DNA of 64,000 nucleotides from an uncultured Gemmatimonadaceae bacterium (GCA_963829055.1 CAWHHI010000003.1:448001-512000); one strand, 5' to 3'. Shown: positions 1 through 64,000, counted from the stretch's first letter. The notes: generated from the letters alone by a model not told the origin. Made by a program: numbers and translations.

Positions 1-507
1 CTGGAGCTCCAGATCGAACGTGAGCGTTCCGGTCTTGCTGTAGCCCAGCACAGGCTGCGTGGCGAGCGAGAGACTTCCCCCGGGCATGCCGATTCCGCCA
101 GCCGCGCTCTGCGTGAACGCGGTGAATGCCGTCGGCGCCCCAGGAGTTCCCGCCGTCAGCACACGTCCCTTGAGCCAACTCGATGGAATGGACGCAGGCC
201 CGCTGGTCATCGCCGCCGACGGATCACTGAAATAGCCGATCACCTGCACCGACCCCGTGGACGGGTGCAGATCCCATGTGAGCGTGATGCCGACAGGGAA
301 AGGGAACGAGGTGGCGACGTCGTCCGAGACGCTGCCGAGCGCCTGGATCGCGCCTGCGTTGACACTCACTGCGATAGACCCGGTAATCTCCGCACTCGCC
401 GTCGGGAGCGCACTGACAGTCGATCGCACGCCCGCCTGCGCGCCCGCGGCTCCGGTGAGGAGCATCGAACCGACGAACGCAGGAATGCACGACCGCACGA
501 ACCGCAT
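1..507 (-). CDS. Secreted pilin-like subunit, paralog of 1263..1841; 3' end runs off the window
   Basis: Hand translation from ATG at 507: MRFVRSCIPAFVGSMLLTGAAGAQ (signal peptide)...ITLTWDLHPSTGSVQVIGYFSDPSAAMT...LKGRVLTAGTPGAPTAFTAFTQSA...DLELQ, colinear with 1263..1841. Absent from the ORF track because there is no stop in the window. Confidence 0.75.
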   Translation of the reverse strand, partial: MRFVRSCIPAFVGSMLLTGAAGAQAGVRSTVSALPTASAEITGSIAVSVNAGAIQALGSVSDDVATSFPFPVGITLTWDLHPSTGSVQVIGYFSDPSAAMTSGPASIPSSWLKGRVLTAGTPGAPTAFTAFTQSAAGGIGMPGGSLSLATQPVLGYSKTGTLTFDLELQ

Positions 508-540
508 GAATGGGCGACGAGAGGCGAGGTGGCGGTGCGA

Positions 541-1260
541 CTACGCGCTGATCAGTTCAGATCGCTTGCGTCGCTCCTCCACAGTGAAGTTCGCGAAGCG
601 GAGAATGAGTTTCTCGGGAGTGAGGTCATCACTCCATGGAATCTCGAGCACGCGGCGGCTATGTGGAAACAGTGGGAACGCGCCGCCCGGGGTCGGCTTT
701 TTTCCGCCGACGCTCACCTCGCTGCTGAGCACTCGCCCTAACGCGGCGCTGGAATTCTCCAGCTCAACGTGAACCCGTTTTGCGGCCGAGTCGAAGTCGA
801 ACGCGTGAACGATCACGTCGGCTTGTCGCAGCGGCTGCGGCTGGAGCATGTACACGACGTGCGGCAGCTCGATGCGGACATTGAGGCCCGTCTGCGTCCG
901 CGCTCCCGTTAGGGTGCTGCTGATGAGGAACCACGACGGAAAACTCTTGGCGGTCGCCTCGTAGAACACGGTGTAGGTCTCGCGCGGCGGAATGCGAAAG
1001 CTCATCGCCGAGATCTTGACCCGCATGCGCGTGGTATCGAGCGGTTCCTCGATCAGCTCACCAGTCGGCTCCACGTGAAAACCACGCGGCTCGAGCACCA
1101 CGGTCAGCGGGAACAACGTCTCGTTGACGAGCTCGAACTTGCCACGCGCCTGTTCGGAAAACTCGACGACCGCCGGGCGCACGGTCTGCGCCTCCAGCGG
1201 TCGTACGATACCAGCGGTCATCACGATTGCGGCGAATCGAGCTCCGCCAGCCCACGTCAT
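541..1260 (-). CDS. Periplasmic pilus chaperone-like protein (PapD/EcpB-like fold, inferred)
   Basis: C-terminal 239 aa of ORF 541..2019; ATG at 1260 follows the pilin stop. Signal peptide ...LEAQ, then beta-rich segments FELVNETLFPLTV, FRIPPRETYTV and VELENSS typical of fimbrial chaperones; lies between two pilin-like genes. Confidence 0.6.
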   Translation of the reverse strand: MTWAGGARFAAIVMTAGIVRPLEAQTVRPAVVEFSEQARGKFELVNETLFPLTVVLEPRGFHVEPTGELIEEPLDTTRMRVKISAMSFRIPPRETYTVFYEATAKSFPSWFLISSTLTGARTQTGLNVRIELPHVVYMLQPQPLRQADVIVHAFDFDSAAKRVHVELENSSAALGRVLSSEVSVGGKKPTPGGAFPLFPHSRRVLEIPWSDDLTPEKLILRFANFTVEERRKRSELISA

Positions 1261-1262
1261 CA

Positions 1263-1841
1263 CTATTGGGTAACCGCGCGAAGATTGAGCGTGCCGGTGT
1301 ACGTACCAGGGGTCGTCGTCTGCCCCGTGAGATCGAGCTGCAACTCGAGGTCGATCGTACGGGTCGACTTCTTGTTCGCCCCCGTAATGGTCTCGGTGAA
1401 CAACGTTAGGCTCCCGCTCGCCGTTCCAACGCCGCCAACCGCGCTCTGCGTGAACGCCGTGAACGATGCGGGCGCGCCCGGCGTGGCGGCGGTCGTCACG
1501 CGGCCCTTCACTTGGGTCGTCGCAATGTTGAACGTGCCGTTCGTGAGTGCAGCCGCGGCGCTCGAGAAGTAGCCGACGAGCGACACCGACGCGGCCGACG
1601 GATTGATATCCCAGCTGGTCGTGATGTTCACGGCCGACGGGAAGTTGTTCGTGGCGTTGTCGGTGATGCTCGCGATGCTCTGCGTGCCCCCCGAGTTCAC
1701 CGCGACAGTCAGCGAGGTCGCCTTCACGGCGCTCAACGACACGTTGGCGACGTTCGACGTCAGACCGGCTTGGGCCGAAGCCTTCGCGGAAACCAGCGCG
1801 AACGTCGCAACGGCGACGGGAAGAATGCGGAGTCGAATCAT
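1263..1841 (-). CDS. Major pilin-like secreted subunit (chaperone-usher type)
   Basis: Signal peptide ...ASAQ, Thr/Ser/Ala/Gly-rich beta protein, C-terminal PGTYTGTLNLRAVTQ resembling the G-x-Y-x-G-alternating final strand of CS1/Csu-class pilins. Confidence 0.65.
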   Translation of the reverse strand: MIRLRILPVAVATFALVSAKASAQAGLTSNVANVSLSAVKATSLTVAVNSGGTQSIASITDNATNNFPSAVNITTSWDINPSAASVSLVGYFSSAAAALTNGTFNIATTQVKGRVTTAATPGAPASFTAFTQSAVGGVGTASGSLTLFTETITGANKKSTRTIDLELQLDLTGQTTTPGTYTGTLNLRAVTQ

Positions 1842-2511
1842 TCAGCGAGTACCTGTCAGAGGGTGGCAGAGACCGGCGCACAGTGCGCAAGTCATTGTGC
1901 TGGAGCGCACAAAACCGGGCTGATCCGTTCCGCTCCACCCGCGCCGTTGACGAACGATCTGTGCCGCCGTCACCCTGCTCGACACTGTACTGGAACGCGA
2001 CATCGGGTCGGACGCCCACGAATCGGCGCCCGTGACGACTGGAAATTCATCCTGCGGATCGTCGTCGCGCTAACTGGTTGTCGCGTTCCCCGACACCGCG
2101 TCACGAGCGCTCGACGTTCGATCGCAAACTCAAGCGCGGCAACGCGTTCAAGTTTTTGAGCCGATCTGCCGATACTGCGATCTTTTTGTCGACTGTGAGG
2201 GGTCCAGGTGGGTCGCGATTCCGGCACAATCGAGCGCCGCAGCATCACGTTTTACCGCGGTCACGGAGTGCCACGTGGGACCATTTCTTCGATGCCCACT
2301 CCGCTCATGTCGACCACGAGCCGGCACAACGGCGACGTTGCAATCCGCAAGAAGCCAGTGATTCTGCAATGTCACCGCGCGGGTACGATGCGACTTCGGG
2401 AGTGCGACTCGCGAACGCAGCAGAACCGCGCTATCGTCGCCACGTCATCGGGCTCGGCACTGCGCGCGAATCTTGCGCAGAAGCGCCCTGTACCTTCCCT
2501 CGAGGAATTCA

Positions 2512-2886
2512 ATGATGGCGACAGCATCGAAGTCGTCAGGCGGGAAATCGCGCAGCAAGTCGACGGCAGCGTCGAAGGCCGGTGCAGCGCGAGGCAAGAC
2601 CAGTAAGGCCAGCACGAAGACCGGTACGAAGACCAGCGCGAAGCCAGCGACGAAAGCCTCAGCTGGCACGAAGCGAAAGAACGCTCCGAAGGTCGTCTCG
2701 CGCTCCAAGGCGAAGAAGTCAGCGGCAAAGCGGCCGGCGAAGCGAGCTGCCAGGAAGCAGTCTCCCGTAACGCGCATCAAGCGTGTCGCCAACGCAGTAC
2801 TTCAGCAGGGCGCGACCGCCGCGAAGCAGAGTGTCGAGGCAGTCGAGCGTCTCGTCGAGGGCGTGAAGGACCGCGTCACGACCTGA
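2512..2886 (+). CDS. Lys/Ala/Ser-rich histone H1-like basic protein
   Basis: GAGG at 2502 then ATG; KASTKTGTKTSAKPATKA...AKKSAAKRPAKRAARK low-complexity basic region plus a C-terminal amphipathic helix. Confidence 0.7.
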   Translation: MMATASKSSGGKSRSKSTAASKAGAARGKTSKASTKTGTKTSAKPATKASAGTKRKNAPKVVSRSKAKKSAAKRPAKRAARKQSPVTRIKRVANAVLQQGATAAKQSVEAVERLVEGVKDRVTT

Positions 2887-2921
2887 TCACGGCAGGGCTT
2901 TATCGGAGTTCCATGCTCGGG

Positions 2922-2946
2922 CGGGACGGCGTTGTCCGCCGTCCCG
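2922..2946. terminator. GC hairpin between convergent genes
   Basis: CGGGACGGCG-TTGTC-CGCCGTCCCG, a perfect 10-bp stem. Confidence 0.55.
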
Positions 2947-2980
2947 TTCGGCCATCACGGGGACCGTTGGCGCGTCGCAC

Positions 2981-3899
2981 TTACCCGACCGACCGTTCCT
3001 CGCGACCCCGCGGAGCGTGCGTGCTCAACCAACTGGCGACGGCGGCGAAGATCGCATCTCGGCCGTAGTCGACGGTGATGATGTGGCCGTTCCCCTCTGT
3101 CCAGACGAGTTGACGCTCGCTCGCCGTGAACAGGGCGAACGCGCGCTCGGCGGCGTCCGCCGGGATGCGGTGGTCCTGGCGTGATTGAACGACGAGCGTT
3201 GGTGCGGAGACCTTCGGTGCCGCTTTGCGGGCGCGCTCGACGACGCGGGCGAGCTCGAACACGAGGCGCGGTGTTGTGAAACCGTAGGCGAGGTTGCGAG
3301 CGACTTCGGCCGGGTCTCGTATGGACCGCTCACCTCCGCCGCGGAGATACGGAAGCGGCACGCCGAGGACGTGGTGAAAGAGAGCGGCACGACGCAGCCG
3401 CGTGGGCATGCTGAGGTACGGCGCGAGCAACACCAGGGCTGCCAAGTCCGACATCTCGGCTGCGAGGATCGTCGCGAGCGAACCCCCCATCGAGAGACCG
3501 ATTACCGAGACCGTTTCGTAGCGGGACCGGAGCGACTCCACTTCCGCGCGCGCGGACTCGATCCAGTCGTCGGCGCGGCTCGCGGCGAAGTCGGTGAGCG
3601 TCCGCCCATGACCCGGCAGGAGCGGCGCTCGCACCGTCCAGCCCTGTGCGTTGATCGCCTGCGCGAGATACCCGAGCGTCTGCGGCGTGTCGCCGAAGCC
3701 ATGAAGCATCAACACGGCGGCACCGCCCGTCCGCGGGCAGGTCGATGGGTGCGGCCCCGAAAACGATACCATCGGGCCGCAGCGTTAGGCGCGTCCCGAC
3801 ATCCGCGTGAGCCCGCGTCGTCGTCCGCGAGCGCAGCATGAGGACGCCGGCGGCGACGAGCACGAATGCGAGGAGCACGAACGCGACGAGCGCGATCAC
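2981..3899 (-). CDS. Membrane-anchored alpha/beta-hydrolase (carboxylesterase), frameshift near 3740
   Basis: LHGFGDTP, GLSMGG nucleophile elbow, catalytic His in GNGH; hydrophobic N-terminus MIALVAFVLLAFVLVAAG lies in another frame (3330..3899). Confidence 0.8.
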
Positions 3900-3924
3900 G
3901 CTCCCTCGCGATCCGTCACGCGCG

Positions 3925-5119
3925 TCAGTACGTCGGAACGGATGCGTCGACCTCCTCGCTCCACCGGTCTATGCCTCCTGACAGGTTCCAGACGCGATCA
4001 AAACCTTGCGCGACAAGGTGCTCGCCGGCAGCAAGACTCCGGGACCCGTGGTGGCAATAGAGAACGATGTCGCGATCGCGGGCGAGCTCCGCCACGGACA
4101 TGCCGATGCGGCCCAGCGGAATGAGGCGCGCTCCCTCGATCCGAGCAATCCGCCATTCGTACGGCTCGCGCACGTCAATGAGATCGATCGCGTCGCCGCG
4201 ACGTAGCCGCTCGGACAGTTCTCGCGGCGCGATGTCGCGGACAGTGTCCGAGCGCGTGGCATCGCGAGACGACGGCGTTCCGCAGAACTCGTCGTAGTCG
4301 ATCAGCGCCGTCAGCTCGCGCGTGCCGCACGCGGGACAGTCGGGATCTCGGCGAAGCTGGATGGTTCGGAAGTGCATTCGCAACGCATCCACCAGCAGCA
4401 GTCGGCCGGCGAGCGTGTCACCCACGCCGAGGATCAACTTGATCGCCTCGGTCGCCTGGATGGTGCCGATGAGACCCGGAAGCACGCCCAGCACCCCCGC
4501 CTCCGCACAACTCGGGACGAGCCCCGGAGGCGGCGGCTCTCGAAAGAGACAGCGGTAGCACGGTCCGTTGGGCGTGGCGAACACAGATGCTTGGCCTTCA
4601 AAGCGAAGGACGCTGCCGTAGACGTTCGGACGGCCGAGCAGGACGCAGGCGTCGTTCGTCAGATACCGCGTCTTGAAATTGTCGGTGCCGTCGATGACGA
4701 CGTCGTATGCGCCAATGACCTCGAGCGCATTCGACGCCGTGAGCTCCGCGTCGATCGTCTCGACGTGCACCAGCGGATTGATGGCCTGCAGCCGAGCGCG
4801 CGCCGATGCCGTTTTTCGCGAGCCGATACCGTGCGTATCGTGCAGCACCTGTCGTTGGAGGTTGCTGAGATCGACGTCATCGAAATCGGCGATTCCGAGT
4901 CCGACCGACGCCCGCCGCAGCAAGGTAGAGCGCGGCGGGCGAGCCCAGGCCGCCCGCCCCGACGATGAGCACACTCGCCTGCTTCAGTCGACGCTGGCCG
5001 CTCTCACCAACCTCCGTCAGACCAATATGCCGACTGTACCGGACGAGCTCTTCGGGCTCGAGCTGACTCTCCGGTGAGATTGCGTCGACGAACGAGGATT
5101 TGGGCATCGCGCGAGACAT
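3925..5119 (-). CDS. moeB: Molybdopterin-synthase adenylyltransferase MoeB/MoeZ with C-terminal rhodanese domain, frameshift near 4900
   Basis: [39 protein letters not shown] in one frame; [21 protein letters not shown] and rhodanese YCHHGSRS in the other. Confidence 0.9.
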
Positions 5120-5233
5120 ACGCCGTGGTGAATGGCGGGGAGGCCAGGCGGGAGCCCCAATATACTCCCGCGCGCGACGGCGTCTGTGCGCAATGGTGTG
5201 TCGGCTGCCGGGCCCGGGCCGGGCCGCGGCGAA

Positions 5234-5977
5234 CTAGTCGCGCACGGCGAGGGGGATCTCGCCCGTGACGGTCAGCGGGACCTCGCCATCGAGTCGGCTG
5301 TTGTCGAGCCGCTCAGTGAGCGCGCTCACCGACGGAATGTAGATCGTGGTGCCACTGCGTTCGGCAAGGCCCTCGGCGACCAATCGTGTGAGCACGAGCG
5401 ACACCGACTCTCGCGTGGCTCCGACTAGCTCGCAGAGCAACTTGTACTGCGCCGAGCCCAAGGCGATGCGACCATCGTCAGTCGTGAAGACGCGCGAACG
5501 AGCGAGGTGAACCAAAGACGAGATCAGGCGTTGTTCGACACTGAGTGTTGCCAGCTCGCGGAGCTTCTCGAGCAGGGCGGTTCGCTCATCCACCATTTGC
5601 CCCATGAGAGACAACGCGTGCTGTGGCCGCTCGCGAACGAATTGTCGGAACCGAGCGCTGCTGAGATGCAGGGTGTCTGATTCCTCATCGGCGCGTGCGT
5701 CAGTCGCGTAACGCGCGTTGACGGCCAGCCCTTCCCATCCGAAGGTCTCTCCCTCACGCGCGAGCGCTGGCACGAACGCCCGACCAGCTTTCACGCGACT
5801 CCGGAGGACGATACGACCACGCAGGACGATGAACATTCCGTCCGCAAACGCGCCGCGCTGATAGACGACGAACCCCGCGGGCCAGGTCGCCTTCGCGGCG
5901 TACGCAGCGACGGCTTCCGCTACGTCTGCCGGCAATCGTTTGTCCCGTCGCTTCACTTCTGTATCCAGCAACTTCAT
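5234..5977 (-). CDS. Crp/Fnr-family transcriptional regulator
   Basis: cNMP-type domain (VVYQRG..DGMFIVLRG..GETFG), SVEQRL helix, HTH LCELVGATRESVSLVLTRL. Confidence 0.85.
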   Translation of the reverse strand: MKLLDTEVKRRDKRLPADVAEAVAAYAAKATWPAGFVVYQRGAFADGMFIVLRGRIVLRSRVKAGRAFVPALAREGETFGWEGLAVNARYATDARADEESDTLHLSSARFRQFVRERPQHALSLMGQMVDERTALLEKLRELATLSVEQRLISSLVHLARSRVFTTDDGRIALGSAQYKLLCELVGATRESVSLVLTRLVAEGLAERSGTTIYIPSVSALTERLDNSRLDGEVPLTVTGEIPLAVRD

Positions 5978-6077
5978 ATCTCACAGCAGCTGACGAGAAG
6001 ATGATAGCTGCAATGTCCGTTCCGTCTGGACAGGTCGTGTGTTCGACGCTTGCTTTGAACAGCAACTTCCTCTCTAC

Positions 6078-7848
6078 ATGCCCGCCTCCACACCAACGGT
6101 TGATCGCCGCTCGATTCCCGCGGTGGCGATCATCGGCAACGATGCTGTGCTAGTGGCTGCGCCGGCGACGCCGGTGCAGTTGTCGCACGCCTGTCTGCGT
6201 CGTGGATTCTCGGTTGCTGTACCGGCAAGTTGGGGTGACGAGTTGATCGCCGCCGAGGCCATGCGGAAGCTCGCGTCGCGAGACAAAGGACCAGCCGTGA
6301 TGTGCGTGTGCCCTTACGCGCGGTCACGCTTGCTCACGCCAGGCCCCGATCTCGAGCCGTTCCTCGTCTCGCTCGTCGCGCCGCCGGTGGCCACGGCACG
6401 CTACCTCCGCGCCGTGTACGGCGAGCGCGGAGTACACATCACGTACATCGGCTCGTGCCCCAGCGCGAACGACCCGGCGATCGATGAGCGCCTAACGCCC
6501 GACGCGTTTCTGGCCGACCTCGCTGAGCGAGGGATCGCGCTCTCCGAGCAGCCGCTCGTGTTCGACTCGATCGTTCCGCCGGACCGCCGTCGTTGGTGTT
6601 CGCTGGCTGGCGGGGTACCGAGTGGCGAAATGCCCGGCAGTGACGCGGACACCCGCACGCTCATCGAGATCGAGCGCGACGATGTGTCCACGGATCTCGC
6701 GCAGCATATCATCGCCCGTGAGAACGTGCTGCTCGATCTCGCACCGGGTCTCGGCTGCGCGTGCAGCGGGGCGATCGGCCCTCTGAGGCCGCGCGGTGCT
6801 CGCGCGGCCGTCACCGCCCTCGAGCCACCTCGCGCGCTCGGCCCCGTCGTTGACCTCACGGTCGTCGTAGCCCTGGATGCGCCGCTCTCGGCGCCGGTGA
6901 TTGCACCGACTGCCAGCTCGCCGGCGGTCTCCCGCGAGACGCACACCGACCTCCTCGAGCGGCAGCTGGACGAGATGCTGGGGGTCGAAGCGAGTCACCC
7001 GGAGATGAAGCGCGCGTTGGACGCGGAGTTCGAAGCCGAACTGGACGCAGACCTCGCCGAGGTCTTTCTCGCGGCTGGCCGTCCCGCCGAAGCACCACAT
7101 CATCCGGAATCACTGGCGTCGGAATCGGAATTGCCGCTTGAGCCGTCCGTTGTCCCCGGGTCAGGAGACCCGCGGGGCGGCATAGGGACGACCGCGTTCA
7201 GTCCGACGGAGGACGTTAGCGACGCTGCGGTTGCGGACCGCGACGTCGAGAGTCGCGACATCGTTGGGAGTCACGTGGAAGCGCCAAGGCATCACGTGCG
7301 TCGTCGAACGCCGCCGTCAACGCCCTCGCGCTACGCGGGCAACAGCGTTCCGACGGCGACGGGAACGGATGGGCGGCCGCTACCACGTGCGTACGTCGCG
7401 AAGCGGCGGACGCCTTCCGTGGGAATCCCAACTATTGATGAGTCCCTGCCCCCCGTGACTGACACTGCGCCTTCGCCAGACGAGCAGGCCGCTGTGGGGC
7501 CCCCTCCGTTCGAGGACATGGCATCATTGGCTGCAGCAGACGCTATCACAGGCGAGGTGCCCGCATCCACAGGGTCGCCGAGAGCCGAGAGCGAGGAGGT
7601 TGCCGCCACCGTCAGTGACATCGCGGATTCATCTGCAGCCGCAGCGAGTTGATCCACCTTCAGCAGAGTCGGGTGAGCGTACCGAATCAGGCGGGGCGCC
7701 GCGTGTCGAGCCGCCTGCCGGCCCTCAGGTCAGCTCGAGCGGCGCCGCCGCTGCCGCGGCTCTGCCGAATCAGGACATATTGAGGATGCTGACATTCGCC
7801 GTGTTGCTGGCGTTTGCGGCCGTCGTGTTGTACACGCTGCAGCCCTGA
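6078..7848 (+). CDS. Degenerate [FeFe]-hydrogenase/Nar1-like Fe-S domain with long acidic Pro-rich linker and probable C-terminal membrane anchor (frameshift near 7640)
   Basis: Motif order GF..AV...GDELIA / VMCVCP / P...FLVSLVAPPVATARYLR / TYIGSCP / IDERLT / AGG / LDLAPGLGCACSG parallels the Fe_hyd_lg_C pattern. ORF 7600..7848 supplies a hydrophobic tail. Confidence 0.55.
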
Positions 7849-7901
7849 GCGTCCTCAGCAACATCTGCTGGAGCGTGAGCGGTCCGCCGCGTGTGCGTCA
7901 C

Positions 7902-10031
7902 CTAACGCCGAACCGATTGCGTCGCGTCGTCGAGCGCCGCCGTAGCCGCGTCGAAGCGTCGCGCCAGATCTTCGATCTCGCCCTGTACCAGTGTAGCGTC
8001 ACCAGTTCGTATGGCCTCGTTCACCGACGGGAACACGATGTTCGCGTACCCGTTGTTCTCGTCCGCGGCGTAAATGAGGTTGCGATACCACGGGCGCGTT
8101 TTCAGCCCCTGTGGTCGCGTGAGCGCCCGCTCGACGCGAAGCAGCGCGGCATTCGTGGTTCGACGTGTGGCTGCGGCCAGCGGGCGCGCCAGCGCTGAAT
8201 CGCGCGCCGACGCGAACGTGGCTGCGCTCTTCTCCATACGATCGATAGCCGTTGCGAGCACCGAGCTCGAGACGCGCCACTGACGAGACGCGATGCCCTT
8301 GTCGACGGCTGGCAGATAGCGGCGCATCGTTCGCGCGTACTCGACGTAGTCGTAGGGCACGATGTCGGCATTCGCGAGGCGAAGCGCCATTGCTGCACCG
8401 AGGCGGGCCGCGGTCGCGTGGTAGCGGTATCCGCTGTCGCCGAACGTTTCCATCCAATGGCGACTGTCATAGGCGGAGTGGTACACACCGCCTGCACCAC
8501 CGAATCCCCAGTCGGCGTGCGGAATGCCGAGGTGGTTATAGAAGCCGGCGAAGTCGGAGCCGCCGCCGGGATCGCCCATTTCGGGCTCGGCCGAGTCCGC
8601 AACGTTCGAGGCGCGTCGCCAGACGTCGTAGACACTGCCCTTCCCGTTAGGATCTGCGACCAATCGCGCAATCGATCGCACTGTCGCACGCAGTGACGGA
8701 GACCCGCCGGCTCCGAAGCTGGGGCCTTGCGCGGCGACGTCCTGATTCAGGTAGGCCACTGCGCCGCGCAACAGCCGAAGGCTGTCGTCCTCGACGTACT
8801 CGGTCGATCCGACCAACCCCCATTCCTCGGCATCCCAAGTAGCGAACACGATCGTGCGCTTGGGACGAATGCCGCGCTTGGCCAACTCGGCGACCGCGCG
8901 CGCGGACTCGAGTACGCTGACCGTGCCACTGACGTTGTCCGCGGCGCCGGGACCCCACGCGTCCCGGTGCCCTCCGATGACGATCATCTCATCTGGAAAC
9001 TCGGTGCCTCGAATGATCCCGAACGTGTCCCAGATGGTCTTGTATGGCGCCGTGGCCGTGTCGGTCATTACCGCCACGCGGGCGGAGACCGGGCCCGGTC
9101 CGACATGATACCGGAACGGGAGGCCACCCTGCCACGGCTGTGGAATGCGCGTGCCGCGAACGTCGCGCAGCAACTCGGCGGCGTTGCCGTACGAGATTGG
9201 GACGACGGGAATCCGCGACACGCCCGCCTCTGCGAGCGGGATGCGCTTCGCGCCCGCTCGGCTCGGCGTGCCGGGTGTCGTCGGATCACCAGCGCCGTTG
9301 AAGACGCTGCCGCGCTGGATGCCCTGTGACGGCCGCATGGGACCGGCGGGGTACACGTCCCCACGGACGAAGCCGTCGTCCGCCGGATCGCTGTAGATGA
9401 GCAGCGCCACCGCTCCGTGGCGTTCCGCCTCGCGCGCCTTGATCCCACGGAATGAACGGCCATAGCGCGCGACGGCGACCTTGCCCCGGACGGACACGCC
9501 TAACGAGTCGAGTGTGGCGTAATCCTCGATCAATCCGTAGTTCACGTAGACCACTTCGGCGGTGACGTCGCCGCTCCCACCGTAGCCATTGATGGGCGGT
9601 ACCTCGGGCATCGACGAGGTCGAGTCGCCCGCGACGGGCCCTTCGGTGAGCGCGAGCTCGCGAGCATCGGGTGACACGCGCCAGACGCGAATGCTCGTCG
9701 GATGCGGCATCCAGACCTGGTATGCACGGACCTCGGTCTCCAGACCCCACGATCGCATGCGGTCGATGACGTAGTCGCGCGTGCGCGCCTGTGCCGGAGT
9801 GCCCGACATGTGCGGTTCGCGAGACAGCGCTCGCGAATACTCCGCCGCGTTCGTCGGCGAGGGTAGTGCGATCGCATCCGCCTCTGTCCGACGTTCCACG
9901 CCGGCGTTCGCCGCCCCATACCCAGGGATGGCCGGCGGCGACTGCGTGCGCGCCGCAACGATGGCGAGCGCGAGCACGGACGTCAGTGCGCCGCGCGGAG
10001 AAAGGAGGCGGACCGCGAAGTTGGCAGCCAT
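7902..10031 (-). CDS. M28 glutamate carboxypeptidase II-like peptidase (PA and TfR-dimerisation domains)
   Basis: YVNYG, RYGRSFRG, IYSDP, GGHRDAW..GAADN.SG, WDAEEWGLVGSTE, GGSD, YHSAYD. Confidence 0.92.
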   Translation of the reverse strand: MAANFAVRLLSPRGALTSVLALAIVAARTQSPPAIPGYGAANAGVERRTEADAIALPSPTNAAEYSRALSREPHMSGTPAQARTRDYVIDRMRSWGLETEVRAYQVWMPHPTSIRVWRVSPDARELALTEGPVAGDSTSSMPEVPPINGYGGSGDVTAEVVYVNYGLIEDYATLDSLGVSVRGKVAVARYGRSFRGIKAREAERHGAVALLIYSDPADDGFVRGDVYPAGPMRPSQGIQRGSVFNGAGDPTTPGTPSRAGAKRIPLAEAGVSRIPVVPISYGNAAELLRDVRGTRIPQPWQGGLPFRYHVGPGPVSARVAVMTDTATAPYKTIWDTFGIIRGTEFPDEMIVIGGHRDAWGPGAADNVSGTVSVLESARAVAELAKRGIRPKRTIVFATWDAEEWGLVGSTEYVEDDSLRLLRGAVAYLNQDVAAQGPSFGAGGSPSLRATVRSIARLVADPNGKGSVYDVWRRASNVADSAEPEMGDPGGGSDFAGFYNHLGIPHADWGFGGAGGVYHSAYDSRHWMETFGDSGYRYHATAARLGAAMALRLANADIVPYDYVEYARTMRRYLPAVDKGIASRQWRVSSSVLATAIDRMEKSAATFASARDSALARPLAAATRRTTNAALLRVERALTRPQGLKTRPWYRNLIYAADENNGYANIVFPSVNEAIRTGDATLVQGEIEDLARRFDAATAALDDATQSVRR

Positions 10032-10062
10032 GAGGGTCGAGTCGTGGGTTCGTTAGGGAGCG

Positions 10063-10674
10063 TTAGGCGTCGTCGAGTCGCTCGATCGCACGCGCGATCG
10101 CACGCTGCAACTGAATCTCGCGTTCGCCGGCGTTGATGACGGTATCTGGTAGCGCGGCGGCAAGTAGGGTGCACTGTCGTAGCATTTCGTCGCGCACGAT
10201 CGCCGGCGATGGGTCGCGGACACCAAGGCTCTGCAGCACCCCAGATGCAAGCACCCGGAGTTGATCGCGCGTCGTGTCGGTCAGCCCGTCGAGCGTGGGC
10301 GGGTCGAGTGGGGCTTCGATGACCGCGGGCTCGCCCGGCGGTCGTCGCCCCGTGGCCGCGCTCAGGGGTGCGAGTCGGACCACGAACGAACCGGGTGAGT
10401 GCTCACTATGCTCGAGTACAACGCCGCGCGTCGACAGGAACGCGATGAGGCGCCTAACGGCTTCGCGCACGACGGGTACTGCGCCGAAGCTCTGGTTCCC
10501 CCGCCCCGTGATCACGAGCACTTCACGGGCCCCTTCGGCCTGCTTCATACGCAACCAGCTTTCGGTGCGCTTCACCGCTTCCGCGGCGGTGGGCAGCGAT
10601 GCGCGGAGATTCAGCGTTCCGGTTCGCCCGAAGCGGATCTCGTCGAGCGCGTGTTGGAGCGGTCGTCGCGTCAC
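10063..10674 (-). CDS. Stand-alone Smr (small MutS-related) domain protein
   Basis: VLVITGRGNQS...VVREAV...GSFVVRL; probable GTG start at 10674. Confidence 0.75.
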   Translation of the reverse strand: MTRRPLQHALDEIRFGRTGTLNLRASLPTAAEAVKRTESWLRMKQAEGAREVLVITGRGNQSFGAVPVVREAVRRLIAFLSTRGVVLEHSEHSPGSFVVRLAPLSAATGRRPPGEPAVIEAPLDPPTLDGLTDTTRDQLRVLASGVLQSLGVRDPSPAIVRDEMLRQCTLLAAALPDTVINAGEREIQLQRAIARAIERLDDA

Positions 10675-10678
10675 GCCG

Positions 10679-12266
10679 TTAGCGTATGGACGAGCGCAAC
10701 ACGTGGCCGTCGAGGCGTTCAAGGGGCGTTATGCCGAGCACCTCGGCGAGAGTCGGTGCCATGTCGACGACACGCGCAAACTCGTCGTACTTGCCCGGCT
10801 TGAAGGGCGGACCGTAGAAGAGCACGGGCACATGCGCGTCGTAGTCGTGCGGCGTCCCATGCGTCGCGTTTCCCTGCCCCCAATAATTGTATGGCTGAAG
10901 CGTGACGACGACTTCGACGGGAAGCTCTGGCGGCAGCATGTGCAGCCAGCGACGCGCGATCGCGTCCTTCGTTGTGTCGGCGCGCGCGAGGTCACGCACG
11001 AGGTCGACGCGGAGCACGCCCGGGACTTTCCGCTCCGCGGCAACAAAGGCCGCGATCACAGAGTCGGGTGACAGTCGGCCCGCTGCCAGCGCCTTCCTGT
11101 TCACCAGCAGGAAGGGCGTGTCCCAGATGAATCGCGTCGAATCGCGCAGCGCGGCCGTTACGCGCGCTTCCGCGGCCCACGCCGTGTCGAGCGCGGCACG
11201 AACGTACGTTGCTCCCGCGTTAGGGTCGTGAGACTTCACACCGAGATATGGCGCGACTCCATGATCGGCGGTGAGCGTGACGATCACGCGCGACGAGTCG
11301 CGGACCTTGTACAACGAGTCGAAGAACGCGCCGAGGTACCGATCGAGGCGGAGGATCTGGTCGTGCAGTTCTCGCGAATCCGGTCCATAGGCATGACCAA
11401 TCGCGTCGGTCGTGGAGAGCGAGACCGCGAGGATGTCGGTCTGCGGGCCGGTACCGAGCTTCAGCGCCTCGAGACCTTCGAGCGCGAACTGCAACGTCAG
11501 GTCGTCCATCCACGGAAACGCGGCGAACACACTCGCCGCCTGCGCCGGATCAGCCGGCGCGACGTGCGGAAATGTCGTCCCGCCCCGGCCAGCGTTTTCC
11601 TGCGGGACGTCGTCTGGTTCGGGGTATTGCGTTGGGTCGAGCAGCAGCGTCCACTCTTTACCGGCATATTGGGCGGGAATGCGTCGCGCGTTGAAGCGCT
11701 GCACCCACGTCGGCAGTGTGTCGGCGTAGTACGTGCTGGTCGAGAAGTTTCCGGTCGTCGCGTACCAGAACACCGACTGCTTCGCACGCCCCATCGGGAG
11801 AATGGCTCCGCGGTCTTTCCGCGACACGGACAGCGCATGTGATCGCGGGTCCTTGCGCTGCAGCCATTCGATCAGCGTCGTTCCACGAAACCGAAACGGC
11901 GACGCGCCGATCGCGCCACCGCCGATCACGGGAGATCGCGGGTCTTCCACCCCTCGCGAGTTCTCCAAGATCCCCGTGCTCCGCGGAAATCGTCCCGCCA
12001 TCGTCACCGAATGGCCAGGTGCCGTTTCGGTGATCGCATGATCATGAAACGCATTGGTGTAGAAAGCGCCACCGCGGTACAGCCGAGCGAGGCCTCCGGT
12101 CAGTTGGGGCTCGAAGCGCGAGAAATAGTCGGGGCGCATCTGGTCCACGGTGATGAAGACCAGAAGCGACGGCGTCGCGCTCGCCACGGGTCCCTGAGAG
12201 TTCTGCGCGCACGCAACGGCGGGGAGCAGTCCCAAGGCGAGGCAAGAAGACTCGTGAACGAAGCAT
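10679..12266 (-). CDS. Alkaline phosphatase superfamily protein (PafA-like, Thr nucleophile); probable N-terminal frameshift
   Basis: ITVDQMRPDY, TETAPGH, SRKDRGAI, DAIGHAYGPDS, TADHG, HGTPHDYDAHVP; the likely ATG at 12266 is out of frame with the body. Confidence 0.88.
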
Positions 12267-12468
12267 GGAGATCCGCGGAAGTGGATGCGTGAATCTACCA
12301 TGCGCACGCTCAGGTCGTCACGCCGCGAACGCTTCTGAGAGGATAGGCGTCATGGTATCGTTTTTCCTCTCTGGTGCCTTGATTCCGTACCGCTCGCGTG
12401 TGTGGCGCACACGTCCGCCGCGAGCCTCCAATGTGTTCCTGGTGTTCTTTGATGGAGGAAGGATCGTA

Positions 12469-13107
12469 ATGCGAACCACGATGCTCGTCGCGCTCTCGGC
12501 GTTCGCGGTGACGGCGACGTCTCCAGCTGCCGCCCAGATGCGGATGAACCAGCAGGGCTCTGGCCGACCTATTTCGTTTGCGTTCGGCGGTGGCGCGAGT
12601 GTACCGATCGGGACGTACAAGGATGCGTTGAAGGCTGGCTGGAATGGCCAGGGATCTCTGATCTTCAACTTTCCGGGGTTCCCTATCGCGCTGCGTACGG
12701 ACCTCAACTACAACAAGTTCAACCTCAAGGAAAACCTGCCGTTCACGCCCGGCGGTACCGGCGGCGGCACCGTCACGACGACCGAGGATATGACACAGCA
12801 GATCCTGGGTGGGCTCGCGAACATCACGATTCCCTTCCCGATGGGTCCGATCTCTCCGTACATCACCGCGGGCATCGCGGGCTTCAACGTCAAGACCAAG
12901 TTCGCGGGCGGCGCTGGTGGGGCCGAGGACCAGAGCGATACCGAGTTCGCGATCAACGGCGGCGCAGGGCTTTCGATGAAACTGTTCGGCGCGTCAGCAT
13001 TCATCGAAGCCAAGCTGAACAACGTCTACACCGAAGAGAAGTTCATCAATAGCCAGGAGCTGAAGGCGCTGCAATTCATTCCGATCACGTTCGGCTTCGT
13101 GTTCTAA
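12469..13107 (+). CDS. Small outer-membrane beta-barrel protein
   Basis: GGAGG RBS, signal peptide, alternating strands, PYITAG, INGGAG, terminal IPITFGFVF. Confidence 0.8.
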   Translation: MRTTMLVALSAFAVTATSPAAAQMRMNQQGSGRPISFAFGGGASVPIGTYKDALKAGWNGQGSLIFNFPGFPIALRTDLNYNKFNLKENLPFTPGGTGGGTVTTTEDMTQQILGGLANITIPFPMGPISPYITAGIAGFNVKTKFAGGAGGAEDQSDTEFAINGGAGLSMKLFGASAFIEAKLNNVYTEEKFINSQELKALQFIPITFGFVF

Positions 13108-13139
13108 CGCCGAGCGGTTCGGCGCAGTTGAAGCGCGAT

Positions 13140-13182
13140 CGTCCGGCGTGACGCGGAGTTTCGTGCCGCGTCGCGCCGGACG
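13140..13182. terminator. Long GC hairpin between convergent genes
   Basis: CGTCCGGCGTGACGCGG...CCGCGTCGCGCCGGACG inverted repeat with one G-U pair. Confidence 0.55.
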
Positions 13183-13250
13183 ACTGTGCCTAACGAAGTG
13201 ACATCGCTGGTGACCCCCGGCGCGCGATCCGCTGGGTGCGGCGTTGTCGC

Positions 13251-14435
13251 CTAGATCACCTGCTCCAGGATCGCCAACCCTCGCGCAATGTCCTCGCGCG
13301 ACGCCACGAGCGGCGGGAGGATCCGCAGCGTATAGTCGCCCGCTGTGAGCAAAAGGAGGCCAGCCTCTCGCGCACGGGCAACCACATCACCCGCAGCCTC
13401 ACCCACATCGAGGCCCCAGATGAAACCCGTGCCGCGAATGGCGCGAACTTTTCCCGTTCGCTCGCCGATGCCACGGAGCCCTTCACCGATCAACTTGCCC
13501 GTTGATTTGACGTGCGCGAGGAACGCCGCATCGGCGATGCGCTCGAGCACGTGGAGCGCGACCGACGCGACGAAGGGCCCGCCTCCGAACGTCGTGCCGT
13601 GCTCGCCCGCCTTCATTGTGGACGCGATCTGCCCGTTGAGAAGCACCGCACCCATCGGGAGGCCGCCTGCGATGGGCTTGGCCAGTGTCAGCATATCTGG
13701 CTCGACGCCGATCTGCTCGTAGGCGAACAGCGTTCCCGTCCGGCCCATGCCGCACTGAATCTCGTCGAAGATGAGCGCGACTTTGCGCTCGCGAGTCAAT
13801 GCGCGGAGCTCACGGATGAATCCGTGGTCGAGCACGCGCACACCGCCCTCGCCCTGCACCGGCTCGAGGATGACGGCCGCAACGGTCTCAGCGTCGAGCA
13901 CGATGGCGAGATCTTCGATGTCTCGCTCGACTATCGACACTCCGCCGGCCAGAGGGCGGAACGGCGCGCGATACGCGGGGCGATCAGTTGCCGCGAGCGA
14001 GGCGAACAGACGCCCGTGGAAGGAGCCACGAAGTGCGATGATATCGGTCTTCGCGGCGCCGACGGTGCTGCGGGCCCATTTGCGCGCGAACTTGAACGCC
14101 CCCTCGTTCGCTTCCGCTCCCGAATTGCAGAAGAACACCTTGTCCGCGAACGACAGCTCCACGAGGCGCGACGCGAGCTGCTCGCCCGGCGCAGTCCGGA
14201 ACAGATTCGAGACGTGAATCAATCCATCGACGGCGGCGTGCATTGCTTCACGCAGGCCGTCGTCCGCGTAGCCTAACGCGTTGACGGCAATGCCGCTGGC
14301 GAAATCGAGGTACGCGCGACCGTCGGCATCGAACAGTTCGACACCCTCGCCGCGAACGAGCTCGATCGGAGCACGCTTGTACAGACCCAGCAGCGCATCC
14401 GCGCTCGGCGGAGCGACCGTCGTGATAGTGGCCAT
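13251..14435 (-). CDS. argD: Acetylornithine aminotransferase
   Basis: FCNSGAEANEGA, FHGR, EPVQGEGG, DEIQCGMGRTG, LAK; arg operon context. Confidence 0.93.
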   Translation of the reverse strand: MATITTVAPPSADALLGLYKRAPIELVRGEGVELFDADGRAYLDFASGIAVNALGYADDGLREAMHAAVDGLIHVSNLFRTAPGEQLASRLVELSFADKVFFCNSGAEANEGAFKFARKWARSTVGAAKTDIIALRGSFHGRLFASLAATDRPAYRAPFRPLAGGVSIVERDIEDLAIVLDAETVAAVILEPVQGEGGVRVLDHGFIRELRALTRERKVALIFDEIQCGMGRTGTLFAYEQIGVEPDMLTLAKPIAGGLPMGAVLLNGQIASTMKAGEHGTTFGGGPFVASVALHVLERIADAAFLAHVKSTGKLIGEGLRGIGERTGKVRAIRGTGFIWGLDVGEAAGDVVARAREAGLLLLTAGDYTLRILPPLVASREDIARGLAILEQVI

Positions 14436-14437
14436 TG

Positions 14438-15190
14438 TCAGACCGTCGTTGTAGAAAGTGTGATCACTGTTCCCGCGGTCGCGGACTCGATCCCCGCGAT
14501 GTTCCCGATTCGGACCCTCGATACGCCGAGCTCCACCGCGCGTCGCGCGGCCTGGAGCTTGGCGGCCATCCCTTCGCGAGCCGTTCCATTGTCGACCAAT
14601 GCGGCAGCCTGTTCGAGGTCGAGCTCCGGCACAACCACGCCGTTGGCCATGACACCCGGCACGTCGGCGATGAGCACGAGCTCCTCAGCACCCATGGCAA
14701 CCGCGATGGCCGCGGCGGCATCGTCCCCGTTGACGTTCAACGTCGCGCCGCTTTCCTCGTCTCGAGCGAGCGGTGAGACCACGGGCACGTACCCAGCGCT
14801 CACGAGCAGCTCGAGCAGCCGCGGATCGACCTGTGACGGCGCGCCCACCTCGCCTAACGTCTCCCGCGAGCTGACCCGCGCGCGCAGGAGGCCGTCGTCC
14901 TCGCCGGAAATACCGACAGCGCGAATTCCTTCGCTCACAAACGTCGAAACCAGACGTTTGTTGGCGCTTCCGGACAGCACCATCCGCACGATCTCGAGGT
15001 CGGCTGCAGTCGTCACCCGGCGTCCACCGTGAAACGTGGGGGTCATGCCGAGGCGTCGCTGGAGCCCCGACACCTCGTCGCCGCCGCCATGCACGACAAC
15101 GACGCGACCGTTGTTGGCCGCATGTCGTATCGCCGGCGCAAGGCCCGCATCTGATTGCGCTCGCCCACCGATCTTTAGTACGCGCGTCAT
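14438..15190 (-). CDS. argB: Acetylglutamate kinase
   Basis: MTRVLKIGG, VVHGGG, GRRVT, NVNGDDAA, GMAAKL; ATGA overlap with argC. Confidence 0.93.
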   Translation of the reverse strand: MTRVLKIGGRAQSDAGLAPAIRHAANNGRVVVVHGGGDEVSGLQRRLGMTPTFHGGRRVTTAADLEIVRMVLSGSANKRLVSTFVSEGIRAVGISGEDDGLLRARVSSRETLGEVGAPSQVDPRLLELLVSAGYVPVVSPLARDEESGATLNVNGDDAAAAIAVAMGAEELVLIADVPGVMANGVVVPELDLEQAAALVDNGTAREGMAAKLQAARRAVELGVSRVRIGNIAGIESATAGTVITLSTTTV

Positions 15191-16147
15191 AAGGGGAGTC
15201 CGGCTGGCTCGTCCAGCCCGAGCACTACGTTCGCGTTCTGCACGGCCTGCCCGGCCGCCCCTTTCACAAGGTTGTCGATCGCTGACAACACGATGAGCGT
15301 CGGCTGACGCACGCCGGCCGCGTGATGCGCGGAGATGCGTACGACGTTGCGACGAACGACATCGCGGAGCGTTGGTGGCTCGCCGTCGATCTCCACGAAC
15401 GGCTCCCCTCCGAACTCGTCCTGCCACGGCGCGAGCGGGTCCGCGAGTCGTTCGGTGACCTGCACGATGATCGTGGCGAGGATGCCGCGCGCAACGGGCA
15501 GCAGGTGCGGTGTGAAGATGAGGTCCGCATCCGCACCATTGCCGTCGAGCACGGAGCGCATCTCGGTCAGGTGGCGGTGCGTGTTGCCGACGGCGTAAGC
15601 CCTGAAGTCTTCCGCGACCTCGCCGAACAACAGATCGGTACGAGGGGTGAGGCCGGCGCCTGTTACACCGCTCGCGGCGGTCGCGGTAATGGTGCTCCCA
15701 GGCGCGATGAGACCGCGCTTCGCGAGGGGCAGGAGCGCCATCAGGATCGCCGTCGCATAGCAGCCAGGGTTCGCGACGACGCTCGCATCGTGGAGCTGAT
15801 CCCGTGCGACCTCGGTGAGCCCGTAGGGAATCGCCCCTGCCCCGTGGCCGGGCCGCAGGTCCGACGACAGGTCTACGACCTTTGGTCCCGCAGCTCGGAC
15901 GCGCTCCACCCACGTGGCCGACGCGCCATGCGGCAGCGCCGAGAATACGAGCTGCGCATCAGCCAACGGCGCGTCGTCGTGCGCGATGAATCGCACGTCC
16001 GCGCCGCCAAGGCGCGCGCGCTGGCCGCGCTGCTCGTTCGCCGTCGCGAACGAGAGCTCGCAGCCGTGGGTGGCGGGCAACGAGGGCGCACAACTCGCGG
16101 CCGGCATAGCCGCTCGCGCCAAGAACTCCAACAGGGATTCTATGCAC
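15187..16147 (-). CDS. argC: N-acetyl-gamma-glutamyl-phosphate reductase (frameshift near 16065)
   Basis: GVLGASGYAGRELCALVARHP in one frame; ALPHG, ANPGCYAT, IDNLVKGAAGQAVQN in the other. Confidence 0.92.
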
Positions 16148-16169
16148 AACTAATGCATATTATTGCATC
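16131..16169. promoter_or_regulatory. Putative ARG box(es) at the argC start
   Basis: AATGCATATTATTGCATC (16152-16169) has one mismatch to TGnATwwwwATnCA; a half-match lies 21 bp away; the tract is AT-rich in a GC-rich background. Confidence 0.65.
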
Positions 16170-16284
16170 CGCGACATGTCAACCGGGCGGCACATGCAAC
16201 GAATCGATTCGCCGGCGTCACGGCGTGTCCTGCCGCTCGCCCGCTTCGCGTGGTATCGTCCCGCCAACTCACGGAGGAACCTGC

Positions 16285-16740
16285 GTGGACAAGCGCAAGC
16301 GTCAGGCAGCAATCCTGGAACTCGTCGGACATCAGCCGGTCGGGAGCCAGGAAGAGCTCCGGGTCCTGCTGCACAAGCGCGGGTGGGATGTCACGCAGTC
16401 GACGCTCTCGCGAGACCTTCGCGAGCTGCGGTTGGCGCGCGTGCCCACGCCCGACGGAGTTCGATATGCGGTCGCCGATGGCACGCTCAGCAGCGCTGCG
16501 CGCCCGGCGTTGGACGCGCTCCTCCCGCAGCTTCTGACTCGCGTCGACGGCGTCGGCGAGATGATCGTGCTCCGCACGGTGCCTGGCGGCGCTCAGCCCG
16601 TCGCGTCGGCGCTCGACGGTGAGTCGTGGCCGGACGTTCTCGGGACGGTCGGCGGCGACGACACCATCCTCGTGGTCTGTCGCTCATCCGCCGCGCGCGA
16701 GCGGCTCGAGCGGCGACTCAGAAAGCTGGCCGAGATCTGA
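16285..16740 (+). CDS. argR: Arginine repressor
   Basis: GGAGG then GTG; SQEEL..VTQSTLSRDLREL, GTVGGDDTILV. Confidence 0.95.
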   Translation: MDKRKRQAAILELVGHQPVGSQEELRVLLHKRGWDVTQSTLSRDLRELRLARVPTPDGVRYAVADGTLSSAARPALDALLPQLLTRVDGVGEMIVLRTVPGGAQPVASALDGESWPDVLGTVGGDDTILVVCRSSAARERLERRLRKLAEI

Positions 16741-16820
16741 CGCCGCGCGCGTGGCCCAGTGAAGGCGCCACTGAGCCTACGCGAGCCGAAATTTCCGCGC
16801 GCGGCAGTAGATGGCCGACA

Positions 16821-16876
16821 TTGACGACGCCCGCATAAGTGGTTAATTATGCATGACACCTGAATAGTTATCTTGT
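16821..16876 (+). promoter_or_regulatory. argG promoter region with tandem ARG boxes
   Basis: TTGACG at 16821; TGGTTAATTATGCA (16840) and TGAATAGTTATCTT (16861) are spaced exactly 21 bp, the canonical ArgR tandem spacing. Confidence 0.7.
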
Positions 16877-16890
16877 CCTGTGGAGCGCCC

Positions 16891-18150
16891 ATGAAGACCA
16901 TAGTGCTTGCCTACTCTGGCGGGCTGGATACTTCGATCATCGTGCCCTGGCTGCGCGAGAAGTACGACGCGCGCGTTATCTGCGTCGCCGCCGACATCGG
17001 GCAGGGTGCCGAAGAATTGGCCGGCGTGCGCGCGAAAGCGTTGGCGTCAGGCGCCGAGGAGTGCTACGTCGAAGACCTCCGGGAAGAGTTCGTTCGCGAC
17101 TTCATCTTCCCTACCCTCCGCGCCGGCGCGATCTACAATCGCAAATACCTGCTCGGCACCTCCATGGCGCGACCGCTGATCGCCAAGCGCCAGGTCGAGA
17201 TGGCCCGGGCCGTCGGCGCCGACGCGCTCGCACACGGATGCACCGGCAAAGGCAACGACCAGGTCCGCTTCGAGCTGACCTACATGGCGTTCGCACCCGA
17301 CCTTCCGGTGATCGCGCCGTGGCGCGAGTGGGATATTCGCAGCCGCGAGGATGCGATCGCGTACGCCGCCGCCCGGAACATTCCCGTCGCGGCGACGAAG
17401 GAAAAGATCTACTCGCGCGACCGAAATCTCTGGCACATCTCGCATGAAGGAGGAATCCTCGAGGATCCCGCTCAGGGCCCCCCGAAGGACGTCTTCATGC
17501 TCAGCACCGATCCGCAGGATGCGCCTAACGCACCCGAGGATGTCGTCATCGGATTCGTTGCCGGCACGCCGGTCTCGGTGAATGGCCAGGAGCTCGGACC
17601 GATCGACCTCATCGCTCAGCTGAATGCCATCGGGGGCAAGCACGGCGTCGGGCGCATTGACCTGGTCGAGGACCGCATGGTCGGCATGAAGTCGCGCGGC
17701 GTCTACGAGACGCCGGGCGGCACCCTGCTCTACTCGGCGCACAGTGAGCTCGAACAACTCGTCCTTGATCGTCGCACCCTGGCCGCCAAGGATCTGATCG
17801 CGCCGCGTTATGCGGACATCGTGTACGAGGGCCGCTGGTGGACGACTGAACGCGAGGCCTACGATGCCTTCGTCGGCGTTACCCAACAACGCGTGACGGG
17901 CTCGGTGAAGCTCCGCCTGTACAAGGGTTCGGCGTCCGTCATCGGGCGTGAGAGCGTGCACGCGCTGTACGACGAGCGGTTCGTGACGTTCGGCGAGGAC
18001 GACGTGTACGAGCAGAGCGACGCCGCCGGCTTCATCCGGCTGTACGGACTCTCCATGCGCGTTCGCGCCATCAAGGATCAGGAGATGGCCGCGGCTCAAT
18101 CGCCGGCGCCGGCCGAGGGAGCGTCCGAGGCGGCGCTCGTCGGCGCGTGA
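16891..18150 (+). CDS. argG: Argininosuccinate synthase
   Basis: [42 protein letters not shown]. Confidence 0.97.
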
Positions 18151-19718
18151 GCGCTACGGAAGGCGGGCACCCGGCAGGCACCGTCGTCACGGGAGAATTC
18201 GCGCACGATAGCGGAGGCAGCATTGAGGCCGGTCGCAGCGAGGCCGGCTTCGCGGGCGACACGGAGGCAGGGCCGGCCCGGAGGGCGTCGTTAGGCGCTC
18301 CGGCGCACAAGTTGTGGGGCGGGAGATTCAGCTCGGGCCCCGCTCCCGCGCTCGAGGCCGTGAATCGGTCGATCGGCACAGACTTCCGCCTCTGGCCGTT
18401 CGATATTCGCCTGTCCAAGGCGTGGGCCGTCGCGCTGTGGAACGCCGGGATCCTGACCCTCGAGGAGAGCCGGCAAATCGAGTCGGGGCTCGATGCCGTC
18501 GCCCAGCGGTTCAGTGCCGGCGAGTCACCCGTCGCGACGGACGAAGACGTGCACACGATGATCGACCGGCTTCTTCATGCGGAGGTCGGCGATGTCGCGT
18601 CGAAGCTGCACACGGGACGCAGCCGAAACGATCAGGTTTCGACCGCCACGCGTCTTTGGTGCATCGACGCGTGCGATACGATCGACAGCGCAGTGCGGAA
18701 CCTGCAGCACGTCATGGTGCGCCAGGCGTCCGAGCATCAGCACGCGCTCATGCCGTCCTACACGCATATGCAGCGTGCGCAGCCCGTGTCGGCGGCGCAC
18801 TGGATGTTATCGCATTTCTGGCCGCTCGATCGCGATCGCGCCCGACTGTCGACGGCCGCGCGTTCGGCTGGCGTTTTGCCGTTAGGCTCCGGCGCCGTCG
18901 CCGGTTGTGCCTTCCCAATCTCCCGTGTGTTGCTCAAGGGGAGCCTCGGGTTTTCGGCGATCTCCAGGAACAGCATCGACGCCGTTGCCGACCGTGATTT
19001 CGTGGCCGAGCTGCTGTTCTCCCTGTCGCTCCTCGGCGCGCACATCTCGAGGCTCGGTGAGGATCTGATCCTGTACGGGTCGAGCGAGTTCGGGTTCGTT
19101 CGGTTCGGAGATTCGTACACGACCGGGTCGAGCATGATGCCGCAGAAACGCAACCCGGACGCGCTGGAGCTCGCCCGAGGATCGGGCGCTCGGATGCTCG
19201 GAGATCTCACGGCGCTGCTGGCGACCTTGAAGGGGCTGCCAAGCGGCTACAACAAGGATCTCCAGGACGACAAGCGCGCGCTGTTCGACGCTGTGGACGG
19301 GATGCTGCTGGTGCTCCCGGCGGTCTCGGGAACGCTGGACGAGCTGACCTTCGACACAGCCCGCATGGGGGCCGCTGTGTCGAGCACGATGATGGCGACC
19401 GATCTGGCGGACTATCTGGTCGGGAAGGGAATCACGTTCCGGGAAGCGCATTCCAGTGTGGGGCAACTCGTCCGGCAAGCTGAAGAGACCGGGATCGAGT
19501 TGCATGCGTTGCCGATGTCGGTGTTCACCGGCGCGCACGCCGCGTTCGGCCCCGACGTGCGCGACGCGTTGTCGGCGCAGGCATCGGTCGAACGCCGCGA
19601 GGTCGATGGGGGAACTGGCCCGCGGGCCGTTCGCGCGCAACTCGATGCCGCGATCGCGTCGCTGGTGCAGGGCGGGGAGCCGGCACGCGGCAACGAGCTG
19701 AGTATCCGCGCGGACTAA
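18147..19718 (+). CDS. argH: Argininosuccinate lyase
   Basis: [40 protein letters not shown]-terminal extension of about 50 aa if the GTG at 18147 is used. Confidence 0.96.
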
Positions 19719-19740
19719 CGACCGGACGGTGCCTAACAGC

Positions 19741-19774
19741 AGCGGCCCACGGAGACTACTCTCCGTGGGCCGCT
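19741..19774. terminator. Bidirectional hairpin
   Basis: AGCGGCCCACGGAG-ACTACT-CTCCGTGGGCCGCT, a 14-bp perfect stem between convergent genes. Confidence 0.65.
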
Positions 19775-19820
19775 CTGCTCATGTAGCGCCTGCGATCTAG
19801 GGCTGTCCCGAGCGCGAGTA

Positions 19821-20348
19821 CTAGAACAGAATGCCGAACGTCAGCGGAATCATCTGCGCCGAGTTCGGATCGGAGAAGATGTTGTGGAATCGCACCTCGG
19901 CGAATGTGCTGAAGCCACTCAGGGCGAACCGAGCACCGATTCCACCGTTGATGCCGATGTCGTTCCTCGACTCGTCAGCGCCCTCGGCCTTGGAGTTGTA
20001 CCAGCCGGCTCCAGCGATCAGATACGGCGTTGCGGTCATGCCGCCAGGAAACGCGTAGACGAGATTTCCGTTGATCGTCCAGACCTTCACATCCGAGCCG
20101 GAATTTTTGCCGGAAAGGTCGTTGTACATCCCATCAACTCGGAAACCGAGCGGTGAGCTGGCCGTTCCCGAGATCGCGAGCGTTCCGAGCACATGAAAGC
20201 CCGTCGACGTCGCATCACCGAGGTCGCTAACCGGGAAAGTAGCTCCAGCAGCCACGCCCAACGAGGCCCGACGCTGGGCGTGGGCCGGCAGTGCAATGGC
20301 GAACAGCGCCGCGACGACGAACGCACTGCGAACGAATTTGCGCTTCAT
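19821..20348 (-). CDS. Small outer-membrane beta-barrel protein, paralog of 12469..13107
   Basis: Signal peptide, PYLIAGAG, GINGGIG, terminal IPLTFGILF. Confidence 0.8.
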   Translation of the reverse strand: MKRKFVRSAFVVAALFAIALPAHAQRRASLGVAAGATFPVSDLGDATSTGFHVLGTLAISGTASSPLGFRVDGMYNDLSGKNSGSDVKVWTINGNLVYAFPGGMTATPYLIAGAGWYNSKAEGADESRNDIGINGGIGARFALSGFSTFAEVRFHNIFSDPNSAQMIPLTFGILF

Positions 20349-20413
20349 ATGAAGTTTCTCCGTTTACCGAGAATTTTCCTTACTGCGCGTTAACTGATTC
20401 GCCGACCCAAAAG

Positions 20414-20429
20414 GCACCAGCCGTGCCAG
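20414..20429 (-). promoter_or_regulatory. Putative sigma-54 (-24/-12) promoter
   Basis: Minus strand CTGGCACGGCTGGTGC: TGGCACG with GG-N10-GC, about 65 nt upstream of the OMP start. Confidence 0.5.
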
Positions 20430-20541
20430 ACAACGCCTGCCATCCAGCGCCCTCGTGGTGGATCGTTAAGGCGTTTGGCGGCGACGAACTCGCGCTCTAT
20501 GGTGGAAAGTGCTAGTCTATATTCCTCTCTAGGGAGGAACT

Positions 20542-20928
20542 ATGCCGATCTACGATCTCGCCGCAGTCGCTGAGGCGCTCGATCTTACGCCGAAGCAGCT
20601 CGACAATCTTCTGTCGCGCAACCACTTGCCGGGAGTCGAGCGGAAGAAGCGCGGCATTGCCAGACGAATTACGTCCGACGTGGCTGCTGTCGTGTGCCTC
20701 GCGCGTGAGCTCTCTGCCGCTTTGAGCGTTCCCCTCGCGAATGTGCTCGGGTTTTCGCAGGCCGCCATCGAGCATGGGGCGCAGCAGATCGAGCTTGGGC
20801 GATTCACGAAGCTGAGCATTGATCAACCCGCGCTTCGCGCGTTGGTCGCGGAGCGTCTCGACGCGGCTGTCGAGACCGTGGGACGCCGTCGCCGAGGCCG
20901 ACCGCCGAGGAGGAGAGAACAGAATTAG
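20542..20928 (+). CDS. Hypothetical protein, putative DNA-binding (N-terminal MerR-like HTH, C-terminal RRRRGRPPRRR)
   Basis: GGAGG RBS; YDLAAVAEALDLTPKQLDNLL; AT-hook-like tail. Confidence 0.6.
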   Translation: MPIYDLAAVAEALDLTPKQLDNLLSRNHLPGVERKKRGIARRITSDVAAVVCLARELSAALSVPLANVLGFSQAAIEHGAQQIELGRFTKLSIDQPALRALVAERLDAAVETVGRRRRGRPPRRREQN

Positions 20929-20943
20929 CACTGGATGGGAAAC

Positions 20944-20977
20944 TGAAAGGCGGGCGCTGGTGGGCGCCCGCCTTTCA
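20944..20977. terminator. Intrinsic terminator, probably bidirectional
   Basis: TGAAAGGCGGGCGC-loop-GCGCCCGCCTTTCA. Confidence 0.7.
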
Positions 20978-20998
20978 ACTACCGCCTCCGGCCAGCGC

Positions 20999-21211
20999 TC
21001 AGGCGCCGGCCTTACTCACGTTCTCTGCGGCCGGACCCTTCGGCCCTTGGACGATATCGAATTCGACTGCATCGCCTTCCGCGAGCGTCTTGAACCCACT
21101 GCCCTGAATCGCGCTGTAGTGCACGAAGCAATCTTTCGTGCCGTTGTCAGGGGTGATGAAGCCAAAACCCTTCGCGTCGTTGAACCACTTCACTTTGCCG
21201 GTCGTACGCAT
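20999..21211 (-). CDS. Cold-shock protein (CspA family)
   Basis: [34 protein letters not shown]. Confidence 0.97.
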
Positions 21212-21346
21212 TCCAGACTCCAGGAAAGAACACTTGTCGAGGGAGCGGAACGCGCCGAGCCCTGACAGTAGTGACACGCGCGGGACCGCTCAGACCCCCC
21301 ACGCTAGGTCTCGCCCTCGCCCCGAGACGATCGGTAAGAGCGGCAC

Positions 21347-21375
21347 ATTATAAGACGGGTTGGCCAGCTGAACAA
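21347..21375 (-). promoter_or_regulatory. Sigma-70 promoter of the csp gene
   Basis: Minus strand TTGTTC-N17-TATAAT; implies a 5' UTR of about 130 nt. Confidence 0.65.
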
Positions 21376-21445
21376 TACGAGCCTGGCCAAATTGTGTTGA
21401 ATCGCAAGGAATTTGTCGTTGGCGGCCTACCCCTCGTTCGGGCAA

Positions 21446-21910
21446 CTACTGGCCGACGACGCGCACTCCATTGACGAAATACTCCGTCTCTCCGAAACAG
21501 GACGTGGGCACGCCCTTGTGCTGCTCGTACTGGATCGCGACACGTTGGCCCTGCGCCTTGTTGATCACGGCCGCGAGACTGTCGCTCCGGACCGTGAACT
21601 GGAACGTGTTCGCGAGCTGCCCGGGCAGGTTGACCATCGCGATCTCGCCCTCGTAGGTCTTACAGAGCCAGCCCTTCTGGGAAAACTTCTGGACGTAGCC
21701 AACGCGCTCGCCCGAGGAGTACGTGTACGCCATCGCGATGAGAGTCCAGAGCGTGAGCCCCAGGATCGGCACGAGCACGATTGTGGCAGCCAGCAGCTTC
21801 CCCCAGTGCCGCCGCCTGAAGCTTTTCCTGACGGGCGGCTCCGAGCCACGAATTGCCTCGACATCCTTGGTGTTGTATCCCCGATCGGGGTAGTGCTCGT
21901 CTTGGGTCAT
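21446..21910 (-). CDS. Conserved single-TM hypothetical protein
   Basis: TM helix followed by [26 protein letters not shown]...GETEYFV. Confidence 0.75.
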
Positions 21911-21969
21911 GGCAGCTCGATGTATCTTGGAACGGTAGGTTTAGACAGGATTTGGCGACGGGAGAGGTC

Positions 21970-23205
21970 GTGGCGTTCGGAACTCGCAGACATACGGTAA
22001 CAGTTACTGTTGGCGGCGTGCAAATCGGGTCGCCGCATCCGGTCGTCGTTCAGTCGATGACGAACACGGATACCGCCGACGCGGTGGGCACGGCGGACCA
22101 AGTTGCCGCACTGGCGTCCGCCGGTTCTCAACTGGTCCGCGTGACAGTAAACAACGAGGCCGCAGCAGCCGCGGTTCCGGAAATCGTCGCCCGGTTGGCG
22201 GACCGCGGAATTGATACGCCCGTTATCGGCGACTTTCACTACAACGGCCACCTGCTGCTCACGAAGTATCCCGAGTGTGCGCGCGCGCTGGCGAAGTATC
22301 GAATCAACCCGGGCAATGTCGGGAGCAAGCGGCGAGACGAGAACTTCCGATCCATCGTTACGGTCGCGCTCGAGCACGACAAACCGGTTCGCATCGGTGT
22401 GAACTGGGGATCGCTCGATCAGGATCTGTTGACGACCATGATGGACGCCAACGCCAGCTCACCCGAGCCGCGCGACGCGAAGGACGTCTACATCGAAGCG
22501 ATGATCGAGAGCGCACTTCGCTCCGCAGCGTTGGCGGAGCAGGTCGGGCTTCGCCACGATCGCATTCTGATTTCCGCCAAGGTGTCGACGGTCCAGGACC
22601 TCGTCACCGTCTACCGACGGCTCGGCGCTCGCTGCGACTTTCCGCTCCACCTGGGACTCACCGAGGCCGGACTGGGCACGAAGGGCGTCGTCGCGAGCAC
22701 GGCTGCCCTGTCGATCCTGCTGGCCGAGGGTATCGGTGATACGATCCGCGTGTCACTCACGCCGAGGCCTAACGGCGATCGCACGGAGGAAGTGCTGGTC
22801 GCGCAGCAGATTCTGCAATCGCTCGGTCTGCGCAACTTCACGCCGCAGGTCACCGCGTGCCCCGGCTGCGGACGAACAACGTCCACGTTTTTCCAGCAGA
22901 TGGCGGAGGACATCCAGAACTACCTTCGCGAGCAGATGCCGGTCTGGCGCGCGCAGCACCCGGGCGTCGAGGAGATGCGCGTCGCCGTCATGGGCTGTGT
23001 CGTCAACGGCCCGGGCGAGTCGAAGCACGCGAACATCGGGATCTCACTGCCGGGGACCTTCGAGGAACCCGTGGCGCCCGTGTACGTCGACGGGAAACTC
23101 GCGACCACGCTCCGGGGCGGGTCGATCGTGCCGGAATTTCTGGAGATTCTCGAGCAGTACGTTGCCCGTCGCTACCCGTCGGGCGAACCGGTCGCGGTAG
23201 CCTAA
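21970..23205 (+). CDS. ispG: (E)-4-hydroxy-3-methylbut-2-enyl-diphosphate synthase
   Basis: [47 protein letters not shown]; start approximate. Confidence 0.96.
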
Positions 23206-23912
23206 CGATTCACACTGCGGTCAGTAGGTTGGGACGGAGGGTAGCGCGTCTGGCTGCTCTCGCGCGCGGTCTCGGCTCCAAGCGGATTGTGCCGTACGTC
23301 GCTTCCCGGTACCCACCCTGCCAGATCGCGCGCGGCGTCATCGAGCTCGCGCATGATCGGCGCATCGAATCCGACGTCGCGTAGCCGATCGTGCACGCGG
23401 CGGTACCAGCGAATCGTAGCCTCGCGCCCTGCGCTGAAACGCCCCCAGACCGTTTCCGGATAGTCGGTGCGCTTGAGGTCCGAGAGGATGGTGCTCGCGT
23501 TATGCACTTTGTCCGCCGCACAGACCCAACAGGCACGAGCACTCGCATCGGATAGCCGCGCGAGGTAATCGTCCTTCCGCTCCTCGGACGACATTTCGGT
23601 GCCGTCGTCGTCGTACTTGCGGCTCGTCACCGCGAGCACGGTGGACAGGACATCGGTGCCGAACTTGTCAGCCACCCGACTCTCCAGCATGTCACGCGTG
23701 TACCCGTCGCGCACACAATCCTCGATCACGTCGTGGAGAATTCCCGCGACCACCGTTTCCTCATCCTGGCCGTATCGCGTCAGGATGATGGCGACGTTCG
23801 CAGGGTGCGTGAGGTAGGGAAGTCGCGTTCCCTTACGCACCTGCTGGTCGTGGTGCTTCGCCGCGAACGCGAGCGCGTGGTTGATGCGGTCCGAGTATCC
23901 GATACTCGTCAT
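23202..23912 (-). CDS. HD-domain hydrolase, Mesh1/small alarmone hydrolase-like
   Basis: [21 protein letters not shown]...ILHDVIED...ADKVHN. Confidence 0.8.
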
Positions 23913-24006
23913 GGCGGCGCCCCGTGGGCGAAAGAACTTCGAACGCGCGGATGGTTAACATAGCGCGCAGCCATGGCCTTGGGCAGACGCCCGCGGTCCG
24001 TGGTCG

Positions 24007-24441
24007 CTAGATCAATCGCGCAATAATCCCTGCAAATGTGAGATCGAGCACAAGGAGCCCCAGGCCTTGTACAATGATGCCGAGTCCGGCACCGATCCCG
24101 TTCAGTTTCCGGTTGGACATCCGTGCCGCGACGAGAGCCGCCACGCCCACTCCGACGATTCCAACGTCCAGCCCCACGGCGAACCACGTGAGTCGATCGA
24201 GACGGGTGGCCGCTGACACGTCGCGCATCGAGAGCGACTGCCAGCGTGCGGCCGCGACGATGAGCTCCGCCGAGCCCCATGCGAGCGTCTGAATCGCGAA
24301 TGCCAGAATGATCGGCGCGGCGACTCGGCGAAGCGTGAGGATGCTGACGACAGCGCTGCCGAGCACGGCGCACGTCACAGCCCAGAGCACGACGCGAATG
24401 AGGTGGCTCCGCTCAGCAGCCAACAACGTGTCAGACCACAT
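24007..24441 (-). CDS. Four-TM hypothetical membrane protein
   Basis: Four hydrophobic segments; directly downstream of the Wzc-like gene. Confidence 0.65.
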   Translation of the reverse strand: MWSDTLLAAERSHLIRVVLWAVTCAVLGSAVVSILTLRRVAAPIILAFAIQTLAWGSAELIVAAARWQSLSMRDVSAATRLDRLTWFAVGLDVGIVGVGVAALVAARMSNRKLNGIGAGLGIIVQGLGLLVLDLTFAGIIARLI

Positions 24442-24447
24442 CGCGTC

Positions 24448-26188
24448 TCAACGGTCCGAAGCGATGAGGCTCGCGTCGGTCGCGGCACGGTCGTTCGCGA
24501 ACCAACTCTCGAAGATCCACGGGGGATCGAGACTCGGAGCATCGGCAGCCCACAGCACGATGCCGATGATCTGCGCGCCGTTGTCGCGCAGGGACGCCAC
24601 GGCCGCGCGCAACGTGCTCACGAGCGAATGAGCGACGTGTGCGCAAACCAGCACCGCGGGTGCCACCCGCACATTGTTCGCCTGTCCGAATGACGACACG
24701 ATGACGGTGAGCTCATAGTGGCGTGCCGCGCGAACGATGGCGTCTCGCAGCACCTGTGCCTCGCGCGTAGCAATCGGACCGCGCTGGTCTCTGCCGCTCG
24801 GCACAACGTCGAGCAACCGGTCGCGACCGACCAACGCCTGAAGCGCGACCCGCGAGAGATCGCCGCCACCACTCAATAATCCCGCGATGCCGTCCGCCGG
24901 CGGCAGTCGAAGCACCGACGTGACGGGTTGGTTCTCGAGATCAGCATCGACGAGGAGCGTACTGCGCATTTCGTTTGCCGAGACCGCCGCAATGTTGGCC
25001 GCGATGGTCGCGGTGACCGATGAAACGTCGCCCGTGATCATCACCACCGCGCGGGACGATCCGACGACGCTCGCGTGTGATGCGAGTAGTCGGTATGCGT
25101 CGGACGTCGGGTCGATGAGTGGCGGCAACCGAAGGTCGGCCTTTCGCCTCGCGCGCTCGGGGGGAATCTCACGCGGCCGCACGACGGCGAGCACGCGCGC
25201 GCCCGTCACGCGCTCGGCTTCCTGAAGGTCAGAGACCCGTGGCCTCGAGATCTCGATCATCAAGGCGGCGGCGAATCCGAGCGTCAGACCGAGCACGAGC
25301 GCGGCAGCGAGGATCGCGATAGGAGGCGCGACGACGTTCGCTTGCGCACGTGCTTCCCGAAGCTGGCGGTCGGTCATGACGTTGGCGCGCCGCGCGACGT
25401 CGAGAGCTGAGATCGCGGAGTCGCGTCGCGCTAGCTCCGCATCGCGCCGCTGCAACGGGCCGAGCGTGTCCACCGCAACGACGACGGGTGCGCTCACCAC
25501 GGCGGGGCGTAAGCGCGCCAGCGAATCACGGAGGCTGCTCTGCCGCGATTCAGCGACGGCTTGTATCGACCTTCCCATCGCGGTCGCGCGAGCCGTCAGC
25601 GCAACGAAGATAGGATCGACGCCACCCCCGGCTCCGAACTCCTCGCGTTCGCGCTCGACGTCCGCGAGTGAATCCAGCAACGACGCGTACTCGAGGATCG
25701 TCGCGTATCGCCGGACTTTCGCCGAGTGCCCGGTACGATTGCGGAAGGGGAGAGTTCTCCACTCGGTCGAGCAGGCGCGCAAGATCGGCGCTCGCGGCGG
25801 CGATCGCATTGCGCTTCGCGACCATGTCCGTCGACAGCGTATCGGGTCGCGGAACAAGGACGGGACGGGACGCGAGCGCGCGCCGCACGGCGACAGTCGA
25901 TTCCGCGACCGCCAAGGCATGCGCTGTTGAGTCGACCGATCGCAGTAAAGGGACTGTGTCGCGCCAGCGTGTGGAGAGGGGTGCGATCTCGCGAGAGGCG
26001 CGCCGCGCGTCACGCGGCGCAAGTACCAGCAGCACGAGGGCACCCGTGAACAGCGTACCGGAGATCGCCGCGAGGCGTACAGGATGCCGCAGCGTGTTTC
26101 TCGTTCGCGCCGCGACCCATGCCGCACGCATTTCGGCGCGACGTCGGCGAGTGTAACGCGGTGCAGCTCCGGTGATCGTGTCGACCAT
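24448..26188 (-). CDS. Wzc/GumC-like co-polymerase with degenerate tyrosine-kinase domain (frameshift near 25690)
   Basis: TM, coiled coil, TM, then VLAVV..DAYRLL..ANIA..TLLVDADL; no GK[ST] Walker A. Confidence 0.6.
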
Positions 26189-26215
26189 GCGTTGGCGATA
26201 ATCGGAGGGGCGCGT

Positions 26216-27175
26216 TCAGCGCGCAAGCCGCGCGTGGGCGGATGTCGTTGGCCCTGAACTATCGGTCGTCGGTAGTCGCGAGCGAAGTGCCTCACGCAGG
26301 CTGACGATCGCGTCGTCCTTCGCTTTCGCCTCGATGTCGACGGTGATGTCGCGGTCCAACCAGGTTGGAGGGAAATCGTCGGGATCGATGTAATCCGCGT
26401 GCGGCCGCGGGTTCGATGCGTTCGCGCCGTCCCGGGAGGTGGAGACGTGCATCCAAGGCTCGCGTCCACACCAGGATTCAGTCGCGAGATCAGTCGCGGT
26501 CTCTACGTCGAGTCCGTCCGGGTTGCAGCGATGATGGTGTACGTCGTACACGAGCGGCACGCCGGACCGCATGCAGAGCGGGTGAAGGTCGTGCACCGTG
26601 AACAGGCGGTCGTCGTTCTCGAGCGCGAGTCGGGACCGCGCGTCGGAGGAGAGCCGCTCCATATTCCGCTCCAGCCGCGCGAGCGCAGCGGTTTTCCCGT
26701 CCGTCATGCCGCCGACGTGGAGCGTGATCGTATCTGCGCCGACGATGCTCGCCACCGTTGCCTGTGCGTCGAGCTCGCGGATGGAGGAGATCACGACTTC
26801 ATCGCGGGTCGAGTTCAGGACCACGAACTGGTCGGGATGAAAGCTCAGGCGAATGCCGAGCGCTCTGGCGAGCGCACCGGCGGCGACAAACGAGCGGGTG
26901 ATAGTACCGTCGTCATCCAGAGACTGAAGCGTGTATCCACTTACTGGATGTGTAATGAGCGGCAGGATCTGGCTGTTGATGCGAAAGGCGCCGATCTCGA
27001 GCTCGGCACAGCGCGCGACGGCGTGCGCCAGGGCGATGGTGTTCGAGCGCGCGATGTCACGCAGATACGAGAGCCGAGCAGGTGGCTCCAGCGTCGCGAC
27101 GTAGCGGTGGGTCGCCTGGCGGAAGCGCACGCCGCCGTCGGCGAATTGACAACACAGTCCCCAACGAATTCCCAC
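26216..27175 (-). CDS. uvsE: UV-damage endonuclease
   Basis: GLCC, RLSFHPDQFVVLNS, LENDDR, YDVHHH, HADYI, IEAKAKD. Confidence 0.93.
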   Translation of the reverse strand: MGIRWGLCCQFADGGVRFRQATHRYVATLEPPARLSYLRDIARSNTIALAHAVARCAELEIGAFRINSQILPLITHPVSGYTLQSLDDDGTITRSFVAAGALARALGIRLSFHPDQFVVLNSTRDEVVISSIRELDAQATVASIVGADTITLHVGGMTDGKTAALARLERNMERLSSDARSRLALENDDRLFTVHDLHPLCMRSGVPLVYDVHHHRCNPDGLDVETATDLATESWCGREPWMHVSTSRDGANASNPRPHADYIDPDDFPPTWLDRDITVDIEAKAKDDAIVSLREALRSRLPTTDSSGPTTSAHARLAR

Positions 27176-27325
27176 AGTCCGGCTCCGATGCGGCTCACAT
27201 TTTCGGCGCGACGCGCTGTATGAGCATGCGCGGTGCCCGCCGTGCCTAACGTTCGCACCGAGACGGCATCGACGTGCTGCTCTGCCGCGTTATGCGCTGT
27301 TATGCGCTCATGAGTGGCAAGCAAA

Positions 27326-27357
27326 CGGGGCGAGGACGCAGTAGCGTCCTCGCCCCG
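27326..27357 (-). terminator. Intrinsic terminator of the copper-protein gene
   Basis: CGGGGCGAGGACGC-AGTA-GCGTCCTCGCCCCG followed by a short U-run on the minus strand. Confidence 0.7.
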
Positions 27358-27426
27358 GAAATCATGCTGACATCTAACCCTCGTACCAACTCGACGCAGA
27401 GCGCCGAGGTGATCGAGGTCGCTGAA

Positions 27427-27939
27427 CTACTGAACCGTGATCGTGCCCTTCATGCCCATCGCGAGGTGCGGCGTGCAGTGGTACGGGTACTGACCAGGCT
27501 TCACATTCGCGAACGAGATGGTGTACGACTCGTTCGGGTTCATGAACAGCGGGCTCGAGAGCTCAGCCTGCTGGTTCGGCATGTTCGCCATCAGCTGCGG
27601 CTTGACGTCGGCCGGGATGGTGGCCGGATCAAACGCGACGTTGTGTGGGCCGCCGGAGACCATGATGAACTTGATGCCGTCGCCCGCCTTGACCGTGATG
27701 TCGGCCGGGTCGAAGCGATAGCCCTTGTCATCGCCGATCATCTTCACTTCGTGCGTCTTGCCCGTGATCGCCGCGGCCGTGCCACCGCCTGCTGCCGGCG
27801 TCGTTGCAGCCGATGCTGCCGTGTCGGTCGTGGCCGGTGCGGGTGTAGCGGTCGTAGTATCCGTTGCCTTCTCGCCACCACCGCCGCACGCACCGAGGGC
27901 GATCGCGCTGCTCACAACCATAAATCCGAGAAACCGCAT
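27427..27939 (-). CDS. Plastocyanin-like type-1 copper lipoprotein
   Basis: Lipobox LGAC, Thr/Ala linker, PHNVAFD, YHCTPHLAMGMKGTITV (His/Cys/His/Met ligands). Confidence 0.9.
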   Translation of the reverse strand: MRFLGFMVVSSAIALGACGGGGEKATDTTTATPAPATTDTAASAATTPAAGGGTAAAITGKTHEVKMIGDDKGYRFDPADITVKAGDGIKFIMVSGGPHNVAFDPATIPADVKPQLMANMPNQQAELSSPLFMNPNESYTISFANVKPGQYPYHCTPHLAMGMKGTITVQ

Positions 27940-28016
27940 TTCCTGAGGCCTCCAGAGCCGTACTAAATAGCTACGTTTGAATGAAGCCGAGACCTCCAAT
28001 GGGTGGTCTCAGAGCA

Positions 28017-28034
28017 TTGTGAATTTATTCACAT
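28017..28034. promoter_or_regulatory. Rex-operator-like / CRP-like palindrome
   Basis: TTGTGAATTTATTCACAT has one mismatch to the Rex consensus TTGTGAAnnnnTTCACAA and contains an exact TGTGA-N6-TCACA. Confidence 0.7.
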
Positions 28035-28115
28035 GGCTCCGGGAACGCAAATCGAGGGCCGGCGACGACGAATCACATGGGGGTACTCGGTGCACCCTTC
28101 ATACCGGCATCCGCA

Positions 28116-28145
28116 TTGACGCCGTGTTCATCGCCCCATTACGTT
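28116..28145 (+). promoter_or_regulatory. Putative his operon sigma-70 promoter
   Basis: TTGACG-N18-TACGTT. Confidence 0.5.
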
Positions 28146-28152
28146 CCGGCCC

Positions 28153-28224
28153 ATGATCGCCGCCTCGGTCCATCACCACACGCACCACAGCCACGTCCTT
28201 CGGGCCGAGGCCGTTTGCGTGTGA
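28153..28224 (+). CDS. hisL: his operon leader peptide MIAASVHHHTHHSHVLRAEAVCV
   Basis: 23 codons with 6 His in an 8-codon run, upstream of the terminator and hisG. Confidence 0.85.
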   Translation: MIAASVHHHTHHSHVLRAEAVCV

Positions 28225-28267
28225 GCGGATGAAGCACTGATCGATCCGCCCTGTACGCTGAACGCCG

Positions 28268-28299
28268 CGGCCCGTCCACACGACGGGCCGTTTTTGTTT
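28268..28299 (+). terminator. his attenuator terminator
   Basis: CGGCCCGTC-CACAC-GACGGGCCG-TTTTTGTTT, 40 nt before hisG. Confidence 0.88.
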
Positions 28300-28339
28300 C
28301 TCCGATACCCCTCTCGATGCGTCATAACCGACCGCAGCC

Positions 28340-29206
28340 ATGCTGAGGATCGCACTACCCAACAAGGGTCGTCTCGCAGAAGACACGCGTGATCTGTTCG
28401 AAGACGCAGGCCTCGCCGTGCGCGCTCGTGGCGAGCGGGCACTGACTGCGTCGCTGGGCGGCGAGTACGAGGCGATCTTCGTCCGCGCTCAGGATATTCC
28501 GGAGTTCGTCGCCGACGGCGCCGCCGACGCCGGTATCACCGGGTGGGACCTCGTGTGCGAATCGGAGCGCGAGCTCGACGTGCGGCTCGATCTCGAGTTC
28601 GGCCGTTGCCGGCTGGTCGTAGCGGCGCGCGAGGACAGCGGTATCGAGCGACTCGATCAGATCGTGAGCGGCCGGGTGGCTACGGTCTTTCCCCGCGTGA
28701 CGCGTCGCTTCTTCGATCGACCAGGGTGCCGCGTCGAGGTGGTCCCGGTGTCTGGTGCGGCGGAAATCGCTCCGCACCTGGGTATCGCCGACATCGTCGT
28801 CGACCTCACTTCGACGGGCTCGACTCTAAAGGTGAACGGGCTCCGCGAAGTCGCGACGGTGCTCGAGTCTTCGGCACGCCTGGTCACGCGGATGTCCGGC
28901 ACCGCACCGGCCGACTCGACGAAGCGCCGCGCGTTCGACGAACTGGCAGCCGCGCTCGAGAGTGTGTTGCGTGCACGAGGCCAGCGCTACGTCATGGCGA
29001 ACGTGCCACGCGCCGCGCTCGACCGGGTAAAGGAAGTCCTGCCAGGGCTGAACGGGCCGACGGTCATCGACATCATGAACGGCGGCGAGCACGTGGCGGT
29101 TCACGCGGTCGTGCCGGCGGCGGCCATCTTCCGCACGATCGCCCAACTGAAGGCGTTAGGCGGCGCAGGAATTCTCGTCACGCGCATCGAGAGGCTCATG
29201 CCATGA
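28340..29206 (+). CDS. hisG: ATP phosphoribosyltransferase (long form)
   Basis: IALPNKGRL, RAQDIP, GITGWD, IVVDLTSTGSTL, C-terminal regulatory domain. Confidence 0.96.
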   Translation: MLRIALPNKGRLAEDTRDLFEDAGLAVRARGERALTASLGGEYEAIFVRAQDIPEFVADGAADAGITGWDLVCESERELDVRLDLEFGRCRLVVAAREDSGIERLDQIVSGRVATVFPRVTRRFFDRPGCRVEVVPVSGAAEIAPHLGIADIVVDLTSTGSTLKVNGLREVATVLESSARLVTRMSGTAPADSTKRRAFDELAAALESVLRARGQRYVMANVPRAALDRVKEVLPGLNGPTVIDIMNGGEHVAVHAVVPAAAIFRTIAQLKALGGAGILVTRIERLMP

Positions 29207-30519
29207 CCGGAGTAGGTACAGCAGTACGCATTCGATTCCGTGGACCTGTCGCGGCGCTGAGCGCGACCGAGCGATTACGGCTCATCGACCGAGTCCCGGA
29301 GTCCGACGACATCGTGCGCACGACCAGTGAGGCGATCATCGACGTCGTCCGTCGTGAAGGCGATGCCGCGCTGGTGGCGCTCGCGCGAGACTACGACAAG
29401 GTGCGTCTCAAGTCGTTGGAAGTACCGCGCGAGACGTGGCGCGAGGCGCTGCAGGCGCTCGAGCCGGCCGTCAGAGCCGCTATGGAACGAGCCGCCGCGA
29501 ACATTCGCGCCGTGCATACCGCGATGGTGCCGCAGAGCCTGGAAACGAATCCGGAGCCGGGTGTCACCATTGGCCGACGGCCCGATCCGCTGCAGCGCGT
29601 TGGCGTGTACGCGCCCGGTGGGCGCGCCGCGTATCCGAGTAGTGTGTTGATGGGCGTCATCCCGGCGCGCGTGGCAGGCGTCGGCGACGTCATCATCTGC
29701 GCTCCGCCAGGCGCGAACGGGCTGCCCGCCGCGGTCACGCTCGCCGCGGCCGAGCTATCGGGTGCGGATAGAGTGTTTGCGGTGGGTGGTGCAGGGGCGA
29801 TCGCGGCGATGGCCTACGGCACGGAGACGATCCCTCGCGTAGACCGAATCGTCGGCCCGGGTAACGCCTACGTCGCCCAGGCGAAGCTGCTCGTCGCGAG
29901 TGCCGTCGCCATCGACGCACCCGCGGGTCCGAGTGAGCTTCTCGTGATCGCCGACGAGGACGCGAATCCCACGCGCATCGCGATCGAGCTCCTCGCCCAG
30001 GCGGAGCACGACCCGGACGCGGCGGTGGTGTTGGTCGCAGTCGGAGAGACGATCGCCGATCGAGTCGTCGCGGAGATCGAGCGCCATCTGCCGGTGCAGG
30101 CGCGGCGCACGATCATCGAGCAGGCGTTCGCCGATCGCGGCGCGGTGCTCACGGCGCCTACAACAAAGGATGCCGTGATCTTCGCGAACGAGTTCGCACC
30201 CGAACATCTCCTGCTCGCCACCCGCGATGCCGACGCACTGCTCGCCGACGTCCGCTCGGCTGGTACCGTGTTCGTGGGCGAGGCGAGCTCCGTCGTCTTC
30301 GGTGACTATATGACGGGCGCCAACCACGTTCTTCCGACTGGCGGACTCGCGCGGTCCTACTCGGGATTGAGTACGCTCGACTTCGTGCGGTGGACGACGT
30401 ACCAGCGTATAGACCGTGAGGCGGCCGCTCGCCTGTCCCAGGATGTCGGCGTGTTCGCTGACGCAGAGCAGTTGCCGGCACACGCGGCCGCAGCCCGCGC
30501 ATGGAGGCCGTCAGCGTGA
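29203..30519 (+). CDS. hisD: Histidinol dehydrogenase
   Basis: GVYAPGGRAAYPSSVLM, VGPGNAYV, AGPSE, QAEHD, APEHL, GANHVLPT. Confidence 0.96.
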   Translation: MTGVGTAVRIRFRGPVAALSATERLRLIDRVPESDDIVRTTSEAIIDVVRREGDAALVALARDYDKVRLKSLEVPRETWREALQALEPAVRAAMERAAANIRAVHTAMVPQSLETNPEPGVTIGRRPDPLQRVGVYAPGGRAAYPSSVLMGVIPARVAGVGDVIICAPPGANGLPAAVTLAAAELSGADRVFAVGGAGAIAAMAYGTETIPRVDRIVGPGNAYVAQAKLLVASAVAIDAPAGPSELLVIADEDANPTRIAIELLAQAEHDPDAAVVLVAVGETIADRVVAEIERHLPVQARRTIIEQAFADRGAVLTAPTTKDAVIFANEFAPEHLLLATRDADALLADVRSAGTVFVGEASSVVFGDYMTGANHVLPTGGLARSYSGLSTLDFVRWTTYQRIDREAAARLSQDVGVFADAEQLPAHAAAARAWRPSA

Positions 30520-31634
30520 CGCGGTCGAACTCCAGCTCCGTGGTCAGCGAGTCGCTGCAGCTGGCGCGTGCGACGATCCGCGACATCGTGCCCTATCCGA
30601 CTGAGCGCACGCCGTGTGAAGCGGACCTCAGCGATAACACGAATCTGTTCGGAGCGCCGCCGGCAGCGTTGCGCGAGCTTGCGAACAGCGGCCACGAGGA
30701 CATCACGCGCTACCCGGGGCTGCACACGCGGCAGCTTCGCGATGCGTTGGCGGAATACGCGGGCGTGCGTCCCGAACAAGTTGTCACCGGATGCGGGTCG
30801 GACGACGTGATCGATTCCGCCGTGCGCGCGTTCGCGGAGCCCGGCGAGTTGCTCGCGTACTCGGACCCGACGTTCAGCATGATCCCGGTGTTCGCGAAAG
30901 TGAACGGGCTCGTGCCGACGCCCGTGTCGTTCACGTCGTCACTCGACATCGACCCCGATGCGTTGTTGGCGACGAACGCGCGGGTGATCTACATCTGCTC
31001 GCCTAACAACCCCACCGGTACCCTACCGAGTCGTGAAGCGGTAGATCGAGTGATCGAGCGCGCGCCGGGCATCGTGATTCTCGACGAGGCATACGGCGAG
31101 TTCACGGATGCCGGACGAATCGCCGAGGGGCCCGCACACGAGCGACTGCTCGTCACGCGCACGTTATCGAAGGCGTTCGGGATGGCGGGCTTCCGCATTG
31201 GCTACGGCACCGGCGCGGCGTCGCTGATCAAGGACATCGAGCGCGTGCGCGGCCCGTACAAGGAAAACGCCCCCGGTGAACGCGCGGCGGCCGCTGCGCT
31301 CCGGGAGGACGTCGGCTGGATGCGCGACATGGCCGCGTTGGCGGTCGACAATCGAGAACGGCTCGCGGCAGCACTTCGTGCGCACGGGTTTCAGCCCTAT
31401 CCGTCGGCGGCCAACTTCATCCTCGTACCCGTACAGCACGCCGCGAAGGTCGCGCTACTCATGCGTCAACGGGGCGTTGCGGTTCGCCCCTATCTCGGAC
31501 TGCGGGGCATCGGGGATACGTTGCGCATAACGATCGGGCCGTGGCCGATGATGGAGCTCGCACTCAAGGCGCTCGTCGTCGCGCGGGACACCGTTGATCG
31601 CGGATCGAACGTCGCCGCGAACGCAACGACATGA
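30516..31634 (+). CDS. hisC: Histidinol-phosphate aminotransferase
   Basis: GCGSDD, SPNNPTG, DEAYGEF, RTLSKAFGMAGFRIGY. Confidence 0.95.
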   Translation: MTRSNSSSVVSESLQLARATIRDIVPYPTERTPCEADLSDNTNLFGAPPAALRELANSGHEDITRYPGLHTRQLRDALAEYAGVRPEQVVTGCGSDDVIDSAVRAFAEPGELLAYSDPTFSMIPVFAKVNGLVPTPVSFTSSLDIDPDALLATNARVIYICSPNNPTGTLPSREAVDRVIERAPGIVILDEAYGEFTDAGRIAEGPAHERLLVTRTLSKAFGMAGFRIGYGTGAASLIKDIERVRGPYKENAPGERAAAAALREDVGWMRDMAALAVDNRERLAAALRAHGFQPYPSAANFILVPVQHAAKVALLMRQRGVAVRPYLGLRGIGDTLRITIGPWPMMELALKALVVARDTVDRGSNVAANATT

Positions 31635-32233
31635 GGGCGACCATCTTCGACTACGGGGCGGGGAACATCCACTCGCTCGCGAAGGCCATTGAAGCGGCGG
31701 GAGCGACGGTAGTCGTCGAGCCTGATCCGCGCCGCGCCGTGGACACGGACGTGTTGGTGCTTCCCGGGGTCGGTGCGTTCGGTGCGGCAGCCGAGCGCTT
31801 GGCGCCTGGGCGAGACGCGATGCGTGATGCGCTCGCAAACGGCCTCCCCTGCCTCGGCATCTGTCTCGGCATGCAGCTGTTCCTCGATGGGAGCGAGGAA
31901 AGCGCGCCTAACGCCGGCGGGCTCGGCATCATCCCGGGGCAGGTGACGCGACTCCGAGCGCGGCACGTACCACAGATCGGATGGAACTCCATCGATCAGG
32001 GCGTGGATCCCTTGCTCGAGGACGCGCCGCTCGCGTACGCGTACTACGCCAACAGCTACGTCTGTCGTCCAGCGGACGATTCCGTGGTCCGCGCCTGGAG
32101 CACGCACGACGACGATCGGTTCGCGGCGGTCGTGCGGAAGGGCAATACCGTCGGAGTGCAGTTCCATCCGGAGAAGAGCTCGGCCCCCGGCCTGCGATTC
32201 CTGCGCGCCTTTCTCGCCGGTGCAGCTCGATGA
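31631..32233 (+). CDS. hisH: IGP synthase glutaminase subunit
   Basis: DYGAGN, LPGVG, GICLGMQ, QFHPEKS. Confidence 0.96.
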   Translation: MRATIFDYGAGNIHSLAKAIEAAGATVVVEPDPRRAVDTDVLVLPGVGAFGAAAERLAPGRDAMRDALANGLPCLGICLGMQLFLDGSEESAPNAGGLGIIPGQVTRLRARHVPQIGWNSIDQGVDPLLEDAPLAYAYYANSYVCRPADDSVVRAWSTHDDDRFAAVVRKGNTVGVQFHPEKSSAPGLRFLRAFLAGAAR

Positions 32234-32943
32234 TCGCGATCCCGGCGATCGATCTCCGTGAGGGGGCGTGCGTACAGCTCGTGGGTGGCGAGTACGCGGA
32301 GGAGCGCGTGCGACTTCCCGACCCGCTCGCCGTCGCACGCGAGTGGACGCGCTACGGGTTTCGGCGGCTGCACGTCGTCGACCTCGATGCCGCGACCGGG
32401 CGAGGATCTAACGAGCGCGTCGTCGCGGACCTGCTGCGTGAGGCTTCCGTGGACGTACAGGTCGGTGGAGGCATTCGAAGCACGACACAGGTCGAAGCGT
32501 TGCTCGCGAGCGGGGCGCGCGCGGTCGTGGTGGGCACCCGAGCGCTCGAGGATGCCGACTGGCTCGCCCGCGTCTCCAGCGCGTACCCTAACGAGATTCT
32601 CGTCGCCGCAGATGTCCGCGACCGCCGAGTCGTCACGCACGGGTGGACCCGGACGCTACCGCGAGAGATCATGGACGTGACCGAGGAACTGAGCACGCTG
32701 CCACTGGCGGGGCTTCTCGTCACGGCCGTGCATCGCGAGGGCAAGATGCAAGGCACCGACTTGTTTCTGATGGAGGACGTCGTGGAGGCAGCATCGTTCC
32801 CCGTGTACGCGTCGGGCGGTATCAGGTCTCTCGCTGACCTCCGCGCGTTGGCTGACCGAGGTATCGCCGCCGCGATCATCGGGATGGCGCTGTACACAGG
32901 CGCCATCGATCCGTGGCAGACCGCCGAGGAGTTTTCCGAATGA
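32230..32943 (+). CDS. hisA: ProFAR isomerase
   Basis: IPAIDLREGACVQL, LHVVDLD, QVGGGIR, ASGGI. Confidence 0.95.
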   Translation: MIAIPAIDLREGACVQLVGGEYAEERVRLPDPLAVAREWTRYGFRRLHVVDLDAATGRGSNERVVADLLREASVDVQVGGGIRSTTQVEALLASGARAVVVGTRALEDADWLARVSSAYPNEILVAADVRDRRVVTHGWTRTLPREIMDVTEELSTLPLAGLLVTAVHREGKMQGTDLFLMEDVVEAASFPVYASGGIRSLADLRALADRGIAAAIIGMALYTGAIDPWQTAEEFSE

Positions 32944-33467
32944 GTGTCGTCGAGCGAGAGACATCCGAAACCCGCGTGCGCCTCGAGATCACGAGAGGCG
33001 ATGGGCGATCGTCGATTGCCACCGGTCTCAGGTTTCTCGACCACATGATGGTGACGCTCGCTCGATATTCAGGACTCGACATCTCGCTGCAAGCGAGCGG
33101 CGACCTCAAGCATCATCTCGTCGAGGATGTCGGCATCGCGTTCGGTGCGGCGCTCGCCCAGCACACGCCGGCGACGTGCGCGCGGTACGGTCACCGCGTC
33201 ATTCCGATGGACGAGGCGCTGGTCGAAGTCGCCGTCGATATCGGTGGGCGGCCGTACTATCGCGGACGACTCCCCAGCTCTCTGTACGATCACTGGTTCC
33301 GGTCGTTCAGCGACCACGCACACGCGACGGTTCACGTGCGCGTACTTCGTGGCGAAGACCGACACCACATCGTGGAGGCGGCGTTCAAGGCCCTCGGCAT
33401 GGCACTGCGCGATGCGCTCGTTGATTCCGGTACGGTGTTCAGTACCAAGGGCGCCGTCCGATGGTGA
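32940..33467 (+). CDS. hisB: Imidazoleglycerol-phosphate dehydratase
   Basis: RETSET, FLDHM, HHLVED, PMDEA, HHIVEAAFKA. Confidence 0.95.
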   Translation: MSVVERETSETRVRLEITRGDGRSSIATGLRFLDHMMVTLARYSGLDISLQASGDLKHHLVEDVGIAFGAALAQHTPATCARYGHRVIPMDEALVEVAVDIGGRPYYRGRLPSSLYDHWFRSFSDHAHATVHVRVLRGEDRHHIVEAAFKALGMALRDALVDSGTVFSTKGAVRW

Positions 33468-34219
33468 CGCGTCGCGTGATCGTGTGCCTCGACGTGAAGG
33501 GCAGCCGAGTGGTGAAGGGCGTGCAGTTCGAATCGCTGCGCGACGTCGGCGATCCGATCGCCCTGGCCGCGCGCTACGAGGCGGACGGGGCAGACGAGAT
33601 CGTGTACCTCGACATCTCGGCAAGCGCCGAAGAGCGGGCGACACTGCTCGACCTCGCGCGACGCACGGCGGAGCGGTTGTTCATCCCGCTCACGATCGGC
33701 GGCGGCATCCGATCGTCCGACGATGTCGCGCGCGCCTTACGCGCCGGCGCCGACAAGGTTGGCGTGAATACTGCCGCGGTAGATTCGCCTGAGTTGGTAT
33801 CCGACTGTGCCGAACGGTTCGGGGCGCAATGCGTCGTGGTCAGCATCGACGCCAAGCGGGGTGATTCCGGCTGGCGCGTATACACGCACGGCGGTCGCAC
33901 GCCGACGTCGCTCGACGCCGTCCAGTGGGCACAAGAGTGCGCACGGCGTGGCGCCGGCGAGATCCTCATCACGAGCATCGATCGCGATGGCGCGAGGAGC
34001 GGATACGACCTCGAGCTCACGGCCGCTATCGCTGATTCGGTCAGCGTGCCAGTCATCGCCAGCGGTGGCGCCGGATCGGCAACACACGTGTGCGACGCGA
34101 TCACCCTCGGCCATGCGGATGCGGCGCTGGTCGCCGGCATCGTACACGACGGCGTCACCACGGTGCGCCAGATCAAAGACGAGATGATGACCCACAACAT
34201 CCCAATCCGCGCCGCATGA
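33461..34219 (+). CDS. hisF: IGP synthase cyclase subunit
   Basis: CLDV..VVKG, TIGGGI, TSIDRDG, IASGGAG. Confidence 0.96.
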   Translation: MVTRRVIVCLDVKGSRVVKGVQFESLRDVGDPIALAARYEADGADEIVYLDISASAEERATLLDLARRTAERLFIPLTIGGGIRSSDDVARALRAGADKVGVNTAAVDSPELVSDCAERFGAQCVVVSIDAKRGDSGWRVYTHGGRTPTSLDAVQWAQECARRGAGEILITSIDRDGARSGYDLELTAAIADSVSVPVIASGGAGSATHVCDAITLGHADAALVAGIVHDGVTTVRQIKDEMMTHNIPIRAA

Positions 34220-35042
34220 GAGACGAGCGCACGCGATACGCTGCTCCAGGCCGTCGCCGACGTCGCGCGCCTAACGGGGCAGGCAGCCTTGGCCCACTAC
34301 CGCACGAATCTCGACGTCGAGACAAAGCGTGACGGGAGCCCGGTCACCGTCGCCGATCGTGCCGCGGAGGAAGCGGCTCGCGCATGGATCTCGGCTCGCT
34401 TCCCGAACGATTCCATCCTCGGCGAGGAATTTGGTGCAGATGGTGACCAAAACGCTCGCCGCTGGATCATCGATCCGATCGATGGGACCAAGACGTTCGT
34501 ACGCGGCGTTCCGTTGTGGGGAACGCTCATCGGCGTCGCGCGTGGCGAGGACGTGCTCGCGGGCGCGGTGTACTGCCCGGGCGTCGACGAAATGGTCGTC
34601 GCGGCAGTCGGCGAGGGATGCTGGTGGAACGGTTCGCGGGCGCGCGTCTCCGAGTGCGAGAATCTTGCCGCAGGCCACGGTTCTCGTGACCGATGATCGA
34701 TTCCCCGGACGACCGGAACGCGGAGGTCGTTGGGCGGCGGTCGCGGCCGATGCGGCGATCGCGCGCACGTGGGGCGATTGCTACGGCTACCTCCTCGTCG
34801 CGACTGGCCGCGCGGAGCTCATGGTGGACAATCTCATGTCACCGTGGGACGCCGCCGCGCTCGTGCCTGTCGTACGTGAAGCAGGGGGTGAGTTCAGCGA
34901 TTGGGGCGGGCGCGTCACCGCATTCGGCGACGGCGCCATGGCCACGAACGGCGCGCTCGCCGCGTCACTCCGCTCGCGCCTTGGCGTACCGTGGCCCGCC
35001 GGCGAACGGGTGAATGCCTCTTCCGGTACGACCGGTGCCTAA
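34216..35042 (+). CDS. hisN: Histidinol-phosphate phosphatase, inositol monophosphatase family (two apparent frameshifts)
   Basis: [20 protein letters not shown] in one frame; [15 protein letters not shown] in the next; his operon position. Confidence 0.85.
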
Positions 35043-35671
35043 CGCGCCCTCGACTCGACATCACAGCGCTCGATTTCGTGAAGGGCGGAGGATTGGTTTC
35101 GGTCATCGTTCAGGACGCGACGTCTGGCTCTGTATTGATGACGGCGTACGCCGACCGCGAAGCACTCGAGCGCACGTTGGAGACCGGCGAGATGCACTTC
35201 CGCTCTCGGACGCGCGGGCTCTGGCACAAGGGCGCGACCAGCGGGAATACACAGCGCGTCGTCTCGCTCGAGGCGGACTGCGATGGCGACGCTGTGCTGG
35301 CACGCGTCGTTCCGTCCGGGCCCGCATGCCATACGGGAAGCACGTCGTGCTTCGCAAAGACCGCGGTCGGGGCGGATGCGCTTGGTGAGCTCGATGTGAC
35401 GATCGCCGAGCGCGTTGGCGAACAGGATGCCCAAGCCGCCGTTGCCGCGCGCCCGAGCTACACGCGACGGCTGCTCTCCGACCGCAACCTGCGTCTCAAG
35501 AAGTTAGGCGAGGAATGCGCCGAGCTCGTGACGGCGTGTGCAGACAACGATCGCAGTCGCGCGACCGAGGAGGCCGCGGACCTCATCTATCATACGCTGG
35601 TCGCGCTGCGCTCCGTCGGCGCGACGCTCGACGACGTGAGACACGTGCTCGCCGCGCGGCGGCGCGAGTAG
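35035..35671 (+). CDS. hisIE: Bifunctional PR-AMP cyclohydrolase / PR-ATP pyrophosphatase (start uncertain, possible frameshift)
   Basis: [43 protein letters not shown]. Confidence 0.93.
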
Positions 35672-35708
35672 ACGATACTCAGCGGCACCCGACGCGGCGC
35701 AGCCCGAG

Positions 35709-37082
35709 TCAGAAACCGCGAAGCGCGCGCGCCGACAGCCGCGCCGAGTCGCCGACATAGGCGAATCGAATGTCGCGCATGTACTGCCGCGCGACACGCT
35801 GCACGTCCTCCGGGCTCACGTCGCGGAGCTCGTCCACGAACAGATCCGCGACGCGAAAATCGCCGCGGTAGAGTTGAGCGCGGGCGAGGAAGTTCGCCTG
35901 TTCTCCGTTCGTCTCGTTGTTGAGGAAGTACTCGGTGATGAACTGCTGCACGAGTCGTTCGAGTGCCTCGCGATCGATCGTCCCCTGCCGCAGCGCGGTG
36001 ATCTGTTGCTGCATGAGCGCGAGCGTCGTGTCCGGCGAGACGGTCGTTACGTACAGACCTCCCGACGCGATCGCGCGCTCGACGAACGGCGCGTCCACCG
36101 CGTACGTGAGATTGCGACGCGAGCGGATCTCCGCGAAGAGTTGTCCCGACAGCACCGCGGCCGCGACGCGTAGCGCCTGGTAATCCTTGCTCCCGGCCGG
36201 CGGGCCAAGGTAGTACCCGAGGATGTAGTTGGTCGGGAGAGAGCGCGGTTCGATCGCGAATCCCGTGGCGCGCGGCGGCACGCTGTCGGGGAGTGTCCAC
36301 CGATATGTCCCGGCAGGCAGTTTCGCGAGCGTGCGGGTGACGAGTTTTTCCACCTGCGCTCGCGCGACATTGCCGACGATGACCACCATCATACGCGACT
36401 TCACGATCTGCTCGTCGTGATACCGCTTGAGTGCGGCGACGCTGAGGCGCGCCAGCGACCGTTCGGTGCCGAGCGGCGAGCGCGCGTACGGATGGCCGGA
36501 GAACGCGAACGTATCGGCGACGAAGGAGGCCAGTGCGTCCGGGTTATCGCCACGTTGCCTAACGGCTGCCAGGAGTTGCTCTCGGACGAGAGCGACCTGC
36601 GCCGAGTCGAGCGTCGGGTGCATGAGTCGGCTCGCCATCACCGACCACGTCGAGTCGAAGCCTTCGCGCGTCGCGCGCAGTCCGAAGATCGTCCAGTCCG
36701 TTTCCGGATCGACGACGATCGAGCTCCCGAGTCGCGAGAGTGTCGTGCGCACGCGCTCGCCCGTGTACTCGCGCGTACCGCGGTCCGAGGCTTCCAGGAG
36801 CAGCGGCTCGATCCCGGCGTTGTCGTCGGTGATCTGACGAACCCCGCCCAGGAGGTACACGTTCGCGGCAACGATGTCGTTCGCTGGCGTTAGGCGGTGA
36901 ATGATCCGGACGCCGCTGACCTCGTAGCTCGTGGTCAGGCTGTCGTGCACCGACGCTCTCGTGCGCGACGTGGCCGGCATGGCGTTGCCCGGCGTCTGGG
37001 CGCCTGCCGGCGCAGTGAGCGCGAGGAACGCCGCCAGAGCCAGCGCGGGGCGTGGCACGAGCAGGCGCCTACCCACCGTCAT
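35709..37082 (-). CDS. M16 peptidase family, non-catalytic partner subunit
   Basis: Signal peptide; M16 C-terminal LFAEIRSRRNLTY; no HXXEH. Confidence 0.82.
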   Translation of the reverse strand: MTVGRRLLVPRPALALAAFLALTAPAGAQTPGNAMPATSRTRASVHDSLTTSYEVSGVRIIHRLTPANDIVAANVYLLGGVRQITDDNAGIEPLLLEASDRGTREYTGERVRTTLSRLGSSIVVDPETDWTIFGLRATREGFDSTWSVMASRLMHPTLDSAQVALVREQLLAAVRQRGDNPDALASFVADTFAFSGHPYARSPLGTERSLARLSVAALKRYHDEQIVKSRMMVVIVGNVARAQVEKLVTRTLAKLPAGTYRWTLPDSVPPRATGFAIEPRSLPTNYILGYYLGPPAGSKDYQALRVAAAVLSGQLFAEIRSRRNLTYAVDAPFVERAIASGGLYVTTVSPDTTLALMQQQITALRQGTIDREALERLVQQFITEYFLNNETNGEQANFLARAQLYRGDFRVADLFVDELRDVSPEDVQRVARQYMRDIRFAYVGDSARLSARALRGF

Positions 37083-37090
37083 GGCTCGCT

Positions 37091-38500
37091 TCACTGCGCT
37101 ATGCCCCGCGGGAGGAGGTCTGCCGCGGTCAACGCGATCGACTGACGCGCTTCCGCCGGAATCACGACGCCGGTGATCCTCGGCTTGCCGACGATGTACT
37201 TCGACGCGTACCCACGAAGATCGGCGAGACTCTGCGTCGCCATGTTGTCCACATACCCCATGTAGTACTCGAGGTCGGCGACGCTCCACCAAAAGCCGAT
37301 GGTCTGGCTGAACCCCGACGCCCGCTCACGACCGAACGCCGAGCTGACGGCGCGCTGCGCTTTCACAGCCTCCAGCTCATCCTTCGAGATGTAGCCCGGC
37401 TCCGTGAACCGCTGAATCTCCGCGTCGAGCGCCGCCAGTGCGCTCTTCAACTTCTCGGGCGTCGTCTGGCCGCTGATCGTGATCGGACCGACGTGGTCGA
37501 GTGTGTAGTAGTTGACGCCGATCGACTGCCAGAGACCGGTGTCCACGAGGTGCTTCTGCAGCGTGGAGTTCGGCTGGTTGAGCGCGTCGGAAAAGACATC
37601 TGCCGCGTAGGTGGCTTTCGGATCCTTTCGGACGCTCGGGCCCTGCCACTGGATCATCACCGTGATTGCGCCCACAGGCTGCTCGATGATGAGCGCGTCG
37701 CTCTTCTGGAGTTGCGGGATCGGCGGGATTGGGTCGGCCACGAACGGATCCTTGCCACGAGCCCAGTCGCCATAGGTCCTCTCGGCGAGGGCGAATACGC
37801 TGTCGGGCGTCACGTCGCCGGTGATGACGAGCACGGAGTTGTTAGGCACGTAGTACTTCTGCTGGATGACGCGCATCTTCTCCGGCGTCACGCCGAGAAT
37901 CACGTCCCGGTCGCCGATGACGTTCTTGCGGCTCCACTGTCCGGGGTACAGTCGCTTGCTGATCTCGGACTGCAGCTTGAAGAACGGGTTCGACTCGTTG
38001 CGGTCGTACTCCCCGATCACGACCTGGCGCTCGCGCTCGATCTCTTCCTTCAGGAACAGCGGCGCGCGGAGCGCGTCGGCGATCGCCTGCATCCCACCGG
38101 CGAGACTGTCCGCGGGAAGCGTCATGTAGTACGCGACGCGCTCTTCGTCCGTGCGCCCGTTGAAAACGGCGCCGAGCTCGGCAGCACGGTCGATGAACTG
38201 GTCGGGCTCGGGCAGATGGATGTTGGCCTTGAAGAACATGTGCTCGTACATGTGCGCGAGGCCGGCGTACTCTGGCGTTTGCGTGAACGAGCCGTTCTTG
38301 ACGTCGATCTCTACCGTCGCGAGCGGTACGCCATGGTTCTCGACGACGATGACCTCGAGCCCGTTGGTCAGCACGCGCCGCTTGATGATCTTATCGAGCT
38401 CGGCGCGTTGCGCGTGGGCCGGCGCGGCCGTCAAGGCGACGGCGGCAAGTGCGAGCGCGTGCAACCACCAGGCGCTGCGTCGGATCGACTTCGAAATGAT
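37091..38500 (-). CDS. M16 (pitrilysin-like) zinc peptidase, catalytic subunit; start approximate
   Basis: LTNGLEVIV, GLAHMYEHMFF (HXXEH), ERERQVVIGE, YYVPNN. Confidence 0.9.
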   Translation of the reverse strand: MISKSIRRSAWWLHALALAAVALTAAPAHAQRAELDKIIKRRVLTNGLEVIVVENHGVPLATVEIDVKNGSFTQTPEYAGLAHMYEHMFFKANIHLPEPDQFIDRAAELGAVFNGRTDEERVAYYMTLPADSLAGGMQAIADALRAPLFLKEEIERERQVVIGEYDRNESNPFFKLQSEISKRLYPGQWSRKNVIGDRDVILGVTPEKMRVIQQKYYVPNNSVLVITGDVTPDSVFALAERTYGDWARGKDPFVADPIPPIPQLQKSDALIIEQPVGAITVMIQWQGPSVRKDPKATYAADVFSDALNQPNSTLQKHLVDTGLWQSIGVNYYTLDHVGPITISGQTTPEKLKSALAALDAEIQRFTEPGYISKDELEAVKAQRAVSSAFGRERASGFSQTIGFWWSVADLEYYMGYVDNMATQSLADLRGYASKYIVGKPRITGVVIPAEARQSIALTAADLLPRGIAQ

Positions 38501-38576
38501 TCGGGAGATGGGCGTACCCTCTACAGAGCTCTCAACGCTGGCAATCGGCGCGCATCGCGGACTTCTTTCCACTTCC

Positions 38577-39527
38577 ATGCCTCACACTCATTTCGCCGAC
38601 CCGATCTTGCGACTTGGCGACCGGATCAACGCGGCGCGACTCAAGCGGGACGAGCCACTCGCGCCATACACCACGTTTCGGATCGGAGGTCCGGCCGACC
38701 TCTTCTACGATGCCACGTCCGCAGACGATCTCGCAAACGCAATATCGGCTGCGCGTCAGGCAACAATGCCGTTTTTCGTACTCGGTTTGGGCGCGAACAT
38801 CCTCGTTGGCGATGCCGGGTTTCGCGGCCTTGTGATCCGAAACGCCGCTCGACACGTCCGATTCGCGGAAGATGGTCGTGTGTGGTGCGAGAGTGGCGTC
38901 ATAATGCGCGAGTTGATTGCCGAATCGGTGCGTCGGGGTCTTTCGGGCTTGGAGCACTACGTGGGAATTCCCAGCACCGTTGGCGGCGCGGTGTGGCAGA
39001 ACCTCCACTTCCTCTCGCCGGCGCCCGAACGTGAGCGCACGATGTTCATCGAAGAGGTATTCGAGTCTGCCGAGCTCTTGAATGAGAGGGATGAACGCCA
39101 TCTCGTCGACAAGACGTACATGAAGTTCGGGTACGATACGAGCGTCCTCCACTCCGGTCGTGAGATCGCGCTGGCGGTGACCTTCCGACTCACCCCTGGA
39201 GACACCGGCGCGATGCATCGCATCATGCAGGAGAACCTGAGCTGGCGGGGTGCGCGTCACCCATGGCTCGAGATTCATCCGAGCGCCGGATCTATCTTCA
39301 AGAAGATCGAGGGCGTCGGGGCGGGTCGCTTGGTCGACCAGTGCGGCTTGAAGGGTTTTCGGATTGGCGACGCGCAGATCTCGCACATTCACGCGAACAT
39401 CATGGTGAACCTCGGTCGCGCGACGGCCGCCGATGTTCGCGCGCTGATCGCGCATGCACAGCAGTGCGTCTTCGAGAAGTTCGGCCAGCGTCTCGAGCCG
39501 GAGATCGGCTTCATCGGCGAATTCTGA
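38577..39527 (+). CDS. murB: UDP-N-acetylenolpyruvoylglucosamine reductase
   Basis: YTTFRIGGPA, GLGANILV, GIPSTVGGA, SAGSIFK, HANIMVN, LEPEI. Confidence 0.95.
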   Translation: MPHTHFADPILRLGDRINAARLKRDEPLAPYTTFRIGGPADLFYDATSADDLANAISAARQATMPFFVLGLGANILVGDAGFRGLVIRNAARHVRFAEDGRVWCESGVIMRELIAESVRRGLSGLEHYVGIPSTVGGAVWQNLHFLSPAPERERTMFIEEVFESAELLNERDERHLVDKTYMKFGYDTSVLHSGREIALAVTFRLTPGDTGAMHRIMQENLSWRGARHPWLEIHPSAGSIFKKIEGVGAGRLVDQCGLKGFRIGDAQISHIHANIMVNLGRATAADVRALIAHAQQCVFEKFGQRLEPEIGFIGEF

Positions 39528-39558
39528 TCATGCCGCGACACATGGCTTGGCCCAGGAC

Positions 39559-41769
39559 TTAGAGCACCTGCGCCAACCCCACCACGAATCGCCAGGACTG
39601 CCGGTGGTCGGTCGCGCGCGCGACGCCAACGCTCACCGCACCGCCGAAGAACCGCAGGCGAAAATCGATGGACGACTTGAAGCCATCCGTTGGACGCGAC
39701 ACAGGGGAGCCCGCGCCGCTTTCGGGTCTGCCTAGCACCGAATCCCCGGACGTCCCGAGTCGCCGAATCGATGACAGGGCCGACGCGTTCGTCGCTGAGG
39801 CCCAGCCGGACTGGGCTCCGAACGAGAGCGCGGGCGCTACAGCCGGAAGCACCACGCGTCCGAGACGGAGCGGCGCCCGCCATAACGCCAGCGGATACAT
39901 GACGAGTCCGCGGATCACGACGGCTTCGTTCCCGGCAAACTCCTTGTAGCCGTAGCCGGGCAGATTCTGGTTCTCGCCGAGTTCGAAGAGTTGCTGCGGA
40001 GGAATCGAATCGCCGACGACCACCCCCACGTCGGCCCTGGCCGCGTAGATCATCGGGCCGAACGCGCGGCGCGCCACGAGTCGAAGCTCTGCCCGTCGCC
40101 ACGAGATGTCGCCTGACGCCGCTTCGGCCTGCAGCAACGCGCCGAATCCGGGCCGCACGAAAGCGGCGTTGACGTCCGGATGAACTTCGAGCTTCATCGT
40201 GGCGACCCGGTATCGCCCCGCGTCGACACCGCGGTTGAAGCGGAACCCGGAATCGGGATGGGCGAACGGACCTTGGTCGCGACGAGCGGCGGCGTAGCGA
40301 TCCGACGCGACACCACCTTCGACGCGCAGACGAACGTCGCGCCGCGGCGTGAGGAATCGCGTTAGGCCGACGAGGGTGATGTGTCGGTCGACGTAGTCGT
40401 AGTCGTCCACCGAGAACAGCGCTCCGAGCGTCGACCCGCTGTCGAACGGTTCGCGAAAGTCATTCGTAATATCGAGCGACCGGCCCATTCTGAGAGACGG
40501 CCACCATTGGCCGAGCTGCCGTTCGACCGATGCACGTCCACGAATGGCGCTTTCCGTCCAGGCGTGGCCTATGGTTCCCCGCACGATGACGCCGGGCGCT
40601 GCGTCGCGCAGCTTGACCTCGCCCGAGACGCCCGTGTACGCGCCTTCAATGCGGTTGTAGTGAAACAGATCCGTGGGCTCCTGGTAGTGCAGCCGAGCGA
40701 GCGGCGCGCCGGTCGGGCGCCACGAGTCGGGCGCGAGGTCCGTGAAATCGTCGGCGCGAGCGTCGCCGGTGAGCTCACCCATGTCCCGGGACCACCCCGC
40801 GAACCGATCGAGGCTATCGCGCGGCGCGAACGTTAGGCGGTAGGGCACGAGGCGCAGCGTGTCCCCCGCATCCGCGACAGTCAACGTATCTCGCGGATTT
40901 ACCGTCATTGCCCTGAAGCGCGAGATGACACGGAACACGGCGCGCTGGTCACCGAGCAGCGTCATCGTCGCCTGTGCTTCGATGCGCTGGTAGGTGGGGA
41001 GCCAGTATCGCTGCTCGAACTCGCCGTTCTCGAGCTCCACGTACGCGATGGCGTCGATTTGGGACGCGATCAGCCGTGTGCGCACGTTGGGCTTGGGCCC
41101 GACCGTCACGAAGTACCCGCGCATACGCACGATTTCGGCGCGCTGCGCATCGAGCTCGATGTCGCCGCGGAACACGGCCGTCTTCCGCGTTAGGCGATCC
41201 GCGCGCGGCTCGACGTGCACCCTCACCACGGGGATGTCGCGCGCACCGGGGTTGATCGTCACCACCGTGTCGCCGCCGGAAAAGCGGTACACGCGCTCGC
41301 GATCGTCGGCAAAGGGGTGAACGGCAACGGTCACGTCGGCGCGAGCCTGGCGTTGACGTCGGCGCCTCGTGGAGTCCGGCTGGCCGAACAACAACGTGAT
41401 CCGATTTCCATACAGGATCGGAACCGTCCACGCCTGGCGAAACAGCCCGACCGCCGAGACCGTGAAGCCCACGGATTGCGACCGATAGCCGATCACCCGC
41501 TGCTCGTACCGCCCCGTGCGATCCCACCGCACCGCATTTGCGGTCTGCTCGACGGAGAACGTCTGCTCGGTGCCGTCGGACTGTCGCGCCACGAAGGCCA
41601 TTTCGCTCTCGACGCGCGCGTGATACGCGCGGAGCGAATCCGGCACGCGGCGATTCGCCACCGCCGCCCGTTCGACGAGCTGCCGCACGCCCGGCGTCGA
41701 GTACGTCGAATCGACGGTCGCGGGCGTGGGGACCTGGAGCGCCACGCCAAGCAGCAACGCCAGCAGCAT
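39559..41769 (-). CDS. Large exported protein, probable outer-membrane beta-barrel
   Basis: Signal peptide; HYNRIEG followed by alternating beta strands to the C-terminus. Confidence 0.65.
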   Translation of the reverse strand: MLLALLLGVALQVPTPATVDSTYSTPGVRQLVERAAVANRRVPDSLRAYHARVESEMAFVARQSDGTEQTFSVEQTANAVRWDRTGRYEQRVIGYRSQSVGFTVSAVGLFRQAWTVPILYGNRITLLFGQPDSTRRRRQRQARADVTVAVHPFADDRERVYRFSGGDTVVTINPGARDIPVVRVHVEPRADRLTRKTAVFRGDIELDAQRAEIVRMRGYFVTVGPKPNVRTRLIASQIDAIAYVELENGEFEQRYWLPTYQRIEAQATMTLLGDQRAVFRVISRFRAMTVNPRDTLTVADAGDTLRLVPYRLTFAPRDSLDRFAGWSRDMGELTGDARADDFTDLAPDSWRPTGAPLARLHYQEPTDLFHYNRIEGAYTGVSGEVKLRDAAPGVIVRGTIGHAWTESAIRGRASVERQLGQWWPSLRMGRSLDITNDFREPFDSGSTLGALFSVDDYDYVDRHITLVGLTRFLTPRRDVRLRVEGGVASDRYAAARRDQGPFAHPDSGFRFNRGVDAGRYRVATMKLEVHPDVNAAFVRPGFGALLQAEAASGDISWRRAELRLVARRAFGPMIYAARADVGVVVGDSIPPQQLFELGENQNLPGYGYKEFAGNEAVVIRGLVMYPLALWRAPLRLGRVVLPAVAPALSFGAQSGWASATNASALSSIRRLGTSGDSVLGRPESGAGSPVSRPTDGFKSSIDFRLRFFGGAVSVGVARATDHRQSWRFVVGLAQVL

Positions 41770-41784
41770 CCGAGGTGCGGTGCT

Positions 41785-42792
41785 CTAGTCGGTGGGTGCC
41801 GTCGCTCGCTCTTCGCGCCGCGTGACGACGACTGACGCCAATACACCGATGGCGAGAATGAGCGCCACGATGCCGAGCAGATAGAAATTGAAGCTCGGCC
41901 CCACGAAGTCGTTCAGCCACTTGGACGTGAGCATTTTCACGCCAACGAGGCCGAGGATGGCGGCGAGGGAGACCTTCAGGTACCGGAACTTCGTGATCGC
42001 GCCCGCGAGGGCGAAATACAGGGAGCGAAGTCCGAGGATCGCGAACACGTTGCTCGTGAACACGATGAACGGGTCGGTCGTGATCGCGAAGATCGCCGGG
42101 ATGGAATCGACCGCGAAGATGAGATCAGTCGTCTCCACGAGCACCAGCGCGACCGCCAACGGCGTCAGCATCCAACGCCCGCCGTCGCGAATGAGGAAGT
42201 GCGACTCGCGGTAGTCCTCGCAAACCGGGAACACGCGCTTGACGATGCGCATGACGATCGCCTCGTCGGGATCCGTGGCCTCGTCCGTTTTCGACCACAG
42301 CATCTTCAGCGCGGTGTAGACCAGAAACACGCCGAAGAGGTAGAGAATCCAGTGGTACCGCGTCACCAGCTGCGCGCCGAGCCCGATCATCGTCCCACGC
42401 ATAGCCAGCGCGCCGAGGATGCCCCAGAACAACACGCGATGCTGGAATTTCGGCGGTACCCGAAGGTGTTCGAAGATCATCGCGATCACGAACACGTTGT
42501 CGGCGCTCAGCGACACCTCGATGATGTAGCCGGTGAAGAATTTCACCGCCGCGAGTCGGCCATCGTTGACGACGCCGTCCACACGATCGACGTGCTGCCC
42601 TAGGCCCAGCCAGTGATGCTCGTACGCGAAGTAGACGAACACGCCGAACAGCGTCGCGATCGCGACGACAGCGACGGTGAACGTCAGCGCTTCCTTCACC
42701 GACACGACGTGGGCTTTCCGGTTCAGAACGCCCAGGTCCAGCGCGAGCACTAGAAAGATGAAGAGGAGAAATCCCCCCCAAACCCAGATCAC
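41785..42792 (-). CDS. TerC/Alx family membrane protein
   Basis: SLSADNVFV, QHRVLFWGILGA, DLIFAVDSIPA, SNVFAILGLRSLYF. Confidence 0.93.
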   Translation of the reverse strand: MIWVWGGFLLFIFLVLALDLGVLNRKAHVVSVKEALTFTVAVVAIATLFGVFVYFAYEHHWLGLGQHVDRVDGVVNDGRLAAVKFFTGYIIEVSLSADNVFVIAMIFEHLRVPPKFQHRVLFWGILGALAMRGTMIGLGAQLVTRYHWILYLFGVFLVYTALKMLWSKTDEATDPDEAIVMRIVKRVFPVCEDYRESHFLIRDGGRWMLTPLAVALVLVETTDLIFAVDSIPAIFAITTDPFIVFTSNVFAILGLRSLYFALAGAITKFRYLKVSLAAILGLVGVKMLTSKWLNDFVGPSFNFYLLGIVALILAIGVLASVVVTRREERATAPTD

Positions 42793-42975
42793 CGAATCGA
42801 TCGGTCACCCCCTGTCGTGGAGCGCGCACGTGCGCACCCCGGGTTCTCCAGTCACTGCCATCGTGGCGTGCCCGGTGATACTCCGTGAACCGACTGCGGC
42901 GAAGATGCCGAACATGCCGCGATGATACCCGCCACCGTCGCGAGCCAAACACCTTTGTCGCCCCCATCGAAGCAG

Positions 42976-44958
42976 TTACCCGCGCGATCGACCCGCCGCC
43001 CCGGATGTGCTTGTGAGTGCTTCGGCCCGTTCCGTTGCAGTCGTCCAGCTTTCGATTGCGCGCTCCAGCGCCGCCTTCGCCTGATCGAGCTCGGCACCGA
43101 GACGTGTGGCAGATGCCGCGCCACCAGTCGTCGTGTACAGTTCGGGATCGGCAAGGGTCGTTGTCAGCGCCAAGATCGTGCGCTCGAGTTTCGCGACTGT
43201 CTGCTCGGCGGTTTCTGCCTCGCGTTGTGCCTGACGCAGTGCGTCCTTCTGATCGCGCGAGCTCGTGTCGCGGCCCTTTACGGCCTGTCGCTCGCGCATG
43301 CGATGCGTGGCCGCCTCCTCCGAGGCTTTGACTTTTGCCGCGTGCGCCCGCTCGGCACTCACGACCTCCCATTCGCCGAAGCTTCCGTCGAACTCGGTGA
43401 TGTGACGGTCGTGGAGTACCCACATGCGGCCTGTCAGCGCGCGTAGGAGCGCTCGGTCGTGACTCACGATCATCACGGTGCCATCGTACGACTCGATCGC
43501 GTCCTCCAGCGCCTCGATCGATTCCACGTCGAGGTGGTTCGTTGGCTCATCGAGAATGAGTAGGTTCGCGCGCGCGAGCATCATCATCGCCAACGCAACT
43601 CTCGCGCGCTCGCCACCCGACAGCGACTCGGCGCGACGCTGGGCCTCGTCGCCGGAGAAACCGAAGCGACCGAGGTGACCCTGGATCATTCCGCGTTCCC
43701 ACGTCGGCCGTAGCTCCGCAATGATGTCGTACAGCGGGCGATCGATCGGGACCTGCGCGAGGTCCTGCCGGTAGTACGCGACCGTCGTTGAGCTCCCGAG
43801 CCGCACGGTTCCCGCGGCGGGCTCCATCTCGCCCAGCAATGTACGGAGCAACGTCGACTTGCCCGCGCCGTTCGGGCCGATCAGACCGAGACGGTCGCCA
43901 CGCCGGACATGTGCGGTGAATCTGTCGATCAGGATTCGATCCCCGATCGATATGCGTGCCTTGTCGGCAACGGCAACCACATCGCCCCCTCGCTCTGCAA
44001 CCTCGAAGCGGATGGCCATGATCGCCCCGCCGGTCTCGTCGGGTGGAGGGCTGAGCCGAGGCAGTCGCTCGAGTCGCTTTCGCCGACCCTTTGCCTGCTT
44101 GCTGTTCTGCCCGGCGATGTTCCGCCTGATGTAATCCTGTTCACCGGCGACCTGGCGTTTCTGCTTGTCGAACGCGCGCTGTTGCGTGAGTCGCCGTTCC
44201 ACACGCTGGTTCACGAACGACTCGTAGCCGCAGGCGTAGGTAGTCGTTGTGCCGTTCTCGACGTGCAGCGTATGGTCGATCACGTTCGCGAGAAACGCGC
44301 GGTCGTGGCTGATCAGAAGCACCGTCGCGTTCGTCTCGAGGAGGTAGCTCTCGAGCCACTCGGTCGTTTCGAGATCCAGGTGGTTCGTCGGCTCGTCGAG
44401 CAATAGCACATCGGCCGGAGCAACGAGCTGTCGGGCCAGACCAACGCGTCCGCGCTCGCCGCCGCTGAGCGTGTCCAGTTGCTTCGATCTCGCCTCGGTC
44501 GGGTCGAACCCAAGCCCGTGCAGAACGGCATCGACGCGCGCGGTGACTTCGTAGCCGCCCTCACGCTCGAATCGTTCGAGATCGTGCGAGTACTGGTCGA
44601 GCATTTGCGGCGTCGCCGCTTCACCGAGGCGACCGATCTCGGTCGACTGCTCACCGAGTGACCGCTCCAGATCGAGCAGATGCTCGAACGCACCAGCCAC
44701 ACCTTGCCATACGGTTGTCGCATCACCGAAATCGCGGTGCTGCTCGAGGAGCGTTATGCGCGTGCCGGGCGCCCGCACGATAACGCCTCGCGTAGGTTCG
44801 AGCGCCCCCGTGACGAGGTTGAACAGGGTCGTCTTTCCGGTCCCGTTCCGGCCGATGATGCCCCACTTTTCTCCGGACGCGATCGTGAACGTCACGTCAC
44901 GCAGGATCGTGCTGTCGCCGAACTCCACCGCGACGTTCGATAGCGCGATCTGCGTCAT
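42976..44958 (-). CDS. ABC-F family ATPase
   Basis: Two NBDs (GRNGTGKTT, GPNGAGKST, LSGGE, LDEPTNHLD), no TM, C-terminal coiled coil. Confidence 0.93.
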   Translation of the reverse strand: MTQIALSNVAVEFGDSTILRDVTFTIASGEKWGIIGRNGTGKTTLFNLVTGALEPTRGVIVRAPGTRITLLEQHRDFGDATTVWQGVAGAFEHLLDLERSLGEQSTEIGRLGEAATPQMLDQYSHDLERFEREGGYEVTARVDAVLHGLGFDPTEARSKQLDTLSGGERGRVGLARQLVAPADVLLLDEPTNHLDLETTEWLESYLLETNATVLLISHDRAFLANVIDHTLHVENGTTTTYACGYESFVNQRVERRLTQQRAFDKQKRQVAGEQDYIRRNIAGQNSKQAKGRRKRLERLPRLSPPPDETGGAIMAIRFEVAERGGDVVAVADKARISIGDRILIDRFTAHVRRGDRLGLIGPNGAGKSTLLRTLLGEMEPAAGTVRLGSSTTVAYYRQDLAQVPIDRPLYDIIAELRPTWERGMIQGHLGRFGFSGDEAQRRAESLSGGERARVALAMMMLARANLLILDEPTNHLDVESIEALEDAIESYDGTVMIVSHDRALLRALTGRMWVLHDRHITEFDGSFGEWEVVSAERAHAAKVKASEEAATHRMRERQAVKGRDTSSRDQKDALRQAQREAETAEQTVAKLERTILALTTTLADPELYTTTGGAASATRLGAELDQAKAALERAIESWTTATERAEALTSTSGAAGRSRG

Positions 44959-44965
44959 GAGGCGC

Positions 44966-45355
44966 TCATCCCTGCACCCACGAAGTCCACTCCGGCTCGG
45001 CGAGTCCGATGGTGAGACGACTGGCGGCCCGTGCCAGCGGGATCTTCAGCAGCATCGGGTCGTCGACGAGCTTTTCCAACCAGCGTGTATCGCTGTATTG
45101 CGCGTGGGCATACCCGAGTTCCTGGTATCGCTTTGAATTCCGATCAATGAGCGCTTGGGTCCCAAACTTCTGTGCGAAGCGGTTGAGCTCACCGAGCGAC
45201 GCCGCTCGCTCAGCGAGGTCGACGAAATGGGTTTTCACACGGCGTTCGGCGAAGAAGCGCAGCGCTTTGCGAGTGTCCGCGTTCTTCTTGAAGCCGAAGA
45301 TCTGAACTTCCACGGGCTGGAAAAACGAAGGTGATGGAACGGGCGATGTCATCAC
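44966..45355 (-). CDS. ArsC/Spx/YffB-like protein (start may be 45313)
   Basis: TRKALRFF...PMLLKIPL; no CxxC. Confidence 0.75.
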   Translation of the reverse strand: MMTSPVPSPSFFQPVEVQIFGFKKNADTRKALRFFAERRVKTHFVDLAERAASLGELNRFAQKFGTQALIDRNSKRYQELGYAHAQYSDTRWLEKLVDDPMLLKIPLARAASRLTIGLAEPEWTSWVQG

Positions 45356-45392
45356 GGACCGGCGTCCGGGCGAGCAGGAGAAATCTACGCCG

Positions 45393-46415
45393 ATGGTAGC
45401 CAGGACCTACTCCCCATCCTGGTGGCTTCCCGGGCCGCACGCGAGAACGATGTGGGGCCGCTTCTTCAGGCGTACACCGCCGCTCGGGACTCGCGTCGAG
45501 CGATGGGATACCGAGGATGGAGATTTCATCGACATGGTGCGTCTCGATGCTGCGGCGGGGCGTCCGCATCTCGTGATCCTTCACGGACTGGAGGGAACAC
45601 CGCGATCGCACTACGCCCGTGGGCTGTTTCTGGAAGCGGCGCGACGCGGGTGGGCGGCCGACCTCCTCATCTTTCGCGGCTGCGGCGAGGAGCTCAACCG
45701 CGCTCCGCGGTTCTATCACTCGGGCGACACGGGTGACGTCGACGCTGTCGTGCGTCGCCTGCTCGCTGCCGATCACGACGCGCCGTTCGTCTTCGCTGGC
45801 GTTTCACTCGGCGGGAACGTGCTGCTGAAATGGCTTGGTGAGCTCGGGGAATCGGCGCCGTCACGCATTCGGGCGGCGGCTGCTGTCTCTGTTCCGTTCG
45901 ATCTGGCACGTGCCTCACGACACATTGGGCACGGCTTCGCGCGTGTGTACCAGACACACTTTCTCAAGTCACTGCGCCGGAAAGCCCTGGCGAAGCTCGA
46001 ACGCTATCCGCAGCTCGTTCCGCGCGAGCGCATCGAGTCGGCACGCACGTTGTATGACTTTGATGACGCGGTGACTGCTCCAGTGCACGGCTTCAGCGAT
46101 GCGAACGACTATTACACTCGTTCGAGCTCGATTCGATTCCTTCCGGATATTCGTGTGCGGACGCTGCTCCTCAACGCTATTGATGATCCGTTCCTTCCGC
46201 GTGATGTGTTGCATCAGGTCAGGCGTATCGCCGCGGGTAACGACTGTCTCGAGGTGGAGTTTCCCGCGACCGGTGGACACGTGGGATTCGTGTCGGGCCG
46301 GAACCCGCTTCGCCCGTTCTACTATGCGGAGTGGCGGGTGACCGAATTCCTGGAGCATGCGTTGACGACGGCTTACGATCCCGCGGTTGGCGCATTACGA
46401 TCAGTCGCGACGTGA
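45393..46415 (+). CDS. YheT-like alpha/beta hydrolase
   Basis: HGLEG, FRGC, YHSG, GVSLGGN, DDPF, GGHVGF. Confidence 0.9.
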   Translation: MVARTYSPSWWLPGPHARTMWGRFFRRTPPLGTRVERWDTEDGDFIDMVRLDAAAGRPHLVILHGLEGTPRSHYARGLFLEAARRGWAADLLIFRGCGEELNRAPRFYHSGDTGDVDAVVRRLLAADHDAPFVFAGVSLGGNVLLKWLGELGESAPSRIRAAAAVSVPFDLARASRHIGHGFARVYQTHFLKSLRRKALAKLERYPQLVPRERIESARTLYDFDDAVTAPVHGFSDANDYYTRSSSIRFLPDIRVRTLLLNAIDDPFLPRDVLHQVRRIAAGNDCLEVEFPATGGHVGFVSGRNPLRPFYYAEWRVTEFLEHALTTAYDPAVGALRSVAT

Positions 46416-46485
46416 CGACGCTCGGACCTACGGGCGCCGCTTCCTGTTCACGATGGACTAGCACGGCTCGATTCTCACCGCACTG

Positions 46486-47046
46486 ATGCAGCTCTTCTAT
46501 CTCGCAGCGTTTCTGACCGGCTTGCTGCTCGGCGTCTATGCGATGATCCGTGGTGTCGAGCGCATTGGCACTGGGAATCGCTCACCCGAGCTCGACGCGA
46601 TGGGTCGGCCCATTGGCGTACCTCGCATGGCACTCAGCGCGCCGACGGTTGGTGCGTTCGCCACCGTGTTTGGTATTACCGGGTACCTCCTGTGGCGGTA
46701 CAGCGCACTGGAGCTTTCCCTGCAGTTGACGATCGGGCTCGCGGCGGCGTTGGTGGGCACGGTGATCGCAACCATCGCCGTGAGGCGCTGGGCGACGCTG
46801 GCGGCCGAGCACGACAGCGTCGATGAGCGATACCTCCTGCAGGGACATCCCGCGCAGGTTGTCTCGGCCATCGAGCAAACGGGGAGCGGCGAGATTGCGT
46901 ATTTCGTAGGTGGCAAGCGGTATGCGACCGCTGCCCAGAGCCTCGACGGCACGCCAGTCGCTGTCGGAACGGAAGTCATCATCGACAGGGTCGAGGGCGG
47001 CGTGGCTTACGTCGAGTCGTGGGTGGAAGTGGAGCAGCGACTATAG
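46486..47046 (+). CDS. Short NfeD-like membrane protein
   Basis: Three TMs followed by an OB-like tail (GEIAY...GTEVIIDRVEGGVAYV). Confidence 0.75.
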   Translation: MQLFYLAAFLTGLLLGVYAMIRGVERIGTGNRSPELDAMGRPIGVPRMALSAPTVGAFATVFGITGYLLWRYSALELSLQLTIGLAAALVGTVIATIAVRRWATLAAEHDSVDERYLLQGHPAQVVSAIEQTGSGEIAYFVGGKRYATAAQSLDGTPVAVGTEVIIDRVEGGVAYVESWVEVEQRL

Positions 47047-47121
47047 CGCGTTCGCTGTAGCGCACGGAACGCCGAAGGTCGGCATCTGGTGCTGACCCGC
47101 ATGCAGTGAGGAGGTGGCACC

Positions 47122-47413
47122 ATGTCCGACGCCGCGATTTTCGCGATCGTGTTCGTGTCCATCTTCGTGCTGCGGATTGCTCGCGGCGACGCTCGTGTTC
47201 TACTGGATCCTCCCGCAGAACGATCGCTGCCCGAACTGCAACGCGATCACGTTGCACATGCAGTCCCGGGGACTTGGACGGTGGATGCGATGGCTCCGCT
47301 CCAGCTGGTGCATCAGCTGCGGGTGGACTGGGATGCTCCGCCACGGTCCGGTAAGCCAGGCGCCGACCGCCCCAGTGAGTGTTCCTGTAGAGCGTCACCG
47401 GTCGGCGACGTAG
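47122..47413 (+). CDS. Small membrane protein with CxxC...CxxC zinc ribbon (frameshift near 47180)
   Basis: GAGGAGG RBS; MSDAAIFAIVFVSIFVLRI joins AATLVFYWILPQNDRCPNC...WCISCGW. Confidence 0.6.
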
Positions 47414-47679
47414 AGCCGAATCCACGGCGGCCAGTTCCCACTGAGCTCGAAGTACTCGTCGAAGTAGACGAGTCCGGCCCCTTCGAGATCATCGAGGATG
47501 TCGCGGAGGGCCGTGTCGTCGGGAATCGGACCGATCATGATGAGGCCTCCGTCGACAGTGAACTCATCGGCGGTGAGGTTGAGTCGTTCATCGATGGCGG
47601 CGCGCGTGAGGTTTGCGCGTTCGTACGCGTCGCGCTTGATGAGCAGCATCGATTGACCCGCCGGGATCTCATGCGCCAT
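47395..47679 (-). CDS. Conserved hypothetical protein
   Basis: Protein-like composition, GLVYFDEYFELSGNWPPW. Confidence 0.65.
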   Translation of the reverse strand: MAHEIPAGQSMLLIKRDAYERANLTRAAIDERLNLTADEFTVDGGLIMIGPIPDDTALRDILDDLEGAGLVYFDEYFELSGNWPPWIRLYVADR

Positions 47680-47798
47680 CAGCAGTATCCTCTCGTTTCG
47701 AAGAGCACGCGCCGGGTGCTGGCGTAAGTCACGCCTGGCCGGGTCACGCTCGTCTGATGTTGTTCACCCGGATTCCTCCGCGACAGTAGCTTTCTCAC

Positions 47799-49790
47799 AT
47801 GCCACCGCACGATCCCTCACGACCACTGGAAGAAGAGTTCGACGTCATCGTCGTTGGCGCCGGGCACGCGGGCACCGAAGCAGCGGTTGCCGCCGCTCGT
47901 CTAGGCGCGCGCGTCGGACTCATAACGAGCGCGCTCGAGAGTATCGGGCAGATGTCGTGCAATCCAGCTATCGGCGGCGTCGCGAAAGGCACGGTCGTCC
48001 GCGAGGTCGACGCACTCGGTGGCATCATGGGCCGCGCCACGGACATGGCGACTCTTCAGTTCCGGATGCTGAATCGCGGCAAGGGTGCCGCTGTGTGGGC
48101 GCCTCGGGCGCAGTGCGATCGCGGCCTTTATCGAAGGGCGGTCCGCACTCTCATCGAGCAGCATCGGTCGCTCCGCTGCATTCAAGGGACGGTCGCGCGT
48201 CTGCTACTCGATGACGCTGCGGGGACGGTGCATGGTGTCGAAACTCTGGAGGGCCGACGCTTCGGCGCCCGCGCGGTTGTAGTCACGACCGGCACCTTCC
48301 TGCGCGGTCGCATTCACATCGGGACGGGTACGCGAATCGCTGGCGGGCGTGCCGGAGAGGCATCCTCCATCCACCTTGCGGAGCAGCTCGAGAATGCTGG
48401 GCTGACGGTGGCGCGGTTCAAGACCGGGACGCCTCCTCGGATCGACGGACGATCGGTGGACTTTTCGGGACTGGAGCGACAGGAGAGCGAGCTCGATCAA
48501 TTCCGTTACTCGTGGTCACACTTCTGGGCAGAAAGCAACGCGACACCGACTGGACAGTATCACGCTGCTACGAACGCCGCTCTGGAGTCACGACCTATCC
48601 GGCTCTCGCAGCAGCCTTGCTGGATCACCTTTCTCGGAGACGCGGGAAAACAGCTAATTACTGACAATCTGTCGGCATCAGCAATGTATGGTGGCGCCAT
48701 TGAGTCGCGAGGGCCACGCTACTGCCCATCCGTCGAAGACAAGGTGGTGAAGTTCCCGGATGCGGAGCGCCACCAGATTTTCCTCGAGCCCGAAGGGTTG
48801 GACACATCGGAGATGTACGTGAATGGGCTATCCACGTCACTGCCGGCTGACGTTCAGCTAGCAGTCCTCCAAACGATCCCCGGTCTCGCCGATGTCCGCA
48901 TGACGAGGGCCGGCTACGCGATCGAGTATGACTTCTTCCCACCGACGCAGCTGGATCCGGCGTTTCAGGTCAAGGCGCTTCACGGGCTGTACTTCGCTGG
49001 TCAGATCAACGGGACCACTGGTTACGAGGAAGCTGCGGGGCAGGGCGTGGTCGCGGGGCTCAACGCGGGCCTCGCCGCCCTGGATCGCCCGCCGATCTAC
49101 CTTGGCCGACACACGTCGTACATCGCCGTTCTCGCCGACGACCTGGTGACGCGAGGCGTGGATGAGCCGTATCGGCTCTTCACGTCGCGCTCCGAGTTCC
49201 GCCTGACGGTGCGCCAGGATAACGCGCTCCGACGTCTCGCTCCCATCGCGTTTGAACTGGGCCTTTACACCGACGCGGAACATCAACGCGCGGAGCGTCG
49301 CCTCGGAGCCGAAGAAGAAGCCATGGAGCTCGCCGGTGCAACGAGCATTCGGCCCGAATCCGCGGCACCGCTGCTGGACGCAGCCGGCAGCTCACCGCTA
49401 GCCCACGCCGTCCGACTTTCCGAGGTCGTGAAACGACAGGGCGTGTCCCTCTCCGACCTGTTTGCGGTGACCGGCGTCGGCGAGCATCTCGTGGCCGAGG
49501 CGGTGATTACCACCGAGCTCGAGCTCAAATACGCTGGGTACTTCGAACGGGAGCGGTCGCAGGCGGAGAAGCTCAAACGCATGGGCGAGTTTCTCTTGGA
49601 CGATAGCCTGGCCTACGATCGGATGCGTTCGCTATCGACGGAGGCTCGCCAGAAGTTGGCGAGCGTTCGTCCGCGGTCGCTCGCACAGGCGTCTCGCATC
49701 TCCGGCGTGAGCCCGAGTGATCTTCAGAACCTGGTCATCGAAGTCGAGCGTCAGCGCCGAGTTGCGGCGAGAAACGCAGAGGCGTCCTAA
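47799..49790 (+). CDS. mnmG: tRNA U34 carboxymethylaminomethyl modification enzyme (GidA)
   Basis: GAGHAG.EAA, MSCNPAIGG, KTGTPPR, GPRYCPS, AGQINGTTGYEEAA. Confidence 0.97.
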   Translation: MPPHDPSRPLEEEFDVIVVGAGHAGTEAAVAAARLGARVGLITSALESIGQMSCNPAIGGVAKGTVVREVDALGGIMGRATDMATLQFRMLNRGKGAAVWAPRAQCDRGLYRRAVRTLIEQHRSLRCIQGTVARLLLDDAAGTVHGVETLEGRRFGARAVVVTTGTFLRGRIHIGTGTRIAGGRAGEASSIHLAEQLENAGLTVARFKTGTPPRIDGRSVDFSGLERQESELDQFRYSWSHFWAESNATPTGQYHAATNAALESRPIRLSQQPCWITFLGDAGKQLITDNLSASAMYGGAIESRGPRYCPSVEDKVVKFPDAERHQIFLEPEGLDTSEMYVNGLSTSLPADVQLAVLQTIPGLADVRMTRAGYAIEYDFFPPTQLDPAFQVKALHGLYFAGQINGTTGYEEAAGQGVVAGLNAGLAALDRPPIYLGRHTSYIAVLADDLVTRGVDEPYRLFTSRSEFRLTVRQDNALRRLAPIAFELGLYTDAEHQRAERRLGAEEEAMELAGATSIRPESAAPLLDAAGSSPLAHAVRLSEVVKRQGVSLSDLFAVTGVGEHLVAEAVITTELELKYAGYFERERSQAEKLKRMGEFLLDDSLAYDRMRSLSTEARQKLASVRPRSLAQASRISGVSPSDLQNLVIEVERQRRVAARNAEAS

Positions 49791-49876
49791 CCGCTAGGAA
49801 TCGTTGCCGCCGGCGGCGTGATGGCCGCTCGGGCCGCCGCCCCTGCGGTTTGCCTCCCCTCGGTCAGGTCTAGCGC

Positions 49877-51919
49877 GTGGCCAACCTTGAACGTTCACCC
49901 GAGCCGCATAGCTGGCGCTGGCTTGCGGTCGCCTTTGCCACGGTGGTGGCGGGCCTCGCTTTCCTTCCGCTCGTCAATTGGCTGCCTGGAGGCCACGCGG
50001 CACCGTGGTATTCGACCGTCCTCACGGAGTGGACGAGCGGATCGGCGATCGTCGTCGGGCTCGCGCTCGTGTTGGCGATCGTTTCCCGCCGGGTGAGTGG
50101 GGTCTGGCGCGACGGCGCGCTCGAGCCCGTGTCGGCGTGGGCCGACCGGCACGCCATGCTCTTTGGTCTCGTCCTCGGCGGTGCGTCGCTCGTGCTCTAC
50201 GCCGTGGTCGCATCGCGCGTGTTTTCGCGAGTCCCGATCTCGATCGACGAGCTCGTCCAGCTCGTGCAGGCCAGGACCTTCGCCGCCGGTCGGTTGTGGC
50301 AGCCTGCGTCCGCGACGCCGGAGTTCTATAGCGTCTTGAACGTGGTCGATGCCGACGGGCGTTACTACGGACAGTTCCCGCCTGGCGGTCCAGCCATGCT
50401 CTCGTTAGGCGTGCTGGTCGGCGCGCCGTGGCTGGTCGGTCCTGTGTGCGGCGCGGTGGCGGTGGCCGCGTTCTGGTCCTTCGTGCGGGTGGTAGAGCCC
50501 CGGCGCGAGGTCGCGGTCGGAGCGACGCTCCTGTTCGCGGTCGCGCCATTTGCTGTGTTCATGTCGGGGTCGCACATGAACCACGTGCCGACGATGATGT
50601 GGCTCGTCGTGGCAATGGCGGCGATGGCGCGTGTGGTGTCGTCATCAGCACCGGTGCCGCAGTTCGCGTTCGTGAACGGCGTGGCGCTCGGATGTGCAGC
50701 AACCATTCGGCCGGTGGATGCGTTTGCGTTCGCACTGCCCGCGGGCGTGTGGTACCTGTGGAATGCGTTAGGCAACCGCGCGCGATGGCGCGACGCTATC
50801 ACTTCGGGCGTGGGCGTGGCGATCCCGGTCGCGGCGATGATGTGGGTCAACGCGCACACGACGGGGAAGCCGCTGCTCTTCGGATATCAGGTGCTCTGGG
50901 GACACAGTCACGATCTCGGCTTTCACCGTGCGCCGTGGGGAATGGCTCACACGCCTGCGAGTGGCCTGGAGCTCATCAACCTCTATCTCCTCCGACTGCA
51001 GACGTACCTTTTCGAGTCGTCCGTGCCGTCGCTCCTGCCGTTTCTCGGCGCGTTGTTGCTGACGCGTACGTTGGACCGGTTCGATCGCTATCTACTGGCG
51101 ACTACGGTATTCCTGCTGGGGTTGTACTTCGCATACTGGCATGACGGGTTCCTTTTCGGACCACGCTTCGTTTTCCCGTTGTTGCCGATGCTCGTGCTGT
51201 GGACGGCTCGATTTCCGCGGCTGGTTCGCGAACGTTTCGGATCGGGGCTCCCCTACCGGGTGACGTGGTATGGGTTCGCGGTCGCTGCGGTCCTTGCGAT
51301 TTTCGTCTCGGTGCCGGCGCGCGCCCGTGAGTACGCGAGGTCGTTCGTGCCCATGCGGCTCGACTACCTGGCCGCGGCGCGGCGCGCGCGCGTCGACAAC
51401 GCGCTCATTTTCGTACGCGAGAGTTGGGGCACCCAGCTCATGGCGCGTATGTGGGCTCTCGGCGTTCCGCGGAGTGAGACGGAGTTACTCTACGGGAGCG
51501 TCGATGCGTGCGCACTGGAGCAGCGGATCGGATTCCTCGAGCGCAGTATGGTTCGTGACACGGCTGCGTTCAACGCGTTGGTTCCGCTGCTCGCGGACTC
51601 GTCTCGCACGATCAAGTCGCCGTTCTCCCTCGACGTCACTGAGCGCTACCTGCCAGGATCATCGTACGCTGCGGTGTGCGTCGAACGCATCAACGACGAT
51701 CGCTTGGGATTCACACTATTGGCGCCACTGTTGTACGCGGACTGGGGAACGAACCTGTACGCGCGCGACATGCACGACCGTAACGTCGCACTCATCCGTC
51801 GCTACCCTGACAGGCCGCTCTACCTCTTGCGGCCGGCGACGAATGACATCGGGTCTGCCCCGCAGTTGTTTCCGCTCTCGCGCGACTCTCTGCGCGCGGC
51901 GTGGGGCGGGGCGGAGTGA
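49877..51919 (+). CDS. Polytopic GT-C-type (ArnT/PMT-like) glycosyltransferase
   Basis: Many TMs, acidic IDE loop motif, QFPPG, RPVDA, GPRF. Confidence 0.7.
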   Translation: MANLERSPEPHSWRWLAVAFATVVAGLAFLPLVNWLPGGHAAPWYSTVLTEWTSGSAIVVGLALVLAIVSRRVSGVWRDGALEPVSAWADRHAMLFGLVLGGASLVLYAVVASRVFSRVPISIDELVQLVQARTFAAGRLWQPASATPEFYSVLNVVDADGRYYGQFPPGGPAMLSLGVLVGAPWLVGPVCGAVAVAAFWSFVRVVEPRREVAVGATLLFAVAPFAVFMSGSHMNHVPTMMWLVVAMAAMARVVSSSAPVPQFAFVNGVALGCAATIRPVDAFAFALPAGVWYLWNALGNRARWRDAITSGVGVAIPVAAMMWVNAHTTGKPLLFGYQVLWGHSHDLGFHRAPWGMAHTPASGLELINLYLLRLQTYLFESSVPSLLPFLGALLLTRTLDRFDRYLLATTVFLLGLYFAYWHDGFLFGPRFVFPLLPMLVLWTARFPRLVRERFGSGLPYRVTWYGFAVAAVLAIFVSVPARAREYARSFVPMRLDYLAAARRARVDNALIFVRESWGTQLMARMWALGVPRSETELLYGSVDACALEQRIGFLERSMVRDTAAFNALVPLLADSSRTIKSPFSLDVTERYLPGSSYAAVCVERINDDRLGFTLLAPLLYADWGTNLYARDMHDRNVALIRRYPDRPLYLLRPATNDIGSAPQLFPLSRDSLRAAWGGAE

Positions 51920-53481
51920 TCGCGCGTTAGGCACGCGCGCGGTCTGGGGCTGGCGACTGCGGTAGCCACTGAATGCCATTAGGTCGCCGGCCTGTAGGCC
52001 CGCGGCGAGACCACGCAGCTCTTGGGTGAGCTGATTGCGGTTCGCCACACGTTCGTAGTAGCCACCCCCGCTGATTGAATTCTCGATTCGTCGTGCAGAC
52101 GGGCATTTTCACCACGAAGGACGCCAGGGCTGCTTCGGCGTTCATCCAGGCGAACTTCTTCGACACGACATCCTGAATGGAAGGTGTTTTGAGAAGAAGC
52201 CGGAAACGACTGAAACGGCCCGATCCCATCGCGACCGGGCAGAGCCGTCTTATTCGCCATGGACCGCCCGGGATTTGAGTCACCCGGCTCGCATGGCCTT
52301 GGCGCCGTTCCTATTAGTAGCTAGTGGATACTATTGTGACCTCGGGCGAGACGACTACAAACCGCTGCTTGTTCGCGCACTATTTGTCACGAGAATACCG
52401 ACACGGACGCAGGGTTACGTGCGTTTGTTCTTATGTGCGTGTGTTCTAGTGATGCCGACTGTGGCAGCAGCGGCGTTGAAGCGCTGGCCGTAAGCACTTG
52501 CTGTTCGGCAACGGCGACTCCGCACTCTCAGCAAGTCGCCCACAGTCGTACCGTGGCGCTGCCGTAGTGCGATGGGAATGCGATCCAGTACCGCCGCGCG
52601 GCGCAGATAACGCGTCGTCGGCGCGCATGGGCGACGCCACGCCGAAGCTCGGCTGGCCTAGGACCGACCAGGAGCGGGGCCGTTGTCACTCATGAATACG
52701 TCGCCGCGCTGGAGCGGAGACGCGGTACCCGGATCGACGTTCAGGTACGGGTCGAAGTTCATGATCGACTCCGACAGGCACGACTCCACGAGCCAGTAGC
52801 CCGGCGGATTCCGTCGTGCCATGATTTCGATTCGATAGTACTGGCCGCAGTTCACTGAGTGCGAACGCATGCAAACTCGTCCAAGCCGAAGTGGGACGTA
52901 TCGAGGAAGTTGCGGCATGTCGAGAGCGCAGGGGCCGCTTACCTATTAACGCATCGTACCGCAGCGAGTCGATCAGGTTGGCTCCCGTTTCGGTTCGCAG
53001 GCGGGGTAAGTCCGACAATGCACCGGACGGGTTCGGGCGCGTCCCTAAGGCAAGTAGCATCACATGTCGGGCTGTGGAGCATGTCATGCCTTGGACACGT
53101 CGGCTTCGCGCCGGCTTCCCTGCGGGAGATGGTTGCGGTCCCGGCGGCACCATCTACGACGAGCAGCCGGTTTACGCGTGGTTCTGGCTCACGAACGTTC
53201 TACGACTCGATAGTTCGTGAGCCGGTCGGTGACAATTGCTAAGCTCGCTTTATACGGGCTAATCTGCGGCAAGCGGGTCACGCACGTTATTCTCTCCCGG
53301 TGCGGTGCTTTGCTGTGGCAGATTGGCGTTCGTGCCCACCGGCGCTCGACTGGTCGCCTTAGGCGCGTCGCTCGCGACGTCGGTGAACGCGCCGATCTGT
53401 CTGTGGATTCGGTCCAGGGTCTCCACGAAAGCAGTCCTGAGCCGGGTACACGCAGGCGAGCGCTGCGGGAAGGACAATCGA

Positions 53482-53497
53482 TGTTTCACGTGAAACA
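53482..53497. promoter_or_regulatory. parS centromere site 1
   Basis: TGTTTCACGTGAAACA, a perfect consensus palindrome. Confidence 0.95.
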
Positions 53498-53507
53498 TTT
53501 CTGTGCC

Positions 53508-53523
53508 TGTTTCACGTGAAACG
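53508..53523. promoter_or_regulatory. parS centromere site 2
   Basis: TGTTTCACGTGAAACG, 15/16 match, 10 bp from site 1. Confidence 0.92.
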
Positions 53524-53595
53524 TTGCTGGCCTGCGGGGGTGGCCATTCCTATATTTCGCGCCCTCCCGTATCTCGGACTCGCACCGGCAATGCA

Positions 53596-54411
53596 GTGGC
53601 CAAAGTCGTAGCAATCGCAAACCAGAAAGGTGGTGTAGGGAAGACCACGACCGCGGTGAACCTCGCCGCGAGCCTAGCTGTCGCGGAACAGCGAACGCTG
53701 CTGATCGACGGCGATCCTCAGGGCAATGCGTCCAGCGGAATCGGGCTGGCTCGCGACGCCATACAGAAGACGATTTACGATGTGCTGATTGGATCGGCAA
53801 CGCTCGAGGAAGTCATCCACACCAGCGTCCAGTTCAAGCACCTCGACGTCGCACCGGCTAGCGCCGATCTCGCAGCAGCGGAGGTGGAACTCGTCGACCA
53901 GCCCCACCGCGAGCGCGCCATGCGCGATGCCATTACACCGATCAGGGACCGCTACGACTACATCCTCATCGACTGCCCGCCTTCGCTCGGATTGATAACA
54001 GTCAACATGCTCGCCGCGGCAGACACGATCCTCATTCCGGTGCAGTGTGAGTACTACGCGCTCGAGGGGCTCTCACAACTACTCAACACCGTTCATTTGG
54101 TCCAGCGCAGTGTCAATGAGCACCTGGGAATCGAAGGCGTCCTACTCACCATGTACGACGCCCGCCTGAACCTCTCAAGACAGGTGGCTGCAGACGCTCG
54201 GGAGTACTTCACCAATCAGGTGTTCGAAACGGTCATTCCGAGAAACATCCGTCTGGCAGAAGCCCCTAGCTTCGGCAAGCCTATCATCTTATACGACGTC
54301 GCCTCAATCGGCGCCCAGTCGTACATGAGCGTCGCCCGGGAGCTCATCGCCCGCAACTCGATTGACGCAGCCGCCACCGCCACTCCGGCTCCTGTCGAAC
54401 TGAATTCGTAA
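53596..54411 (+). CDS. parA: Chromosome partitioning ATPase
   Basis: NQKGGVGKTTT, DPQGNAS, DCPPSLG, CEYYALEGL, LAEAPSFG. Confidence 0.97.
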   Translation: MAKVVAIANQKGGVGKTTTAVNLAASLAVAEQRTLLIDGDPQGNASSGIGLARDAIQKTIYDVLIGSATLEEVIHTSVQFKHLDVAPASADLAAAEVELVDQPHRERAMRDAITPIRDRYDYILIDCPPSLGLITVNMLAAADTILIPVQCEYYALEGLSQLLNTVHLVQRSVNEHLGIEGVLLTMYDARLNLSRQVAADAREYFTNQVFETVIPRNIRLAEAPSFGKPIILYDVASIGAQSYMSVARELIARNSIDAAATATPAPVELNS

Positions 54412-54524
54412 CGCGCGACGCGGAAACAGCTTTAGGAACGACGCCCGCCAGCGGGACGGCACGCCAGAACACCCGTCCAATTCGCTGCCGCATCTGCAGC
54501 AAATCACCTTTCACCGTAGGGCCC

Positions 54525-55469
54525 ATGGCAGACAAGCCTCGGCGGCTCGGGCGCGGGTTGGAAGCGCTCCTCGGAACAACACCCGCCCCTTCCTCGCAGT
54601 CGGCGGCGACACCAGGAGCAGCGGTACAAGGCGCGGCCACGGCGGTTGTTCTCCCGGAATCTCCCTTACGGCAGATTCCGATCGAGCAGATTCGTCCGAA
54701 TCCGTTTCAACCGCGCAAGGAATTCCGCGAAGAGGACCTCGCACAACTCCAAGCGAGCATTGCCGCAACCGGTCTCCTGCAGCCGATAACCGTCCGTCGT
54801 GCCGACGACCACTTCGAGTTGATCGCTGGCGAGCGTCGCCTCCGGGCAGCTACGCGACTTGGGTGGGCCGAGATCCCCGCGATCGTGAAGGACTACGACG
54901 ACAAGGCGCTGCTCACGCTTGCCCTCGTCGAGAACCTGCAGCGAGCCGACCTCAACCCAATAGAGGAGGCGGAAGGTTACAGCCGCCTGGTCGCCGAGTT
55001 CGATCTGACGCAGCAGGAAGTCGCCGCGATTGTCGGGAAGGATCGCTCGACTGTGGCTAACTCTTTGCGGTTATTGAACTTACCTGCGCCTATACGGGAA
55101 ATGGTGCAGGCAAGCCGGCTCTCCGTTGGGCACGCGAGAGCTCTGCTCGCGATCCCGTCCGAGCGTGTGATGATCGACCTCGCGCGAGAGGCCGTAGCGA
55201 AGAATCTTTCGGTGCGCGACATCGAACGCAGAGTGAAACAGGCGACCACGTCGGCGCGTCCACCCAGTACCACGTCGGCGAAGACTGACACCGCACGCGT
55301 TGCCGAGATTCGACGAGTGACCGATCGCCTACGGCGACGGCTCCAGACCGATGTCACCGTCGACATCGACGACAAGGACCGGGGGCAGCTCCGCATCACG
55401 TTCTATTCGGCGGACGACCTGAATCGCTTGATCGAGCTCATTACCGGACACACGACCGAGGATCTGTAA
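54525..55469 (+). CDS. parB: Chromosome partitioning CTPase
   Basis: LGRGLEALL, NPFQPR, AGERR, ENLQRADL, HTH RSTVANSLRLL. Confidence 0.97.
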   Translation: MADKPRRLGRGLEALLGTTPAPSSQSAATPGAAVQGAATAVVLPESPLRQIPIEQIRPNPFQPRKEFREEDLAQLQASIAATGLLQPITVRRADDHFELIAGERRLRAATRLGWAEIPAIVKDYDDKALLTLALVENLQRADLNPIEEAEGYSRLVAEFDLTQQEVAAIVGKDRSTVANSLRLLNLPAPIREMVQASRLSVGHARALLAIPSERVMIDLAREAVAKNLSVRDIERRVKQATTSARPPSTTSAKTDTARVAEIRRVTDRLRRRLQTDVTVDIDDKDRGQLRITFYSADDLNRLIELITGHTTEDL

Positions 55470-55969
55470 TGCGACTTGGATTTCTGAACCGGCTCCGCAA
55501 CGGCTACGGGAACATTTACACGCCGCACGCTGGGTCGATGATCATCCAGGTCCAACGGGAAACGGGGCTCGCCAATCGCACGATCGTCATTAGCGAACGT
55601 CAGGTTGCACTGGTTCGCATCGTCGGCTCACGTATCGGTCTCATCACAGTCGCGCTCTTCGTGGGAAGCTGGCTTATGTTCGCCGTGCAGAGCGTACGTG
55701 TGCCGCTACTTTCGGGTCGTATCGCCGAACTCGAGCGCGACAACCGACGCATCGACTCGTTGCAGGTTGCCCTGTCACGCATGCACGGTCGTTACGAACA
55801 GGTTCGCCAGATGCTTGCCACTACCGGAGCCGCCATCACACGTCCGGAGTCACCGGCCGCGCCCCGGCCCGCACTGCCTAACGCGACATCAGGACAGACG
55901 CCTGCGCAGGCCGGCGCCCCAAGAACAACCCCACCCTCCATCGATTCGGCTGGACGCGCTGCCCCCTGA
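55469..55969 (+). CDS. Single-TM coiled-coil protein resembling the N-terminal half of M23 endopeptidases
   Basis: TAATG coupling to parB; cytoplasmic beta-hairpin-like head, TM, coiled coil, Pro-rich tail. Confidence 0.6.
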   Translation: MRLGFLNRLRNGYGNIYTPHAGSMIIQVQRETGLANRTIVISERQVALVRIVGSRIGLITVALFVGSWLMFAVQSVRVPLLSGRIAELERDNRRIDSLQVALSRMHGRYEQVRQMLATTGAAITRPESPAAPRPALPNATSGQTPAQAGAPRTTPPSIDSAGRAAP

Positions 55970-56022
55970 GTTTTCTGAACGCACCACTGGCTGAACGCCC
56001 GTCACCGCCGTAGGTATCTGCA

Positions 56023-56484
56023 ATGTCGATCTTCACGAAGCCGACAACCGAGAAGGTTCCGATGCGCAACGATTCTCCCAGTCCGGAAGCCGGACTCTCC
56101 GTGATCGCCTCAGGCATGAAGATCGTGGGGGACATCGAGAGCACCGGTGTCTTGAAGATCGAGGGCGTCGTGGAAGGCGCAGTCCGCGGCGCCCGACAGC
56201 TGCTGCTCGGACGCCAGGGCACCGTGCACGGCGACATTCGCGCGCACGAGGTTGTGATCGGCGGCACGGTGGTCGGAACGATCGTGGCCGACGAGCGAGT
56301 CGAGATTCAGGGAACGTCGAGCGTTAAGGGCGACATCCACACGAAATCGATCGTCGTGCTCGAGGGCGGTGTCATCAACGGCACGGTACGGATGGGAGAG
56401 CAGGCGGCACGCGATGCCGCACGGGAAGTGAAGGACACACCCGTTGAGAGTCTGCCGCGACCGGGACTGGCACTCCGGCAGTAG
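56023..56484 (+). CDS. Bactofilin (polymer-forming cytoskeletal protein)
   Basis: SVIASGMKIVGDI..LKIEGVVEG..VHGDI..VIGG..VKGDI..LEGGVING beta-helix repeats. Confidence 0.93.
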   Translation: MSIFTKPTTEKVPMRNDSPSPEAGLSVIASGMKIVGDIESTGVLKIEGVVEGAVRGARQLLLGRQGTVHGDIRAHEVVIGGTVVGTIVADERVEIQGTSSVKGDIHTKSIVVLEGGVINGTVRMGEQAARDAAREVKDTPVESLPRPGLALRQ

Positions 56485-56575
56485 GACCAGCGAAGTCGGG
56501 CGGGCGACTGGTTATTTCGCACCAGCACCGCGACAATTGGAGGACAGCCTGCCCTGTCCTCCCTGAGTTCTGCCT

Positions 56576-57628
56576 ATGACCGTGAACCGTGCTCGGCGTC
56601 GTGGGTCCTTCATTGGCCTCACGCTGGTGTTTGTGGGGCTTGTGGCGTGTGATAACAACGCCCGCTCGACACGCGATTCATCGGTAGGCCAACAGCCTCC
56701 GACGGGGACGAAAGCGTTTCGCGTCGCGCTGCTCACGCCCGGCCCCATCTCCGACCGCTCATGGAACGGCGGAGCGTATGACGGTCTGATCGCGCTCCGT
56801 GACTCGTTAGGCGCACAGATCAGCCACGTGCAGACCAAGACGCCCGCCGAGTTCGAGGAGAATTTTCGCCAGTACGGTGCCCAAGGTTACGACCTCGTCA
56901 TCGGTCACGGCTTCGAATTTCAGGACGCCGCCGTGCGGGTGGCACCCGCGTTCCCGAAGACGATCTACGTCACGACGTCTGGCACTACGGTCCGGGCGAA
57001 CGTCGCGGGGATTCAATTCGCGTTCGACGACGGCGCGTACCTCGCCGGCATTCTCGCGGCAGGGATGACGAAATCCGGCACGATCGGCGTGATCGGTGGT
57101 ACCGAGTTGCCGCCCGTGAAGCAAAGCTTCGTGGCATACGCCGCCGGCGCTCGTTCAGCCAGTCCGAAAGTTCGCGTCGTCGTGTCGTACGTCGGCAACT
57201 GGGATGACATCAGCGCAGGCAAGGAGCAGGCGATTGCCCAGATCGGCCAAAAGTCGGACGTGCTCTTCCAGAACGCTGACGCCGCCGGCCTCGGTGTGTT
57301 TCAGGCGGCTCGTGAATCCGGTTCGACCTACGTCATTGGGTCGAACTCCGACCAGAACGCGGTCGCGCCAGAGGTGACAATCGCCAGCGTCGTGATCGAT
57401 CTGCGGCACGCGTTCCTGCTCGTCGCCAGCGAAATCAAGGAACGCCGATTCACCCCGCGTGTGATATCGCTCGGCATTCCCGAGAATGTCGTTAGGCTGG
57501 CGATCAATCCGGCGCTGCGGGCACGGATTCCCGCTCCGGTCCAGGCAACCATCGACTCGGTACAGCGGCGGTTGTTCGACAGATCGCTGCGCATCATGGA
57601 CTCCACGGGTACCGCCTCGCCTCCATGA
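56576..57628 (+). CDS. BMP-family nucleoside ABC transporter lipoprotein
   Basis: Lipobox LVAC; DRSWN, GHGFEF, YLAGILA, DQN. Confidence 0.9.
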   Translation: MTVNRARRRGSFIGLTLVFVGLVACDNNARSTRDSSVGQQPPTGTKAFRVALLTPGPISDRSWNGGAYDGLIALRDSLGAQISHVQTKTPAEFEENFRQYGAQGYDLVIGHGFEFQDAAVRVAPAFPKTIYVTTSGTTVRANVAGIQFAFDDGAYLAGILAAGMTKSGTIGVIGGTELPPVKQSFVAYAAGARSASPKVRVVVSYVGNWDDISAGKEQAIAQIGQKSDVLFQNADAAGLGVFQAARESGSTYVIGSNSDQNAVAPEVTIASVVIDLRHAFLLVASEIKERRFTPRVISLGIPENVVRLAINPALRARIPAPVQATIDSVQRRLFDRSLRIMDSTGTASPP

Positions 57629-58398
57629 CCGATCTGGCGACAATCGCCCGACACCTGGACGGTCTGCTCGAGACGCAGTCGATCCCTGACTACCCTGGTG
57701 CCCTGAACGGTGTTCAACTGTCGAACCGCAGTGCGATCAGTCGCATCGCGGCTTCGGTCGACGTCTCGAAGCGCGTAATCGACAGCGTGATTCGAGCCGA
57801 GGCGAACTTGCTGCTGGTGCACCACGGAATGTTCTGGGGCGGCGCACAGCCCATCACAGGAGCGGCGTACGACCGTTTGCGCCTGCTGCTCGAGCACGAT
57901 GTCGCGGTGTACTCGTCACATCTCCCGCTCGACGCTCACCCCACGCTGGGCAACAACGTGCTGTTAGCACGGACCCTCGGGCTCGAGCCTAACGCGGGGT
58001 TCGCGCGCTATCGAACCATCGACGTCGGCGTACGCGGAGACGCCGACGAGGACACCACGGAGCTGTGGCGACGCGCCGACGCGTTCGCGCGGTCGCACGG
58101 CGGGATCGCCCGGTCCACCATCATCCCGGCGAGTCATCGCACACGCCGATGGGCGGTCTGTACCGGCGCGGGCGCATCATCCGACACGTTGCTCGAGGCC
58201 CAGACGTTGGAGATCGACACGCTGATCGTCGGCGAAGGGCCGCACCATACCGCAGTCGCGGCAGATGACATTGGCCTCGTCGTCATATACGCGGGGCACT
58301 ACGCGACCGAGACACTCGGCGTTCGGGCGCTCGCCGGCCATCTCACGACAACCTTCGGCATCCCCTCGACGTTCATCGCGGCGCCGACCGGATTGTGA
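57625..58398 (+). CDS. Nif3/YbgI (DUF34) dinuclear metal protein
   Basis: NGVQ, LVHHG, HLPLDAHP..GNN, AGHYATE. Confidence 0.92.
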   Translation: MTDLATIARHLDGLLETQSIPDYPGALNGVQLSNRSAISRIAASVDVSKRVIDSVIRAEANLLLVHHGMFWGGAQPITGAAYDRLRLLLEHDVAVYSSHLPLDAHPTLGNNVLLARTLGLEPNAGFARYRTIDVGVRGDADEDTTELWRRADAFARSHGGIARSTIIPASHRTRRWAVCTGAGASSDTLLEAQTLEIDTLIVGEGPHHTAVAADDIGLVVIYAGHYATETLGVRALAGHLTTTFGIPSTFIAAPTGL

Positions 58399-59835
58399 GC
58401 GACGCCGCGCCAGCGCTTGCACTCGAGCACATTGGCAAGCGCTTCGGCACCGTCGAGGCGTTGAACGATGCCACGTTGACTGTGCGTGCCGGCACGGTGC
58501 ACGCCCTGCTCGGTGAGAACGGGGCGGGAAAGACAACGCTGATGAGGATCGCCTACGGCATGGAATCGGCGGAGCGGGGCACTGTGCGCATCGATGGGCG
58601 CCCCGTTCGTCTGAGGTCACCCGCTGACGCGATCGCCGCCGGCGTCGGGATGGTCCATCAGCACTTCACGCTCGTCCCCGCTATGACGGTAGCCGAGAAC
58701 ATCGCGTTAGGCGACCGCGGCCGATTCGATTCAGGGCAGGCAGCAGAGCGGGTCCGTGACCTCAGCCAGGCGTCGGGGTTCCCGTTGGACCCGGACGCGC
58801 GGGTTCGCGACCTGGCGGTGAGTGCGCAACAGCGCGTCGAGCTCCTGAAAGTCCTTTCCCGCGACGCGCGAATATTGATTTTCGACGAGCCCACAGCCGT
58901 CCTCGCTCCCGCCGAGGCCGATGACCTGCTCCGCCAGTTGCGTCGCCTGGCCGCCGACGGTCGCGCGATCATTCTGATCACGCACAAACTGCGAGAGGCA
59001 ATGAGAGTCGCGGATGACGTCACCGTCCTGCGACGAGGTAGCACAACGCTCTCTAGATCGCGCGCCGGCGTCGACGAGAACCAGCTCGTCGAAGCGATGC
59101 TCGGTCAGCGCGACATTGGCGGCGTACTCACCAGGACCAGCGCCACTGCGGGTAGCGCGGTGATTGCGGCGCGTGACGTGGAGATCGCCGATGACAAGGG
59201 AATCGCACGAGTGCGCGGTGCAACGTTCAGTATCCAGCAGCGGAGAAATCGTCGGCGTCGCTGCCGTGGAAGGGTCCGGTCACCGAGAGCTCCTCCGCGC
59301 GATCGCCCGTCGGCTACCGATACGGGCTGGTCGGCTCGAGCTCCCATCGGTTGTCGGATTCGTTCCGGACGACAGGCACCGGGACGCATTGGTCCTCGCA
59401 ATGTCGCTCTCTGAGAACTTCGCACTGAACGGTGCAGGCACTCGCGACGGGGTGATCCGATGGGGCGACGTCGCGCGGACGACGCGGAAGATCATTGAGG
59501 AATTCGACGTACGCGCCAGCGACGAGAGCATCGCTGCCGGCACGCTGTCCGGCGGCAATCAGCAGAAATTCGTCCTCGGGCGCGAGCTCCACGGTCCTCC
59601 GCCGGCCTTGGTCGCGGAAAATCCAACGCGGGGGCTCGACATCAGGGCATCCGCTTTCGTCAGAGATCGCCTCGTCCGCGCTGCCGCCAGTGGCGTCGCT
59701 GTCGTCCTGCACTCCGCGGATCTCGATGAAGTCGTCTCCATCGCCGATCGAATGCTCGTCGTGTATGGCGGTACCGTCCGAGAGGTCCCGGTCGACGTGG
59801 ACGTGGTTGGTCGGGCGATGCTTGGAGCGGCGTGA
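58395..59835 (+). CDS. Nucleoside/sugar ABC transporter double-domain ATPase (frameshift near 59240)
   Basis: GENGAGKTT, GMVHQHF, DEPTAVL; then LSGGNQQKF, NPTRGLD in the second frame. Confidence 0.9.
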
Positions 59836-61046
59836 CCGGAGCGAACGCTCGTAGCCGCGCACGGCCTCAATTGGTGGTGCTGTCGGTAGCAATGGTGCTC
59901 GGTATGACGCCCTGGTTCAGCGCAACTGTCGCCGCGCCAGGCATGATTGCTGAGTGGCGCGTAGGAACGAGCACGACGGCATGGCTGACGATCGCCGTAC
60001 AGCTCGGCTTCGTTGCGGGGACGTGCGTGAGCGCCATCATGCTCATTAGCGATCGATTTAGCCCTCGCCACCTCGCTGCCGTTTCAGCGATGCTGGCCGG
60101 AATAGCTACAGCGACGCTTGCGTGGCGGCATACTGGTCCGACACTGGCCGTTGTCCTACGAGGGATTACTGGTGTGGCGCTCGCCGGTGTCTACCCACCC
60201 GGAATCAAGATCGCGGCAGGATGGTCTCGGTCGAGGCGTGGTACCGCGATCGGAATTCTGGTCGGCGCCCTCACGATCGGTTCGGCGGCCCCGAACCTGT
60301 TCCGCTTGGTGGTGCCTGCCGAGGAGTGGCGCTGGATTGTACTCGCGGCTGCATTTGCAGCGCTGCTGTCAGCCGCAGTCTTCGCATTCGCGATACGCGA
60401 GGGCCCCTTTCAGGCGTCATCAGCACCGTTCGATCCCTCCGCACTGCCCAGTGTATTGCGCGATCGTGGCGTGTTACTGGCTACTGGCGGCTATCTCGGC
60501 CACATGTGGGAGCTGTACGCAATGTGGAGCTCGATGGGGGCGTTCTGGGGATATGTCGCTTCGCGGCACGCGGTGACTCCGTTGGTTGCGGCCGCACTCG
60601 CGTTTTTCAGCATAGCCGCAGGAGCCGTAGGATGTGTGATAGCTGGCGTGGCGGCCGATCGTCTTGGCCGACCGCTCGTGACGATCCTGGCGATGGCGGT
60701 CAGCGGCAGTTGCGCCCTGCTCATTGGCTCGCTCATTAGCAGACCGCTCTTTCTGGTAGCGGTAGTCGCGATGGTTTGGGGGGCGTCGATCGTAGCGGAT
60801 TCGGCGCAATTCTCTGCTGCCGTAACCGAGCTTGCGCCGACTCGCTACGTAGGAACAGCGATCACGTTGCAGACGAGTCTCGGGTTCCTGCTGACGATCG
60901 TGACAATTCGACTGGTGCCGATCTGGGCCGATTCATGGGGTTGGGAGCGAGCGTACATGCCGCTCGCGATTGGGCCGGGACTCGGCATTCTGTCGATGTG
61001 GCGACTACGACGACGATCGGCGGCAGCCGTGCACGAGCAGACATGA
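59832..61046 (+). CDS. MFS transporter
   Basis: About 12 TMs; GHMWELYAMW, ADRLGR, ADSAQFSA. Confidence 0.9.
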   Translation: MTGANARSRARPQLVVLSVAMVLGMTPWFSATVAAPGMIAEWRVGTSTTAWLTIAVQLGFVAGTCVSAIMLISDRFSPRHLAAVSAMLAGIATATLAWRHTGPTLAVVLRGITGVALAGVYPPGIKIAAGWSRSRRGTAIGILVGALTIGSAAPNLFRLVVPAEEWRWIVLAAAFAALLSAAVFAFAIREGPFQASSAPFDPSALPSVLRDRGVLLATGGYLGHMWELYAMWSSMGAFWGYVASRHAVTPLVAAALAFFSIAAGAVGCVIAGVAADRLGRPLVTILAMAVSGSCALLIGSLISRPLFLVAVVAMVWGASIVADSAQFSAAVTELAPTRYVGTAITLQTSLGFLLTIVTIRLVPIWADSWGWERAYMPLAIGPGLGILSMWRLRRRSAAAVHEQT

Positions 61047-61125
61047 TCTGTTGTTCGGCGGAGTTTCATCGTGTTGAACGTGGTGCGCTGTTGCCTGGCA
61101 TCAGCGCACCACGTTATTCATCGCC

Positions 61126-61566
61126 ATGAGTCGCACGCCGTCGCCTGGTATCGAGGACAAAGGGAGCGTCACGGCGAAGCGCCGGTCGCGTTGGCGGCCG
61201 TGGTTGCTGCTTCTCGCGTTCAGCGTGGCATGGAAGGTCGTCGTGCTCACGCTCGGTGCTGCGATGCCCCATTGGGTGATCGACGATGGGTTGGAGCACA
61301 TCCCGATCGCGATGCAGCCCTACGCAACCCAGGCGCGAGCGACCGCCGTCGCTCTCTGGAGCAACCCGATCGAGCGGAGCACGCTCGTCCGATTGGTCCG
61401 CGTGGTGAGTGTGGACAGCGCGACGGGAGGAGATTCGGCCCGCGGCTGTGGCGGGATGAGCGCGCGGGTTCGCGCGTATACCTTCTTCGCCATTCCGTAC
61501 TCCGAAGTACGGACCGTGTGCGACAAGGGTATCGTGGAGTATCGAGTGTTCCGTCGCCGGCAGTAA
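61126..61566 (+). CDS. Hypothetical membrane-anchored protein
   Basis: TM helix, Cys pair, RAYTFFAIPY; TAATG coupling to the next gene. Confidence 0.6.
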   Translation: MSRTPSPGIEDKGSVTAKRRSRWRPWLLLLAFSVAWKVVVLTLGAAMPHWVIDDGLEHIPIAMQPYATQARATAVALWSNPIERSTLVRLVRVVSVDSATGGDSARGCGGMSARVRAYTFFAIPYSEVRTVCDKGIVEYRVFRRRQ

Positions 61567-62679
61567 TGGCCGACTCGGTGCGGCGGGTGATGATTCGAGC
61601 TGCTCGCACCCTTGTGGCGGGCCTGGCGTTGATGTCCGCGATTGCGGGCCTGGTCGCGATCCTCTGTGTTGTCAGCGGGTATGATCCGCTGCGTGCCCTC
61701 GATGCCCTGTGGCGCGGGTCGTTAGGCTCCCGGTACGCTGTGCTGTCAGCTACGCTCGTGCGCGCGACGCCGCTGATCCTCACCGGCCTGTCGGTCACGC
61801 TCGCGTTCACCGCGGGGGTGATGAACATCGGCGCCGAGGGCCAGCTGCTTGCCGGCGCAACCGCCACGACCGCCGTCGCCATGGTGGCCGGGCGATCGCC
61901 GAGTTGGCTCGCGCTGCCACTCTCGCTCGTTGCTGGAGGGCTGGCGGGGGCGGCATGGGCGTACATTCCGGCTTGGTTGCGTCGCCGGTTCGGGGTGCTC
62001 GAGGTGATCAGCACGATCATGATGAACTTCGTCGCACTCAATCTGGTAGGCTATCTGGTTCGCGGTCCGTTGCAGGAGCCGCTTCGCATATACCCGCAGA
62101 GCGCTTCGTTCCCAGAAAGCACGCGCCTCCCAATCCTCGTAGGAGGAACCCGGCTGCATCTCTGGCTTCGGTATCGCGCTCACGGCGGCCGCGGTCATGT
62201 GGTGGGCGCTTCGATTCACGGCGGCAGGCTTTCGCGTGAGAGTGTTAGGCGGGAGCCCTGACGCCGCGCGGAGCGCCGCGTTGATCGATGCTGGCAAGAC
62301 GGCAATGCGCGCGTTTCTCCTGAGTGGCTTTCTTGCCGGCCTCGCTGGCGCCGTAGAGGTGACGGGGGTCACGTACTCGCTCTACGAGAACCTGTCACCC
62401 GGCTATGGCTACACAGCCATCGCGGTCGCGCTGATCGGGTCGCTGAATCCGGTGCTGACCGCGTTCAGCGGGATCTTGTTCGGTGCGCTGGAGGCTGGCG
62501 CGTCCGCGATGCAGCGGGATGCCGGAGTGCCTTCCGTGCTCGCGACCGTAGTCGAGGCGTCGGTGCTTCTGCTCCTCATCGGTCTCGGTGCCGTGCGCGC
62601 CCCGTTCTCACGCTGGCGTCATTCGCGCGCCGCGAAAGTCGAGTCCCGGGAGCGGGCGCCGATCCCCGAGCCACTGTGA
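61566..62679 (+). CDS. Nucleoside ABC transporter permease (frameshift near 62165)
   Basis: ATPLILTGL, NIGAEGQ, EVISTIMMN; GYGYTAIAVAL in the second frame. Confidence 0.88.
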
Positions 62680-63581
62680 CAGACACGATCGGGCCATTTC
62701 TGGACGCGACGATCCGGACCGCGACGCCACTCGCGCTTGCAGCGTTAGGCGAAACCGTCGTGGAGCGCGCCGGGATGATCAACATCGGCCTCGAGGGCAC
62801 GATCATCGCGGGAGCATTCGGTGCAGTTGTCGCCGCCGCGTTGCTCGGGGCTGCGGGGGCCTTGGTAGCCGCCGTAGCCGCCGGGGTTCTCACCGCCATC
62901 GTCCTCGGTCTCTTCATCGTGGCGATGCGGACAGATCAGATTGTCGCCGGCACAGCGCTCACACTCCTGGCGCTCGGCGTGACGGGACTGCTCTACCGAA
63001 CGACGTTTGGGACGACGGGCGTTGCTTTGACGATTCCGACGGCCGGTGCAGTCGCGATACCACTATTGGCATCCATTCCAGTAGTCGGACGCGCGCTGTT
63101 CGCGCAGCCAGTCACGACGTATGTCGTGTACTTGACTGTCCCATTGCTGGCCTGGTGGCTGTCGCGCACGCACGCCGGGTTATCGCTTCGCGCCGTAGGC
63201 GAGAACCCCGCCGCCGCGATTGCGGCGGGCATATCGCCCGACCGCGTGCGGTGGCTTGCGCTCCTGTTCGGCGGGGCGTTAGGCGGATTGAGCGGAGGGA
63301 CGCTCGTCATCGCGCAGGTTGGGACGTTCGCCGAAGGGATGTCGGCCGGTCGTGGATTCATCGCCATCGCGATCGTCGCCTTGGGCCGCTGGTCGCCGGT
63401 TGGCGTGGCGATCGCGGCGATGCTATTCGGGGCAGCGAGCGCGCTGCAGTTCGTCTTTCAGTCGCTCGGGTGGACGCTCCCGTACCAACTCTTTCTCGCG
63501 CTTCCCTACGTGCTGACGCTCTCGGCGCTCGCCGGCGTTACGGGGCGCAGCGGGCCGCCTGCCGCACTCGGCCGCCGGTAG
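62676..63581 (+). CDS. Nucleoside ABC transporter permease
   Basis: ERAGMINIGLEG, RAVGENP, GRGFIAIA, LPYVLT, PAALG. Confidence 0.92.
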   Translation: MTDTIGPFLDATIRTATPLALAALGETVVERAGMINIGLEGTIIAGAFGAVVAAALLGAAGALVAAVAAGVLTAIVLGLFIVAMRTDQIVAGTALTLLALGVTGLLYRTTFGTTGVALTIPTAGAVAIPLLASIPVVGRALFAQPVTTYVVYLTVPLLAWWLSRTHAGLSLRAVGENPAAAIAAGISPDRVRWLALLFGGALGGLSGGTLVIAQVGTFAEGMSAGRGFIAIAIVALGRWSPVGVAIAAMLFGAASALQFVFQSLGWTLPYQLFLALPYVLTLSALAGVTGRSGPPAALGRR

Positions 63582-63626
63582 CGTGTTCGTGCAGTCCACG
63601 TGCCGAAGCTGGCGGATGCCTAACGC

Positions 63627-64000
63627 GTGACGACGCCCAAGCCGGTGCTCGGGAACATTGTCGCAACGGCAATGTATCGCCTCGCCCCGTTCCGCTCGCG
63701 CCCCTTGGCGGAAGTCACGACAATGGAGTTGGCGATCCGAGATCTGGGCCCAGACCTCGACGGCTACACCATTGTTGCACTCTCGGATTTCCACCACCAC
63801 CCGGCGCTCGTCGATCTCGGCTGGCTCCGCCACGCAGTGGACATCGCGAACGCGTCATCACCGGACCTCATCGCGCTGCTCGGCGACTACGGGTCGTCGT
63901 TCAAGCGAGCGCCGTTGCTGTCACGGCACTGGTATCGCGAAGCGTTGGCCGCAATGGCGCCGGACCTCCGCCGCCTCAAGGCGCGCGACGGCACTGTCGG
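63627..64000 (+). CDS. Calcineurin-like metallophosphoesterase (YkuE-like), partial
   Basis: Hand translation: LDGYTIVALSDFH...PDLIALLGDY; open to the window end. Confidence 0.8.
   Translation, partial: MTTPKPVLGNIVATAMYRLAPFRSRPLAEVTTMELAIRDLGPDLDGYTIVALSDFHHHPALVDLGWLRHAVDIANASSPDLIALLGDYGSSFKRAPLLSRHWYREALAAMAPDLRRLKARDGTV

Follow-up and report, generated by a model that had tools for sequence, protein, structure and literature searches.

The uptake sequences of the Pasteurellaceae (USS) and the Neisseriaceae (DUS) are short non-palindromic words that occur about once per 1–1.5 kb, equally in both orientations, placed within genes in whichever frames cost least and spaced more evenly than random. 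They are absent from recently acquired DNA and common to related genera, and each genus of Neisseriaceae has its own DUS dialect. Chi and KOPS/AIMS, for their part, are strongly co-oriented with replication. The cyanobacterial octamer HIP1 (GCGATCGC) is described as exceeding expectation 15- to 300-fold, as conserved both within ORFs and between them, and as being of unknown function (PMC5861425).

In a soil-dwelling member of the Gemmatimonadaceae, in some relatives and in phages that apparently infect them, GCCTAACG is written thousands of times into everyday genes, contrary to the codon preferences of those genomes; no published description of a hyperabundant GCCTAACG in these bacteria was found in the literature. 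Exact matching on both strands of the window, the whole 64,000-nucleotide stretch analyzed, recovers 36 copies, 17 (+) and 19 (-), precisely where the earlier note had placed them, together with all 13 of its CCTAAC-core variants, whose positions had been off by at most 1. Dinucleotide-preserving shuffles of the window average 1.24 copies with a maximum of 4 (0/100 reach 36), and CCTAAC cores number 49 against 7.75 expected. Across the 7.78-Mb source genome (G000) there are 5004 copies, or 0.64 per kb, and the roughly equal use of the two strands claimed for the window holds here too (2457 (+), 2547 (-)). GCCTAACG is the top over-represented 8-mer of the genome, at 49x the order-2 Markov expectation, while predicted coding sequences contain 3112 copies against ~140 under synonymous shuffling and ~65 under codon-order shuffling. 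Genome-wide, the excess survives the codon-aware nulls, of the kind that had been proposed as a check, at 22 to 48x.

That these numbers arise by chance, from codon usage, from a family of dispersed repeats or through faulty assembly is refuted, and we give the idea practically no credence. Nothing speaks in its favor once tested: chance and codon usage fail against the shuffles and the codon-aware nulls, and no conserved flanks surround the genome's GCCTAACG copies. Over a 10-kb stretch, contigs from four independent public runs span the motif sites, and independent assemblies of relatives are equally rich in the word, which is present in 7/7 genomes of the genus and in other genera. It is therefore no assembly artefact, a concern for which raw reads and relatives had been suggested as the arbiters.

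GCCTAACG is a solitary 8-bp signal with a strict core, CCTAAC, and preferred flanks G...G; in genome 8-mer counts, single-mismatch variants are scarcest where the mismatch falls in the core. The word arises by point substitution at tolerant DNA, namely synonymous sites, stops, gene ends and spacers. As first claimed, most window copies lie inside genes (27 of 36 within ORFs), and each of the Pro-Asn, Leu-Thr, Leu-Gly and Val-Arg frames named is present; three others form or overlap a stop codon (10061, 23200, 35037), and the remaining 6 lie between genes (Table 1). Genome-wide, copies are evenly distributed over coding and non-coding DNA, density is ~2x higher in the 60 nt past stop codons, and the word supplies 211/832 TAA and 180/1746 TAG stops. 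In predicted coding sequences 1263/2681 TTA codons sit inside the word, which fills 58% of compatible x-P-N-[VADEG] peptide sites, 22.5% of [SPTA]-L-G, 20% of [SCRG]-L-T and 11% of x-V-R-[LPHQR]. Density climbs from 0.39 per kb in the lowest GC3 quintile to 0.72 per kb in the highest, and a 45-kb island of 70–73% GC has 0 copies. Copies avoid one another within ~300–500 bp, the gap hazard rising from 0.14 per kb at 0–100 bp to ~0.77 per kb at gaps above 600 bp; in four control 8-mers with comparable counts, short gaps are not depleted. No inverted-pair terminators built from GCCTAACG were found. Replication polarity is likewise absent, with 2589/4984 neighboring pairs in the same orientation and motif skew unlinked to GC skew, in agreement with the earlier argument against a Chi/KOPS-like polarity.

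Table 1. Perfect copies of GCCTAACG and cores without the full word ("core only": CCTAAC with a non-consensus flank) in the window.
Feature	Position	Strand	Context	Site in other genomes
core only	737..742	(+)		
core only	908..913	(-)		
perfect copy	1404..1411	(-)	sense, 492-aa ORF 541-2019(-), GAG CCT AAC GTT = E-P-N-V	
perfect copy	3783..3790	(-)	intergenic, just upstream of ORF 2981-3772(-)	
perfect copy	6490..6497	(+)	sense, ORF 6039-7652(+), CGC CTA ACG = R-L-T	
core only	7901..7906	(+)		
core only	8646..8651	(-)		
perfect copy	9498..9505	(+)	antisense, ORF 7902-10031(-), TCG TTA GGC = S-L-G	
core only	10052..10057	(-)		
perfect copy	10061..10068	(-)	TAA = stop of ORF 10063-10722(-)	
perfect copy	10452..10459	(+)	antisense, ORF 10063-10722(-), GCC GTT AGG CGC = A-V-R-R	
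core only	11219..11224	(-)		
perfect copy	13188..13195	(+)	intergenic, between convergent genes	
perfect copy	14271..14278	(+)	antisense, argD, GCG TTA GGC = A-L-G	retained in G005, G002, G292, G235, G014
perfect copy	14852..14859	(+)	antisense, argB-containing ORF, ACG TTA GGC = T-L-G	retained in 4/4 genus genomes aligned
perfect copy	17523..17530	(+)	sense, argG, GCG CCT AAC GCA = A-P-N-A	retained in 4 genus genomes and G299, G235, G014
perfect copy	18289..18296	(-)	antisense, argH, TCG TTA GGC = S-L-G	
perfect copy	18880..18887	(-)	antisense, argH, CCG TTA GGC = P-L-G	retained in G002, G292, G299, G235, G014; CGCTCGG- in G288, G003, G004
core of GCCTAACA (19731-19738)	19732..19737	(+)		perfect word in G005, G002
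perfect copy	22767..22774	(+)	sense, ispG, AGG CCT AAC GGC = R-P-N-G	
perfect copy	23200..23207	(+)	TAA = stop of ispG (21853-23205,+); CTA = TAG stop of convergent ORF 23202-23912(-)	
perfect copy	27244..27251	(+)	intergenic	
perfect copy	29154..29161	(-)	antisense, hisG, GCG TTA GGC = A-L-G	CGCTCGGC in G288, G004, G003
core only	31002..31007	(+)		
perfect copy	31906..31913	(+)	sense, hisH, GCG CCT AAC GCC = A-P-N-A	
core of CCCTAACG (32586-32593)	32587..32592	(+)		perfect word in G004, G003
perfect copy	34269..34276	(+)	intergenic, after hisF	
perfect copy	35037..35044	(+)	TAA = stop of ORF 34329-35042(+)	
core only	35503..35508	(-)		
perfect copy	36557..36564	(+)	antisense, M16-peptidase-like ORF, GCC GTT AGG CAA = A-V-R-Q	
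perfect copy	36888..36895	(-)	sense, same M16-peptidase-like ORF, CGC CTA ACG = R-L-T	
core only	37841..37846	(-)		
perfect copy	40360..40367	(-)	sense, 736-aa ORF 39559-41769(-), GGC CTA ACG = G-L-T	
perfect copy	40831..40838	(-)	sense, ORF 39559-41769(-), R-L-T	
perfect copy	41188..41195	(-)	sense, ORF 39559-41769(-), R-L-T	
core only	49786..49791	(+)	end of mnmG	
perfect copy	50403..50410	(-)	antisense, ORF 49877-51919(+), S-L-G	
perfect copy	50766..50773	(-)	antisense, ORF 49877-51919(+), A-L-G	
perfect copy	51925..51932	(-)	intergenic, 6 nt past stop of ORF 49877-51919	
perfect copy	55876..55883	(+)	sense, ORF 55469-55969(+), L-P-N-A	
perfect copy	56805..56812	(-)	antisense, substrate-binding protein gene, S-L-G	
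perfect copy	57490..57497	(-)	antisense, same substrate-binding protein gene, V-V-R-L	
perfect copy	57987..57994	(+)	sense, Nif3-like gene, E-P-N-A	
perfect copy	58705..58712	(-)	antisense, ABC ATPase gene, A-L-G	
perfect copy	61720..61727	(-)	antisense, ABC permease gene, S-L-G	
core only	62244..62249	(-)		
perfect copy	62743..62750	(-)	antisense, ABC permease gene, A-L-G	
perfect copy	63277..63284	(-)	antisense, ABC permease gene of copy 62743, A-L-G	
perfect copy	63618..63625	(+)	intergenic	

A directional force on DNA, not protein or RNA, maintains the word. The earlier note had seen pressure on DNA rather than protein, and the codon-aware nulls, the occupancy of peptide sites and the retention of orthologous sites all bear it out. 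In comparisons inside the genus, retention is 7/9, 7/8, 3/9 and 4/9 sites versus 12–15.5% of all 8-mers; across genera the figures are 4/5, 3/5, 3/7 and 2/7 versus 7–13%, so that the comparison of orthologues once proposed as a check places retention far above background at both depths. Word-poor G288 keeps 0/7 sites, with ordinary synonymous codons standing there. Distribution in the Gemmatimonadota is patchy, a single genus containing both ~4000-copy genomes and the 66-copy G288; the densest genome is G014, and in four word-poor relatives sampled at 85–100 kb each no dialect of their own was detected. GCCTAACG is, in short, a lineage-specific, genome-wide "self word."

Site conservation is also what PMC5861425 invokes to argue that HIP1 is under selection, and GCCTAACG could by the same logic be bound by an abundant protein acting in nucleoid organization, segregation or similar, with each copy held by selection. 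The even placement in coding and non-coding DNA, the short-range repulsion and the presence of the word in phages fit such a protein. However, copies show neither helical phasing nor any periodicity beyond codon phase, selection would need the strength to maintain rare codons at each of ~5000 sites, no candidate protein was found, and the congeneric G288 manages without the word. On balance we consider a HIP1-like role unlikely, if still worth keeping in view.

Three phage contigs carry the word on both strands at host-like density (0.48–1.02 copies per kb), and their terminase, portal and head genes are among the places where it lies. A repressor-like gene, an integrase or a provirus label marks each of the three as apparently temperate or proviral, and they seem to infect these bacteria. 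Biased repair or modification-linked conversion, whereby a sequence-specific system converts near-matches to the word in whatever DNA replicates in the cell, would hit chromosome and resident phages alike; a mobile determinant would account for the patchy distribution, and the rarity of core-changing variants agrees with it. Yet no DNA methyltransferase family is common to the rich genomes and absent from the poor one. PF02384 and PF01555 were not found in G000, although at 86% completeness gene absences there are no proof; PF00145 was found only in G288, and the D12 class is lacking in G014 but not in G288. All 20 genomes searched, rich and poor, contain an Eco57I-domain match, mostly in an ORF of ~1000–1400 aa (for G000 only a partial one was found, in a 351-aa frame), and Vsr occurs in 3/20, all word-poor, and in 0/11 rich or medium genomes. 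The repair option raised in the earlier note accordingly lost ground, no methyltransferase or Vsr family tracking the word; known repair biases produce far smaller excesses, and we judge such conversion improbable.

Alternatively, the word may tag self DNA against an intracellular nuclease or defence, giving Chi-like protection that phages were selected to mimic. The word-bearing phages and the word-free foreign island are what such a tag would predict, but all known Chi sequences show the replication-oriented polarity that is missing here, no candidate system was found, and because the phages all look temperate or proviral, passive co-evolution with the host is enough. This we regard as very improbable.

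The spelling of the word raises another prospect. GCCTAACG is the attC R'' box of relatives' cassette arrays extended by one base (G021: C95, C80, C43; G019: C3; G029: C1), and the same box recurs in the attC-like hairpins of G000 and in integron arrays on unrelated IMG/VR contigs of 47–50% GC. Every attC in the arrays examined starts with GCCTAAC(G), and most end in GTTAGGC, the rest in GTTAGAC; the word fits the consensus RYYYAAC / GTTRRRY given in PMC3053210. Its identity with the canonical inverse-core box had been overlooked at first reading, and any account of the word must accommodate it. The dispersed copies were rejected as attC sites themselves, being solitary, with no hairpin partner, L boxes or cassette structure. 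They might instead be solitary R boxes recognized by an integron integrase or by a tyrosine recombinase descended from one, serving as genome-wide, attG-like cassette landing pads or as a titrating or recombination signal. Integrase genes are frequent exactly in the taxonomic order to which the word-rich lineages belong (groups f1, 49/70, and f2, 80/125, versus f7, 2/47, and f10, 0/12), and bioRxiv 10.1101/2022.09.11.507474 shows that double-stranded attG sites in genomes can receive cassettes through integrase action. That preprint, however, has attG requiring only GWT, and integrase presence does not track word abundance: G288 has three integrase matches (two above the family cut-off, one just under), G014 a single integrase in three pieces, and G000 one at the cut-off. 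Neither an L box nor an R' partner was found beside the dispersed copies, and in G000 62 attC-like hairpins pass versus 37–45 with shuffled interiors, just ~10 real ones standing above control. Nor do the variants that the genome tolerates (ACCTAACG, CCCTAACG, GCATAACG, with GTCTAACG and GCTTAACG rare) follow RYYYAAC degeneracy, and an integrase as the reader strikes us as decidedly doubtful.

We tentatively favor, short of even confidence, an uptake-sequence-like self word under DNA-level drive, in an organism known from assemblies alone. In this picture the transformation machinery would include a sequence-specific DNA receptor with a preference for word-bearing fragments, whose homologous recombination would spread and maintain the word. 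One copy per few hundred bases would be enough, which may account for the short-range repulsion, and temperate phages residing in the cell would acquire the word as the chromosome does. Speculatively, the same reader might also favor uptake of gene cassettes, or derive from an R''-box-reading protein, since the spelling is that of the attC R'' box. The size of the excess over its nulls, the anatomy, the balance of codon cost, the nativeness of the word, its conservation and the transformation genes all speak for uptake drive. The word-bearing genome encodes ComEC, DprA, secretin and pilin-like genes, but these are equally present in word-poor G288 and therefore explain nothing specific to the word; a ComP_DUS-type receptor turned up in neither G000 nor G014, the single above-cut-off match being in a word-poor genome. 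Also weighing against uptake drive are the missing dialect in the four sampled relatives and the absence of inverted-pair terminators, and plain uptake drive does not explain the exact attC R'' identity. The host-like phage density would suit an intracellular process no less, although the three phages all seem temperate or proviral.

Set beside known systems, GCCTAACG resembles REP/BIME and MITE-type repeats in its thousands of copies, but those are longer, structured, intergenic and spread by insertion, whereas here 8 bp without flanks arise by substitution, mostly in-frame in conserved genes. Chi and KOPS/AIMS are also over-represented 8-mers, read by DNA-processing machines; orientation here is 50:50 and unlinked to GC skew. 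Integron attC shares the identical R''/R' spelling, but not the solitary state of the copies. HIP1 offers a comparable excess (49-fold here) and conserved sites, but is palindromic, which our word is not, and no associated methyltransferase was found here. The USS and DUS differ in belonging to another phylum, in lacking the spelling of an integron core site, and in the receptor, terminators and dialects noted above, the word here being patchy even within a genus. They are nonetheless, judged from sequence, its closest anatomical match, in short non-palindromic form, density, orientation balance, cheap frames, even spacing, absence from the island and sharing across genera.

The octamer GCCTAACG (reverse complement CGTTAGGC; "the word") pervades the genome of this uncultured Gemmatimonadaceae bacterium. 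Its assembly, G000 (7.78 Mb in 20 contigs, 66.6% GC, 86% complete), holds 5004 copies, 2457 on the plus and 2547 on the minus strand, or 0.64 per kb, with copies on every contig, where an order-2 Markov model expects 102. By this measure the word is the most over-represented 8-mer, and the remaining top-ranking 8-mers all overlap it. Order 2 was preferred to maximal-order z-scores, which say little here, the signal being already present in the 7-mers; nested counts fall from 8933 (CTAA/TTAG) through 7780 (CTAAC), 7103 (CCTAAC) and 6391 (CCTAACG) to the full octamer. Genes were taken from a codon-likelihood caller (6678 genes, 71% coding; a stricter first caller gave 47%), and figures for frame, occupancy and intergenic placement are approximate, as predicted starts are often too short. 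Within predicted genes lie 1437 sense and 1675 antisense copies, a mild antisense excess. With synonymous codons shuffled per gene, 84-103 sense and 46-57 antisense copies remain, and with codon order shuffled, 31-42 and 22-29 (five replicates in each case), so the excess suspected in the earlier note holds under the order-2 Markov and both codon-aware nulls. Among TTA codons of predicted genes, 1263 of 2681 fall inside a word.

For the window itself, the earlier hand count proved exact: 36 perfect copies (17 plus, 19 minus), every coordinate as reported, against a mean of 1.24 and a maximum of 4 in dinucleotide-preserving shuffles. The supposed variants are 13 extra CCTAAC sites, bringing the core total to 49 where 7.75 are expected. 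Twenty-seven of the 36 copies lie within ORFs, three supply a stop codon and six are intergenic; one serves on opposite strands as the TAA stop of ispG and the TAG stop of a convergent gene. Word-bearing ORFs are housekeeping genes, named from NCBIfam matches, such as argD, argG, argH, ispG, hisG, hisH and ABC transporter genes, and the window, which includes arg and his operons and mnmG-parA-parB, is unremarkable chromosome. Given this last cluster, the replication origin is probably close. A likely terminus is on contig C16, where GC skew and gene strand both flip at ~550 kb, adjoining an Xer-like recombinase gene. The window also encodes a cold-shock protein (CSD, E 1.4e-31), and paralogues of its gene, at 72-86% DNA identity, are numerous in every genome of the genus. 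Fourteen public runs, from soil and rhizosphere metagenomes, contain no fewer than half of the words sampled from one 10-kb stretch; its motif sites are covered by contigs from four runs and four studies, and among the 40 differences listed (of 40 + 202) none falls in a motif site.

The unit of the signal is a solitary octamer, since positions flanking the copies show codon periodicity only and none is conserved. Word positions 2-7 (CCTAAC) are strict, and the genome tolerates the one-off variants ACCTAACG (827 copies, 48 expected), GCATAACG (583, 76 expected), GCCTAACA (435, 29 expected) and CCCTAACG (428). Four reading frames are used, and their usage tracks codon cost: the word fills 859 of 1491 x-P-N-[VADEG] sites (58%), 1262 of 5608 [SPTA]-L-G sites (22.5%), 577 of 2894 [SCRG]-L-T sites (20%) and 412 of 3773 x-V-R-[LPHQR] sites (11%). 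The dipeptide PN stands at 1.38 times expectation and NP at 1.23 times. Stop codons are likewise furnished by the word (211 of 832 TAA and 180 of 1746 TAG); across a metagene built from 3423 well-scored genes, the word contains 207 stops and is about twice as dense in the first 60 nt 3' of the stop as within genes. Densities are otherwise similar, at 0.56 per kb in coding and 0.70 in non-coding DNA with generous ORF extension.

Copies also keep their distance from one another. Starting from one copy, the next is met at a rate of 0.14 per kb within the first 100 bp, 0.29 between 100 and 200 bp and 0.50 between 200 and 300 bp, levelling off at ~0.77 past 600 bp. Of all gaps, 4.4% are no longer than 200 bp, versus 12.3% expected and 14-22% for control 8-mers; none of four such controls of similar count shows short-gap depletion. 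A search for helical phasing of copies in G000 found none. A writing force is balanced against codon cost, and nearby copies interfere. Inverted-pair terminators were considered and rejected, as inverted pairs no more than 100 bp apart number just 14 + 16, below chance. Neighbouring pairs share orientation in 2589 of 4984 cases, and on the seven largest contigs motif skew and GC skew are not linked (correlations of -0.33 to 0.00). These two observations rule out a replication polarity of the Chi/KOPS type, against which the earlier note had argued from near-equal strands; word orientation indeed has no tie to replication. G000 contains a second abundant repeat, CGCTCGGAATGACA, often in tandem at ~18-nt spacing after a GC-rich, stem-like stretch, which looks REP-like (818 copies of CGGAATGAC).

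One ~45-kb stretch of contig C6 (70-73% GC vs 66% for the genome) has no word or CCTAAC and almost no CTAA, and is probably recently acquired DNA; overall, 14 of 771 10-kb bins lack the word, where a Poisson model expects 1.2. Density climbs with GC3 and codon adaptation (0.39 per kb in the lowest GC3 quintile, 0.72 in the highest), and the rise includes the TTA-dependent frame. Rare-codon cost therefore fails to exclude the word from the most native-looking genes and, taken with the empty high-GC island, the trend indicates that the word marks long-resident DNA.

The earlier note proposed looking to related genomes, and there the word is abundant throughout the genus and in scattered other genera. 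All seven genomes of the genus, G000 included, hold 2501-5112 copies each. Among 301 sampled genomes from the phylum (tallies that include the unpublished G013, G078, G117 and G198, none word-rich and none the basis of a particular claim), high counts are confined to scattered genera: G014 has 6360 copies in 5.1 Mb, G299 4469, G292 4141, G235 3896, G159 1100 and G206, from a different family, 1061. Counts of 300-900 occur in G188, G287, G114, G124, G293, G167, G213, G166, G010 and G030. Most other genomes fall well under 100, and most genera at 0-80, with a few word-poor genomes at ~100-200 (G018 194, G052 173, G071 191, G253 110, G146 181); in nearly all word-poor genomes the count is no higher than that of the reversed word. 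In all, the word is found in at least 10 genera of one family and one genus of a second. The best MnmG match of G000 is 72%, to a Gemmatimonadaceae MAG, and MnmG identity to G000 (in a comparison including the unpublished G353, not word-rich) fails to separate word-rich from word-poor genera. G288 has 66 copies despite sharing a genus with G235 and G292. No clear dialect word emerged from the short stretches sampled in five word-poor relatives: the top k-mers of word-poor G288, G007 and G018 are 7-bp tandem arrays (85-100 kb sampled each), and those of G009 (85-100 kb; another kind of repeat) and G016 (40 kb) show nothing clear. The arrays comprise 3-4 units in inverted pairs ~70-180 bp apart, with a unit that differs by genus (AGAAAGC, GACATCT, GATAGAC), and resemble an intergenic element common to the family but spelled differently by lineage.

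Conservation was sampled in one 20-kb region (window 13200-33199), where DNA identity to members of the genus is only 75-77% and the related genomes are not mutually independent. Perfectly kept were 7 of 9 G000 sites in G005, 7 of 8 in G002, 3 of 9 in G004 and 4 of 9 in G003, or 21 of 35 site-by-genome comparisons, vs 12-15.5% for all 8-mers. Word-rich genomes of other genera, 70-75% identical, keep 4 of 5 (G014), 3 of 5 (G235), 3 of 7 (G299) and 2 of 7 (G292), or 12 of 24, vs 7-13%. G288 keeps none of seven sites and has no copy across 11.3 kb aligned. Sites lacking the word hold ordinary synonymous codons, for example CGCTCGGC in place of CGTTAGGC, and sites turn over, every relative having words where G000 shows unrelated codons. 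Across resident DNA, a directional force at the level of DNA writes and keeps the solitary octamer. That force could be selection on a protein-binding site comparable to HIP1, whose likeness to the word lies in sites kept between genomes above background and whose difference is that the word is non-palindromic (GCCTAACG is not CGTTAGGC); we consider this unlikely.

Word-poor relatives show the word in another setting. Their few copies group on the same strand, every 500-650 bp, as attC sites of integron cassette arrays, each starting with GCCTAACG, running through a 90-136-nt imperfect hairpin and ending (T)GTTAGGC. Among aligned attC sites from three relatives, 29 of 29 start with the word and almost every one closes with GTTAG(G/A)C, in keeping with the published core consensus RYYYAAC / GTTRRRY (PMC3053210). 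Unrelated IMG/VR contigs of 47-50% GC carry cassette arrays with the same R'' spelling. Exact agreement over eight bases is very improbable as coincidence, and we therefore take the identity of the word with the attC R'' box, seen in spelling, as real. In one relative, G021, a large array has at least 30 attC sites and a second adjoins an integrase gene, lying 3' of it; that gene is readable in three frames. An AT-rich viral contig (30% GC) has a 108-bp tandem repeat, each unit with GCCTAACG, unrelated to the Gemmatimonadaceae signal.

Dispersed copies are not themselves attC sites, decayed attC sites or ends of former cassette genes: they have no flank signature and few downstream R' boxes, with GTTRRRY at 48-153 nt after 5.5% of word copies and 2.4% of stop-codon copies. 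A covariance model built from the 29 sites gives 84 matches on both strands of G021 (~50 sites), 14 in G014 and none in G000 among the 150 scored of 8319 first-look candidates. In a fold-based hairpin test on G000, 62 of 694 candidate pairs pass, vs 37-45 with shuffled interiors, so most passes are chance and about ten are real attC-like sites; several lie near the integrase of a small chromosomal integron on contig C20. A function related to the integrase and its R box is one candidate reading of the word, which has the spelling of the R''/R' boxes. Of the 301 genomes, 126 carry integrase genes over the TIGR02249 family cut-off (265 bits), and these are found mainly in the two families with word-rich lineages. 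As a correlate of the word, however, integrase presence fails: word-poor G288 has three matches, two over the cut-off, the G014 gene is in three pieces and that of G000 scores 265.7 bits. Such a function is, in our view, quite unlikely.

Candidate reader genes were compared between word-rich G000, G235, G292 and G014 and word-poor G288, with three further families searched in 20 genomes. The competence genes that the earlier note suggested looking for are present, ComEC, pilin-like genes, secretin and DprA being found in five of five, but equally in G288, and no methyltransferase family searched tracks the word. A search for the ComP_DUS receptor family (PF16732) found nothing in G000, G001, G005 or G014; of the 20 genomes, seven, both rich and poor, give weak matches, and the sole one over the cut-off is in word-poor G016. 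PF02384 and PF01555 methyltransferases were not found in G000 (86% complete). In the five-genome comparison PF00145 is found in G288 only and the D12 class is absent from G014; among 20 genomes Vsr occurs in only three, all word-poor, and an Eco57I-domain protein in every one. None of the families considered (integrase, methyltransferases, Vsr, ComP_DUS, ComEC, DprA, secretin, pilins) thus follows the word; since G000 is 86% complete, a family missing from it may still be present in the organism. Biased repair or modification, raised in the earlier note, would likewise write at the level of DNA; no such family is in all rich and absent from poor genomes, and the word differs from R-M or Dcm/Vsr-type motifs in having no co-occurring cognate methyltransferase or repair endonuclease in the searched genomes. 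This explanation is very doubtful. On contig C8, matches to a D12-class methyltransferase and a secretin are split over 2-3 frames, which could reflect true frameshifts or faults in the assembly.

Phages share the tag. Two IMG/VR scans for word pairs returned 116 loci, three of them dense in the word on both strands, with 0-2 copies of the reversed control. G386 (28.5 kb, 26 copies) encodes terminase, portal, protease, major head and tape-measure proteins; G387 (labelled provirus, 25.5 kb, 26 copies) terminase, portal, head and repressor-like proteins; and G388 (49,971 bp with a 127-bp terminal repeat, 24 copies) integrase, terminase, portal and head proteins. The latter two look proviral or temperate, and in G386, a 61%-complete fragment, no integrase or repressor was seen. 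Phage copies therefore fit an intracellular process or co-evolution with the chromosome alike. A tag that protects self DNA is very improbable in our view, and some share of the probability goes to an explanation outside those named here.

Coordinates of features in the window, in the rest of G000 and in other sequences
Feature	Sequence	Coordinates	Remarks
Window	G000:C3	448001-512000	
Shared stop codons	window	23200-23207	ispG and convergent gene
Cold-shock protein gene	window	20999-21211 (-)	
mnmG, parA, parB	window	within 47799-55469	
Word-free high-GC island	G000:C6	~10000-55000	
Likely terminus	G000:C16	~540000-560000	
Xer-like recombinase gene	G000:C16	540795-541592	
CGCTCGGAATGACA repeats	G000:C20, C6, C11		examples, outside window
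D12-class methyltransferase	G000:C8	134909-135647	split frames
Secretin	G000:C8	360651-361147	split frames
Small chromosomal integron	G000:C20	~192000-209200	L143 = 206541-210458
Integron integrase	G000:C20	208041-208958 (-)	
attC-like hairpins	G000:C20	192696, 205191, 207188	plus run of same-strand word copies
Large cassette array	G021:C95	1-24100	L147, L148
Second cassette array	G021:C80	1-7300	L149
7-bp arrays	L122 (G288:C67:45001-65000)	~13969-14063, 16726-16813, 19696-19874	
7-bp arrays	L094 (G018:C4)		
7-bp arrays	L128, L130 (G007)		
108-bp tandem repeat	L235, IMG/VR contig	~9400-9900	

By its anatomy the word is best fitted by an uptake-sequence-like signal, a reading that we hold tentatively, in which molecular drive would act through biased uptake of word-bearing DNA and its recombination. 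A bolder and quite improbable extension is that an integron R box has, in some Gemmatimonadaceae, turned into a chromosome-wide self tag, whereby a reader of GCCTAAC(G), which may be a DNA-uptake receptor or a recombinase-derived binder, would bias import or recombination toward DNA with the attC core. In Vibrio, according to PMC12614218, transformation supplies cassettes to chromosomal integrons; the literature searched yielded no description of a sequence tag coupling transformation to the cassette pool. Were this proposal true, natural transformation, an order-wide cassette pool and the writing of genomes and temperate phages would form one system. The exact identity with the integron core joins competence and self-recognition signals with integron biology.

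The literature searched yielded no published description of the word: the matches listed for both spellings all look like primers or unrelated uses, "Gemmatimonadetes" with "uptake sequence" returned nothing, and over-represented octamers led only to HIP1 and methods. HIP1 itself has gone unexplained for decades (PMC5861425). The word is a very clean case from a different, poorly studied soil phylum, and the congeneric contrast of ~4000 vs 66 copies makes a search for the reader gene by association tractable. To our knowledge, uptake-sequence-like words are experimentally established in only two proteobacterial families. A reader, if found, would represent a third independent uptake-specificity system, or else explain what hyperabundant words are for.

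Set against the known properties of USS, DUS and Chi, the word differs from Chi and KOPS in showing no strand bias tied to replication direction, and from integron attC sites in that dispersed copies do not have the R''-L''...L'-R' hairpin (~55-140 nt) ending GTTRRRY. Unlike DUS, it comes with no match to a ComP-type receptor in G000, G001, G005 or G014 and without frequent inverted-pair terminators. With USS and DUS it nonetheless shares a density on the scale of one per kb, equal use of both orientations, an independence from replication polarity, a spacing more even than random and a genome that encodes transformation machinery, as does that of word-poor G288.
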